Source: Trichosphaerium sp. ATCC 40318 (lineage: Eukaryota; Protista; Tubulinea). From it: a stretch of 64,000 bases of DNA. Both the position numbers and the translations under genes were made by a program. The stretch spans positions 1-64,000 of the forward strand of contig JALMLS010000536.1 in NCBI GenBank assembly GCA_038496445.1, written 5' to 3'. Numbering within the stretch: position 1 is the stretch's first letter; each line of letters starts with the position of its first letter. Below the pieces are notes generated by a model, which did not search any database, had not been told where the DNA came from, and was given only the letters and a program-made list of their open reading frames with translations. Shown piece after piece: positions 1-64,000 of this stretch.

Positions 1-1507
1 TTTAAAGGACAACGTAACAGACCTCCTGGAGATGAGTATAATATAGGTATAGATAAGACAATACATGTAAGAGCAAACAGGCAAGTCTAATCATAATTTA
101 TTTACTTCAACAAAAACTTACTATTTCTGTATTAGATATGTAAGTATAGCTCGAGAAGGCAAGTAATAAAACTGGCAATAGAAATGTGAATGCATTCAAA
201 CATATTTTCTTACTATCAAACTAGGTACTGTGAGTGTATCATGGGAAACACAAAATACGAAACGAGGATTCGAAGTAAGAAAGTGGCCTGGTCAGTTTCT
301 TGGTATCTTCCTACTTCTGGCAATACACGCTCATGGAGGTACTTTCCATTACCCAACAAATCAAGTTGTGTACCTCTTTATTTAAAGTGTTAAACCCAAC
401 CGAAATCTCAGAGCACTTTACTAAGTTTGACTTGATCAACTTAAAGTTTTCTTTTCTTATAGCTAATGGGTTCGTTTAGAGCGATCTGTATTGAATTCTC
501 TATCATACATCACTTCAAAGTCTTCATCGCTTTTGGGAAAACTTAATAACTCCCCGACAATAGAAATAATTGATTCAGTAAGAGGAGAATTGGTAAGAAT
601 CAATATAAAACAGAAACCACCAATTAACAAAATATTATTAAGCTGTCTTTGGCTACAACAATGACACGTTATACTCTTGCAATTAGTAATGATGATTGTG
701 GTGGAGCTACTGAATACTTAGAATTCTCTCAAGCGCTACGTAGTGTACGTCAATTTTTCCAAGGCGTTTGGGGGTTTTTTCTTACTTAATTCTTGTTTAC
801 AGATTTATTTAATCGACAAACAACGAAAAGAGCTTGGAACAGAGATTCGTGATGTACTTGATATAATTGAATTAAATCATTTGGAAGAAGAAAGGCGTCT
901 TAGAAGAGAAGAGAAGCAGAGTAAACTGGCCAAATCATCAAGACAATGGTGCTTTGATATTTCTATTGCAGTACGTGTCAAAGACATTCTTCTGTCATCC
1001 TTCATGCTTGCTTTGGGCCTTTTTTACTTCTCAGGCGAATAGTAATTTAACCATACGAGTATCTGGTTAGCAAACCAACACTCTGTGTTTGAGTGGCTTC
1101 CAAAGCTCACCTTTCTATTTTTCTTTGTTGGTATTTTGACTTACTGAGAATTTACTAGGTTGGTACTTCTGTGTTTTTGCCGTTAGCTATTGTATCTGGA
1201 ATATTTGGAATGAACAATAAGGATGTACCAATAAGTTGGTCATTCTGGAGTTGTATTGGAACATCAATTGCGTTCTCTGTTGTGCTGCTAGTAACATTTT
1301 TGATTTTGGCTTGCCGGTACGAAATCCAAACCAGTTTTCATTTGTTGGCTGGTTTTTTAACTTAGAACTAGTGTGAAGCATAATGAAAGTTCATGGCGCG
1401 GGTTAGTTCCAAGATCCCTGGGCATGAATAGGCGTAAAAGAGTATCAGGGAATATAGCAATGCGTCAACAAGATAGAGAGCATAACATGTACAATATACA
1501 CATTTAG
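1..1507 (+). CDS. CorA/Mrs2/Alr1-family Mg2+ transporter, 3' part (multi-exon, 5' end outside window)
   Basis: Exon at about 1160-1315 encodes FLPLAIVSGIFGMNNKDVP followed by a second hydrophobic helix, i.e. the GMN signature between two TM helices. The upstream exon is coiled-coil like (LEEERRLRREEKQ). Stop TAG at 1505-1507. Confidence 0.8.
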
Positions 1508-1755
1508 ATCACAAAGAACACAGTTTAACCGTTCCAGTAACGTGATTATATGCTCCTAATGTCCTTTTCACTAATGTCTATGGGGGGCTATTGTAGGATA
1601 ATAGTGCAGTATGTTCTACTCGAGATAACGAACAAGGTGACTTGACGTTTTGTTTCTCAGGTTGAATGTAACCTTAATGTCACTAAGTGAGGGTATTTCA
1701 TTTTGTTCTCGAGACTGGCTTCTTTCTTGCACTTCTGCGTAAGATTGGTTTATAA

Positions 1756-3235
1756 ATGGCAGAGCCGAGGAGCTGGCAGCCGGGTTTAGGTGCCCTTAAA
1801 GTAAGTACAACCAAAACAGCGTTTCTTACTCCACAAAAAGGCTTCTGTTCAAGAAAGACACCTAATAAAGCTTGAAAAAGCTGGTTTTGGGACAATTGAA
1901 TCAATAGCGCATTCTAGTCCTACAAGATTATGCCAAATTAGAGGATTCTCTTCAAGACTATCAGAATTTATATTTGCAGAAGGTAAGGTGTTATATAAAG
2001 TGGTTAAAACGTTAAAACAAGAAAATGAATTCTGTGAAATACGAAAGAAACAACGCTTCTTTTACATTTTATTTTACGCTTGTGATGGACGCAACTTGTA
2101 ATATTTTGGCTCCACAGCGAGAAAGATATGCCGTCCTATTGGTAAATTTGCAGAAGATGAAAATGTAATTCGTGTCACGTGAGTTGGGACTATTCGTATA
2201 AAATTCCTACCAAAAAAACAAAAAAAAATTGTTGCTAGGAGTGGGTTACGCTGTATCGACTACTATGTTTCAGGAGGTTTCAAAGTAGGCGAAATACTGG
2301 AAGTACTAAGTGAAAATCCTCACAAGAGGATGTTACTTGCACATCAATTATGTATAACATGCCAGGTATGTCAACACAAAAAAGGACCAAGAAAAAAAAA
2401 AAGGAAGCTAAAATTGAAGTTTATATTTTTCTAGTTGCAGTCACGTGAAGGTGGTATCAACGCCAAAGCAATGTGCGTAAAGTTTAGAATTATATTTTAA
2501 TCATTCAAAAAAGATACGTTGATTGTAATAAAGAGATGAATGTGGATACGTCATTGTTAAGAAGACTTGCTCGCAGGTTTAACTTAAACGAACATATAGC
2601 GCTTGATAATATAGCTGTGGCACATGTACAGCATTTCGACCATGCTGTAGCTTCTCTAGACAACGTAAATAGTTTGTTTTCTATACATAAGATCTAACAA
2701 TTAAAAGGTACCTTCGATGTGTTCTGTTGAAGAATATGGTGTTTTGGTACTTGATAATTTTATTGGTTTGCTGAAATCAGAATACTCTGGTACAGATCTG
2801 TATACCAAATACCGTCTATTTTACATTTTATATAGGACGAAGTGAACTTGGTCAGAGAGCAACAGTATTATCAAGAACTTTACGGAAGTTGTTAAACATT
2901 GCTACAGAGTTCAATGGTTGCTCTTTTTTTTTCTTTCAGTTTTTATCTCGCAACTAGTTTTCTTATTACTTTCTTACTTCTTTTTGAAAGTTCTTGTTGT
3001 GATAGCTGATCAACTTATCCAACATCCAAATATGAGAGGTGTTGTTGGAGGAAATTACTTGGCACATGCAAGGGGAATGCGGTAAGCAACTTAGGTATTT
3101 TGTTAACTAATCATTGGTTTTACAAGGTTACTATTAACAGAAGAGCTTAATGGAATGACTGGGCTAAAAGCAATGGGTAATAGGTCTCATGATGAGAAAA
3201 TAACTATCCATGCTACAGATTCAGGATTTTATTAA
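1756..3235 (+). CDS. Divergent Rad51/DMC1-family recombinase paralog (multi-exon)
   Basis: Spliced translation gives LEKAGFGTIESIAHSS..LCQIRGFS (Rad51 N-terminal HhH), SGLRCIDYYVSGGFKVGEILEV, AHQLCITCQL..EGG, GVLVLDNF..LKSEYSGRSELGQR, ATEFNVLVVIADQ and GGNYLAHA, collinear with Rad51. Confidence 0.85.
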
Positions 3236-3540
3236 TTGCAGTGAAGCGAGAAATCAACCTTTTCTAGAACATGTAAATAAACACCTCAACAATGAATGTC
3301 ATCATTACTCATACATAACCTACACCCTTTTCATCCCTCACAGATGGGTGCTAACATGTAACTAAAACAGTTTTACTAGTTAACACTGCACACTCGGATT
3401 ATCTTCCCAACGTCGACCACTTGAATGCTCAATTGTTGATAGAAAAAAGTAGACTGGACAGATTTCTGCGTGTCATTTTAAACGGTAAACAAAAGCGTCT
3501 AATTCCGTTTGTATTGTCTTGTTGAGGTGAAGCATTGTAT

Positions 3541-4952
3541 ATGAGCAGTATGGCATGGCGGCTAGGCTTGTCAAGTAGAGTACGAACGAAAGCGACAAAA
3601 AGCTCGCGTTGTGCTAAGAGGAAATACCACATTGATGTCTTGGGGTCAAATACGGACGAAAATATGATTATATGTGACCCTAAAAGCGAAAAAGTTTTAA
3701 AATACAGAAAACAACGCCTAGAGGAGTCCAAAGAGAACTTGACATCACAACTTGGGTAATTAATGCAAACTAAATGTTTTTCGTTCTACAAGCGCTTAAC
3801 TCACTCACGTACGCACTAGACGCGTAGAAAGTGACCCAGAAGACGTATTACACCAACAGATAATGAACGTATTGAAAGTAACAGTCGTCAAGGAAATACT
3901 CAAAGCGGATATGTACGTTGATATACACAGCTACTAGTGTACGTTACGCCTGACGCATTAAGCGTAGAATGAGAGCGTTAACTTTAAATGAAAATCATCT
4001 GGCAGTATTTGTTGATCAAGGTGTACCTACAATCCCAGTGTTCTCTGATGCCCTTTACGTTAAGAAATTCAGAAGAGACTACCCACACGTTGAGGTAGAT
4101 AAAAAAGATTACCAGTCATCTGGACAAGGCATCGTACAGAGCCTTGTTTCTCACCATGAAAATCCATACTTATACCTTGACAACGAGTTTAAAATACCGG
4201 TAAGTAAGGGAGAATTCTGGATCACAATGAAAGTTTTTCAAGCAAAAAAAAACTTTGTCAGAAACTTTTTTTTTCGCTTGTTCTTCTTTTTTTTAGCTGA
4301 TTGTCGCTCTAATACACGTTTTTATTAGTTGGATAAAGATAAGTACTTACAAGCACAGAGATCATCATCTTTAGAGCGTATGATAGCGTATATGCCTCTT
4401 ACCGTACGGCGGAGAAACTCATTTTGTATTTCACAAAAAAACAGTTCTCAAACAAATCTTATTTTATGTTGTAAGAAAAATCACACTTTGTATCAATTTT
4501 CCGCTCTTTCCTCACTTTATAATTGTTCGCTGTTTATATTTTGCGTAGAAGGATGAAGAATCAAGGTCTTTAATACGAGAATGGTGGAAACTGTTAAGAG
4601 ATATTGATCACCTTTTTTTTACACGTCAGGAGTATGTTCAGGATACATCTAAGGGTCTAAGGGTATTTACATCGGATGTTTATATGCCGCTGGAAAAGTC
4701 AGACGAAGAAGAATTTGTTGCTTCTGGAGGTACACGAAATTGTCATCAAGTGGTACCAGCGCCTTACACGTTTATCCTATAGTCGAAAAAGTACTAGAGG
4801 ATTGCGTTTCAAAGGGATGTGATCTAAAAATCAACTACTTTTCAGATGCTAACAAAGCTGCTCTTTTAAACCAGCTAGAACCAGATATTGTTAGTGTTAC
4901 TGTTACATGTGATGAGTGTGCTAAAATGTTGGATGCAAGGCCTCAGGATTGA
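3541..4952 (+). CDS. Hypothetical multi-exon protein (R/K-rich N-terminus, possibly an organellar transit peptide)
   Basis: Chain of ORF pieces (3535-3759, 3969-4200, 4329-4385, 4550-4730, 4780-4952) separated by GT..AG introns; no family recognised. Confidence 0.5.
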
Positions 4953-5907
4953 GCACACTCAAAGGGCGTAATACAATAAAATACGTCAGTTTTTCGAAAC
5001 CTAACTAACAACGTGGTTTTGGTTTGCGCAAATGTTGGGGAACAATAGAGAAGGAAACTTCATAAACTACTGGTTCACAAAAGCCTTGTCGTGCAGAACA
5101 ATGCCCACGTTATTAATGCTGGTAGAGAGAACCGATTGAGCTGTTGTAACTGCAACCAGGACTGTCTAGAAAAATCTGTTTTAGAAAAAAAAGGCGAACG
5201 CGCGGAAATTACTTTACACCACTCGGTTAAACTCTATGTTGCTTTTTAAAGTTCCCATGTTGGAGTTTGTAGCTTTGGTACAAAAAATCCCGTTTCCCCG
5301 CGAGTGTCAAAATTTTAAACTGCTCACGAGAAGCACGACGTGCATACAAACGCTGTTGAAGGGCATTGAACTTGAGATTTGTTTAAGTTTCGTTTATCAA
5401 TAAAACCAAAACACTCCAATAGTTGGCAGAGCGAACCACGCCACTCAAATATATATTATTCTAGGTACGTAATGCATGGGTAATTCATTTGCCTTCTTTT
5501 TTGACTACGTTTCTGGTTCGGTACCCAAAACGAGCGAGCCTAATATGTATAGTCAACTTTATTTACTGTACCTTTACAAACAAAGCAAACCTCGGGTTTT
5601 TCTTTCCGCATTGTTTTCGTTTTTGCCTCTCGTGCAGCGTAAAATTAAACCTAGCTATCTCCGTGCCTATATCCACGTCTAAACTCCAAATTGCTCGAAC
5701 TCAAAAGCACTTCGCGAAATCTGTTTTTTTCGTAAATTGAGTTCTTTCGTTGCACCAAATAATTGCACAATTGCTTTTGATATAGTAAGCTTTGCAAGTT
5801 TAGACGAGAAAAAAAAATCCAACCTAAAAAAAAGAATACGATATCGAAATTGTCGCTTTTCATCCTTTTTTTATTGGCGCTTCTAACCAAACAAGCATCT
5901 AGTCGAT

Positions 5908-8900
5908 ATGCAGGACGAGTACGAGGATGGAGTATACTATGTTGCTACTGCGAATGGCACAACCGATGGGAGAGCGGTGAAAAAGCGCAAAGTAAACAGA
6001 CCAGTAAGGCTTGTATCTCATGGTACGTGAGGTTCTGCATAATGATATAAGGAGTTAAATTGTTAGCGGAATTTTTCCAACTGTTTTAAAACACACTGAA
6101 AGCCCTGCACTTGCTAACAAACTACTAAAGCTTGCGATTTCTGCAAACGGAGACACCTAAAGTGTGATGGACAAAGTCCCTGCCACCAATGCAGCAAACG
6201 AAACGCATCGTGTATATACTCAGAGAGGAAAAAGCGAGGTACGTTATAGAGTAAGAATAACTGTTTTTTGATACTTTTTCTAAAGGCCCAAAACCACGCC
6301 GTAAAAAGATAAAAGAGGATAAAGGAGAATATGAGGAGCACTTACAGGTACATAAAAACATTCTGTACAACCATAAAAAAAAAAAAAACCAACACAATTT
6401 TTTTTAAGTTTGTTTTAGTTTTTAGTTGTACTAGCGCTCAGAATACTACCGAAACTCTTTTATTTTACCCAACAGGCGCTTTTTTGTGAGCTCGCACGCT
6501 ACGCGTTTCCCGAAAACGGTTTGCGGACTTTCTTTTTAAAACATTAGAATTGCTCCTCACGTATATTAGACACTTGTGGATGAATTACATAAAGCTCAAC
6601 AAGAAGCCGAAACTTGGAAGGAAAAATACCGAAGTGAAGTACAACGAACAAACCTAAAAAGGCCCCGTAGCGCTACTGATGATCAACCTACTTTTGATGC
6701 AGCATTATTTTTGGAAAAGACTTATGGGTAACCAATAATGGAAAAAAAACATTTTTTGTGATCATATTACGCAAGCGTTGTGTAATCCTGTATTAGGTGG
6801 GCTCAAGATGACGGATTACCTTTTTCGTTGGATACAGCAGGAGCTACAAAAGCTAGGTGAGTCAGTTTTTGGAAGAAATAGTCGATTTTTTGGGAGAAAA
6901 ACTAACTTTTACTCCCTTTGTAGGAACTTAGATTTTCAGACTTGCTTGAGAGCAATGCGTGTTAGAAAAGCCATAAGAGATTATAAACTGAACGCCAAGT
7001 TTGTAACGGCTTATGATGAAGTAATTCTTCCGTCACTTCCTTTCGTTAAGATAACACCTCAAACACATAAAGATCTACAGGAGCTTGCAGTACGTGCTTT
7101 TTTTATAACAGAAAAACATGGCGCAACCATTTTTTGACTATTTTTCTCAACTGAATAATTCCACTTGCCAGTATGACGCAATCAAAATACTAAAATACTC
7201 CTCAAAAATGCGCTTACTTCGGCAGTTTGCTAATTATGTATTTTTTGTAGAATATGCCCACTGAAGAGGTCTGTAAACACGATATTATTGTTGTTTCTGC
7301 TTTGGAATACTCCATGGTCTGTGCTTTAGGTCCGTACTTTGTTTCTTACTAATATCAGGCGCCTTTTTTTCATTAAACGGGGAAAAACGGACTTTTTCTG
7401 TTTTTTCCAAATTTCGCCATTCCTAACCACAATATTTTGATTTAAATGCGTGGAATATCATTAACGTTACTGTAGGCGCTGGATTATGCAAGGACAACGA
7501 AACTCAAGCTCAATTTGCAGATATATCTGGAAGTCTCGTTCATTATCTTCTCTACAAGAGACAGGCTCAACAGGATGTCTTACTCGTTCAGAGGCTTTTC
7601 GATTGTTTGCTACTTATGTGTCAATACTATATTATAAACTGCAACGAAAGCCAGTACGTCAGTAGACCAGAGACCGGTTCTCGCGTGTTGTTTCACAAGT
7701 ATTGAACCTTACTGAACTCTTGCATTAATCACAAATTTACTTAGGGGATACATGATGATAATGCTAGCTTACGCGATATTAAGGACTAATAAGAATATAC
7801 AAGTAATATCAACCTTATCAAAACAAAGGTAAAGTTTTTTTTCTTCAATCTCTTTGAGGCTTTTTTGTCTTTTTTTTGCTTTTTCTTATTTTTCGATAAT
7901 GTTTGTACAAGAAGTTTTGTTCGTTTTTTTTTTTTTTTTCTTGTCGTTCTGACTTTTTTAAATGAAATATGCTACGCGTTCTCGTATTTTTTATTAAACC
8001 GATTAATAGGTTTTATTGCTGTCTTATCGCTCAATGTAAAAATCCTAGTACAAGGATACATTGGTTTGAAATGTGTGAAGCCGAGTTGAATAAAATAGAG
8101 GATGAACAAGTAAGGAACAGGCAAATAGTCGTATTGTCTATTGTATACCTTAATATAAGCGATGGGCCATATAAGATGAAGTGGGATGTACGTGGTTATA
8201 CGAACTCTCTTTTTTTGTTTGTTTTTGGTTTTTCTTTCCTTTTTTTGATATTTCTCCTTTTTTCTCCGTTGAATTTCTGTTTGTTGACGTTTTTTCTGTT
8301 GTACAGGATGATGCTACTGCTGCTTCTTTAACTGCTACTACACAACGGGTTCTTGGCATGTTAGAGCAGGTAGATAGTGCCTCTAAGGATTCATTGAGGC
8401 AAGCTATGGACACAAGCGGTTCAAAAGTGACGCCATCTCTGTTCGGCCAAAATGTTCTTATTGCAAAGGAAATGGAAAAAAAGATATGTATTACTGGTTG
8501 TAAAGCTGCTGCGTTATGGAGGCTAGGTATGTACACGGAGAAACTCTGAAAAAAAAACGTTTTTTTTTCTGAACTTTTGCGTTGTTTGCGCTAACGCCAT
8601 CCCAGGACGGAATGCTGAGGCTGGTGAAATGGCTGGTTTGGCTATTATTAAATGCAAAGAGTTTGAACACCGTCCATGCTCTTTGGGGCTTCCAGCAGCC
8701 CTAGGTTACGCAGTCACAGTTTGTAAAGAATTGAGATTAAAGGCACAATTCCAAGAGGGAATTAGACTCATGTTGATTTTGGGTAAAATGTATCCAGTCA
8801 TTGCTGACTTGGCAAGGGTATGTATAACTACACAGAAACTCAATTGAATATAAACAGTTTCAAGAGAAAAATAGCCAATTTTGAAGAAAACTCGCCTTTA

Positions 8901-9080
8901 TTTTTTTTACTTGCAACGCTAATAGTTTTTTTCTAGACAATTTCTAAAGGCGTTGACAAGACAATGAATATCAAGCCAATGTTAAGTGCCAAAGGCAAAA
9001 AAACAAGAGATAAGCCAAACTGGTCCTTATTAGGGTCAATGTTCTCACCAGATGCTGCTGATGAGTTTGTATTTTATTAA
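5908..9080 (+). CDS. Zn(II)2Cys6 (GAL4-type) transcription factor, multi-exon
   Basis: Exon 6131-6238 encodes ACDFCKRRHLKCDGQSPCHQCSKRNASCIYSERKKRG, the C-x2-C-x6-C-x5-C-x2-C-x6-C pattern. A coiled coil and long helical region follow. The last exon ends ..PDAADEFVFY* at 9080. Confidence 0.9.
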
Positions 9081-9191
9081 AAAGACCTTCAAGGCAACAA
9101 CACACATTTTTTCGAAAAAAAAACGAAGGAAACTTTCAGGCGGATTCAAAAAAAGAAAGCCTCTGTGTTGCCCCACAAAGTGTTTTATTAC

Positions 9192-10319
9192 TTATTTTGG
9201 AATACTTTCCAAGTATCCGAATAATGTATTAAAGTATTGTGGATTCTGACAAGGCACTAATGATGGGTCTTTATCTTGGTAGCATTTTTTGAGGTTTGCA
9301 ATTTTCATCAATTTTGCGCCTGATACTTCCTCAACTATATAAAAACTCTTGTAAATAATAAAAACAAAAACCAACATCTTATAAACTTAGCATAAAGTTT
9401 TCAAAGTAAAAAAGTCTACGACGAAGGATCGTTAAAAGAAGAAAAAAAAATAGTTGCAGATGCTTTCTGCTTTTCTCTCCCGCGCAGAAACGTAAAATGG
9501 TTTTTTTTTTGTTTGAAAGACTTTAGGGTTTTTGCACACGTGATAAATAATATAATAAATTGGTTCGATTATGTACCTTGAAGTGTTAATGAATCAACAT
9601 CAACGTCCTTGTGTACAACATACACATCAGCGTATTCATTATTAATGTATGTTCCATTATTTGTAACAAAGTTGACTTTGACTGTTCCAATCTTATTGAA
9701 TTCCTTCTCTGGCAAATCTAAACCGAGCTCTTCGTGTAGCTCTTCTCTTGCTATACATATCAATGTTAGAAAGTCCAACACAATTGCCCAGAAGGAAGAA
9801 AAGTCGATTTTTTTCGAATTTCGCTTGAAAGTGGCTGTACGGCATCAAACCAACGTAAAAAGGTGTGGTTGCGCCCGTTTTGTTATGATACACGTATTAC
9901 GCCACTATAACGTGGGTTTCAGGGTTTCTTTTTTTTTGAAAAGTAAAAACTTACCTGTTTGCATTGATGTTGATCCAGCCTTCACGTGACCGGCTGCTGA
10001 GATGTCCCATAAGTTAGGAAATGATTCTTTGCAAGCTGCGCGCTTTTGAAGAACTACTTCGCCTTTGCTGCAGCAAAAATGAGTTAACTGAACTTCACAA
10101 CGCTGTAAGATCGCCTGATACGAGTCATCAGGCTACGTTAAAGTCGTTTTACAGCTTTAATGGCGAATGGCACTATTTTGTGTTTATTGCGTACCTGGTA
10201 GCGATCCAAACATGCACAACGCGGTGCAATAGCCCTTTTTTATGCACTTCTGAGCGTGGGAGGCTTTTACCAGTTAAATTACCGTTTTCATCTAATACAT
10301 CAAGATATTCTTCACTCAT
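9192..10319 (-). CDS. Nudix hydrolase, IPP-isomerase-like subgroup
   Basis: MSEEYLDVLDENGNLTGKSLPRSEVHKKGLLHRVVHVWI..LQKRAACKESFPNLWDISAAGHVKAG..AREELHEELGL (Nudix box)..NNEYADVY. Confidence 0.9.
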
Positions 10320-10697
10320 GATACTCTAGACAACACAGTGATGAATTTTAATTGCTAAATTCACAGTTTGCGAAGCGTTAAGCCATTTTTTGCTCAAATT
10401 CACTCCGATTGGCATTTCAATCATGAGAGAATGTCTTCTGCGCATTTTTGATTGTAGTTAAATACTAAATACAATGCGTTTCAATCTATGGTCGGTTTTT
10501 CAATCAGCACTTTCTGATTGAGTAGTGAGTACTCGCAATAACATCAAGATAGTGCCACTCGGTATGTAGCATAGTTCATTTAAGGTTTAAGAATGATTGA
10601 TACTCAAAAATTGGAAGTTTCTGAAAGAATAAAAGATCGATAGATTGATAACGTGTGGTTGAAAATCATAATTTAATAACTACACAACGATAACAGC

Positions 10698-11120
10698 ATG
10701 TCCGTACTACTTCAAAACACCGGTAACCTCTTCCCTACTGCTGCCGCTTCGACAACATCGCGATACTTCGGCGGTGTCAGTTTTCGGCCTAGCGGTGGTC
10801 TTTTGGCGCCTATTGAGAGTACTCTGAGTAAGCCTACCGCAAAGCGAAAGCGCCAAAACAAAGAACGATTGACACTGATTGGAAAACGCCGCCGATCACA
10901 CAACGAGAGCGCAGAGCGCGGAACTAAACAAAAACGAGCGAGGTATAGCACTAAACGCTCAAGAAAAAGTAAACGAGTACAAAAACGCTTGGTACAGACC
11001 CGAAAACCAGAAGAGCCTTGGTTTAAACCATCTGAAACAGAAGCGGTATTTTCAGAGACCAACTTCAACGATACTTGCATCTTCTCGCCAGCTACTTGCT
11101 GGAAATGGTCAAGAGAGTAA
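10698..11120 (+). CDS. Hypothetical basic (K/R-rich) protein, intronless
   Basis: 140-aa ORF with NLS-like basic clusters; higher GC than its flanks; no family recognised. Confidence 0.4.
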   Translation: MSVLLQNTGNLFPTAAASTTSRYFGGVSFRPSGGLLAPIESTLSKPTAKRKRQNKERLTLIGKRRRSHNESAERGTKQKRARYSTKRSRKSKRVQKRLVQTRKPEEPWFKPSETEAVFSETNFNDTCIFSPATCWKWSRE

Positions 11121-11591
11121 TATAAAGACAACCAAAGCAAAATCTCATGTACTAGTAGACTTGTATACTAAAACAAAACTGTAACCCTAAATGTAAATAA
11201 AACGTGTACCAATACAACAAACACGCGTAGAACTTGATTATACGACGAGGTCTCTGGGAGCAACAATCAGAAAAATCAAAAAATGTTGCAGTTAGGTCTA
11301 TTTGCACAAGTAGGGTTGCTGTGCAACCTTTCCTGTACACAAACGAAAATGTCTGTAGCTTTTCCGCGAAATGGAGAAACCGGCTTTTTTGCTTTCGCTC
11401 ATGCGTCTTTGCTTTTTGCTTTTTCTGTTTTACATGTTGCCCACAAGTGCTTATTGAATCGTAAACCTTCCACACTCGAAACTGACATGACCTTAACTGG
11501 AGAAAGTTCACAAATTGGATTTCTTTCTACGAACTTTATTCGATTTTTCTGGAGTTTATATACATACTGTGCACGTGAACAGAAGCTGTCA

Positions 11592-13112
11592 TTAATTCAT
11601 CATTTTTGAACACAAAGCTCGTAAGCTAATGCACATGATACCATTCTCTGATACAAATTCGTTTAAAGATAGCAAATAATCTGCATGGAAGCTTTCGAAG
11701 GCAACAGCCTTTTCTTTATCGTAAGGCCAAATGAATAATGTATCAGCGTCAGGAACCCAAAAGATTCTATTCCGTTCCAGACTATATTCCCAACAATCCT
11801 AAGCATTTATATAAGCAGCTGTAGACCAAGGAGCCAAATACTGTTGCGGGAAAAAAAAAAAGGAGATAAAAATAAGAAAAAAATTTTCATACCTCCAGAG
11901 GCATGCTGAGCTGTTTACCAATCTCGACTACTTTAGGTTTCCAACAATGAGAGAACCTAGTGTAAATTCCACCAGAAACTATCCTAAGTTCAAGAGTATT
12001 CTCAAAGAGTTTACCGTGTCTTCCAACCCACCTCTGTTGTTTAAAAAAAAATTAAGAACAGAAAATGTATACTCGTTTAGAGTACACCACAAAAATATCA
12101 ACGTACATCTTTGGTGTTTTCGTGTGGTTCTGGTAAGTGGGTGCTATACAAAAGTTAGTTTGAGGCTGGATAATAACCTTGTAGGAAGAAAATGCATTAC
12201 TTTTTTTTCCAAAGTCTTTTAACAAAGTGTTTTGTAACATCTTTGTAGAGATCGATATTTGGATTCTTTTGTAGCTAATCGTTACATTAGCGTACTAAAT
12301 ATGCATACTAAATAATTTTCGCTTACCTCCTTTTTCGATAATCCCTTCAAAGCGGGAGACTTGGCAAACATAGAAAGTTCTTGTTTCAAGTCCTTATGAA
12401 ATGGACTTTTGTCGTTTGGTTTTCGTTTTCTATTTGTAACAACAATCACATCAATTTCGGCACTTGCTTTATCCTTGTATCTGAAGACTATTCTATAATG
12501 ACCAGCATACGCAAATGCAACTCGTATCTTATACTGGTTGCCGTGTTTTAAAGGTTTACCAATAGAATACAAAGATGCGTCTTGTTTTTCACCACCTTTT
12601 TTAGTTCTTTTAACAACCTCGGGTTTGCACGTGATTTCATTGAAATCAGTAATATCTTTACCAACAACACAATAAAGAGGTTCTTTATCAACCCTTCTTT
12701 TAATAAACACTCCCTTTAACGAACAATTAGAGTAATGACAATGTAACATAACAATACGTACACCACTCATTGCGCAAGCTTGGGTTTCAACTGTTTGTTG
12801 TTGACCTGGTGCTAGCTTCAATTCAGGTTCAAGAAACGGGTCATCGAATTGATCGTCAATATCCATGGAACTGCCTGAAAGAGGAGTTTCGTTTGTAAAC
12901 AAATGCGATTGAGCACTCAAAACGAACTCTGAGTCATAATGTTGCGTGTCGTTAAAGAATGCGTTTGTATCTCTTTCGCTATCACGTGGAGAAGCTATAT
13001 AAGATGATGAAGGCGAATTAGCGTAATAATGACCTTGTACTGCATCTTCGTATACGTTGAGCCACTGGTCGTTGCTGTCTTCTTGTGAGAAGAAATCAAA
13101 GTTATCTGCCAT
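11592..13112 (-). CDS. Hypothetical protein: acidic N-terminus plus beta-rich domain ending in a basic motif (possible transcription factor)
   Basis: Long first exon (ORF 12282-13136) with D/S-rich start and ..YKIRVAFAYAGHYRIVFRY..IDVIVVTNRKRKP; several downstream exons splice in frame to a stop at about 11592. Confidence 0.55.
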
Positions 13113-14241
13113 TAGAATAGCTTTATTACCTTTCAACTACTGCTGAGTATGCGTTTTTCAGTGTTAAGTCACAGGAACTGAGAGTTTAGTTCCTGCCTTA
13201 TCTCGAATATTCATCGAATTAGAGCTGATATTCAGCTTTGTGGTTGAAAGAAAAGGATATTGTATCATGTTGTCTACAACTAGTATCCCGAAATGTATGT
13301 AGAGTTTCCTACAAGAGATAGAAATGTCGCTAGCAATGTATTGCGATGTACTCTGATTTGGCAGTATATTCACAACAACAACTTGTCCTCGTTTTTGTGA
13401 TTGTTTGTGCTGCGCTGGTATATTGTGATACGTGTACTACATGGGTCTGACCTACAGGAAGCGATACAGTTAACGAGGAAGCTTTAGTGTTGTTTTGTCA
13501 TTTTTAATCAAGTCTGGTGCTGGAATGTCAGACAATCCTTTTGCTACTGTAGGAGGTACTGGTTTAATTCCAACAGAGAAATAACGGAAATCTGGGTGTT
13601 TAGAAGCGTATAGGAGAACAGTGTACCAAGAACATGATTTGTTTTATGTATTGGGGGACGTTCAAAAAAATATGGGACCTACGAACTAAGTGCTCTAATT
13701 ATTACAGTGAAATAAATAAGAAAAAGTTCAATATTTTATGGCTTATTGCTTTCCTGACTATTACTGACACCCAAACTATCCAAATTCTTTGTGCCATAAC
13801 AAAAGGCTATCAGTTTGTTCACTGCGCTGAACGGCTATCTTGTGAACAGTTAAGTTATTATTCCACTTTTACTTGTGACCAGTATGACATTAACATATTA
13901 AAAGCACCAGAAAAGAATCCTCGCCAAACATATGACAAACCATAGCTAACCAAATGCCAAAGAAACAATAAATTAGTAACATATGAATTGCTATTACCGT
14001 TGTGCTTGATCTGTCCATTTGGAAGCCATTCTTTGCACGTGTCAGGTTTTTTATCATCAACCCAAATTCCATGCGTCTTCAGTTGTCCATTTACATACCA
14101 CTCTTTCACTTCACCATCTACATGACCATCAACGAATATGCGCTGTGATCTTAGTTGACCACTTCATACCATGTTTTGTATTCACCATTAGGTCCTTATC
14201 GTATATAACTTGTACAAATTCTTCAACTCCATGCCCTGAAT

Positions 14242-15420
14242 TTATTTGGAGTTCTTCTTCATAATAATTTCTCTCCCAGTCGTACAGTGTTTAAGACTTA
14301 TGAATTTAACACCAACCAAGTATTGTAATCCTTTATCTGTCACAGATGTACCATCAAGATAAATTGTATGTACTCCAGCGAGTGCCTTTAAAGTACTGTC
14401 ATCAACACAAGCAAAATCAGAAATATTTATGACTTTTACACCTGCCAATTGTTTTATCCCATCATTTGTTATAGAGGTACAACCAACCAAGTTAATGTGA
14501 TGTACACCAACTAAACATGATAGAGTATCATCTTTTAGTTGTGTACAACCATCAAGCCCTATACATGGTATACCTGCCAAAAGTTTCAACACATCATTTG
14601 ATATTTGAGTGCAGTTGTCAAGTTTAATTTTTTTAATCTTCTTTGTTGTTTGATTTCGTGTCAATAAATACTTTACTCCTTCATCAGTAATTTTCTTGCA
14701 GTCACAGAAGGATATGAAACTTGTGTTTGTTAGTGCTTTTACACTTTTATCAGTAATATTGCATCTGTCAAGCTTTATCTTGTGTACATTACCTGAGATG
14801 GCAATAACACCTTTGTCAGTAATTCTGAAGCAACTGGATACATCAATAGTGTGGACTCCAGAGAGTGCCGAAAGTCCTTTATCTGTTATATCCGTCCCTG
14901 TAATATCAACTGTGTGAATACCGCCAAGTTGTTGAAGCCAGTCATCTTTTACATACCCAAATGGTATCCTTAGTGTATGAATACCATGAAGTGATTTAAA
15001 ACTGCAACTACTTTTTTTTGTATGTAGTTTCAGAGAATGTACACCTGAAATATGTTCTAATATAGCTTCTGTTAACGAAATATAATCCCTTATATGGAGG
15101 TGACGGACACCAGAGATAGTTTTAAAGTCATCACCACTCATTGTAAAATTGCCACGAATAACTATTTTCGTATTTTTCAAAAGAGGACTTCCGTTTAGTT
15201 TGAATAGATCTTCTCTTGACTTGACAGTCACCCTTAAATACCCCAAATGCTCTAGAATGATTGTAGAAAACAGTTTACAAACAAACGTGGCAGATATACG
15301 GCATTTCTTGCCCAAAAATACCAGAATACAAAATATTATTTCTGTTGGCAGATAAACCAATTCTAATGGCCTACGCATATTGTCAGCACAATAAACAGGG
15401 TTTACGTTTAATTGAGCCAT
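14242..15420 (-). CDS. F-box + LRR protein, copy A (C-terminally truncated, chimeric tail)
   Basis: LVYLPTEIIFCILVFL (F-box) followed by GVHTIxLxxCxxITDxG repeats; near-identical to 42230-43367. Confidence 0.85.
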   Translation of the reverse strand: MAQLNVNPVYCADNMRRPLELVYLPTEIIFCILVFLGKKCRISATFVCKLFSTIILEHLGYLRVTVKSREDLFKLNGSPLLKNTKIVIRGNFTMSGDDFKTISGVRHLHIRDYISLTEAILEHISGVHSLKLHTKKSSCSFKSLHGIHTLRIPFGYVKDDWLQQLGGIHTVDITGTDITDKGLSALSGVHTIDVSSCFRITDKGVIAISGNVHKIKLDRCNITDKSVKALTNTSFISFCDCKKITDEGVKYLLTRNQTTKKIKKIKLDNCTQISNDVLKLLAGIPCIGLDGCTQLKDDTLSCLVGVHHINLVGCTSITNDGIKQLAGVKVINISDFACVDDSTLKALAGVHTIYLDGTSVTDKGLQYLVGVKFISLKHCTTGREIIMKKNSK

Positions 15421-15716
15421 AAACGGCCTAATTAATGTGTGAGAACATACTCTGAAGAACTAAGCATCGTTTAATCTCGCAAATGTTGTTCAAGCAATGG
15501 CAGAATAATATTGTAAACACGTGAAAAAAAACTGCCTTAATTTCACAATCAAGTAAAAATAGACTTGCGTTCAATGTAACTGCTTTACTTATTGGTTAAA
15601 CACTGAAAATACAGGTGGTATTAAGGGAATTATGTAGGGGTTTTGAATTATTTTGGAACGAAACAGAGACAATTATCTTTCGAAAAAAAAGGCTAAAAAC
15701 ACTCGGGATAATTTTC

Positions 15717-16661
15717 CTAGTATGAATAGCCCTTAGTGCCATTCCTTCGCCCCATGGATGGTCGTCTTTCCAGGCATTCCATTCATGGTCTTTCTTAAGT
15801 TGGTCTTCATCTTCATCAGAACCAAGCTCCTCAAGCCTTTTCTTCTCTTTTTCTTCACTAAGAAACATTAATAACAACATTTACTCCTAAAACACGCCAA
15901 GAAATAAGGGCTTTACAAAGCAATTTGAGGCATGCAATCTTTTTATTTCTGTTTTTCCAAAAAAGTTGACATTCTTGCGTACCTCTAATATCTTGGTTGG
16001 AAGCCTCCAGTGAGCATTAAATATGTCTTGTGCTTGAGCATGTGAATCAATTTTAAATGTTTTGAATGGTGGCTAATAAAAGAGAGTTAAGCACGTGGCC
16101 AAGTAAACACAAAAGAAGTATACCGCTTTGTGATTTGGTTCGGATTTAGGTAATGGCTTTTCTTCCTTGATTCTCAGACACATAAACTCTAAAATCTCAA
16201 CAAACTCATCAAGGGCTTTACCAATAGCAATCTAAATAGTCATTAAGAAGGCTTGTAAACGAAAAAAAAAAGACAACTTTTGGAGGTTATAAAATACCTC
16301 GATCAGTGTCTTGGCTTGTTGACGTTCAAGTTCTTCATCATCGTAGCCTTCGTCTTGGCCCTTACGCGAACGTTTAACCTTTAATGTCAAGATATCCTAG
16401 TGATGAGTATTAGTGATGAAGCTGTTAAGAGAAGGTTTATTTAAAGCTTACTCTCAGAAGCTTTTCTGCTTTCTTTTCTCGGTTTGCTCTTTCTATTTTT
16501 TCATTACGACGCTCTTCTGCTGTTTCTTTGCCCTCTCGCTCGAATGTGGCAATATCCTAGAAGCCGTTTTATTAGCTGTGAACGATTACTGCCTGTCAAC
16601 TGCTTTTTTGTTTATTGGTCATCGCAAAATGCATAATGATAAGACTTGGACGTACCTGCTT
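15717..16661 (-). pseudogene. Partial TAP42/alpha4 duplicate (3' exons only, with deletions)
   Basis: Matches 40877-41931 (..WNAWKDDHPWGEG); lacks the 5' exons and about 100 bp around 41620-41720. Confidence 0.85.
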
Positions 16662-17358
16662 TTACCATTAAGAACCGTATACTTTGTCATGAGTTGTCCA
16701 TTCTCATACCACCTTTTTCTCCATTCTTTATGTACTCTTGACAACGAACTTTCCCATTGTGGTACCATCCTATCCATTTTCCTTTTTTGCTTAGGTTTAC
16801 ATCAAAATGTGTTTATAGCTGCTCTTTTCGATAGTGTATGGAATTTAGTGAATGCTTCAGCGTTGAAAGTACAAAGATACTTTTGAATTTCACAAGGGAG
16901 ATCAAGTACACTTAAAGAAGACATCTAAACTGACACGTGGTTGTATGATAAAACAGTTAAGGTGTGGTAGCCTGCTTGTACTTGGCTTTAAAGGTGGCTA
17001 AATAAAGATTGTTACTAGGGTGTAAACTATGATATGTGGTTATCCTGCAAGTTAAACAATGTGGTCAAAATGTCTCCTAATTTTGTTTTCTGGTAAAAGC
17101 AACGCAATGTTTAACTTGAAGGATACAAAAATACGAGAAATATTATAAAGAGCACAGTGTTGCCGAAATTAGTTGAAGAAAACAAATTAGAGCTCGTGGG
17201 CGTAAAGACCATACCTTTAATTCAAATCGTCGTTTTACAATATGGCGTAGTGAGTTGCTCGTTCAAGCGACCTATAAAGGAATTTTGTTAAGTACCAGTT
17301 TGGGCCATTAAGCGACCTGTGAAAATTCGTTTCTGGACTCATAACATTTTAGCAGCTG

Positions 17359-18851
17359 ATGGACGCTAATAACGAAACGTACCATGAAAGAACAAAAGTG
17401 AAGGCTGTAATTTAACTAACGAAATTAGTAAAATCTCTGATAATGGTGGTCTTCTTCACTTGCCCGTGGAGATACTAGCCTACTCCTTATCGTACTTAAC
17501 AGGACGTTTTAATATTTCCATGACATGTTGGAAGTTATTTAATACTATTCAAAATCACGTGGGTTACAACAGGGTTTTTATCAGATCGTCAAATGATTGT
17601 ATCCGTATTTCTAAAAGTCCTCTTCTTCTTAACACTCAAATTGATTTAACACGGTTTGATAACCTTTTAGATGAAGATCTTATTACTCTAAAAGGCGCAA
17701 AATACGTATCCACAGGATACAGTCCAAAAATTACTGACCGAGGGTTACAGGCGCTAGCTGGAGTCAAACAACTTTACCTAGATCTATGTAAAAACATTAC
17801 TGATGAAGGTCTTAAAGCTATTGCTGGCGTTAAACGTGTAGCTATCAGCGAATGCTATGGTATAACAAGCGAGGGCATCAAGGCATTGGCTGGAGCTCAC
17901 TGGGTGAATTTAGACGGTCTTCCTTCAGTGAATGATGAAGCTCTAAAGTCGTTGGTTGGTGTTCATTTTTTAAGTGTTAATAAGTGTGATAATATATCTG
18001 ATTCAGGTATTTCCTGTCTTGTGGGTGTACACACAATACGTGTAAATAATACAAACATTACAGATAATGGTGTAATACCACTAACACATTCAGAAAAGCC
18101 TATCCACGAAATATGCCTGGCACATTCTTCTATTACTGATAAATCACTTCACGCTCTTTCTGGTGTTCACACCATAAATCTATCGTATTGCACTAAAATT
18201 ACAGATAATGGTATTAGAGCTTTATCAGGTGTTCATACTATTAACTTGATAAATACGAGGGTGAGTGACAATGGTCTTGAGGCGCTTGGTGGAGTTTACT
18301 GTATAAGATTAGAAAACAATGATTTGGTTACTGATAAAGGCATCAAGTTCCTCAAGGGTGTCCATACTATCTCATTGTGTAATATTTCCGTAACTGATGA
18401 AGGTATAAAGTATCTTGGAAGTGCTCCTACAGGTTGTAAAAAACTGAAAGGCGTTCATACTATTCACCTTTCTGAAACTAAAGTAACAGATGAAGGCATT
18501 AAAGCGCTTGCTGGTGTTCACACTATCCACCTTATTCGCACCTCAGTTACAGATGAAGGTATAAAACAACTAGGAAACAGTGTTAGGTCAATTTTGTTAT
18601 ATAATATCAACGTCACTGATGAAGGATTGAGAGAACTTAAGTGTGTTGAGCAAGCTTTGCTATATGAATGTGGAAATATTACAAATGAAGGAGTTAAAAG
18701 TATGGTATCGGTAAAGTACTTGGTAGTTTATAATTGTAGTAAAGTTACTGACGAATGTCTTTCACCTCTTACTCAATTAACTAGTGCATCATTGAATAGT
18801 GTTTCATATACAAAACAAGAGCTTGATCAATTGCGATTAAACTCTTTATAG
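17359..18851 (+). CDS. F-box + LRR protein (divergent paralog, one short 5' intron)
   Basis: ATG at 17359 and intron about 17379-17428 give MDANNETKISDNGGLLHLPVEILAYSLSYL (F-box), followed by many GVHTIxLxxTxVTDEGIKAL repeats in a single exon. Confidence 0.9.
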
Positions 18852-19129
18852 ACCAAATGCACTTTGTAACAGTCGACTGACCATTGTCTTAGACATTAAC
18901 AGAAACGTAAAAACAAAGCCAGAAAAAAACAGGAAACCAATAAAAATTAAGGCCTTAAACACAAACTGTACACAAGTTCTGATACTGGTTTAGTGCACAA
19001 ATATAGATGAGAACTAGACCTTTCCAGTTTACATGAATATAAGTCAACTAAATGGATTTCTCTGTAGTAAACACAAACTATTGCAAAACCAGCACCTTTT
19101 CACATTTTTTTCTCCTTGTGTCACATTCT

Positions 19130-20420
19130 AATACTTGTTCTCCTGCGAAAACATCCAAGTATCACATGTACAGTACATGGAGTAAAAAATACCTAGAAAC
19201 CGTTATGCAAAAGAGGTTCTGATTTCTTTGAAGGTAGTGAACGTAAATACAGTGGACAAAACAAGGCGTTACAAGATGATTGTATTACAGAGTTACAATC
19301 AAAAGTTATTGGTCAGGTGTGAAACCATACCATTCAGTGCATTGTATTCCTTTTACACAAAGAGATTTCGTAATTAAGTAATCATATTCGCTTCCACCAC
19401 AAACACGATTAAAAGATTCAGCTCGGAAGCCAATTGTTGGTTTCCCAAGAGTGAGTCTTGCGCGTCTCTGTGGATGACGTAAAAGGTGCTTAATATCCGC
19501 ACATTTATCTATATCATCTACTAACGCATTGATGCGCTTAACCCAGATATTAAAGCCACCATGGAACCTACCCAACTGTAAGAAAAAACAAACAACTGTG
19601 ACCGTAAGAAAAAAACTTTTCGTTTGTACCCTGGAACTGGACACCACATCACAACATCTGGATTTCCAAAGCACGTGACACATTTCAGTTGAGGTCTAAG
19701 AACAATATTTTGTAGAACCGTCTCTGGTAGTTCTTCTGTCATAGCTTCATTCAATTTATCTGTAAGTGCTTTCATTTCTGCTTCATCAGCAAAACAGATC
19801 TTTGGATCTCCGTAGCATCTCGGTTTCAACAGCACTAACAAGTCTTTGTGACCGTTTAACTTAGCAACATCATACGCAGTGTTTCCATTGGCATCTATAT
19901 AAACTTAGCGCTGGCACGAAGCAGAAAAAAACAAAGAAAGGAGGAGCATACCTGTGTACCATGTCATTTGAGGAACAATCAATAAAATCTTCTTTAAAAC
20001 ATCACGTGGTGAACCTTTTCTTGCAATAACGTGCAAAAAGCTCTCCATTGGACAAATCTCAGGGTCAGTACTGAACATACCGAATACTGAAGCCTCTGGA
20101 ATGTACTCCCCAATTTCGAACGTTTTCTCCCAATTTCCTTCTTCGGCATTTGTAAACGCTTTATCGAGCAAATCTTTAGCCTCTGAGTTTATACACATAT
20201 CGTCGCACCAATATACTCTTTTTATTGATTGTGCAGCCGGTTTAAGCTCTTTCCGTAAGAATAACCAATCAGATGATACAGTTTTCAACGCTGAGGTGTT
20301 TGATAGCCATGATAACGTTTTTGAAACGCATAAAAGGGTAGGATAGGACTCTGATGCTTCGTTACTAATTATATAAGCTATAATTTCTCTGGGCAGTTCT
20401 AGGAGGTATGGAGTTGCCAT
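19130..20420 (-). CDS. F-box + ankyrin-repeat protein with Cys-rich C-terminal region (3' end approximate)
   Basis: MATPYLLELPREIIAYII (F-box-like); ESFLHVIARKG and DANGNTAYDVAKLNGHKDLLVLL (ankyrin); CVTC..WCPVPG. Confidence 0.65.
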
Positions 20421-21060
20421 TTCTGTGCGTTTTGTCGTAGCAGTCAAGTCCGAGTGCTGACTTAACACAAGATTTGCGGCTGAATTTCGCAGAAATTTTG
20501 CAGCGTATTCCTTTGAGAACTACCTCGTTGATTGTTTTGAGTGAGAATTTTCTAGTATGATAAACACATTGTATATACGTTCTAGGAGTATGTTACAACA
20601 ATCACCTCGTGTAATTGCAGAAAATTCTTCTTGAACGTGATAACATTCGCCTCCTTGATCAGCTATTTTGTGCAGCTAAACACAAACAAACAACTAAGAC
20701 CACGTTTTCCATCAAGTTGCCTACTATAGTGCAGATGGTTTCTAAGCTGGACAATATGACTGTAGCTCAGATATCAGAGCATATCCTAATTGAGGCGGGT
20801 GTTTAACACGGGCCAGTTTTTCATAGTGGTTGTAGGTCACTAACAAAACGAATGTTCGAGTTGGATCTCATGTCCAATAGAAAAAAATTATGACATGAGA
20901 AAATGTTCCTCACTTTGACGTTTTGCTGCAACTAAAAAACCAAGTATATAATATGGCCTAATAACGCCCAAATAGAAAAATGTTTGGGAATGGCACATAC
21001 ACCAAGCAAGCCATTTCGAAATAAAGTTCAAGTAGTTTTTAGGGTAAAGAAAGCCTTTAT

Positions 21061-21823
21061 TTATTCTTTAATTACATAACGTTTATCGCATATAAATGTA
21101 CCAACTGCGGTGTAAGTAGTTACAGGAATAGAATTCTCATTCTTGACTTTGTAGTAGCATCCACCTAGGCTAGAACCGTCCACAGTCATTCTGTAGTGGT
21201 TCTCAGGTGTAAGAGATACAGCATTGTTGGCTAGGACTTTCATACGAGAAGCAAACTTAACCTCTTTTGTTTCGGCTATCTGCCAAGAGAAACCAACAAA
21301 AAAGGAATGCGTGGTCGTACTAAAAGGTGGAAACATTATCTTAACAGATGGTTCTCCGTATCTCCAAGGTTCTTTAGATTTCTTAAGTTCAAAGTAATCT
21401 GGGTAATCTTTCTTAAATTCGACTTCGTAGTTACCTCCAGGGAGATAACGCGTATGTTCCTCGACGTAGCCGTCTTCTGTGGCTTAAAAAAAAGTCAATT
21501 CATCGGAATTTACATTGTGTTGCACAAACTGTTGTTTTTTCGCTTTTAATTAACGTACACATAGATACTGTAATCAAGTCTATGACTTCTTTTTGTTTTA
21601 TAACCCACGTAGCTCCTTGTTCTAGAAATTGCGCGTGTAGAGGTGTTTCATGCGGCTGAAAGATTGTTGGGGAGTATGTTACGTTTTTATAGAACTTGAA
21701 CAAGTTATCACCAGCTTCGTTGTGAGTGCGAAACTCAACATTGTAAGGCCTTGGATACCGTTGAGAAGCTACTAGTGCTACTGCACATAGTATCAGGAGA
21801 GATATACAAGCAGTTGTGGACAT
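21061..21823 (-). CDS. Hypothetical secreted protein (3 exons)
   Basis: Signal peptide MSTTACISLLILCAVALVASQ; exons splice in frame to the stop at 21061. Confidence 0.6.
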
Positions 21824-22699
21824 GTTTATGGTATACAAACTATGAAAACTGCGAAAATAGGGAAAATTCGCCTTTTTCGACGTTACACTAGTGTAAAAAA
21901 AAAACAGTTTCTGTTTTGCTTAGCAATAGAATTAACTAATCGCAAGCGATAGTATTCGCGAAAAAATGAGAAGTGACGTTTTTCTTATTCTTTTGGGATT
22001 CTCAACAACTTTGGGGGAGGACTAATTAATGCCTGTTGTTTTATGATAGGCATTGTCGTAGGAGCCAAAAACAAGTACTAATATAGTATTACCATACCCA
22101 TTTCTAGATGCTTTTTCCTAAATTGCACCTTGTTTTTCATTCTATTCTCAAGTCCTGGATTTTTACGTTCAGAATCTTGAAATACTTAAGCCAAACAGGT
22201 CCATCAACTACCCACGTACAAGAAAATTGCAGCGGAGCATTTGTATGTTCAATCATTGTTTGTTGCCAACTTGATCTGATAGGTACCAATACGATGTAGC
22301 TCAGCAGTCGAGTCAAAAAAGAAACAAGAGTTTGTGAGACGCTAGTTGTGTTCTATAAACAAACAATCCAACAACAATGCGGTAGGTAGCTGCGTAGGTT
22401 TACCAAAGTAGCTCTAATGATATCTTTACTGTGCAACACAAAAAACAATGCAAAAGTGTTTCAATCAGCCATTATTTATTTGACAAATATGTATTGATTA
22501 CACGCCATCCCATGTGATAATACGAATGAAAATAGTAAGATTCATTCCTATTTTTTATGTACAATATCATCATTTCATTGCTTCAACTGAAGCAACAAAG
22601 AGAAAGGGTTTTTAAGTTTGAAGTTTTTTTTTCGATTTTTTCCAAAGGGTTTTTTTTTTTGGGGTTGATTTTAGTTTCAATTTTCTTGCTCCATTACCT

Positions 22700-25330
22700 C
22701 TATACCCATCTAAAACATAATAAGAATCTTGCACAAGGTATTAAAGAACCACTTTAAAGTAATTCTATAGAATAAGAGGAGACGTACACGTCGTAATTTA
22801 GCAAAAGGGAACATTCGAGTAAACAGTAATTGCTGCCTTATTCGACCTATACGCCAAAAGGGTCAATACAATTCAATAACTTGATCTTAATATTTACCTT
22901 TCAAGTGGCACTCTGAAACATAACACCATTGCTTAGAACGCTCGTTACAAAGTATATTTGTAATACGCCTACCGCTCTCTATACATTTCTTAATATCTTG
23001 CTTCAATTCATCGGTTTCGTGTATAAACTTTTTATCTACGCGCTGCTTCAAATCTACAAAAAAAAATCCTATCAATAACTACGCGCATAGTGTATGTACG
23101 AGTGAGTGTTACGCGAACCTAATAATTTTTTATTACTCTCTCCAAAAGCCCACCAAACAAATTGATGTGTCATAGTTATCAACGTAATATACTTATCTAA
23201 ATTGAAAGATGTGAGCTTTGTTTTGTTTTTGTAGAATGGCATTTGATGCAAAAAAAGACCTCAAGCCTTTACCTTTTCTAACCATTGGCTCTACAACGCG
23301 ATCAAGGTATGGTCGTCCTTGCATTAACTGACTTCTATGTCCTGTTACATCTGTACCATAAATAAATACCCATTTACGCTCTGCACCAATCGCATGCATT
23401 ACTCTACAAAAAACAGTCAAAACAACCCTTGACTTACTGATTTGATTAAAAAAACGTCAGCCAGTACCTCTTTTTTGCCTTCCAGATACCATATAACTTA
23501 TCTCTTGGATATAACGTCTCTGGATGTATATCTATAAGCTGTTCTGGCAAATCATCCACTTCCTCAGACACCACATACCATAACCCGTTCGAAGCTTTTA
23601 GTGTACATCGTACACGCTCCGTTTTTATTATTTCTACTAGTTTCATAAATAATACATCAACAGAACCTAAGTCATATCAACACTGTTAAGCTAGTCTTCC
23701 AATAAGGAAGGTTCTTTGTGTACCCCTGAACATCCTAACGGTTTGTTTTTTTACGCGCTCATCTGTACCAAGTACAATAGCGAATCCAACACTTGGATTA
23801 CCATATTTCTAATATATATCGTTAGCACAGCTCGTTTTTGTAGATTTTCTTCAAAATAAAATCGACAAATAAAACCATCATCTACGCGTACGCAATAAGT
23901 TATACTAATGATATGTTGTGGCCCTGTGAACCGTTGCCACCGATTTGTGAGTTTAACAAGTCTATAAAATTGTTTACAAACGAGTCCAACAGTACGAAAT
24001 TCAGCAGATAGTCTAATAGGTAAATGCTCTAAAATATAAACAAGAAGTTCGTCTGGAATATGAGAAATGTGTTCTAAGTTCAGGATCAGCAAAAAAAAAT
24101 GAGAAAGGAAAAAACTAAAAAAAAAAATTACGTATTGCTTGACGCGTAGTTAACGCGGCACGTTGTGCCTCCACACTTGGTTTTATTAATTGTACTAATG
24201 CGTCTATTTCTGGGTCATCTCCATACCATAATGCTGTTTTGTGTAAGTACAGTGGAAGTGTTAAAAAAAATATTTTAGGAAATGTGCAAAAAAAAGACCA
24301 GCTAAAAAGCAATTGTACCTGTTTGGAAATCACTCAGAGCGCTGAAGTACTCTTCCATAAGCATAAAAATCTTCCCACGTACAACATATGCTCTTTGATA
24401 ACCAGCATTAACAGTTATAGCGCGATTACAATCTTCCAAAGCATCATCAAGACGTTTCATATCAAGCAAACATTCAGCCCTATTTCAGAAAAATTAACAC
24501 TCGTTTCTCTCGCCTTCTATGAACCACAAGTGTTTAAAAAACCGGCAACTGTGTACACAATAAAATGTATAATATACAGTACGTACCTTAGAGTAAACGT
24601 CAAAGCCGCAGGGTTGATGGACAGCGATTCGTTGAATTTACGAATAGCACCTGACGAGAATCTTGTTAAACAATGAAACGTTTTAACTAGGTTTTATTAC
24701 CAGCGTAGTCGAAACACCAATGAGCTCTAGCAGCTTGAATAGCTATATCTGCTGCCTTTTCAACTTCTACTGTCCCTTGAGCGCTGCTTTCGTCACCATA
24801 TTCTAGTTGTATGTCTATACGCGGTTAGTTAGGTATTATGACTAGATTTTTTTATGGTTGTTTGGCGTACCGAATTCTTCCGGTTCTGGGCTAGCAGCTG
24901 CGCTTTGTTGCTCTTGTTTTCGTTTATTTCTAAGGAAAGGAAACCACCCAAATAGCCGCTGATACGAAATTAACGGCAAATTGCTTTACGTATATGCGTA
25001 CGAGGTTTTCTAGCCTTCTGAACTTCGCCAAAACGCCATCAGGGCTGGCACTCGAGTGAGAGACTTTAAATTTATAGTAAGCACGTACGATGTCCTACCG
25101 TTACCACCCGAACCACTATGAAACGGCTTGTAGCTGTCTAAGAAGTTTTTCACAAATGACAATTCAGCATTTTCTATTGCGTCAGGGTTATGCCGCACAT
25201 ACTATTATTGGTATTAGTCTTTGCGTTCCGCGTATATACGCGCCTCTAGTACAAATTTTACCGTCTGAAGCTGCTCTTTTGTAATGGAGGTATCTCCTAG
25301 TTCGGAAAAATCTTCTTGCGTTGTTGACAT
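22700..25330 (-). CDS. Hip/ST13-like N-domain + TPR fused to an F-box and an unknown C-terminal domain
   Basis: MRHNPDAIENAELSFVKNFLDS (Hip dimerisation-like); AIRKFNESLSINP..RAECLLDMKRLDDALEDCNRAITVNAGYQRAYVVRGK (TPR); in-frame splice to HIPDELLVYILEHLP..VGLVCKQFYRL (F-box). Confidence 0.75.
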
Positions 25331-25562
25331 GAGCTAGAGCATTCAAAAAAGAATTCGTGTTTTTTTGCGCTTGTAGATTTCGTCGTGATTGTACTTTTCG
25401 TTTTGAAAGCACAAAGAGCGTCGTTGTTAACCCTAGACAGACGTGTCAAGCTGCTTTGTATTAAGTCCGCTTTAAAAAACCGCTAACCACTCGCGACACT
25501 TCATAAAAAAGGCTGGTTTTGCGTCAAAAGATGCGCGAAGTTACTTTCTTATTCAGTGTTCG

Positions 25563-28257
25563 ATGATTCTCAAACCATGCCATTATGCTGTCCAAAACGC
25601 ATGTATTACATGTAAGAAAACTACCAAGCGGTATTTCACGCAAGATACAGATAAAAACAATAATATTGGTACAAAACTGTCTATCGCGGTTACTGTACAC
25701 TTATACGATTCTCCAGGCAATAAAAACGAAGAAAATAAGGTCTGGAGAAACATAGAAAATAGACGCTCCTTTTTTTCGAATACTCTTGCTTCAAACTTGT
25801 GTATACACGTCCTTGATGACTGGCATAACGTAACACTAACAGATATCATACGTGCAGGCGCTGGTCCAATTATAAACAAGTACGCAATGTCTACAAAAAG
25901 TGACATCATTTTGACACTTTGTGGAATGAAATTTTTTCGGTTTTTTGTTCCTTGTTGTTCATTGTCGCCCAAGGTACACCAATCCTACTTTGATGAAGGT
26001 ACTATCTTCTATCTTTCCTACACATAATTGGAACGCAGCAAATTTCAAGTACGTAAAGACCGTTCAATAAGCACAAACTCGCTGACAAGCAAAAGACGTG
26101 TTCCAAAATGTCACTGGCAGGATATTGAAAACAGACGTGCTTGGTTTGAAAAAATGGCATCAAAGAACCGTATAATGGTGTTTAATGATTGGTATAACTT
26201 TTATGGCGCTTCTGATAGATCTATAAGGGATTCAAGAGGGATAATGACAACGTAATGAGTCAACAAACAAAAAAAAAATACTAATTATCTTTTTCTTTAA
26301 AGGTTTTATAACAACTCTATCTCTGCTGCATTGTTAGAAATATACCCAAAAGTAAAATGGATGCCATGGCGTTTCTTGTAAGTCATAATTTACGAAAATA
26401 ATGCTACCAGTGCGTTGTGACTTAACTGTTATTTTTTTTTTTAGAGTTGTCCAAAATGCTTTTTGGGATAGTATTGAAAATCAACGTGATTGCTTAGAAT
26501 ATGTTTCTGAGCAATTTAATATAAAAGTATACACTGATTGGTATAAGATTAATTCCGATCAAATAAAGAACAGTGATGCTGCTACAATACTCCTAAGGTA
26601 TCAAAAACAAGTTTTTTTTTTTTGGCACTTCTTTGTTTTGAAGATTTTCATTCATTATTGTGTTGTGAGGTTAATTTTAGTCATAGGTATAATAGTTCTA
26701 TTTCAGCAACTATACCGAAAGTTTTTCCTTATTATAATTGGGATATTACTCGATTTGTGTACGAGATGACGGAATACAAAAATATCTTTCCGTCTTTTTT
26801 TTCTTGTTTTTTTAACATATTTGTACGAAGCAGATTGCAACTATATTTTTACGTTGTGACCCGTTGACTTATTCATCCTTGTTGTACTCACCAATGAGCA
26901 AGTATACCTTACATATTCTATTAATAGGAGTGCTCCAAAGCGGTATTTAAACCTTGAGCATAACCGAAAAAGTAAACTAGAGAGCATGGGCATGTCTCTA
27001 GGTGTAAAGATTATGAGTGACTGGTATAAATATAATTATACAGATATAATAATACACGGTGGAGAAGGAATGATAAGAAAGTACGTTGTTATTAAACCAC
27101 ACAATCAGCAATAACATCCCTTGCATAAACTAAACCTTCACATTGCACAGGCATTATAGTGGCTCATTAGCATACACTGTCATATCATTATATCCGAACT
27201 ACGACTGGGAAATTTGGAAGTGGCAGTACGTTTATTGTCTTTACTTGTTAAAGCGCTCTTATTGATACAACATCAGGACAGTACCAAGAGGGTATTGGCA
27301 AAATCCAAGTAATCTCAAAGCATTTTTAAAGAGTGCGTCAACATTTTTTGTGGATTTTTTGTTGTCTTGTCTTACTGTCTGACATGGTCTTTACAGGTGT
27401 TGTCAAGAAGCTTCATATCAATAAGCCTTCGGATTGGTATCGTGTTTCTAGATCACAAATAACAGATTTGGGTGGCGGTGGTATTGTAAAAGAACTTTAT
27501 CCAAAAATATTAGCAGAATTATATCCTGATGTTACATGGGACTTTACAAAATTCGGACGAACAGATAAACGTTCTGTACAAAGGTACGTTACAGAATACT
27601 TTATTTAGATTAATTTGATTCTAATTAACATATCAGAATGCTTCACAGCATTATTACAGCTGAGTTCCCAGACGATGAAGTTGCGGAAGAATGTAGTATT
27701 AATAGCTTAACGCCAAACAAAACAATCATCGTTGACATTTATGTACGGATAACACTTTCTTTTACTTATTTATCAATCTTACTTTACTAGATACCTAAGC
27801 ACAAGCTCGTCATTGAGTATCATGGTATGTAAACACTAACAGAGCGCCTACAACAGTCATCAAAATCAGCAACTCTTCACTTTTAATTTCTTGCTTAGGT
27901 ATGCAGCACTACCATGATCTACATAATTTTGGTCCTTCGAGTGTTCAAAGAATGCGTGATAAGGAAAGGAAACGTAATTTTCAACTTGTTGGTAAGTAGT
28001 TTTTGACCAAAACAAGAAAAGCAATAATTTTGTATGAGTTTTTCCATTTGCATGTGTAGGATCTCAAAAGATTCTGATTTTTTTTGCTTAGGTATCACGC
28101 ATATTGATATACCTTATTGGTGGAAAGGAGACAGAGATTCAGTTGTTGCTACTATAGCTCACTCAAGGTAAACAAAAAAACATAGACTTGGTTGTTAAAT
28201 TCATTTGTTAGGCCTGACCTTGGACTAAAGTTTGATCCAAGTGTTAAGCCGTTGTAA
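25563..28257 (+). CDS. Helical-repeat protein (WxxxENRR..DWY repeats) with C-terminal PD-(D/E)XK/RAP/Vsr-like domain
   Basis: Repeats VWRNIENRRSFF..DDWHNVT, HWQDIENRRAWFE..NDWYNF, FWDSIENQRDCLE..TDWYKI, SDWYRVS. C-terminus IIVDIYIPKHKLVIEYHGMQHY..RDKERK..GITHIDIPYWW. Confidence 0.8.
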
Positions 28258-28718
28258 AATAAAACATCATTGTAACTAAGAGCTAGAATGCTAATATTCC
28301 ATTGAATGTTTCAAAGTACTTAGTTCATGAGGTCACGTGCTCAATGACAATATATTCCGTGCGTTCCACAGAACGTATAGTGTTGAAAATGTGATGCACC
28401 TTTTCAACAAAGAAACTACTGTAGTACGTTTCATGAAATTGACAAGACTCACGTTTGACTTATCATTTCCACAAGCTGGGGTGTATTTATACAGTTTTCC
28501 ACCTCATAGCTCGTTACATATAGTACACTTAAATGCGCATTGTTTGTTAATCATTGTATTTATCTAGTTGACGACACTAATCAGGAGATCTTCTTGTTTG
28601 TTATTCTTTGAAGAATATGTAAATTGGTTTTTTATTTTTTTTTGAATTATGTACTAGAGGTTGTTTCGTTGTCTTGTCTTTTTTTCTCGTTTTCTGGGGT
28701 TTTTTTTTGTTTTAAAGC

Positions 28719-31188
28719 TCAGTTGTATGACTATCAATAGGATACTTATCAGGATACTTTTTCAAGTGTCTTTGAAGATCAGCTTGTTGTTGTGCCAAAT
28801 GTGGTGGAATATCATGATAAACATCGGTGAATAGTCCATCAATATGTGGTTTAGGACGTAACTCAGCATTTTTAATTGATGCCAAAACTTGTTTTAATGA
28901 ATCCTTCTTTAAAGCCTAAAAAAAAAAGAAAAAAATCAGAATCTTCCTCATCAGCAAGAGCTCAATATTTTTTTAATTTTAAACCTTTAGTGTGTTTAAA
29001 CACCGTAAATTTTACGAATATTAAAAGCCAAAATCAAAAAATCAAAGTGAGCCGTGATCAAGGCGTCACAATTTAGGAAATAAAAAAAAGCAAGAAAAAA
29101 AGAAGAAAATTGTTGCAGCTGTCAATCTTTTCTTACCGTTTCTTTATCAGCATCCCATATGTTCTTACGTTCAAGGTATTCTCTTAAACGTATGATTGGA
29201 TTTACAGAAGTATTTGTCCAGTGTGCAACCTCTTCTCCTTCTCTGTATCTGGTAGAGTCATCTGATGTTGAGTGATCTCCAATACGGTATGTCATTGCCT
29301 CTAACATGACAGGTATTTGTTTTGTTACTGCTATTTCACGAGCTTTCTACACACGAAACGTCAGTAATCACAGTAGAAAATAGTACAGCAATTTTTCTTC
29401 GAAGAAAACCAAATGAAAAGAAAAAAATGTGTTGGTACAAGTCAGTACCTTTGTGGCGTTGTAAACAGCGAAAAAATCATTTCCATCCACCCTGATAGTA
29501 TGCATACCATATGCAATACCACGTCCGGCAATACCATCTCCTTTAAACAAAGTAAGAATCCAATCTCGAGAAGAGAAAAACAACGCAAAAGAAAACAAGA
29601 AATCAAACAACAAACTTCATTTGCTTCTTTGGTCTTTTCTTGTGGCTCGCTTATGTACCTCTGTACTGCTCTATAGATGGTGTAGAAATAGCATATCCAT
29701 TATTACGGCAAAAAAATATTGTAGGAGCTTGAAGGGTAGCTGCAAAATTCATTGCAGGATGAAAATCACCCTCAGAAGCTGCACCTTCACCAAAGTATAC
29801 AATTGTGCAATTCTTCTCGCCTCTCATCTTTTGTGCATATGCTGAACCGACAGCCTAACATTTTATTATTATCTTATACTTATTACGCTAAAAGTGATCA
29901 CTTTGTAAAGGAGTTATGCGAAAAAGTAAAGCAGAAAATAATGAAAAACTATTTTCAATGAAAATGAAGTCGCCAAGTTCATTTTTCGAAAAAATCTCGA
30001 AAGGCAGAGTTGTTTACCTGTGGTAGTTGTGTACCAAGTGGACTTGATATTGTTTGGATATTTAGAGCTTTAGATCCGTAGTGTACAGGCATTTGTCTTC
30101 CCTGTACAAAATCGTTAAATCAAGATACAATTTAAATGACATTTGAAAATTTGAATAAAAAATAATTATCTACTATCGCTACCTTTCCCTTATCAGCGGC
30201 ATTTGAAAAGCACTGATTACAAAAATCATCTAAGGAGAATCCTCTGTACATAAACACGCCCTGTTCTCTAATAAAACAATAAGCAGGCGCTCACAAACGC
30301 TCATAAACGCTTACAAAACCAAACAAAGTCAAAAACAAAAAAACAACTTCGTTGTTTTTAATTACAGCAAAAGAACGAACCTGTACTGTGCAAAAATAGT
30401 ATCAGCAGGTTCCAGAGCGACAGCGGATCTAATTAAAAAGAACATTAGCTCCAATAAAGTCAAACCGACAGCAAATTGCAAGAAAAAAGACGTTACTTAC
30501 CCAAAATGAGTTGCTTCTTCTCCTTTGCTAGGCATGTAAAAGCTAATACGTCCTTGACGTTGTACTTCATGTAGTTTTGTATCCATTGTATTCAATAGAA
30601 CCATTTGACGGTATATCTTTAGTACAAACTCATCGCTGAACTATAGACAGACGCCGAGTTTAGAAAAATGTCTCAAAATGCGGCCAAACAAAAAAGTGAA
30701 AAAGTTTTCGAAAAATCGGGTGAAAATACGTTAGTTTCGTTATGTGTACCTCCGGGAACTCTTCTTTGTTATTAATTTTACCATCTGGGGTTAAAAGAGA
30801 GTATGTTGGAATAGCATCCGCCCAAACACCTTCTCCTGGTATTTGAACAGCGGCTTTGAGCTTGTTTACTACTTTTGAGCGCTCTTCAAACCTAGCACCG
30901 AATTGCTCCGTTGAACTATGGCGTATTGATGCACGGGGTGCACTAGGAGTACGTCAAACGCGAGGTACACATATATTGGTAAAATAATACAAAAGTTAAT
31001 TTCTTCACGAACGTTGTCAAGTCTGTGCGTCGTGATTGCCTACTACCATGACGAGTAAGGTTCTAGGGGACTATAAGCAAAAGTAGGGTGACCTTGGTTT
31101 AAAAATTAGCGCAAACACGCCCAAAACGCACGCGCTTGTTTGTTTGACAGCGTAAATAACCTCCAGTTCTCAATGTACGTGACAGCAT
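28719..31188 (-). CDS. BCKDHA: Branched-chain 2-oxoacid dehydrogenase E1 alpha subunit, mitochondrial
   Basis: [86 protein letters not shown]; R-rich transit peptide MLSRTLRTG. Confidence 0.95.
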
Positions 31189-31351
31189 ACCCAATTACGT
31201 TATGGTAAATATTACAGCACTGTGGAAACACTAGTTACAACCTCCAATGGGTTAAACAACAACTAGACAAAGTTGTACAAGTCAAGAAATGTACGCAAAA
31301 CGCGGAAACTAGTTTTAACGTTAATTCAAAGCTCTGCCTCGCGGAATTAGT

Positions 31352-31774
31352 ATGCTGCCCAAGTACTGGATAAACACCGTAGCAAAAGACCATGTGATGG
31401 CGGGCAAACTGAGCGGCTTTGTACAGGCAGGACATGGTAAAAAAGCGCCATTAGACAGGCTTTCAGGCGGGGACGTAATGATTTTTTACTCTCCTAAGAC
31501 GTCACTTACAAATGGAAAGACTGTTCAATCATTCACGGCAGTCGCCACTATAATAGAAGAACCATCATATCGAGTAACCATTAGTGACACTTTCAAACCG
31601 TTTAGAAGAAATGCAAGCTATAAAGAGCATTGTAAAGAGGTCTCAGTGCGGCCGTTAATAGATGAGTTAGACTGCATAACTAATAAAAAGTTCTGGGGAC
31701 TTGCTTTCAGACGAGGATTGTTCGAGATAAACAAACACGATTTTGACTTGGTGCATGGATTAATGTGCAAATGA
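31352..31774 (+). CDS. EVE-domain (PUA-like, UPF0310-type) protein, intronless
   Basis: KYWINTVAKDHV..GFVQAGHGKKAPLDRLSGGDVMIFYSPK..FKPFRR..WGLAFRRGLFEINKHDFDL, the pattern of bacterial EVE proteins. Confidence 0.9.
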   Translation: MLPKYWINTVAKDHVMAGKLSGFVQAGHGKKAPLDRLSGGDVMIFYSPKTSLTNGKTVQSFTAVATIIEEPSYRVTISDTFKPFRRNASYKEHCKEVSVRPLIDELDCITNKKFWGLAFRRGLFEINKHDFDLVHGLMCK

Positions 31775-32052
31775 TTACAATGAAGATACAGTAGTACTTT
31801 GAATCAACGATCATACATTGTAGTTGTGACACTTAGGCATCTAAAGTTGTTGCGTTTTTTTTTTTGAGATTTCGCTAAGTTACACAGCAGTGTTCGCTTG
31901 TTAACCTATATTTTGAGCGTGAGGACGTACCCTGTTTTAAACGATATCGTGGCGTTGTTCAACAATACTTGGACAGTGAGTGGTAAGTTGCCATGTGCAC
32001 AGAAATCCCACGGAAAATCCGCTTGTTTTACAAAATTTGTAACGGATGTCAA

Positions 32053-33049
32053 ATGTCTCTTCAACGCAGCAACGAGTCGTATTATTATAAAGAGGGCAAC
32101 GACGTTGCGTTTAAAGTTGAAGATGTTATATTTTATGGGAAGAAGGCTCAATTAGCAAAATTCTCAACGTTTTTTGACTCTATGTTCAACGGAGAGTATA
32201 ATTTCAAAGAGTACTCTAATACGGCTGACGAACCCATAATTCTGCCAAATGTCACCGCTGCAAGCTTCAAGGCACGTCAGACGCACCTAAGCGCTCCTAA
32301 TAGAATCTACGTAGTTTTTTATGGACTACACTCAAACGCGAAAGTTCTCGCTGCCATCAATCGAATTTGGGTTTGAACTTACCTCAATGACGCAATATTT
32401 CGGTATGGAGCGTTTTGAGGTCGCTATTCAGCAAAAAATGGCCACTAAGCTGACATCGGCGAATGTTGCACAAGGCACGCACAACAGCGTTTCTGAGACG
32501 CACACATATACACACTGACCTTTCATAGCGTGGAACAGTGCTTCTGCACTTGGTTGCGAGTACTTGGGCATCTTGTGCTACAACTACCTCTGTAGTAATT
32601 TCTCTAGTGTTTGTGAATCACGCAACTTTGTAAGGCTTGATCGTGGGCTATTATCGACAGCTTTGAAATCTGGTGCGCTTTTTACGTCATTGTCAACGCA
32701 ACTCTGACTTCATTACCCGAAGGAGATATAGAGTGCACACCTGTCGCAGTTCTAGGTACGGTTATTTCTGAAGTATCCAAGTTTTTTTTTGTAAGTTTTT
32801 ATTCGTTTTAGACGCTGTAAAAGCTTGGGGTACCTTTAATATGGTCGCTATTGATAGAATAGTGGTATATAACAACACATTTGGTAGTTTTTACTAATCA
32901 GGAGCTTTGTGCAGTTTTCCGAAGCGAGATTAAAGTCTTACATAGCGGATTTGCTTCCACCCAATACAATGTTTTGTATAGAACATAAACAGCTACTTCT
33001 TGGGATAAATCGTGCGTCAGTTACGTATTTTTTATCTGACTTGACATAA
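32053..33049 (+). CDS. BTB/POZ + BACK-like protein (Cullin3 adaptor-like)
   Basis: DVAFKVEDVIFYGKKAQLAKFSTFFDSMFNG..IILPNVTAASFKFFMDY (BTB); LTSANVAQAWNSASALGCEYLGILCYNYLCSNF..FVRLD (BACK-like). Confidence 0.8.
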
Positions 33050-33599
33050 TAGCTATGAGAGGCGCAGCAGCGTTTGGTTGAGAGCTGGAAATCTTCTACC
33101 GTTGGGCCCTAAGGTTCAAAAACAGAAATTATATCCGAAAATACTGTTTTTTGGCGCATACGCCAAACGTTTGTGTCAGCAACCCATGTACATTAAACCG
33201 GCGATTACAGACGGATAAAAGAGGATTGGAGAAAGAACAACATTCCAATAAAGGCAATATTCGAATATTTTATCTGATAGCGATTTTTTTTACTATCCAG
33301 TCATCATTATACCTAAATACTAGTTCCAATGCCTGCACGTATATATAGTGAATATATTTTTTTGGTTTAATTTTAATTTATGCACATAACAAGTTCGGGG
33401 GTCTGCAAAAAAGTTTCACTTTTTCTTTTTTTTTTGATGTAACGACAGAAAAAACGAAAAAAGGCTACATTCTTTATTTACATTCTATTCATATTAGTTT
33501 GGTATACAACTAACTGTGTAGTGAAATTCTGCTATTCCAAAATATTTAAAACAATTCTAATGTACAAATATGGAGATGACACGCTCATCTACTCTTCTT

Positions 33600-35005
33600 C
33601 TGGTTTTTTTCCATGAGAGATCATTTCCCTCGACGGAAACCATGTCCTTATCTTAGTATGGCAGTTCGCAACGCTTAGCGCTAAAATATTTGTTCCGTAT
33701 GTGTTGCTCTTTTGAAACATGGCACAAGAATTCGACTTTCATCTGTCGTAACTTATTTTCATGTCTGTATAGAGTACGTATGTTTCTTCTTTTCATAACA
33801 CAAGAACCCGATTTTATATTTGTTCCCCTACTGAATTCCCTTTCCTTTTTTCTAACAAACTAACGTTAGTAACACTATTAAACGAGATGTTGTAACAAAA
33901 GCCCAATTAGGGCAAAAAATTCTCCTCAATGTGTATTTGTCGAAATTTAACCCGAGTTTTTTTGGTTTTTTGGGCACGGGTATAGGTTTGTTGTGAACGT
34001 ACATGTACGATGTAAATGAGATTTTCCTTTTAGGCAAGAGCTGAGCTCTACTGACTTCAGAGTCAGACTTTACCTTAGCTATGCCAGGTTTATCATGGTT
34101 ATGAGTGTTAGAGTATGTAATAGTTCTGCAATTGCAATATAAGTTTTTTAAACGTTTAAACTGTACTGTACTTGTTAGTTTCGTCTTCAGCCTGTTGTAC
34201 ATGCTTCTTAGCGGGGCAGTTCGGGTGCGAGCACTTGTAATAGAACCTGTAGAACTTTGCGCCTTTTATCATCCTTCTTCCAATCTGATGCCACCGGAAA
34301 CCGTCTTCAGTCGTAGGTGCATGCGCAGGAAGTGTTTTAGTTACTTTATAGCTCCAACAAGATTGCATAGCTGTTGCGAATGTCTCACGTGAGTTTCGAG
34401 ACTTACTTTATGTGGAAAAAAACTTTAAGTAAGGTACAAGGTGTGAATATACTATAATTGTTTATTTATAGGCTATACACGAGTCTACTGTTACAATAAT
34501 GATTACGTTGTCTAATAGACATAGAGGGAATTCGTCTGCAAGAGTTTCAGCACTCTGGAGCCAACTTAACTCGGAGTCCGCGAGGTAATCTTTACGAGAT
34601 GTTAGTCTGCAAATATGCGTAATGTAATGAGTACCTCGCTGGCCGGGTTGGATTTTAAATGCGTGTGGTTGGGTACTAGGCTAATGCTTTTCTCCTCTCG
34701 CCAAAGAAGCGCAAGTACACGCTAGGCAACGACTACGCATACGTTACGCGGTACAATGCTTGTGTGCCATCTAGGATGCTTCTTTAGAAATAGAACAAAG
34801 AAGGGAGGAAATAAAAGAAGAAATCTTCAGTTTTAAAGTTCAGACATCGGAGGTTGACAACATTGGGACGCCGCGCAGTCACCATTTTCACAAACGCGCC
34901 CCTGGAGCACAGCTGAACATTTACAGAGTAAAGACAGAGCGCAGCCAAGGGTTTAATGCGAATGTGCGCCGGTACCCTGGGACGAAGCTCAGTCCATCGA
35001 CCATT
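33600..35005 (-). CDS. WRKY-like C2H2 DNA-binding domain protein (gene ends approximate)
   Basis: EDGFRWHQIGRRMIKGAKFYRFYYKCSHPNCPAKKHVQQ, then an intron, then TITYSNTHNH; WRKY fold with Cx4C..HxH ligands at 34095-34309. Confidence 0.8.
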
Positions 35006-35276
35006 ATTTCATCATTACAAAGAGCGTGCGAAAGAGGTTTGTGGGTTTGTTGAGAAAACGTACGTAATAAAGCTGTTTTTTGCTTAGAATTAGAGGTTCA
35101 GTCACCGTAGTGGTTTTTGTACTCTACATATTTGAAGTGTCATAATTTACGAGCGCTTCCGTTGTATTGGTGATGTTAGATGATATTTTTTGAAATGAGA
35201 AAAACTACGAAACGATTTTGAGTGTCAAAGCTGGCGTAGTTTTTGGTCAGGAGCCAGACAAATGTTATAATGCGCT

Positions 35277-36553
35277 ATGGCACTCAGTAGTGTATTTAAA
35301 TCTGTATATCGCAGTAGTTTAAGAGCTGGTGCAAAGCTTGACAGCGAATGGAAACGCGGTGGAGAATATTTACGGTCTGATATAGAAAAAGAACTGATTA
35401 TACGCGTAAGCTAGTACTCACGTTAATATTTAACAAAATTAAAGGGCGCTGATATTGAAGATCAACGAAAAGAGCTACCACAGGTTCTTGACCTTAATAC
35501 AGTGCGATTAACTTCACCACGATGGGTGTAACGGTTTCAGTTTAGAAAGTTCTACAGAATCAAGTTAGACCCACAGGATGGGCTACAAAAATCGCTGGAC
35601 CTACTGAAATGCTTACAGCGGCGTGCTAAAGTGCTACAGAAACTGGTAAGCTTTTTTATTTAATTAATAAGCGACAACCGTTCTTTACTGTCTATACAGG
35701 CGTATGAGCCTATGTCTATCACTAAAACGAGGGGCATTGAAGTGTCAATAACTGCCGTAAGCCAACTGCACCCATACGGCCAAGTAAACTACGTATACGA
35801 CGTAACCATTAAAAATATGAACGTGAATACAACAGTACAGCTTTTAACCAGGCGATGGGAAATAAATGATGTTGCTGGTAAAACAATGGTTGTAGAAGGA
35901 GAAGGCGTTAGTACGTATCATCATCAAACCTTTCTTATTTAAACTCAAAACCGCTAAGCAAAATATTCAAAAAACCAAAAAAAACTTTTCTCTTTTTTTT
36001 TTTGTTGTTGGTGGGGCAGTCATGGCTGTCTGCACTTTTCACGCTATTATAATCAATAAGTAATTACCTTCAACTTTGGTGACAGAACTATAAGATTCCT
36101 TGCAACGGTTTATTACCGCGTCATCTTTTTTTGGAGTGCTACTGTTGAGTGTTTTCTGAATTCGAGTCAAACTCAACGTGATCTTTTGCAAGAATAAAGC
36201 TTTTCCTTTAAATTTTTTTTAATTTGTTGTTGGGCAGTTGATTTTTTTAATACATTCAGTGTTGTTTTATCACGTGATATTTGTGCTAACACATGTTTTT
36301 TTTAGTTGGTGAACAACCTATTATTAAACCTGGTGCTTCTCATACGTATAAAAGTTACACTCAAGTAGCAACGTATATAGGAAGTATGGGAGGTCACTTT
36401 ACAATGCAGGATATTGAAACAAAAGAAAAGTTTAACGCAAAGATTGATAATTTTGGTACGCTGACTTACTTTGTTTACATATTTTTTCAATTCTGTGTCG
36501 TGTACATTATCGTCATTCTTACTTCCATTAATATAGGTTTATTACCTGTATAA
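35277..36553 (+). CDS. ApaG/DUF525-domain protein
   Basis: [69 protein letters not shown]. Confidence 0.9.
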
Positions 36554-37033
36554 TATTCAGTTCCATGGGCTGAAATGTATAACTTCAAAATAAAAATTTG
36601 TATTTTTCATTTGGTTCTCATTCACTTTCCTCTGTCCAAACTGTAACAAAGTACTCGTCCTGGAGGAGTTTTCTTGAACATATACATTACCAACTATGTC
36701 TCTTTTGCGACATTGGTTTATAGTGCCCTTTGTCAAGTAGATACTTGCAATTGGTCTGTACTATCAACCAGACTTACCGGGGAAGTAAAGCACTAAAAAT
36801 GTTCACTTTTTTCAAGAATGTTAACGTGCTTTTAAGTTGTTCAAGTATAGTACCTGTGCATCTTTGCCATGATACAAGAGCTTTTCTGAATTCGCGATAC
36901 GAAGGTTGTTTGGTGTTATGTATTATGGGTAAGCGTCTAGCGACTTTGCGTATTAAGTTTTCCTGGACAACATAAAAAGGTCAAAAATAGTCTGTTTCAG
37001 ATAACTCTAAAGAAAACAAAATATCCTGTATCA

Positions 37034-37532
37034 ATGTCAGTTCCATCAGACGATGCTAAAACTCTTTTGTCGTTACCAAATGAGATATTAATGATGATTT
37101 ACGAACATAGAACCGTTTACGTATTGTGGCCATTAATATGTAAACGTACAGCCATAAATAGTCGCTATGACACTAAATTACGCAAACACGGCAAGTTTGA
37201 GGGCTTTGCTTTGTCTGAAACAACTAAACTTCTGTACAAATGCAAACAAGCCTTCTATGAGCATGGAAAACGCACGGGGGAGTATTTACAGTACTACGAC
37301 AACGGATACATAAGCAAGGCGCCAAAATTTCGTTAACGGAGTTGAAAATGGTATTCGCACCAATTACTACAGGGCCACAGGTACTAGAGAATCAACTTAC
37401 CAAGTTAAAGCTGGTGAGGTTGACTTGTGTTCCCATAAACGGCTAGAAAAAGACCCTGAAACTGTTTTTTCGATGGGACACATTCCTGATGATGTAATTG
37501 CGAACAATCCTTGGATTAGTCATTATTTATAA
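37034..37532 (+). pseudogene. F-box + MORN-variant repeat gene with one frameshift at about 37316
   Basis: LLSLPNEILMMI (F-box); FYEHGKRTGEYLQYYDNG; continues in another frame as RRQNFVNGVENGIRTNYY..NNPWISHYL*. Confidence 0.7.
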
Positions 37533-37697
37533 ATAAAATAAATGAAGGAATATAACCGATTTGTAAGGGTGCAGTTGCAGCAAAGTCAACACTCAACCTT
37601 GATTGAAACGGCCCAGCTTAATTTGAATGAACCGCACAATATTTGCAATTATATTAAGTGATTTTTTTATTTATAATCATTGTGTTTTTTTTTCTTT

Positions 37698-40088
37698 CTA
37701 TAGTTGAGCGCATTGTGCTTCTATTGACGGTATATTTAATTTTATATCTTCCAAATTATCAATCTTTTTAGGAAAGTTTAACTCAACTGCTAGAACATCA
37801 AGTAATAAAATATCTGCCTCACATTGTAGAATACTTGCAAGAGAAGGCACGGTACGACCAATATCACCATGAACAAACTCTTTAACATATCTAGAATGTC
37901 AAGGTAAAACCCAAAAAAACTGAGAAAAAAAGAAGAAAAAAAAAGGTTGAGTTAAAGGATACGTTCCTGCTTGTGTAACTAGGTTAACAGTCATGTGATG
38001 GTCGTCTACCATCTTACAAGATATATCATGAATCATTCTAGGTCTACAAAGTAGACTGCGTCTATGTAATACACGAATAGGTGTCATTTGTTCTACTGTA
38101 ATTTCCTTCATGGCGTTTACTTTATCAACGTCATCTTTTGTCAATGTTTTAGATACAGCAACAACACATTGATAACATTTCTTCTTTTCTGCTTCACCTT
38201 CACGTATAGATGTCACCATTTCTCTAATTAGAAAGTAAGATCAAGGACAAAGAAGGAAGAAACAAAAACCTTGAAAAACTGATACTTTAAGAATAAAACA
38301 GGAAAATGAACATCAGAAGCAAGGTGTATCGTCAACGTTTTGTTAGATGGTACACATATATTTTTGTAACGTACTTTGGTACCAATTGCAGATCAAGAAC
38401 AGCAAGTAATCCATTTGCTCCTGCGTTAATCTCATCACGCATCTTAAGCAGAACATCGCGTTTAACAGTCACTGTTTTAGCATTGATAAGCTCTAGAATA
38501 AAAGGTCTTCCACGTCCAAGCATTCTTACATCAACATCTTCACGACCAGAACTAGCAAGTTTATATGCTATAAAGCACGTAAGCATAAAGTATCAATATT
38601 TGGAGACGTACAAGCTGCGCTGAAGTATTTTAGTACAATAGGACCAAGAAGTTCTTGAACTGAAGATTCTGTTTTACGTGTTCCATCAGGAAGAATAAAA
38701 GGACTCTGACTTACATTCCTACTGGCCTTGATATACCGACCTTGAAAAAAAACCAAGTAAGACAAAGCAACGAAGAAACAAAAAGAAAGTCATAAAACTT
38801 TAAGAAGATGAAGAGTATAGTCCATGTCTCAAACTTATACAAGTCTTATTGACCATTCAGGCGGTATTACGCCATGGTCACTTCAAAAACCAACACGAAA
38901 ATAGAAGTGTACCTGCCAAGTAAATGGATGCTCTAGAAAAAGCTGTTTTAAACTCGCATACAGCTTTTACAGGTGATAGTGGCCATTTAACAAGTTGTTG
39001 AAACTCCTCTTTTGATAATCTCTGTAGTCTTGTACTAACTGTTTGTGCAGAGTGCATATTTGCCTTCTAAACAATAAGTTAGAAGAAAGGAGGATCTTCG
39101 CCTAAATCATGTCCTTTGCTTTACACAAGAGAGAATTGGTGTTTTTGTGTGTTTAAAGAACTCGCCTGGGCTTTACCAAAACCTACTTTTCTCTTTTTAG
39201 GTGCACGTTCATTAGCTTGTAATGAGTTTAACTCAACCTCTTCAGAAGTACAAGTAAAAGAAAGTTCAATATTAAAATCAGTCTAAAAATAGCGTATCAG
39301 TTACATATCACGTGACAGTATGTATTAACAAAGGAAACAGTGTTCATTTGACACGTGAAAAATTTGAGTAAAGAAGTATAGCATAATTACTATATCAGAT
39401 AGCGTACCCCGAACCTGAAGTCTTTGTCAATTGCTCTAGTCAAATATTTACCCAAACTCCATTTCATAACCTCCTTTACTTCTATTTGCTTGCCTCCCAT
39501 TGGCTCCTCTGAGAATGTTTCTACGTCACTAGTGCATAGAGTAAGTACAAGCACGGAATACAATTTCTTGAGTGTTTTTCGCTTATTTTGGGTTAAGAAG
39601 AAGCAAAGAATCTACGTACGGATATTCACCGCGTAGGTAGTACCATATAGCGTACTGACGGATTAGAATAGAGACAGGTATTCTCATCGCCAGTTGAAAT
39701 GTATTAAACTCGTAACCACACTCTTTGATATTGTTTACTAGGCGATCAACGTATTCTTTATCGTCAATAATATTGCAGAGATCAAAACATGCCAAACAAA
39801 TGTCTGGAGCTGATAAGCATATTATTTACGCCAAATTATGGCGTACTTGGCTTAGTTCTTGGACATTTAGTGTTTAGGTACGCCTCTAGCATCTAAATCT
39901 CTCATAAGGCGTTGAAACATACTATATCGTACATTTCCAGGTGCTCTGTACAGTTTAAAGTCTTGAACGTGCAGTAAGCGGTATATACAACGCGCACACG
40001 TTCCAATAGAGGCCAAGGCTGTAGCGGCATCAATAAACCACTTTTTCTCAAACTCTGGGGCCAAAATAGAGTTAACGTGCTCTTGCAT
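37698..40088 (-). CDS. PUS10: tRNA pseudouridine synthase Pus10
   Basis: CARC..CLACF zinc motif, GRYIKASRNVSQSPF, ASSGREDVDVRMLGRGRPFILE, QMTPIRVLHRR, TQAGTYVKEFVHGDIGRTVPSL. Confidence 0.95.
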
Positions 40089-40392
40089 GGTGACTTTTGT
40101 TCAAAATATCAAAAAATATTCAACAAAAACCTTGAAAACTGTTAAATTTGACATTCACAATCATACAACATATAACACGCAATTAACAAGTGTTCATACC
40201 TGTCAATACAGTATTTTGAGTTTTTTACGCGAATTGGCGTTGATTAAATGCTTGGTATTCTCTCACCAATGTCGTAGAAATAATCCGCGGTGGTGTAAAC
40301 GTAGTAGTTCGTGCAGAAAACTCATGTAATTTACGTTTTTTCAAAATTCTCAATAAAGAATTTGTAAGACGTTCATTTTACTATTTGCAAGG

Positions 40393-41931
40393 ATGGCAGA
40401 GAAACCATATGGAGATTCAATCGTTGAGGTGTTCGCACGCGGGCAGAAAATTGCTCTGCAGCTTGAAAAAACAACATTAGAGCCACAGAGCCAAGAATAT
40501 AAGGATCTTGTAGCTGAGGGTGTAGCTATGTTAAAGCGCGCCTTACAACTTATTGACTCTGAAAGTATTTTCTCAAAGAACGAGGAGATGGCTGATGTAC
40601 CTACCAACTCGTTGAAGTACGTTCTATTGCCGACTGAACGTCATTTTTGATTTTTTTATTGCTTGTGGCCATGTCCTTTATTAACTCGCGATTAGATACT
40701 TGTTGGTGCCTTTTTATCTTGGTAGAGTGTACTTGAAACCATTTTCGGCACCAGAACGTTACGACGCAGTCACCAATGCTAAAGTACTAACGGGTGTATA
40801 AAATAATGCTTATAAATTGTTCTAGCTTCTCCTCAATAATTTTTTACAAAACTGTGTAAACCTTGGCGTTATGACCAAGCAGGTACGTCCAAGTCTTATC
40901 ATTATGCATTTTGCGATGACCAATAAACAAAAAAGCAGTTGACAGGCAGTAATCGTTCACAGCTAATAAAACGGCTTCTAGGATATTGCCACATTCGAGC
41001 GAGAGGGCAAAGAAACAGCAGAAGAGCGTCGTAATGAAAAAATAGAAAGAGCAAACCGAGAAAAGAAAGCAGAAAAGCTTCTGAGAGTAAGCTTTAAATA
41101 AACCTTCTCTTAACAGCTTCATCACTAATACTCATCACTAGGATATCTTGACATTAAAGGTTAAACGTTCGCGTAAGGGCCAAGATGAAGGTGACGATGA
41201 TGAAGAACTTGAACGTCAACAAGCCAAGACACTGATCGAGGTATAATTTTTTTCACTCGTGACCAAAAGTTGTCTTTTTTTTTCCGTTTGGCAAGTCTTC
41301 TTAATGACTATTTAGATTGCTATTGGTAAAGCCCTTGATGAGTTTGTTGTTATACAACAAGAACTTGAGATTTTAGAGTTTATGCGTCTGAGAATCAAGG
41401 AAGGAAAGCCATTACCTAAATCCGAACCAAATCACAAAGCGGTATACTTCTTTTGTGTTTACTTGGACACCTGCTTAACTCTCTTTTATTAGCCACCATT
41501 CAAAACATTTAAAATTGATTCACGTGCTCAAGCACAAGATATATTCAATGCTCACTGGAGGCTTCCAACCAAGACATTAGAGGTACGCAAGAATTTCAAC
41601 TTTTTGGAAATAAAAAGATTGCTGCAAATACAACTGTTATTGACTACAATACTAGGAGCTTGCTGAAGAGGAAATCGCTGATATGAGACGTAGAGAAGCT
41701 AAGGATAAAATAGCGTATGTTTGCTTTGTAAAGCCCTTATTTCTTGGCGTGTTGTAGGAGTAAATGTTGTTGTTAATGTTTCTTAGTGAAGAAAAAGAGA
41801 AAAAAAGGCTTGAGGAGCTTGGTTCTGATGAAGATGAAGACCAACTTAAGAAAGACCGTGAATGGGATGCCTGGAAAGACGACCATCCATGGGGCGAAGG
41901 AAATACTGGCACTAAGGGCTATTCATACTAG
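40393..41931 (+). CDS. TAP42: TAP42/alpha4 (IGBP1) PP2A regulatory subunit
   Basis: IFSKNEEMADVPTNSLKYLLVPFYLG, DDEELER, LPTKTLEELAEEE, DREWDAWKDDHPWGEGN. Confidence 0.9.
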
Positions 41932-42184
41932 GAAATTATCCCGAGTGTTTTTAGCCTTTTTTTTCGAAAGATAATTGTCTCTGTTTCGTTCCAAAATAAT
42001 TCAAAACCCCTACATAATTCCCTTAATACCACCTGTATTTTCAGTGTTTAACCAATAATTAAAGCAGTTACATTGAACGCAAGTCTATTTTTACTTGATT
42101 GTTAATTAAGGCAGACAGTTTTTTTTTTCACGTGTTTACAATATTATTCTGCCATTGCTTGAACAACATTTGCGAGATTAAACG

Positions 42185-43573
42185 ATGCTTAGTTCTTCAG
42201 AGTATGTTCTTACATTAATTAGGCCGTTTATGGCTCAATTAAACGTAAACCCTGTTTATTGTGCTGACAATATGCGTAGGCCATTAGAATTGGTTTATCT
42301 GCCAACAGAAATAATATTTTGTATTCTGGTATTTTTGGGCAAGAAATGCCGTATATCTGCCACGTTTGTTTGTAAACTGTTTTCTACAATCATCCTAGAG
42401 CATTTGGGGTATTTAAAGCTGACTGTCAAGTCAAGAGAAGATCTATTCAAACTAAACGGAAGTCCTCTTTTGAAAAATACGAAAATAGTTATTCGTGGCA
42501 ATTTTACAATGAGTGATGATGACTTTAAAACTATCTCTGGTGTCCGTCACCTCCATATAAGGGATTATATTTCGTTAACAGAAGCTATGTTAGAACATAT
42601 TTCAGGCGTACATTCTCTGAAACTACATACAAAAGAAAGTAGTTGCAGTTTTAAATCACTTCATGGTATTCATACACTAAGGATACCATTTGGGTATGTA
42701 GAAGATGACTGGCTTCAACAACTTGGCGGTATTCACACAGTTGATATTACAGGGACGGATATAACAGATAAAGGACTTTCGGCACTCTCTGGAGTCCACA
42801 CTATCGATGTATCCAGTTGCTTCAGAATTACTGACAAAGGTGTTATTGCCATCTCAGGTAATGTACACAAGATAAAGCTTGGCAGATGCAATATTACTGA
42901 TAAAAGTGTAAAAGCACTAACAAACACAAGTTTCATATCCTTCCGTGACTGCAAGAAAATTACTGATGAAGGAGTAAAGTATTTATTGACACGAAATCAA
43001 ACAACAAAGAAGATTAAAAAAATTAAACTTGACGGCTGCACTCAAATATCAAATGATGTGTTGAAACTTTTGGCAGGTATACCGTGTATAGGGCTTGGTG
43101 GTTGTACACAACTAAAAGATGATACTCTATCATGTTTAGTTGGTGTACATCACATTGACTTGGTTGGTTGTACCTCTATAACAAATGATGGGATAAAACA
43201 ATTGGCAGGTGTAAAAGTCATTGATATTTCATGGCTTAATTGTGTTGATGACAGTACTTTAAAGGCACTCGCTGGAGTACATACAATTTTGCTTGATAAT
43301 ACACCTGTGACAGATAAAGGATTACAATACTTGGTTGGTGTTAAATTCATAAGTCTTAGACACTGTAGGCACATAAGTGACAAAGGAGTGAACAGTCTTA
43401 TTGGTGTTAAGAAACTTCATCTCGAAGGCTGCGCACAAATCACAAATGATGGTATTGTTAATTTAACAAGCCTTGATCAAATTGCGATTGATGCTACTCA
43501 AATAACAAAGGAAATGATAGACGTTCTAGGATGCCAAATTCCCACCATGCTACACTTTTGGCCTGATTTTTAA
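42185..43573 (+). CDS. F-box + LRR protein, copy B (full length)
   Basis: 462-aa open frame; F-box LVYLPTEIIFCILVFL followed by AMN1/RNI-like LRRs. Confidence 0.9.
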   Translation: MLSSSEYVLTLIRPFMAQLNVNPVYCADNMRRPLELVYLPTEIIFCILVFLGKKCRISATFVCKLFSTIILEHLGYLKLTVKSREDLFKLNGSPLLKNTKIVIRGNFTMSDDDFKTISGVRHLHIRDYISLTEAMLEHISGVHSLKLHTKESSCSFKSLHGIHTLRIPFGYVEDDWLQQLGGIHTVDITGTDITDKGLSALSGVHTIDVSSCFRITDKGVIAISGNVHKIKLGRCNITDKSVKALTNTSFISFRDCKKITDEGVKYLLTRNQTTKKIKKIKLDGCTQISNDVLKLLAGIPCIGLGGCTQLKDDTLSCLVGVHHIDLVGCTSITNDGIKQLAGVKVIDISWLNCVDDSTLKALAGVHTILLDNTPVTDKGLQYLVGVKFISLRHCRHISDKGVNSLIGVKKLHLEGCAQITNDGIVNLTSLDQIAIDATQITKEMIDVLGCQIPTMLHFWPDF

Positions 43574-43798
43574 CTAGTCAACAGCACAAAGGCAGGTATA
43601 CAATCTATTGCCATTGTTCATCACCAAGCCATCGTGTAAACAAGTACTCAATAAAGGTAGACAAATTAAGCAGATATACATGTCGAGTCTGACCGTGGAC
43701 TGTAATGTACTTTCCATTACAAGTTTTTCTAGCCAAAACCCTTTTTCTTGAATACAAAACTGTACTGGAAACCTAACGTGTTTTGAATTTATATCCTT

Positions 43799-45652
43799 AT
43801 GCTAGCAACACGTGCATTTCTCGGAGTGCGTTTTATAATGTATATAAATGGATTTACAAGCGTAGGTCGTTATAATTGTAATAAGTTCATCCGCTTTCGC
43901 TCAGGAGTCCCGAAAGAGTACTTTTAGGGCACTGATGGATGTAAACTTCCCTGGTATTGATAAAAACACAGGCGTAAAGAAAAGCTATCAGGGTAATTTG
44001 TAACGGAACAATTTCGTTTTTTTTTTGTTTTGAGTTAACTCGGGCTGTTAGGGTACTTGTTGTACGACTGGGAGAGAAATTATTATGAAGAAGAACTCCA
44101 AATAAATTCAGGACATGGAGTTGAAGAATTTGTACAAGTTATAGATTACGATAAGGTACTTGAAGCGTATGGAGTGAACGACAAGTCGTTTTTTTTTTGT
44201 GTTACGGAAGTTTTGTTTTTGGGTTGTTTTGAATTTTTACACGTGATTTATCGTTACTAATCACGTGATAAGCGCGAAAGACAGACGTATTGGAATAATT
44301 CATGTTCATTTACGAATGTTCTTTCCCAGACACTTCTTCCAGTTGCTATGCCTCATTTGCCTATTTTTTTTACACCGTTTAATGATACGGATCATATTCA
44401 GCCTATAAATAATACAATTTCTGATCAACAAGCCGAATGGTGGTTCAAAAATGGCGACACAATGACGAGACTTATAGTAGGATTACCTGATAATGAGGTA
44501 CTTATAATTAACCTAATAAATGGGGAAGAAGAGTAACTGATTCGAAGTGTATTAGATGATAACTGCTGATGTTTTTGTTGCAAATACTTTAGTTCGTACA
44601 ATGAAATTCGTTTGGTTTTATGACGAGGCAGAGTTCTTCCATAAGAATATAACAGAGGACGAGTGTATTCCTGAGCGCGAATGTGAATCGAACTGTATGG
44701 GATTATGCTTATCAGGAAGCTGCACGTAAGTTGATTTCTTCAACAGCCATTTTTCTTTATGTTTACAAAAACGCTATTAGATGTGTCGGTAATAGAATAC
44801 CTCCGCTTTGTACTATTCCTCCTACAGATGCGCCATATTCAACAACAGAACCACCTACTAGAAGGTAAAAATGTTAAGTACATAGTATTGACTAACGTAA
44901 CTTTTACAGTCCACCTTCTGAAGCTGCTACTGAAGAACCTGAAGGAGTGCGCATACAAAATTGTTTTTCATGTCTTCGTTCTTCTCATTGCTTATCCGTG
45001 GTAGCTTATTCTGGGCGCTCTTACCTATGGCATCATAATAATGTTTTGTTTCCTTGGCTTAGGCGTATGCGTCATTGTAATAAGTACGACTGGGTTTTTT
45101 TTGTAAACCTTGTTTGTTGACTAGCTATTCTAATTGGTTATCTCCAGTCATTTGCGTGATTGTTGTAAAAGAAGCAACACCTGAAGTATTTGAACAAGTA
45201 GGTGAGGTATTAAACCAATCAAGTAGTGGTGATGACTATGAATCCGATGAAGGATTACTTTATGGTACAAGAGGAGTTTTACTGTCAAAGAACAAACTCA
45301 CGTGTTTTGTAACGTTGCTCATGTTTTTGTTTTTTTTTAGGTCCTAGAGATCAAGAGTTACCTACTGGACAGGAAAAAGATGATGGTGTTGATTTATTTG
45401 ACTCTGGTATGGAATCTAGAGGCAGCGGTTGGTTTAACGCCCTAAGGCATCAAATGATAAATGACAGGGTAAGAGTTTATTGCAGCTGTTTTTAGTTTAT
45501 TTCTGATTATGGTCTTGTAGAGGCGTACTGGAACTAGTAGTATGGTTGAGCTTGATACTCTTGGTTCAATATCAGGAAGTCAAAGTACAATTGGCGCTGG
45601 AGATACATTTGTACCTCTCAGAGAAAGACAAAATACTCTTGACTTGTTGTAA
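43799..45652 (+). CDS. Type I membrane glycoprotein (signal peptide, ependymin-like beta region, Cys-rich segment, TM, acidic tail)
   Basis: MLATRAFLGVVIIVISSSAFA; YQGYLLYDWERN; CIPERECESNCMGLCLSGSC; TM YGIIIMFCFLGLGVCVIV. The ependymin resemblance is weak. Confidence 0.6.
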
Positions 45653-45815
45653 AATAGTAAACCTTGTTATGTACTTTCTGTATTTTTTAATTAGTACTAT
45701 GAAGGTCTATCAAATAGCACACGTATAAAACCACAAGCCTTTGATTACTATCACAAGCGTCTTACCATCTTTGTTGAGTTATACATCAATGTGAGCTCTT
45801 GTTCAGCTTTCTAGT

Positions 45816-45871
45816 TATACCTGCCAACAGTTTCAACACGTCATTTGATAGTTGAGTGCAGCCATCAAGTT
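45816..45871 (-). repeat. Orphan single-LRR DNA cassette from the A-D family
   Basis: Reverse complement AACTTGATGGCTGCACTCAACTATCAAATGACGTGTTGAAACTGTTGGCAGGTATA is nearly identical to 43026-43081 (LDGCTQ-SNDVLKLLAGI); the flanks are unrelated. Confidence 0.85.
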
Positions 45872-46273
45872 CGCTTTGAGACCGTAAAACAAGCATGCGC
45901 ATGATATTGCAAAACTTATTGGTGTAGCATATCTTTTGTATGAAGCAATGTGGATGATGTGAACAAGTTGGAAGCTTGCTTAAATCTGTAGTGTATTGAC
46001 TCATTTAAATAACAGCTCTTAGCAATACTTAACGGCTGTACTGGCTTTCCACGCTGTGTACTAATAATTACATCGAAAAAAATCACCATCCCAGCTTGCC
46101 CGATCAGGCTCCTCTAGATCGTTTTGGTTAGTCAGGTGGGCTAAACTACTTAAATGTACTAAAACTATTTTCGTAACATCACGTGTACCATTTATTTTCT
46201 TGTAACCGGACAAGATTAGTCAATTAAGTTAAAAGCCTTACGCTAATAGACATGCCTGAGATTACAAAGGAGC

Positions 46274-47744
46274 ATGGATCACAATCTAATACATGTACCA
46301 GAGTACGTTATACCTTTGTTCTCTTATAAATCGCTAAATATACCATTAAATCATTGTGTTGGCTAATTTGGTGTTTTAAAGACCATTAGAGTTACTTTGT
46401 TTACCAACAGAAATTCTATTTTGTATTCTGGCTCTATTGGGTAAACGTTGCCGTATATCCGCCACATTTGTTTGTAAATTGTTTTCTACAATCATTTTAA
46501 ATCATTTGGGGTACAAACAGATCAAAGTCAGGTCAAGGAAAAATCTTCAAACGCTGACCAAAAGTCCTCTGTTAAAAAACACAAAAATTGTGATTTACAA
46601 TCGTTTACTTAAGATGACTGTTGATGACTTTAATTGCCTATCTGGTGTCCATCACTTAAAAATACAAGAGAAGACCTTATTAACAGATGCTATGTTAAAC
46701 AACATTTCAGGTGTACATAACCTTGTACTACGTATACGTGATGATGCACATAAGCTCGAAATACATAATAATGGACTTAAGTCACTATGTGGTATTCATA
46801 CATTGGACATATCATACGGGTATTTAAAAGATGAATGGCTTCAAGACCTTGGCAAAATACATACAATAAATGTTTCTGGGACTGATATAACAGACAATGG
46901 ATTGGTAATGCTTTCTGGAGTCCACACTATTAATTTATTCAATTGCTCCAAAATTACTGACAAAGGTGTTATTGCCATTTCACGTGATGTCCATAAAATA
47001 CAGCTTTCTTATTGTGATATTACTGATAAAAGTTTAAAAGCACTAACAAATGCAAGTTTCATATCTTTTAATGACTGCAAGAAAATTACTGATGAAGGAG
47101 TAAAGTATTTATTGACACGAAATCAAACAACAAAGACAATTAAAAAAATTAAACTTGATTTCTGCACTCAAATATCAAACGATACACTAAAGCTGTTGGC
47201 AGGTATACCATGTATAGAGATGTATGGTTGTACACAACTAAAAGATGATACTCTATCATGTTTAGTTGGTGTACGTCACATTAACTTGGGTATGTGTAAA
47301 TCAGGTGTACACCATATTTACTTGGGTATGTGCAAATCTTTAACAAATGATGGGATAAAACAATTGGCAGGTGTAAAAGTCATTGATATTTCTGATTTTG
47401 CTTGTGTTGATGACAGTACTTTAAAGGCACTCGCTGGAGTACATACAATTTATCTTGATAATACATCTGTGACAGATAAAGGATTACAATACTTGGTTGG
47501 TGTTAAAGTCATAAGTCTTAGACGTTGTAGGTACATAAGTGACAAAGGAGTGAACAGTCTTATTGGTGTTAAGAGAATTAACCTAAGAGGGTGCTCACAA
47601 ATCACAAATGATGGTATTGTTAATTTAAAGGGCCTTCATCAAATTGAACATATTGACACCCAAATAACAGAAAAGATGGTTCAAAATCTAGTAGAGGAAG
47701 TAGAAACATGGGGCTTCTGGCCAAGTTTTTTTGAAAGTTATTAA
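46274..47744 (+). CDS. F-box + LRR protein, copy C (full length, one 5' intron)
   Basis: ATG 46274 and intron about 46303-46381 give MDHNLIHVPEPLELLCLPTEILFCILALL (F-box) followed by LRRs; the 3' half is near-identical to copies A, B and D. Confidence 0.9.
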
Positions 47745-48088
47745 TAAAGTTATGCTTTGGACTACATTTCGAAATTTGGCAAGATTCACTAGTTGCTAAG
47801 AAACTCCACTTTTAAACGCCCTTGAGTACCATTTCAAAAAAAGCTTATTTGTAGTCTAACCAATTTCGAATATCAAAAGTACTGTACTTAACTCAGCCTA
47901 TACCTTTATACATTAGAAGATTCTTAGGCTAACCTACTTGCCGTTTATCTATATTACACAACCGCAGTATCGGTTAAGATTCTGTTATCGGAATTCTTTA
48001 CAATCTGTGTTCCACGCTTTTCAAAAAAAAGTCAATTTTCATACTATTATTTACACATTCTGAGCTGTTACACGTTTTATAAAACGAT

Positions 48089-48873
48089 ATGACAAGTAAA
48101 GGAGAGTATCACGTGCGGGTTAGGTTAATGTTTGCAGGTACACGTGTAATCCTATCGAAGACGTACGAACTAAGTTTTTAAACTTACTTCTTGCTACAGA
48201 GAATCTACCCAACATGGACATTACAGGGGATAGCGACCCATACTGTAAAGTTTATTTTGGACAAAATAAAAAACCAAAGCTTACTAGCGTTATCGATAAT
48301 ACTAATAGACCTATATGGAACGAAACAGTAGCGTACGTATTCGATTTTACATCTTTTTATAGTTTTACTTTTTGTTTTTTGTTAAAAATCATCCTCACGT
48401 GATCTACCACGTGATAAAACAGGTGTAATTTGTACTGTACATAAAATACCGCTTCAGGTTTTTAAATCATTGCTGGAACGCCTATTTTCGCGTTTGTGCA
48501 TTCAAGGAAAGCGTTTGTAGTGCAAACAATATAAGTTCGGAAATGTTGGGCTGTTTTAGGGCCAAAAAGAAAGGAAAACAAATTTATCTTGATTAAGATT
48601 TCGTAGGGATACAATAAAAAGTGCTGATAAACTATGGGTAGAAGTATTTGATAAGGATAGATGGAATCCAGATGATTTTATGGGCAGAACGGCTCCTATA
48701 AGATTTGATAGTCTCAAAACAGGAAACGAAGTACAAATCCATGTTTGCAACTCAGTTAACTAACACGTGACTGTTTTAAGCATGTTGCTTGGTATGACCT
48801 ACTAGACGAGAAGTGTAAAAAGAAGCCTGGATTAGGACGTATTCGTATAGGATTAGAACTTCACCAAGGATAG
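48089..48873 (+). CDS. Single C2-domain protein
   Basis: VRLMFAENLPNMDITGDSDPYCKV..TSVIDNTNRPIWNE..LWVEVFDKDRWNPDDFMG; Ca-binding Asp residues are retained. Confidence 0.9.
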
Positions 48874-49124
48874 GCAAATACTCCTCAAAGCCTACCTTCT
48901 TCTGTACAGATAAATTAAAAAAAATAAACCAGTTATCCGATAACATAATCGTGTGTACAAATACTTGATGAGCAATATTTTTTGGTGTTGTATAATGTTG
49001 TATTGCTAACGGTAAATATGGTAGAAGTAAAGTGAAGTATGCGATGTGACAAGCACAGGTGAGGAAATTACGGATGAAAGAGTGAGGTTTTATTAAACGC
49101 ATACAAGATCGCAGTACAGCGCTT

Positions 49125-50381
49125 TTATTTTCCCCAGGTGATAGTTGCATTGCGGTTTTTAACATCAACCCAAACAGTAGTACCTGAAGCAAATGAACGA
49201 GTGTAAATGTAACCATTTTTAGTGGCATCACTCTTTGGTTCTCCAAGTTTGTTGTCATATTCCTTGTGCCATGATAGACCAGTAAGGCTCCAAGGGAACC
49301 GTTTATCTTGGTATGAAAAGTATGATAGCTCTCCCATTGAAACGAGGTATGTCGCTAGTCCGAACTCAAAGTCATCCTGAGTCAATCCAATGACGTGAAT
49401 TTGTGTCAGTTGCTTTCTGTGAAACAAAGAATGAGTACAAGGTTTTTTTTTTGGTTTTAACTTACCTTTTAGTGTTACCTTGCGCTGCTGTAATGTCCAT
49501 CACACATTGGTCTGGGTCATATTTTGTTTCATCTCCGTATTCACTGCAGAAGGTATCCGTTAACATCATTGCATTTGCATTCTTCCAATCTTCTGGCACA
49601 ATAGCTGCTGTTTCCTTTGCCAAAATAATATGGTCCTCAGTTACGTTCCCTTGAAGCTCTTTGAAGAGCGCTTCGCCGCCTTCAGCAACTTTAAGGAACA
49701 TATCTCTAGTCCACCCTTTGGCGCCCTTATTTAGGTTGTACATTTCTCTGGCCCAGTCGCCTCTATCAAAGAAACAACCATCAAAGCTCTTCAAAAAAAC
49801 CAAAATAAGCTTCAAAAAAAATATCACGTGATAAGTCAAGGATAAACTTACGCTTTTAATTCCTTCCATGCAATCTTTAATAATAAGGTCGCGCATCTCG
49901 GGGTTACTTAAATCAAAGGCTGTCATGCCGGCTAAATGAGGAAAAGGAGCGAAGCTTCCGTTAGGGTACGAAACAAGTAAATCAGTACGTCCAAGCGTCT
50001 TGTTGTACAAAGAAAACTCTGGGAAGTTTATAGCAGAATTGTAGTACCTAAAAATAGTAAGAAAAAAACCCGTTGACGCAAGAGAACGTACATAAGCGTA
50101 AATACTTTTGGATTTGTGTTTTTAATTTGCTTAGAAGCTTCGATGAATCGCTCCTCCTGTGTTAGCGGTAAACGTCTCCCTTGTTTTTTATCAAACTGCA
50201 CAATTTGAAACTTTGTCAAAAAATCAAGCTCTGTTTCGTTATATGGTGTCGTTTTGGTCACGTGAGCAAAGACAGGTATTGTTTCGAATGAAAACATTGG
50301 TGGTTTTTGCACTGCAGGGTATCCTACCGTGTAGGTAATCGATAATATAACCACAAGTACGAAAATGAATACTGGTGACAT
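49125..50381 (-). CDS. Secreted putative glycoside hydrolase (GHL15/GH168-like TIM barrel)
   Basis: Signal peptide; PMFSFETIPVFAH..IVQFDKKQG..EERFIEASKQIKNTNPKV, FDLSNPEMRD, FDGCFFDR, WHKEYDNKLGEPKSDATKNGYIYTRSFASGTTVWVD. Confidence 0.75.
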
Positions 50382-51104
50382 CAGGAAAGCGGCCTACAAT
50401 TTCTTACGAACAGTTGTTTGACATTTCGTTTAAGTGCGTGTGAATCGCAATTGTTTCAAGCCACAGAATACCAGGAGTTATAGGTGGCTGTGGTACGGTA
50501 CCGTATGAGTCGGCTACAAAACCTGTAGCCTGTTAACCGACGGCTAAGAAAATCAGCAACAAAAACTGTAATCGGTTAACCGTTTTAAAAAGGTGAGATT
50601 TTGTTGGTGTTGTACCAATGCACCACATGCTTTTTTAAGGTTCTACGCGCTCTCACTGGCTTTGTAGTTCGTTTGCGTTCGATACGTAGGTCCAAAAGCC
50701 TCGTATCAAGCAAAAAAGCAGAAATGGTTTGAGGTTTTCCCGTATTGTTATAAGCCACTACCGGAGTAGAATAATCTTTCGTGTTATTATGACATAACAG
50801 ATAGGAAAACTACTCCTTCTCATGCAACCAAATAACTGTCTAAACTGTATTACATATACTTCTCAAACACAAAGGCTATACATCCTTCAAAAGGCTTCAT
50901 GTACCTCAAGTCGCCTGATGCTTTCTTCTAGTCCGAAGATTATTGCGCTAAACGCTTTTGCGCTAGTCTCCTATACATTGTGTCCCTCTCAGAGACGCAA
51001 CACTAACTAATACGATGTGTTCAGCATAAAACTGTATTCGTTGAATAAGCTTTGACTTGTAATCAGTTGTTTACCACACTTCCCAAATCAAACGTTCTTG
51101 CCTA

Positions 51105-52162
51105 ATGATGGCTGAATCGAATAGAAACACAATAAATCCATTAATATCAGACGATGAGAGTTCAAGCGGTACACTTTAGCCCAAACAGACTTTTAAATAC
51201 CCTTTTTGTTTATGATGTATGCTCTAACTCTGTAATACTAACAATACGTTGTAAACGTCAGATTTTGAACTGGAGGATTGGTCTTGGCCTAATAACACTC
51301 AAGATATGATGGAGTACATAGAAGCGGAAGCGTCTTTGTTTAGTAATACTGGTCCACCGAGTGGTGATTCGATAATTGACGAGAACGCAATTCTAGAACT
51401 GGATGAAGACCCTGTAGCTGGTAGAAAGCGAAGGGGACGTACTGCAGATAGAACGACGGAACAATTTCTTGAATACAACCCAAGGCGCTTACATATTGCT
51501 ACAACCAACCCCGAGGTATGGCACGTGCGTAAAAAAGGAAAATTACGGAAGCACGTGAAATGTAACTTAAAAAAATCGCTTGGCTGATCTTTCGTTGGTG
51601 TTAACGGTTTTAGGTTACTAGATTAGGTGGAGAGTTAACAGGGATATCAATACCAAGGACAATACTAAAGAAACATCCTAACAAGTTTACAGTACGCGTT
51701 AGCATAGGAGATATTCATCAGGACACTAAATTTTCTTTAAGGTTTATGTTATAGAAATATCTAGAGTTAACTCTGATAATAACTACATCATAGAACGTCG
51801 CTATAAACAGTTTTTGCACTTCTACCAGGAGGTACTCAAACAAATTTAGTCCGATAGTCACTTGTATACTTTTAGATCTCTAAACAGCCGATTTCTTTAC
51901 CTAAGTTCCCTGGTAAGAAAGTTACAAAACGTTTTTCAAAGGTATGTCGCTTATAAATGGTATTTATCACGTGACCATTTTTAGTCAACAATAGCGAAAA
52001 GACGGTATATTCTTGAATATTTTTTAAAGACAGTTGCTACCTATGAACCGCTTACTGGAGCATTAGAGTCATTCCTAAATCCACGAAGAGGTTCTGTTTT
52101 CTAACAAACCTTTTTAATCTTACGCTTTTATTTCAGGTCACACGTCCTTTATACCATATTAG
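51105..52162 (+). CDS. PX (phox homology) domain protein
   Basis: KFTVYVIEI..YIIERRYKQFLHFYQEI..LPKFPGKK..TIAKRRYILEYFLK..LESFL; stop TAG at 52160-52162. Confidence 0.85.
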
Positions 52163-52467
52163 TCCTTAGTATGTATATCCCTTATTTTTATAAGCAACTT
52201 GTACACTTAAATAGACGCATGTAGCAATCGTCAACGATGTAAAAACTAAAAACAACAGATTTTTTGAAAAATGTTCAACAACAAATAGAAGCTATAGCCA
52301 GCGAGTTCAGGTTTGACATCGAGGGCTATTGAACATACTGGTTTTATCCTTGGTTTTAGTATTCATTGTACAAATGTATTAGGCACTGATTCGCGAAAAT
52401 AGTTTCAGAAAACTCGCAAAATTATGCTAAGCAAGTCAAGTACTTATTGATCTGTGTACCATCGTAA

Positions 52468-55400
52468 ATGTCAGACAAGAGAGCATATCTCACCTTGACA
52501 GATTTATCTGTCGATGGCGTAGATAATGACGATGATATCATCGTTCGTGAATTGCCTGGAGCAGATATTGGCATACAAGCTCCAGAGGGGAGTAATGTTC
52601 GTCGTAGGAACTTCAAAAGGCGACATTCGACTGGTTCAGGGGTAGTAGGCGCAAATGGAGGCACAAACGATATTACGCATAGTGTAGACCCTGTAGACAA
52701 AAAGAAAGACGAGTTAAATTACATGTTTGGTGTAGCGAAATGGGGTCAGCCTTTGACGCGAAGAAATGACATCAAAGAGGATTCAGACTTTGTTATGGTT
52801 GAAGGAGGGCAAAAGAAACAAGGTAAGCGAAGTTACAAAGGAAAATTCCGCAAACTTGTTGATATGTCACAAAACAATAATAATACGTTGAAAATACGCG
52901 TCAGAAGACATTTAAAACAAATTGGAAATTTCTTTTCGCTAAAACTCTACAATAACGTAAAAATATCAAAATAACCAATACGACTGCTTAGCAAGATGTA
53001 ATCCGTACTGTAACGTTGGTAATATTACGTGGGTGATATTTTTCGGATGGTGGCTTTCTCTATTGTATTTAATTCAAGGTACTAGCGGTAAACGCATGTA
53101 TACACAACAAACAAGGTGTTTAGGCGTTTTCATGATGATGACAGTTATCGGTCTTCCTTACGCGTTTACTGCTTGGAAAACCGCCTTCTACATACTATGG
53201 CCGTTTGGAAAGTATCTAGTCAAAACGGTACGTGCGAGTTTACCCGCAAAAAGCGCAAATGTTCGCGAAATTGTTTTTTTTTTAGCGCCTGACTTTTTGT
53301 TTGTACTTGAAGACTACAGAAGATTACGAGCATGTATCGTTACTTCCTCGTAAGCGTATGGAAAATAGTAGCGTATTTACGAGACGATTTACGTTAGGTA
53401 TTTGGTGGGTATTGTACAGTACGTAGTGATTAATAGAGCAGTTTGAGCTCTTGAAGATTTTTTTTTAGAGTTTTTGTTGGAAAATATCACGTGATTTGTC
53501 AAGACAATTTGTAGTTGATTTCTGATCTTTTTAGGTATAATCCTAGCGCCTGCACACCTTTTCGTAGCGTTTGTAAGCTTTTTTTTCGTAGTAACTATTC
53601 CGATGGCAAAGGTACAAACCATCAGTTTTTTATTTCCGACAACTAAATTGTATTCTTAGGTTAACAAAGAGCTTCTTGTCCTTATGTACACGAAACCTCT
53701 AGAAATACATATTACACCTAATTACCCTGGCGCTGGTGCACATGTAGAGCTATGTACTCACCAGGTATCTAATTTCTTTTCAAAACCGGAAAAAAAAGTT
53801 TCTCGCTTTTTTGCGATTTCTGTGATTGGATTTTTAGTCTTATGTTTGTTAATTAGGCTGTCAATCTACATTATTACCGTTACACTTTCGGTGGGGTAAA
53901 TATAATCCTAGTCAGTATCCTAACCGAATAATTTTATATTGGATTACAGTTCTTATCATTCTCCTTAACTTTGTTAAGATATGCTTTTATTTGTAGTCTT
54001 CGCTATTATTGAAGGATGGATTATACCTGAGAAGCATCGACTTGCACCTATTGTAATGTTCGTCATCGATTTACTTTGTATTATACCATTAGCGTTCTAC
54101 ATTGGCATGGGCGTCTCATCGTACGACTTCAGTTTTAGAAACCAATTTAACGAAGTATCACAAGGATTGCAGCACAGAGTAACTATGTAGTGGGTGCTGT
54201 AATGACAGCTAGTTTTAGTAGTATAATAGATTTGATTCTATACTTCAGTGCAATAAAGAAACATGGTGGTGAATTAGCTGACGTTGTTCAAGCTTCAATA
54301 ACAGGTACCTTTGTTTCTTTCTTTTGGTTTCTAGAAATCGACTTACTTTGGCTTTACAGGTTCATTATTGGGTATGTTGCTATTGCTCCCTGGATTATCT
54401 ATGATTGCTGGAAGTATTAAGAGCTTGAATCAACGGTTCAACCCTATTGCAGCTGGCGTTGGATCTGTGCTTCTTATTGTTTCAATTATTGGTAAGTTAT
54501 CTTTTGGGTTTTTTTTTAAATCCATTTGTTTTTTTCCTTACACAATCTGTTTAGGTGCTTTTACACCGACTATATATTACTCTGTTTATGGTACATGGGC
54601 AATACATTGTAATAATTGCACTACTTTACTTACGAATCATACAAACGAAATGTCATGTATAGGTACATAGCACTTTTATTTTTTTTATTGCGTGACTTTC
54701 TTTTGCCTTTGTAAAGCTTTATGCGCCTTTTTCAGTATCTCTTATTACTTTTATAGGATGCATGTATAATCAGTCGCGTTTTGATGAAGACCCTGCATAT
54801 ACTAAAGGCGCTAGGTATGTTGAAGAGTGAAAAATTGCTTCACAAAAGTGACATGATCACGGCTATTCTTTCAATCGTATTTTTTTTTGTTGCACAACTT
54901 TTGTCTTAATGTTGTGTATAGACCTTTGATGTACATAAGCGCCGGGGTACTACCTATCATGTATATTGTTGGATTACTTTTCACATTCAAGACACATGCC
55001 AAGGAGTACTTGTTGGTACGAGACGATGAAGAAGATGGTTCGTTTACTTTTTTATTGAAAAATCTTCGTCTTTATTTAACCGTTTAAAAGAGCATGGTGG
55101 TCACCATGGACCACAATGGAATCGTATAACAAGCGTGATTGTCCTTATTGTAGCAACAGGTACATCAAAACACATGGTGGTTGTATGTGCCTAACGGTTT
55201 TTTTCTTCAAAAGGCCTCTTTGCATTGATTGCTGAGAACCTTGTTGATGCAATCAAACCAACTATTGATGCTCTTGGTATTACACAACAGTTTCTTGGAA
55301 TAACAATTATCGGTATTGTACCGAGTTTCGCTGAGTTCGTAAATGCTATTACTTTTGCCATGCAGGTAAAGAGGAAACATTAAAAAAAAAAGGTGTTTTT

Positions 55401-55909
55401 TTCTCACTTCTTCGTTCCCGTAGGATAACATAGCTCTTTCTTTGGAGATTGGTTCTTCTGCATCAGTACAAATTACATTGATTCAAGTACCCGCGCTTGT
55501 ATTCTTTTCAGCAATTGCAAACCACGGGTACACCATGTGATCTTTTTTTTTTTTGATGGTTTTGTTTTTGAACACTTTTGTTACGTTGACTTTTCTATGC
55601 TTGTGTTAACGCTTTTCTTCTAGTTCCTCCTTTCACTCCTTCACTCTAATTTTCCCCACGCTTAATGTCTTCGCTGTAATATTCGCAGTAATTATTCTTA
55701 ACTACATATCTGTAGATGGTACCACATGTTTCTCTTTTCCTTTTTTTTTTTATTTATTTACAAAATCATTTTGTTTGTAATTTACTTAATTTTTAATAGG
55801 TCGGTCCAACTACTTTCAGGGTTGTGGATTGGTTATGATGTATATAATCCTTGTTGCTGCTTTCTTTTTTGTACCAGACGCTGCTGAAACTGTAGCACCA
55901 GCACATTGA
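52468..55909 (+). CDS. Type II Ca2+/cation:H+ exchanger (CAX, Vnx1-like) with YccF/DUF307 domain
   Basis: GNITWVIFFGWW..TVIGLP..AFYILWPFGK (DUF307); alpha repeats GAVMTASFSSIIDLILY..GSLLGMLLLLPGLSM and PSFAEFVNAITFA..IALSLEIGSSASVQITLIQVP; NYFQG. Confidence 0.9.
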
Positions 55910-56088
55910 TAAATAGCCCAAAAAAAAAAAAGTAAATAAAAAAGTAAAAACTCACAAGCTTTTATTGCACCAATCGTAGGAACAAATTTTACCGTTAACA
56001 AGAAAAAAACTGGTACACGTGATGTACCATGACAACTTGTACGACCTATGCTGCCAAATTTCGAAATGTAGTCCAAAGCATAACTTTA

Positions 56089-56880
56089 TTAATAACTCTC
56101 AAAAAAACTTGGCCAGAAGTGCCTTGATTCTACTTCCTCTACTAGATTTTCAACCATCTCATCTGTTATTAGGGTCAAACTATATTTAATTTGATCAAGG
56201 CTTGTTAAATTAACAATACCATCATCTGTGATTTGTGAGCAGCCTTCGAGATGAAGTTTCTTAACACCAATAAGACTGTTCACTCCTTTGTCACTTATGT
56301 ACCTACAGTGTCTAAGACTTATGAATTTAACACCAACCAAGTATTGTAATCCTTTATCTGTCACAGATGTATTATCAAGCAAAATTGTATGTACTCCAGC
56401 GAGTGCCTTTAAAGTACTGTCATCAACACAAGCATATGAAATATTTATGACTTTTACACCTGCCAATTGTTTTATCCCATCATTTGTTAAAGAGATACAA
56501 CCAAGCAAGTTAATGTGACGTACCAACTAAACATGATAGAGTATCATCTCTTAGTTGTGTACAACCACACATCTCTATACATGGTATACCTGCCAACAGC
56601 TTTAGTGTATCGTTTGATATTTGAGTGCAGTACTCAAGATTAATTTTTTTAATCTTCTTTGTTGTTTGATTTTGTGTCAATAAATACTTTACTCCTTCAT
56701 CAGTAATTTTCTTGCAGTCATTAAAAGATATGAAACTTGCATTTGTTAGTGCTTTTACACTTTTATCAGTAATATTGCATCTGCCAAGCTTTATCTTGTG
56801 TACATTACCTGAAATAGCAATAACACCTTTGTCAGTAATTCTGGGGCAATTGAATAAATTAATAGTGTACTCCAGAAAGC
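56089..56880 (-). pseudogene. F-box-LRR family copy D: 5'-truncated, frameshifted LRR fragment
   Basis: No F-box or start codon; homology begins abruptly at about 56880; 2-nt deletions near 56870 and 56521; shares the FWPSFFESY end and 3' flank with copy C. Confidence 0.9.
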
Positions 56881-57346
56881 ACCCAGCAACAGCTTTTATC
56901 CGTTTCATTTTTTTTCCAAAATTGTAGTACAGCCCTACGGTCTCATTGCACATGTTTTTTTTGTTGAGTATGGAACAGTTACAGATTTATGCCAAACTCT
57001 GGTACAGGAATGTTATTTGCCCCATTTACGCCACGCTCGTAACAAACAGTATGTTGTACATGTCTGACAGGGGTATCAGCTCTGTTGAGAGCGGTTTGCA
57101 TCAGGCCTTTAAACACAACAACTAAATCTGTATTATTGTACCATGGCAACTATACTACATCTATGCTACATCTTTACTTGTAGCTGAAAATCGCCAGACT
57201 GTTTCTTGATGAAGAAAGGTCACCTGAATACAATGTAACATCTGCTTACAACTGGTTTTTTGGTTAAAATCACGTGCACAGTTGTTAGTTCTTCTTTCGT
57301 TTATTTTACAATGCGGTTTTACTAGTCTACTTTGTTTCAATTGATA

Positions 57347-57816
57347 CTAAGGACATCGATTTTGTAAGTCATTAGCATGAATACGGCTCAAGTTAGCATC
57401 ATTACGACATTGCTTCACTTTGTTAAATGCATCTTCAAATGACAAGTTTTTCTTTTGCGTTAGGTAGCTTACAGCGGCTGCTGTAGTCCTTTGCATGCCC
57501 GCACAATGTATGACAACCTTTTTAGCATATCAGTACAACACCATAACGGTTTAGAACGTACTTTTTCGCCTTTTTTTAAAATATCTTCTAAATAAAGATC
57601 AATTTCATCTAAGCAACCTCTAAAATCCCTAGATAGGTATTGTACTATGCCATAGTTCTTTTCATCAAAGCCTTGGTACGTATTTGTACATTGACCATGG
57701 GCCAAGTCCAAAACATGTTTAACGCCAAGTGTATGTAGTTTTTCATTAATATGAGGCGATTCCATGCCAGTACGAGAGCTTAGGTACAAATTAGGTAGTA
57801 GCTCCTTTGCGTCCAT
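57347..57816 (-). CDS. Atypical dual-specificity phosphatase-like protein
   Basis: ELLPNLYLSS..LHTLGVKHVLDL..KGEKVVIHCAGMQRTTAAAVSYLTQKKNLSFEDAFNKVKQCR; one intron. Confidence 0.8.
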
Positions 57817-57964
57817 TCTAGTTATTTTTTTTGTACTAACTGTGACTCACTGTTCAGTTTTCATGATTTTCTAATCATGAATTGTATCTTCCAGACGAAG
57901 AATTTTGGCGAAGTTTCAGCAAACAAAATACAAAAGCTTAAACCAGCTAAGTTTTGCTTGTGTA

Positions 57965-58085
57965 CTTCTACAATTATTTTAACATCCTCAAAGGTTACAA
58001 ATGACGCTTTGAAGACTTTTAGTGTACATACTATAAACTTAAACTACTGAGATTTAATAACAGATGAAGGTATCGAAGTTATTTG
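57965..58085 (+). pseudogene. Degenerate LRR remnant
   Basis: Translates as LTSSKVTNDALKTFSVHTINLNY*DLITDEGIEV, the same repeat type as the F-box-LRR genes, with an in-frame stop. Confidence 0.6.
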
Positions 58086-58298
58086 ACGTGTTGTTGCATG
58101 TTTTCATAAAAAAACTGAATGGCATTAAGAGTTCAAATGTAATTTCTTTGAGAGACAATGAACACTTTTATTTACATTGCTTTCACCTCTCAACAGACTT
58201 AATGACATGCTGAATAGCTAGCTACACAGCTCTTGGATTTTTGTGAGTATCTGTACAAGGTACAACTTACGGAGAGTACAACAAATTTTGATGTATGT

Positions 58299-58826
58299 CT
58301 AACTATTTTCTTTCAGTTTAGCTTCATCCTTTTTTACTTTTTCTCGAAATCTTGCGGCTATTTTCGGTGGAAAAAGGTTAACTGAATCACCACTTTTAAA
58401 ACCATAATCACCAGCAGTGCCTTCAATCATTTCTTTAGCGTTAAAAACCAAACATTGTTCATCAATTGGAATTTTGCCTTTTTCCAGAATAGCTTGTTTA
58501 ATCTGTTCTATCGTATCTGTAGGTTCTATAACATGTCTAAATGGCTTATGCCCAAATGATGAAATGCTATTAGGTAGGATTTTACAGCATAGCTGAATAG
58601 TTGTCTGTTTTTGGATATTGTAATCACAAATTCGTTTATCGTCTTCTAAAACCCTCCCAGCGAATACAAATATTACTATTTCAGCTGGGCATATATCTCT
58701 ATCTTCCAATTGCTGCTTTACGGCTAGAATAGTGTCTTCGGAGCGTACTGTAAGCTTTTTGCACATACCACCCAGGTTCTTTACGTATATGTCGAACTGC
58801 TCGGATTTTGAAGGCGTTTGAGACAT
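58299..58826 (-). CDS. Tandem di-ubiquitin-like protein, intronless
   Basis: IYVKNLGG..LTVRSEDTILAVKQQL..FVFAGRVLEDDKRICDYNIQKQTTIQL and IEPTDTIEQIKQAILEKGKIPIDEQCLVFNAKEM..DYGFKSGDSVNL. Confidence 0.9.
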   Translation of the reverse strand: MSQTPSKSEQFDIYVKNLGGMCKKLTVRSEDTILAVKQQLEDRDICPAEIVIFVFAGRVLEDDKRICDYNIQKQTTIQLCCKILPNSISSFGHKPFRHVIEPTDTIEQIKQAILEKGKIPIDEQCLVFNAKEMIEGTAGDYGFKSGDSVNLFPPKIAARFREKVKKDEAKLKENS

Positions 58827-59207
58827 GTTTAAACGCTTTTGGTATTGTTTAACGTAAGATAAACTATTGTGTACTTATAATGTTGCGAATGGCTTTGATA
58901 TACGCTTACGCGGCGTCGATGATATTAATAGGTTGTAAAAGACGTTAACTTAGACACAATTTCGCGAATTCACTTCTCTGAACCAACACTACTTAAACAA
59001 GCTAATAAGTACTTTTGAACAAAGGTTTAATTCATTGACAACATATGCCGAGCGAAGGGCTCTCGCTCTCGTCCGAGTGGTTGCGCTAAATCAGCGGTAC
59101 AAGTCATTGACAACCCGAAGTACCGTTGGTAATAATTCTAAATCGTAGCTTTGAAGAAAAGTAATTTACATTATTTATTTTTTGGGTTGCGTTTGCGGCT
59201 TTTGGTG

Positions 59208-61097
59208 TCATGTTGTTTGATCAATAATAACATTTTTTACAATGCTGTATAATCGATCTATTGGTTCTCTTAACGTATTTTGTTGATCACGTGTTCCTCT
59301 TTGATAAGCATCAATAATATGATTTAATTTCTCCATTGGATTTTTTTCGTTTAATAAGCGTATTGCTTCTCGTATCTCCTCGTCTATTGGATCACATTGA
59401 ATATATGCCTCAGGGCCTGAAAGGAAATAATTATCATCTTCTCCTGTAATATCAATAACAGCAGCCATTTTTGGACTTGTTGGCACCTACTCAAAAAGTT
59501 AGCAGAACAAATGGAGGAAAAAAAACTTACATCTATGAAAATCCCTTGCTCTTTCAAGTGTGCTATTACTCTCTTTTTAGACCTGAATTTAACTTTGTCT
59601 GGAGAATACCAATATCTATCTGAATTGCCTGCACTCTAAAAAAACCAATATTAATCACCACATGTCCAAAGAGAAAAAGCTCTTTAGAAATTTCTGTAAT
59701 TATTTTAAATACATTTATAGAACGTACTGCTCCGCTCCTCCTTTCAGCGACAGAAGTAGTCCATCCATCAGGTAATAAAGCCATGAATTCCTCTGGAGGT
59801 AGAAAGTAACGCTTTGGCTTCTTCTTTGGACGAGAAATTGAAGTATCATCATAACTTCGCTTTCTTCTTTTTTTCTTTGCTGATGATGTTTTTGTTGTTT
59901 GAGATGATATTCTTCTCTTTGTTGGTGTCGTTGATAATACAGACTTTTTTCTTTTACCTTCAATACTTAGTATATCAGCTAAACCATCATCATCATCGAT
60001 TTCATCATCGTCATTAATGTCAGGATCAAAATCTCCATCCTCACTATCACTTCGTGGAAGGTCTTGTGCCACAGAAATAGAACTGACTCTAGAAGTAGCT
60101 CTTACAATTGTATGTGTATCATTACTGTCAAATACATCTGAAGGCATTTGCAGCTCTGGTCCCTCGTCTATATCTTGTCGTTCATCCGGGGACTCGAGGA
60201 ACATAGAAGATCCTTGTAAACCATCTGTTAAATCAAGTGATGCTGTTCCGTTTGAAACGCGATTGTTTGGTGGCGTATCGGCTGATTTAAAAGCAGCACG
60301 TGTTGGCGATTCTGTCTTTGAGTCAGAATCATAATTTGCAACCAAAGGAGTTTCTATAACGCTCTGTCCTTGATTACTGAAGGGAGGTGGAATATCAGAT
60401 CCTCCAAAACCTGTATTATCAAGCGTAGGGAGTGGCAGCGGTTCAAGCGCTGGCGTTGGTATCAATTGGTTTGATTCTAGCTGTGATCCTAGAATTTAAA
60501 TCAAACACGAACGTTTGTGATTGAGAGAAGTGCACACACCATTAAAAGGAGGTAGCATCGAAGAAGAATGATGTATTCCAGGCATGCTAGGACGGAGTGA
60601 ATAAGGTATATCGCCGTTTTGGTGTTTGGTCTCTTGTGTGTTCGTTGCGTTATTTTCCGCTTGATCCGGTACAGTACGATCTTCTTGTGGTGTTTGTGGT
60701 GCTGGTAGGGTTTTGTTGTCGGCAAAATTGATTTTAAAGATGTCATCTTCTTTTTTGAGTCTACCATCTAGTACGTATTTCTCTAGGTGCTCTCTAAACA
60801 CAATTTGCTCTACAGTAATCTCCCACGTGCTTTTACAGTGCTAAAAGCCGTTAGAATTTAAAAACGGTCTAAATACGCTCTCGTAGTGTTAATACTATAT
60901 TGCTCGTTAAACAAATAGATAGCACCGCTTTCTGATGCGCAATCTAAATAAAAACAAATTATACTGGCTAGTACCTTCCACAACGTTTCTGCACGCGCCG
61001 AAAACCCATTTGCGGCCAGAGAATGAAGGACTAGGCTAAACAGCGAGAAAATACGGTCATCGCTACTGACAACGCCCTTAGAGCCTTGCTTGGCCAT
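59208..61097 (-). CDS. Chromatin protein: N-terminal winged-helix-like domain, low-complexity linker, MBD-like domain
   Basis: LPDGWTTSVAERRSGA/SAGNSDRYWYSPDKVKFRSKKRVIAHL (MBD pattern). N-terminal LVLHSLAANGFSARAETLWK..FREHLEKYVLDGRLKKEDDIFKI is H15/winged-helix-like (weaker call). Confidence 0.7.
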
Positions 61098-61267
61098 TAC
61101 TCGTGTCTACCAAAACCAAGAAAAGGCACTAAATGAGATAACCTTGAACTTACTGGTTTATAGGGCTACGCTTTATTGCCATTGACGTATACCTTGTGGT
61201 TTAGAAGACTTAATTTGACACTAAAGCCATTTCCACAAAACAGTAATCTTCTAGTTACAAAAAGCGC

Positions 61268-63311
61268 ATGTCATTCCAAGTGAGATTATGGACAAGCGTG
61301 GAAAACCCGTTGTCTATAGATGACGCATTGTACAATTTATGGTTGCGTGGGTTTACGGGTAAACAGACAAACTATACTTATATAGCGTTAGTACGTGCTT
61401 ATATGGCTAATACATCGTTTGTAGAAAGTAAGGCAATAAAAGAGAGACTTCGCACAAATGACTTTGGACGCAACGAGCAAGAGATTGAACACTATAAACG
61501 TATTGCCAGGGATCAATTCCAGAATTTTGGCGCAATGGCTGCGTACTTACAACAACCAGTACGTAAACAGACACCCAAGATGCTGTTGGCGTGCAGTAAA
61601 CGAAAGAATGAACCAACAATGTTAACGGATTACACAAAAACCTTAGCCTTTGTTTAAATCACTCTGGTATTCATCTACAATAGGTTTTATTATCGTCTCA
61701 AACAATGTTTTCGCTCAGTGATGAAACTATAGACGATTTAATCCAAAAGTACGCTCACAACCAACGAATCAATCTACACAGGAAACAAACGATGATCCTG
61801 TATCGTGTTATTTTTTTGTAGATTGCTCCCGAAAAGCTTTTCATGATTTTGTCGCCCAAGTTTGCCTCTGTTTTTTTCTAATATTACTGTCAAGGTATTA
61901 CGCCATTGATGATGAAGTAGCTAAAGAATTAATTGGTAAAAAAGTACTTAAAAAACAACGTAAAGATCTAGGCGATATTGCAGACGCGTTGGATAAGCCA
62001 TATGGACTATGTGTCAGACAAGTACGTAAGAGAAACCTAAATGAAGAAAAATCCGTTTAGAGAAAACTTTCTTTTTGGAACAATTTTTGGATTTTCTTTG
62101 TTTGATTCACAGTTGTTTAGTTTAGTAATCTACTGCGTATAAACAACACTGTATTAAAGTATGGAACTAAGCAAGGGACAATAACTGGTATTATAAAAGC
62201 GCATTATAAGCTCAATACTAAACTATCCAAGTATGTTATTCTTCAAAAAAAAAACCGAAAAATTTCTTTGACAGCCTTTTCTCTTCACATTTAAATTTCG
62301 TTACCTCGGTTAACCTCAATATCTTATCTAGTACATACGAGAACCTTGTATTTTTATGTTTCCATCGCTTCGACTTTAAGAAACTTCCGTTTCTTAGCTT
62401 CGATGACATTTGTTCTTTTGCTGGTGTTATGATGAAATTATGGGTTAATATTACTGATGAAGATAAGCGTACACCATCACTGCAAATTAACACAAAATTC
62501 ATGAGCCAGCTTCGTGATTTAAAGGTAAGTTATGAGCCTGTTAGCCTTGTCATGTCTCCAGCACGTCATGTGGCATTCGAGCTTAATTTTTTTCTGTCTG
62601 CTCCAATGAAGGATCTTTCTCTTTTTTCCTCGCTACACAAACTATTTTATGGAATACTTTTGCGTGATATGTCACTCCCTGTTGGCGTTTTGTTGTTTTG
62701 TTTTATATTTTTTTGATTTCTTTTTTTAGTACTTTATGTATGATGATAGATCGATCATACCTCAATATATTACAGCTATTGGAAAGCGTCTTTCAAAAAA
62801 ATTAGATGATCAAGTAAAGCTAAAAAAGCTATCCAATGCCTACACTCAAATGTTGCGTTTTTTATTCGGGTGAGTAACAACCAATTATGGTTCATTATTT
62901 CTCATCTATTTTCAGGTTTGGTGCACGAATATGTTCTTCTAGAGAATTCCGTGATATTTTCGAAGACTTATTGCTGAAGGTGGCACTAGTTCTTAAAGTT
63001 GAGATATTGCTTACAAAGCATGTACGCAGACAACGCTTTTTACTGAACAAATTAATAATTTTTTTCCCAATGAGAAATTGTTGAAGTTGCACTGCATTTG
63101 CCTTTTCAACATGCCACTTTTTTTATTTGTTTGTAATTATAATTGATATTTTGTTTAGGATATTTCAGAGTTCTTTAGAGCATGCAGTGACTCTATAGTT
63201 CAGATTTTAAAAAAGAAAACAAGACGGCATGTTAAGCTATCTGAGACATGGGAAAGGTATCTCTATGGTGTGCGATTAATAGTGGCACAAGTGTATAATA
63301 AAATTGGATAA
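61268..63311 (+). CDS. FIBP: FGF intracellular-binding protein (FIBP) homolog
   Basis: IDDALYNLWLRGFT; YYAIDDEVAKELIGKKVLKKQRKDLGDIADAL..CVRQFSNLLRI; SSREFRDIFEDL; WERYL. Confidence 0.85.
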
Positions 63312-63588
63312 AAGTTTGTAATAAAGACAGTAAATTAATGACAAACAATTGAAAACAGCATTTCCTTTACCTTGTAACCTTGTTTTAAGCAGATGTATTG
63401 TATTTTCGGAACGTGGTGTTTTTTGCTTGCATACTGGCCACCCGCGTGGTTTGTTTAACTGTTTAAAGACCCAACGAGAATTAAGAAAATAACAAGACTT
63501 TAGAACAAGCCATTCACAGAAAAAACAGCTAGAAGCTAAGTCAGTGTCTCAAATTGTGCCTCTAGCAATTGGCGGAGCCGTAAATAGA

Positions 63589-64000
63589 ATGGACAAGCAA
63601 AGAAATGCTCAACGGGGTTATTCTAGGGCAAACTATTTTGTTGTTATTTGTATACGCGATAAAGATATGATTCAGAACCTAGCAACTGTACACGAGCATT
63701 TGGAGGAAAAATATAAAACAGAAAGGAATCTGTTGCGTAAAGGGTTCCCAGACCTTAACGATGTACATTTAACGCTATTTGCAATGCATGGGCGGAAGAA
63801 CAGGATTGCTCAGGTCGTTGAAGCCTTAAACTCATACGGAGAAAAAATAGCGGCGGAAAAGGTTGACAGAGGCTTTAACCTTGAATTAAAAGGCGTTGGA
63901 GCGTGGAAAACGGAAGGAAACAAAATCATTCTGTATGCCGATTTAGAAAGAGAAAGTAGAGAGGCAGTCAAAAAACTTGCTAAAGATATCAGAGATCACG
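63589..64000 (+). CDS. AKAP7-like 2H phosphoesterase (2'-5' RNA ligase-like), partial; runs off the window
   Basis: SRANYFVVICI..DVHLTLFAM (first HxT motif)..FNLELKGVGAW..ILYADL; the start may lie further upstream. Confidence 0.7.
   Translation, partial: MDKQRNAQRGYSRANYFVVICIRDKDMIQNLATVHEHLEEKYKTERNLLRKGFPDLNDVHLTLFAMHGRKNRIAQVVEALNSYGEKIAAEKVDRGFNLELKGVGAWKTEGNKIILYADLERESREAVKKLAKDIRDH

Follow-up and report, generated by a model that had tools for sequence, protein, structure and literature searches.

Young copies of an F-box/LRR gene family in Trichosphaerium differ almost only on their predicted binding face and exchange short tracts by gene conversion

In the window analysed here (64,000 nucleotides, positions 1 to 64,000 of contig JALMLS010000536.1 of Trichosphaerium sp. 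ATCC 40318), we find a family of F-box/LRR genes whose young copies have nearly all their differences on the predicted binding face, a pattern that goes beyond chance, and between which gene conversion has taken place. Much of the binding-face pattern probably comes from short tracts copied between gene copies. The explanation that we prefer, and to which we assign a probability of about 0.6, is that the genes belong to a family of F-box plus short-LRR proteins that expanded in this lineage and is common to giant viruses as well, that they are likely SCF adaptors, and that they evolve by duplication, decay and short-tract conversion with their concave patches approximately unconstrained. Diversifying selection is possible, yet it is dispensable for explaining the data. 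The features on which the analysis is based are as follows:

14194..16661 (-): A side of a duplicated segment, equal to the B side (40877-44156) less a deletion (blastn)
14242..15420 (-): copy A, 392 aa, a young duplicate of B with about 2% neutral divergence
17460..18851 (+): copy E, a distant member with 31% identity to B, the same LPxEI... N-terminus and LRR_6 repeats (tblastn, Pfam)
40877..44156 (+): B side of the duplicated segment, holding the 3' part of the upstream gene, B and the first exons of a downstream membrane-protein gene
42185..43573 (+): copy B, an intact, intronless gene for an F-box and about 16 short LRRs, 462 aa (ORF, Pfam, AlphaFold2)
42881..43360 (+): hypervariable patches on the beta-strands of repeats 6-13 (coordinates of B), with identical scaffolds between them in all four copies (A to D)
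45816..45871 (-): orphan 56-bp fragment, one repeat, ELDGCTQLSNDVLKLLAGI, 93% identical to B 43026-43081
46231..47755 (+): transcript of copy C, with exon 1 at 46231-46302, an intron at 46303-46381 and exon 2 at 46382-47744 (stop)
47268..47339 (+): imperfect 36-bp tandem duplication inside C that doubles one beta-strand patch, GVRHINLGMCKS / GVHHIYLGMCKS
56089..56880 (-): copy D, a frameshifted pseudogene without F-box or N-terminal repeats

Copies A to D are located where a preliminary description of this DNA had placed them, but its four-copy picture needs revision: A turns out to be truncated and D to be a pseudogene, a 5' exon and a 79-nt intron belong to C, and E and the 56-bp fragment come in addition. 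The conserved start of B is probably its second ATG, at 42230. In A, a 693-bp deletion (junction at about 14283-14286, with TGTA microhomology) cuts the gene after repeat 13, and the last 13 codons are the exon of a neighbouring gene read out of frame. D has lost 2 bp within 56515-56535 and 3 bp within 56427-56445. Translation of C begins at 46274, its intron is of the GT..AG type, and the gene is expressed: RNA contigs from run X1 contain the template-switch oligo at 46231 and the joint 46302>46382, match the genome over about 1.5 kb with 2 mismatches and no gaps, and include the 36-bp duplication. C is the only copy with RNA evidence; for B, no RNA contig was found in four RNA runs. The F-box of E is recognized by a family-specific HMM (82.8 bits) and is unmatched by Pfam's own F-box model.

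The homology between A and B extends upstream over 1.3 kb of flank and downstream into an exon, and the A side includes the upstream gene's 3' part in degenerate form. The downstream neighbour was at one point considered a MORN gene, which was ruled out by its spliced translation, a single-pass membrane protein. In the flank, the alignment shows about 2% substitutions and 8-9 indels in about 1340 bp, whereas the shared ORF (1137 bp) has 0 indels, which argues that both the A and B reading frames have been maintained. Copies of the family arise by segmental duplication at the DNA level, A and B in a single 3.3-kb event now about 2% diverged, and are later degraded by deletions and frameshifts, as has happened to A and D.

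That these genes encode F-box and LRR proteins, as proposed earlier, is supported by several lines of evidence, and their solenoid is of the LRR_6/RNI-like type. When the N-terminus is scanned alone, the F-box scores above the Pfam cut-offs both in B (PF12937, 24.6 bits against 24.3; PF00646, 22.3 bits against 20.5) and in C (28.0 and 28.1 bits, respectively), although in the full-length scan the F-box scores drop under these cut-offs. LRR_6 is detected by Pfam with E-values of 1e-13 to 1e-17; the repeats are 20-23 residues long, with one of 29, and follow the consensus xIxLxxCxxITDxGLxxLxGVx. The AlphaFold2 model of B (pLDDT 85.8, only 43-79 in the F-box region) is a regular solenoid in which the DSSP strands coincide with x1-L2-x3 of each repeat. 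FBXL2 bound to SKP1 (6o60_C) is the best PDB match by both sequence and structure (E 2.6e-12, Z 29.4), FBXL17 is also among the top matches, and the LRR domain of RipG4 (9j7j) is the second-best structural match (Z 26.4, rmsd 2.5 over 324 residues). When the whole B model is superposed on FBXL2, only residues 88-437 are aligned, and therefore the superposition says nothing about the F-box. Most likely, the copies serve SCF ubiquitin ligases as exchangeable substrate adaptors, a putative function, and they may have different substrate specificities.

Among their closest known counterparts are FBXL-type proteins (human FBXL2/FBXL20, FBXL17 and Skp2), which act as SCF substrate receptors and carry cysteine-containing LRRs. 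They share with the family an F-box at the N-terminus and, behind it, an LRR solenoid with the xLxLxxCxxITDxGL consensus. However, the FBXL repeat unit is about 26 residues, whereas the repeats here have 20-23 and are without the second conserved Cys; the sequences are only about 20% identical, and a lineage-expanded family with very young copies and pseudogenes differs from the conserved single-copy FBXL orthologs. The GALA-LRR F-box effectors of Ralstonia (RipG4) likewise combine an F-box with short cysteine-type LRRs, but RipG4 is an injected bacterial effector with 24-residue GALA repeats and our copies have no secretion context.

The differences between copies are largely confined to small patches. 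As had been noted, A, B, C and D agree nucleotide for nucleotide in the scaffold stretches given earlier, the single exception being a G>A that only D has, at B coordinate 42993. The motifs given earlier (in the order A/B/C/D) are also exact: FISF[C/R/N/N]DC, KI[KLDN/KLDG/KLDF/NLEY]C, CI[GLD/GLG/EMY/EMC]GC, HI[NLVG/DLVG/NLGM/NLLG]C, VI[NISDFA/DISWLN/DISDFA/NI--YA]C and TI[YLDG/LLDN/YLDN/LLDN]T. Variable codons begin at B positions 42881, 42944, 43034, 43097, 43157, 43163, 43223, 43232-43240, 43289, 43298 and 43358, and some single sites have four different residues in the four copies between identical flanks (N/G/F/Y and D/G/Y/C). Over 42880-43365, we counted 13 codon differences between A and B that are nonsynonymous and 3 that are synonymous, close to the roughly 14 replacement and 3 silent changes first reported, and 19 and 6, respectively, over the whole shared ORF. 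Beta-strand patches make up 378 of its 1137 nt and contain 20 of the 31 A-B nucleotide differences, which are clustered, with up to 7 in 12 nt (permutation p<=5e-5). With sites assigned by DSSP strands and canonical LRR geometry, pN is about four times higher at concave x positions than at convex ones (0.362 versus 0.093, p~1e-6). The model thus agrees with the earlier placement of the variable positions on the canonical concave face, as they lie in or just past predicted beta-strands.

Gene conversion among the copies is evident from their mosaic structure. In D, tracts of the B type alternate with tracts of the C type, at lengths of about 10-100 bp (runs test: 27 runs versus 53.8 expected, p<=1e-5), incompatible site patterns are present (AB|CD 25, AC|BD 3, AD|BC 2), and identity between B and C along the gene goes from 61-72% up to 93% and back to 58%. 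Most of the A-B excess is held by four multi-nucleotide patch replacements, some of which bring silent changes and some of which reproduce C or D states; in one A-B cluster, TCTGATTTTGCT stands against TCATGGCTTAAT, a silent change included. No donor for the A-specific or B-specific patches was found in the window. Conversion may be the mechanism behind individual patches. According to our preferred explanation, the copies trade short tracts, some tens of bases long, through ectopic gene conversion, and the helix and scaffold parts would be held identical by purifying selection together with conversion. The concave-face beta-strand patches, in turn, would be essentially unconstrained (omega near 1) and would either evade homogenization or be replaced one patch at a time, so that paralogs come to differ almost only there. 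Omega between A and B is 1.15 overall, 0.58 in the F-box part and 0.8 in the scaffold. A counterpoint to such a neutral model is the distribution of the diverged islands, which occupy almost all beta-strand patches and just a single helix segment.

An alternative is true positive selection on the concave face, with conversion supplying the variation for an adaptive SCF receptor repertoire, possibly directed against giant-virus or intracellular-bacterial proteins. We consider it a serious alternative, though a doubtful one. In its favour, the variation singles out concave x positions (p=1e-6), with up to four residues per site and radical changes; derived x-site changes are seen in both the A and B lineages, and neither frame has indels. 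Between A and B, dN at canonical concave sites is 0.093 against a dS of 0.025, and about four times the neutral divergence of about 2% in flanks and silent sites, and concave pN is 1.85-2.2 times the rate at all pooled synonymous sites (p about 0.004-0.006). However, relative to synonymous sites in the same patches the ratio is 0.94-1.6 and not significant (p 0.14-0.8), and inside the x codons themselves it is 0.8-1.0. In-patch synonymous diversity exceeds that of the scaffold (p=0.006). In other words, a dN/dS above 1 at concave sites is lost under local control, the same-patch synonymous sites being unusually diverged too. Furthermore, omega at concave sites is 0.5-0.85 in older comparisons, dN/dS tests are inflated by recombination, and without the four multi-nucleotide patches 5-6 A-B x-site changes remain, where the neutral rate predicts about 3.6 (hand arithmetic). 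Two of the four copies are damaged, and B, as mentioned, is absent from the RNA contigs. Of the rapidly diversifying recognition system originally envisaged, the F-box-LRR nature and the concave variation stand, whereas a dN/dS excess within patches is not supported, and D is dead and A truncated.

Comparable variation is known from plant resistance-gene LRR clusters and lamprey VLRs, where it is concentrated on the xxLxLxx strand positions and short-tract exchange yields mosaic paralogs. Hypervariability here is likewise concentrated on concave beta-strand x positions, but our genes are without an NB-ARC or signalling domain and probably without somatic assembly, and their products are putative intracellular ubiquitin-ligase adaptors, not signalling receptors. 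Nematode and plant F-box families have been described as expanded and fast-evolving, with a conserved F-box, a variable substrate domain and a proposed immune role (Thomas 2006, as cited in PMC8120010). They offer a precedent for positive selection, since the substrate domain of nematode paralogous F-box genes is under selection and SCF components are tied to antimicrobial responses (PMC8120010). Like the family studied here, they grew by tandem or segmental duplication, but they mostly have FTH, FBA or kelch domains. Positive selection in these families is backed by many paralogs or population data, whereas here there are four copies and a same-patch ratio that is not significant.

One could go further and imagine a germline SCF receptor repertoire whose binding-face patches are renewed by short-tract conversion, drawing on numerous paralogs and pseudogenes, and kept by diversifying selection, in an intracellular, ubiquitin-based arms race with giant viruses carrying the same family; we regard this as improbable. 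If the variation were adaptive, a protist would have expanded a ubiquitin-ligase adaptor family into an innate recognition repertoire, and the presence of the same family in giant viruses would add to its interest. Independently of this, the young duplicate pair in the window, with its neutral flanks, provides a clean, calibrated example. It shows how the appearance of site-specific positive selection in LRR genes can arise when short-tract conversion acts along with a repeat scaffold that is conserved, which calls for caution.

The relationship to giant viruses raises another possibility, namely that the copies are recently integrated giant-virus genes, a viral cargo acting on host proteins. 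The strongest structural matches overall are indeed giant-virus F-box/LRR proteins in BFVD (Tupanvirus, Hyperionvirus, Pithovirus-like, Catovirus); they are of equal length, and a Tupanvirus F-box protein matches over the full length with E 4.9e-27, TM 0.74 and 25% identity. Families of the same length and architecture (Tupanvirus; the Klosneuvirinae Hyperionvirus, Catovirus and Harvfovirus; Pithovirus-like) are multicopy in viral genomes too. In addition, A, B and the main C exon are intronless, and F-box and MORN are the commonest domains among putative viral transfers in the Trichosphaerium genome (PMC10521059). However, identity to the viral proteins is only 25-30% and no close relative was found in IMG/VR. 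The copies reside in a cellular genome with the same GC content as theirs, among intron-rich, expressed host genes (e.g. 43777-45700, with 10 short introns), and C is itself transcribed and spliced through a spliceosomal intron. All this makes a recent viral origin very unlikely.

We attach equally little weight to an assembly or polishing artefact, in which multi-mapped short reads would have produced a chimeric consensus among near-identical paralogs. The published assembly does mix Nanopore, PacBio and Illumina data (PMC10521059), and mosaic tracts of 10-100 bp are about the size of read fragments, but the independent RNA contigs confirm C, duplication included, and the A-B differences are codon-structured and lie in unique flanks. 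Programmed or somatic diversification, VLR-like or resembling immunoglobulin gene conversion, with silent cassettes such as D donating to expressed genes, is hardly credible: short replacements centred on beta-strand codons with silent changes raised there too, the silent mosaic D and the 56-bp orphan repeat would fit it, but the evidence is a comparison of copies fixed in one assembly, the C RNA contig equals the genome but for 2 letters, the unique patches are without a donor in the window, there is no recombination-signal-like feature or associated enzyme gene, and ordinary meiotic or mitotic ectopic conversion suffices.

No additional paralog or close relative came to light: a protein word search gave 37% identity at best. 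The exact scaffold 23-mer has no match in JGI metagenomes, and a protein-based metagenome scan returned relatives at 22-36% identity only. One metagenome relative is found on a 577-kb contig of 25% GC that carries tandem LRR_6 genes without a Pfam F-box.

The F-box/LRR genes of the window, copies A to E, probably belong to an expanded family of F-box/short-LRR adaptors, of which A to D are young members and which undergoes birth-and-death evolution with frequent short-tract conversion. Purifying selection and homogenisation would hold the scaffold, the nucleotide-identical segments between the hypervariable beta-strand codon stretches (patches). Patches on the concave side of the solenoid, the predicted binding face, would be essentially unconstrained and either left unconverted or exchanged as units, so that the copies would come to differ almost solely there. 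Since the sequence differences fall on this face, the copies very probably bind differing substrates. The features concerned are as follows.

14242-15420, minus strand: copy A, 392 aa
17460-18851, plus strand: copy E, fifth family member, 31% identical to B
42185-43573, plus strand: copy B, intact ORF of 462 aa
43777-45700, plus strand: downstream membrane-protein gene, at least 11 exons, 10 GT..AG introns of 40-117 nt
45816-45871, minus strand: orphan single-LRR-repeat piece in intergenic DNA, 56 bp, 93% identical to B
46382-47744, plus strand: main exon of F-box/LRR copy C
47268-47339, plus strand: imperfect 36-bp tandem duplication in C, halves GVRHINLGMCKS / GVHHIYLGMCKS
56089-56880, minus strand: copy D, fragmentary

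Beyond A, C and D, a tblastn search with B returned two pieces, E and the orphan, the latter close in size to the conversion tracts of D. Because RNA contigs reveal many short GT..AG introns, the window is eukaryotic. It has few long ORFs, and its GC content of ~36% is consistent with the 37.7% published for the Trichosphaerium genome, in which F-box and MORN genes are abundant (PMC10521059).

According to blastn, A and B lie on the two sides of one segmental duplication, 40877-44156 for B and, inverted, 16661-14194 for A. Besides the F-box/LRR gene itself, the duplicated DNA covers 1.3 kb of upstream flank, in which another gene's 3' part lies, and one exon of the gene downstream. Substitutions in the flank amount to ~2% (hand count on the flank alignment), matching the ORF dS of 0.025. 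The flank carries 8-9 indels in ~1340 bp, whereas the 1137-bp shared ORF has none against the ~7 expected by our own arithmetic; selection therefore seems to have preserved the open frame of both copies. That co-duplicated 3' part (40877-41935, plus; 15700-16661, minus) comes from an intron-containing gene ending ...DREWDAWKDDHPWGEGNTGTKGYSY*. Its A-side copy is a decaying fragment: the exon-bearing stretch corresponding to B 41640-41718 is gone, and 4 bp are deleted close to the stop. Sequence readable as minus-strand MORN-type repeats (e.g. GKWIGWYHNGKVRCQEYIKNGEK...) borders the A segment on both sides, at 16661-16900 and below 14194, and on one side its homology to the B locus stops ~7 nt beyond an exon-intron boundary.

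The preliminary description had proposed fixed scaffold DNA with hypervariable binding-face codons at the x positions of IxLxxC. Every entry of its variant table proved exact on re-check, and the scaffold stretches it named are nucleotide-identical in all four copies save for one D-specific change. Its estimate of about 14 amino-acid-changing and 3 silent A-B differences over 42880-43365 agrees with our count of 13 and 3; across all 379 shared codons the tally is 19 nonsynonymous against 6 synonymous differences. The variation does fall on the predicted binding face. With the concave set defined by the conventional xxLxLxx positions and the equally non-consensus convex x codons for comparison, amino-acid-changing variation was fourfold higher on the concave side, at 0.362 versus 0.093 per site (p=1e-6), and 0.391 versus 0.191 across the whole LRR (p=1e-5).

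Such specificity might be taken as a sign of selection for diversity on the concave face, all the more so as concave pN is 1.85-2.2 times the synonymous variation pooled across all codons (p=0.004-0.006) and, between A and B, a concave dN of 0.093 compares with a dS of 0.025. However, the data do not require this explanation, and we consider it rather unlikely. Synonymous divergence is itself higher in patches than in scaffold, both in the whole LRR (0.41 versus 0.24, p=0.006) and in repeats 5-13 (0.29 versus 0.13, p=0.035), and of the six silent changes between A and B, four lie in patches. Measured against this local control, i.e. synonymous sites of the x codons and interleaved core codons, the concave nonsynonymous excess is only 0.94-1.6-fold (p 0.14-0.8). 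Omega is 0.8-1.0 within x codons and 0.5-0.85 in the older comparisons with C. Once four multi-nucleotide patches are excluded as probable conversions, 5-6 A-B x-site changes remain versus a neutral expectation of ~3.6 (own arithmetic). On these counts, the concave excess is attributable to patch replacement and not to faster point substitution.

Short-tract exchange between paralogs of this family is demonstrated by several patterns. D alternates between B-like and C-like states along the gene in tracts of ~10-100 bp, with 27 runs versus 53.8 expected at 108 informative sites (runs test, p<=1e-5). The four-copy alignment contains incompatible site patterns (AB|CD 25, AC|BD 3, AD|BC 2), and B-C identity swings from 61-72% in the N-terminal repeats to 93% in repeats 12-13 and 58% at the C-terminus. 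Differences between A and B are clustered, up to 7 in 12 nt (p<=5e-5), and include the multi-nucleotide replacements GAT>TGG, GCT>AAT, TAT>TTG and GGT>AAT. Silent changes (ATA AAT vs ATT GAT; TCT vs TCA) accompany two of the replaced patches, and three of the patches match states found in C or D. One patch is specific to B (43229-43240) and one codon to A (B coordinates 43298-43300).

Full-length Pfam scans gave LRR_6 matches with E values of 1e-13 to 1e-17 and sub-threshold F-box matches. Scanned separately, the N-termini of B and C exceed the Pfam cut-offs for F-box and F-box-like; that of E has no Pfam F-box match above the cut-off, and E is matched by an F-box profile built from family sequences. 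In its AlphaFold2 model (pLDDT 85.8), B forms a regular solenoid of 20-23-residue repeats (consensus xIxLxxCxxITDxGLxxLxGVx), with short strands at x1-L2-x3 of every repeat. Of the solved structures, the closest are FBXL2 in complex with SKP1 (phmmer E 2.6e-12, Z 29.4), the LRR domain of Ralstonia RipG4 and FBXL17. Matches in a viral structure library are stronger than those to solved structures: a 452-aa Tupanvirus F-box protein aligns with B over its full length (E 4.9e-27, TM 0.74), followed by many Klosneuvirus-group and Pithovirus-like LRR proteins. No close relative of B was found in the protein collection (best identity 37%), IMG/VR or the JGI metagenomes. One densely coding metagenome contig of 577 kb and 25% GC, Ga0209624_10000001, has tandem LRR_6 genes near one end (278-475 aa, 27-34% identical to B), which do not match the Pfam F-box; by its appearance, the contig would come from a giant virus or an intracellular bacterium.

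It is established that expanded F-box families of nematodes and plants diversify in the substrate domain, possibly for defence (PMC8120010), and both the F-box gene expansion in Trichosphaerium and its giant-virus link have already been published (PMC10521059). The main value of the present analysis is methodological, lying in the neutral calibration and the local synonymous control within the window.

The copies have met different fates. A has lost 693 bp (counterpart B 43368-44060), with TGTA microhomology at the junction. The deletion took repeats 13-15 and the C-terminus, and the ORF now extends, in the wrong frame, into an exon belonging to the adjacent membrane-protein gene, its C-terminal tail being an out-of-frame copy of exon 44051-44149. 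That gene has spliced contigs in all four RNA runs; the membrane protein encoded by its spliced frame is Cys-rich and single-pass, its one transmembrane segment being clear. D is a pseudogene, as nothing is present upstream of repeat 5 and it carries 2-bp and 3-bp deletions. B has no contigs across the four RNA runs; since these runs are small and used as contigs only, this is weak evidence of silence. C is a real, expressed gene: contigs of one run (X1) cover 46231-47755, with the template-switch oligo at the 5' end, and define a 79-nt GT..AG intron (46303-46381) after exon 1, which holds the start codon at 46274. Within the 5' exon (46252-46302, plus), an ATG in another frame at 46252, upstream of that start codon, opens an overlapping upstream ORF of 37 codons spanning the splice junction. 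The two halves of the tandem duplication in C differ at 7 of 36 nt, roughly half of them silent; it adds half a repeat, breaking the LRR period, and is seen in an mRNA contig.
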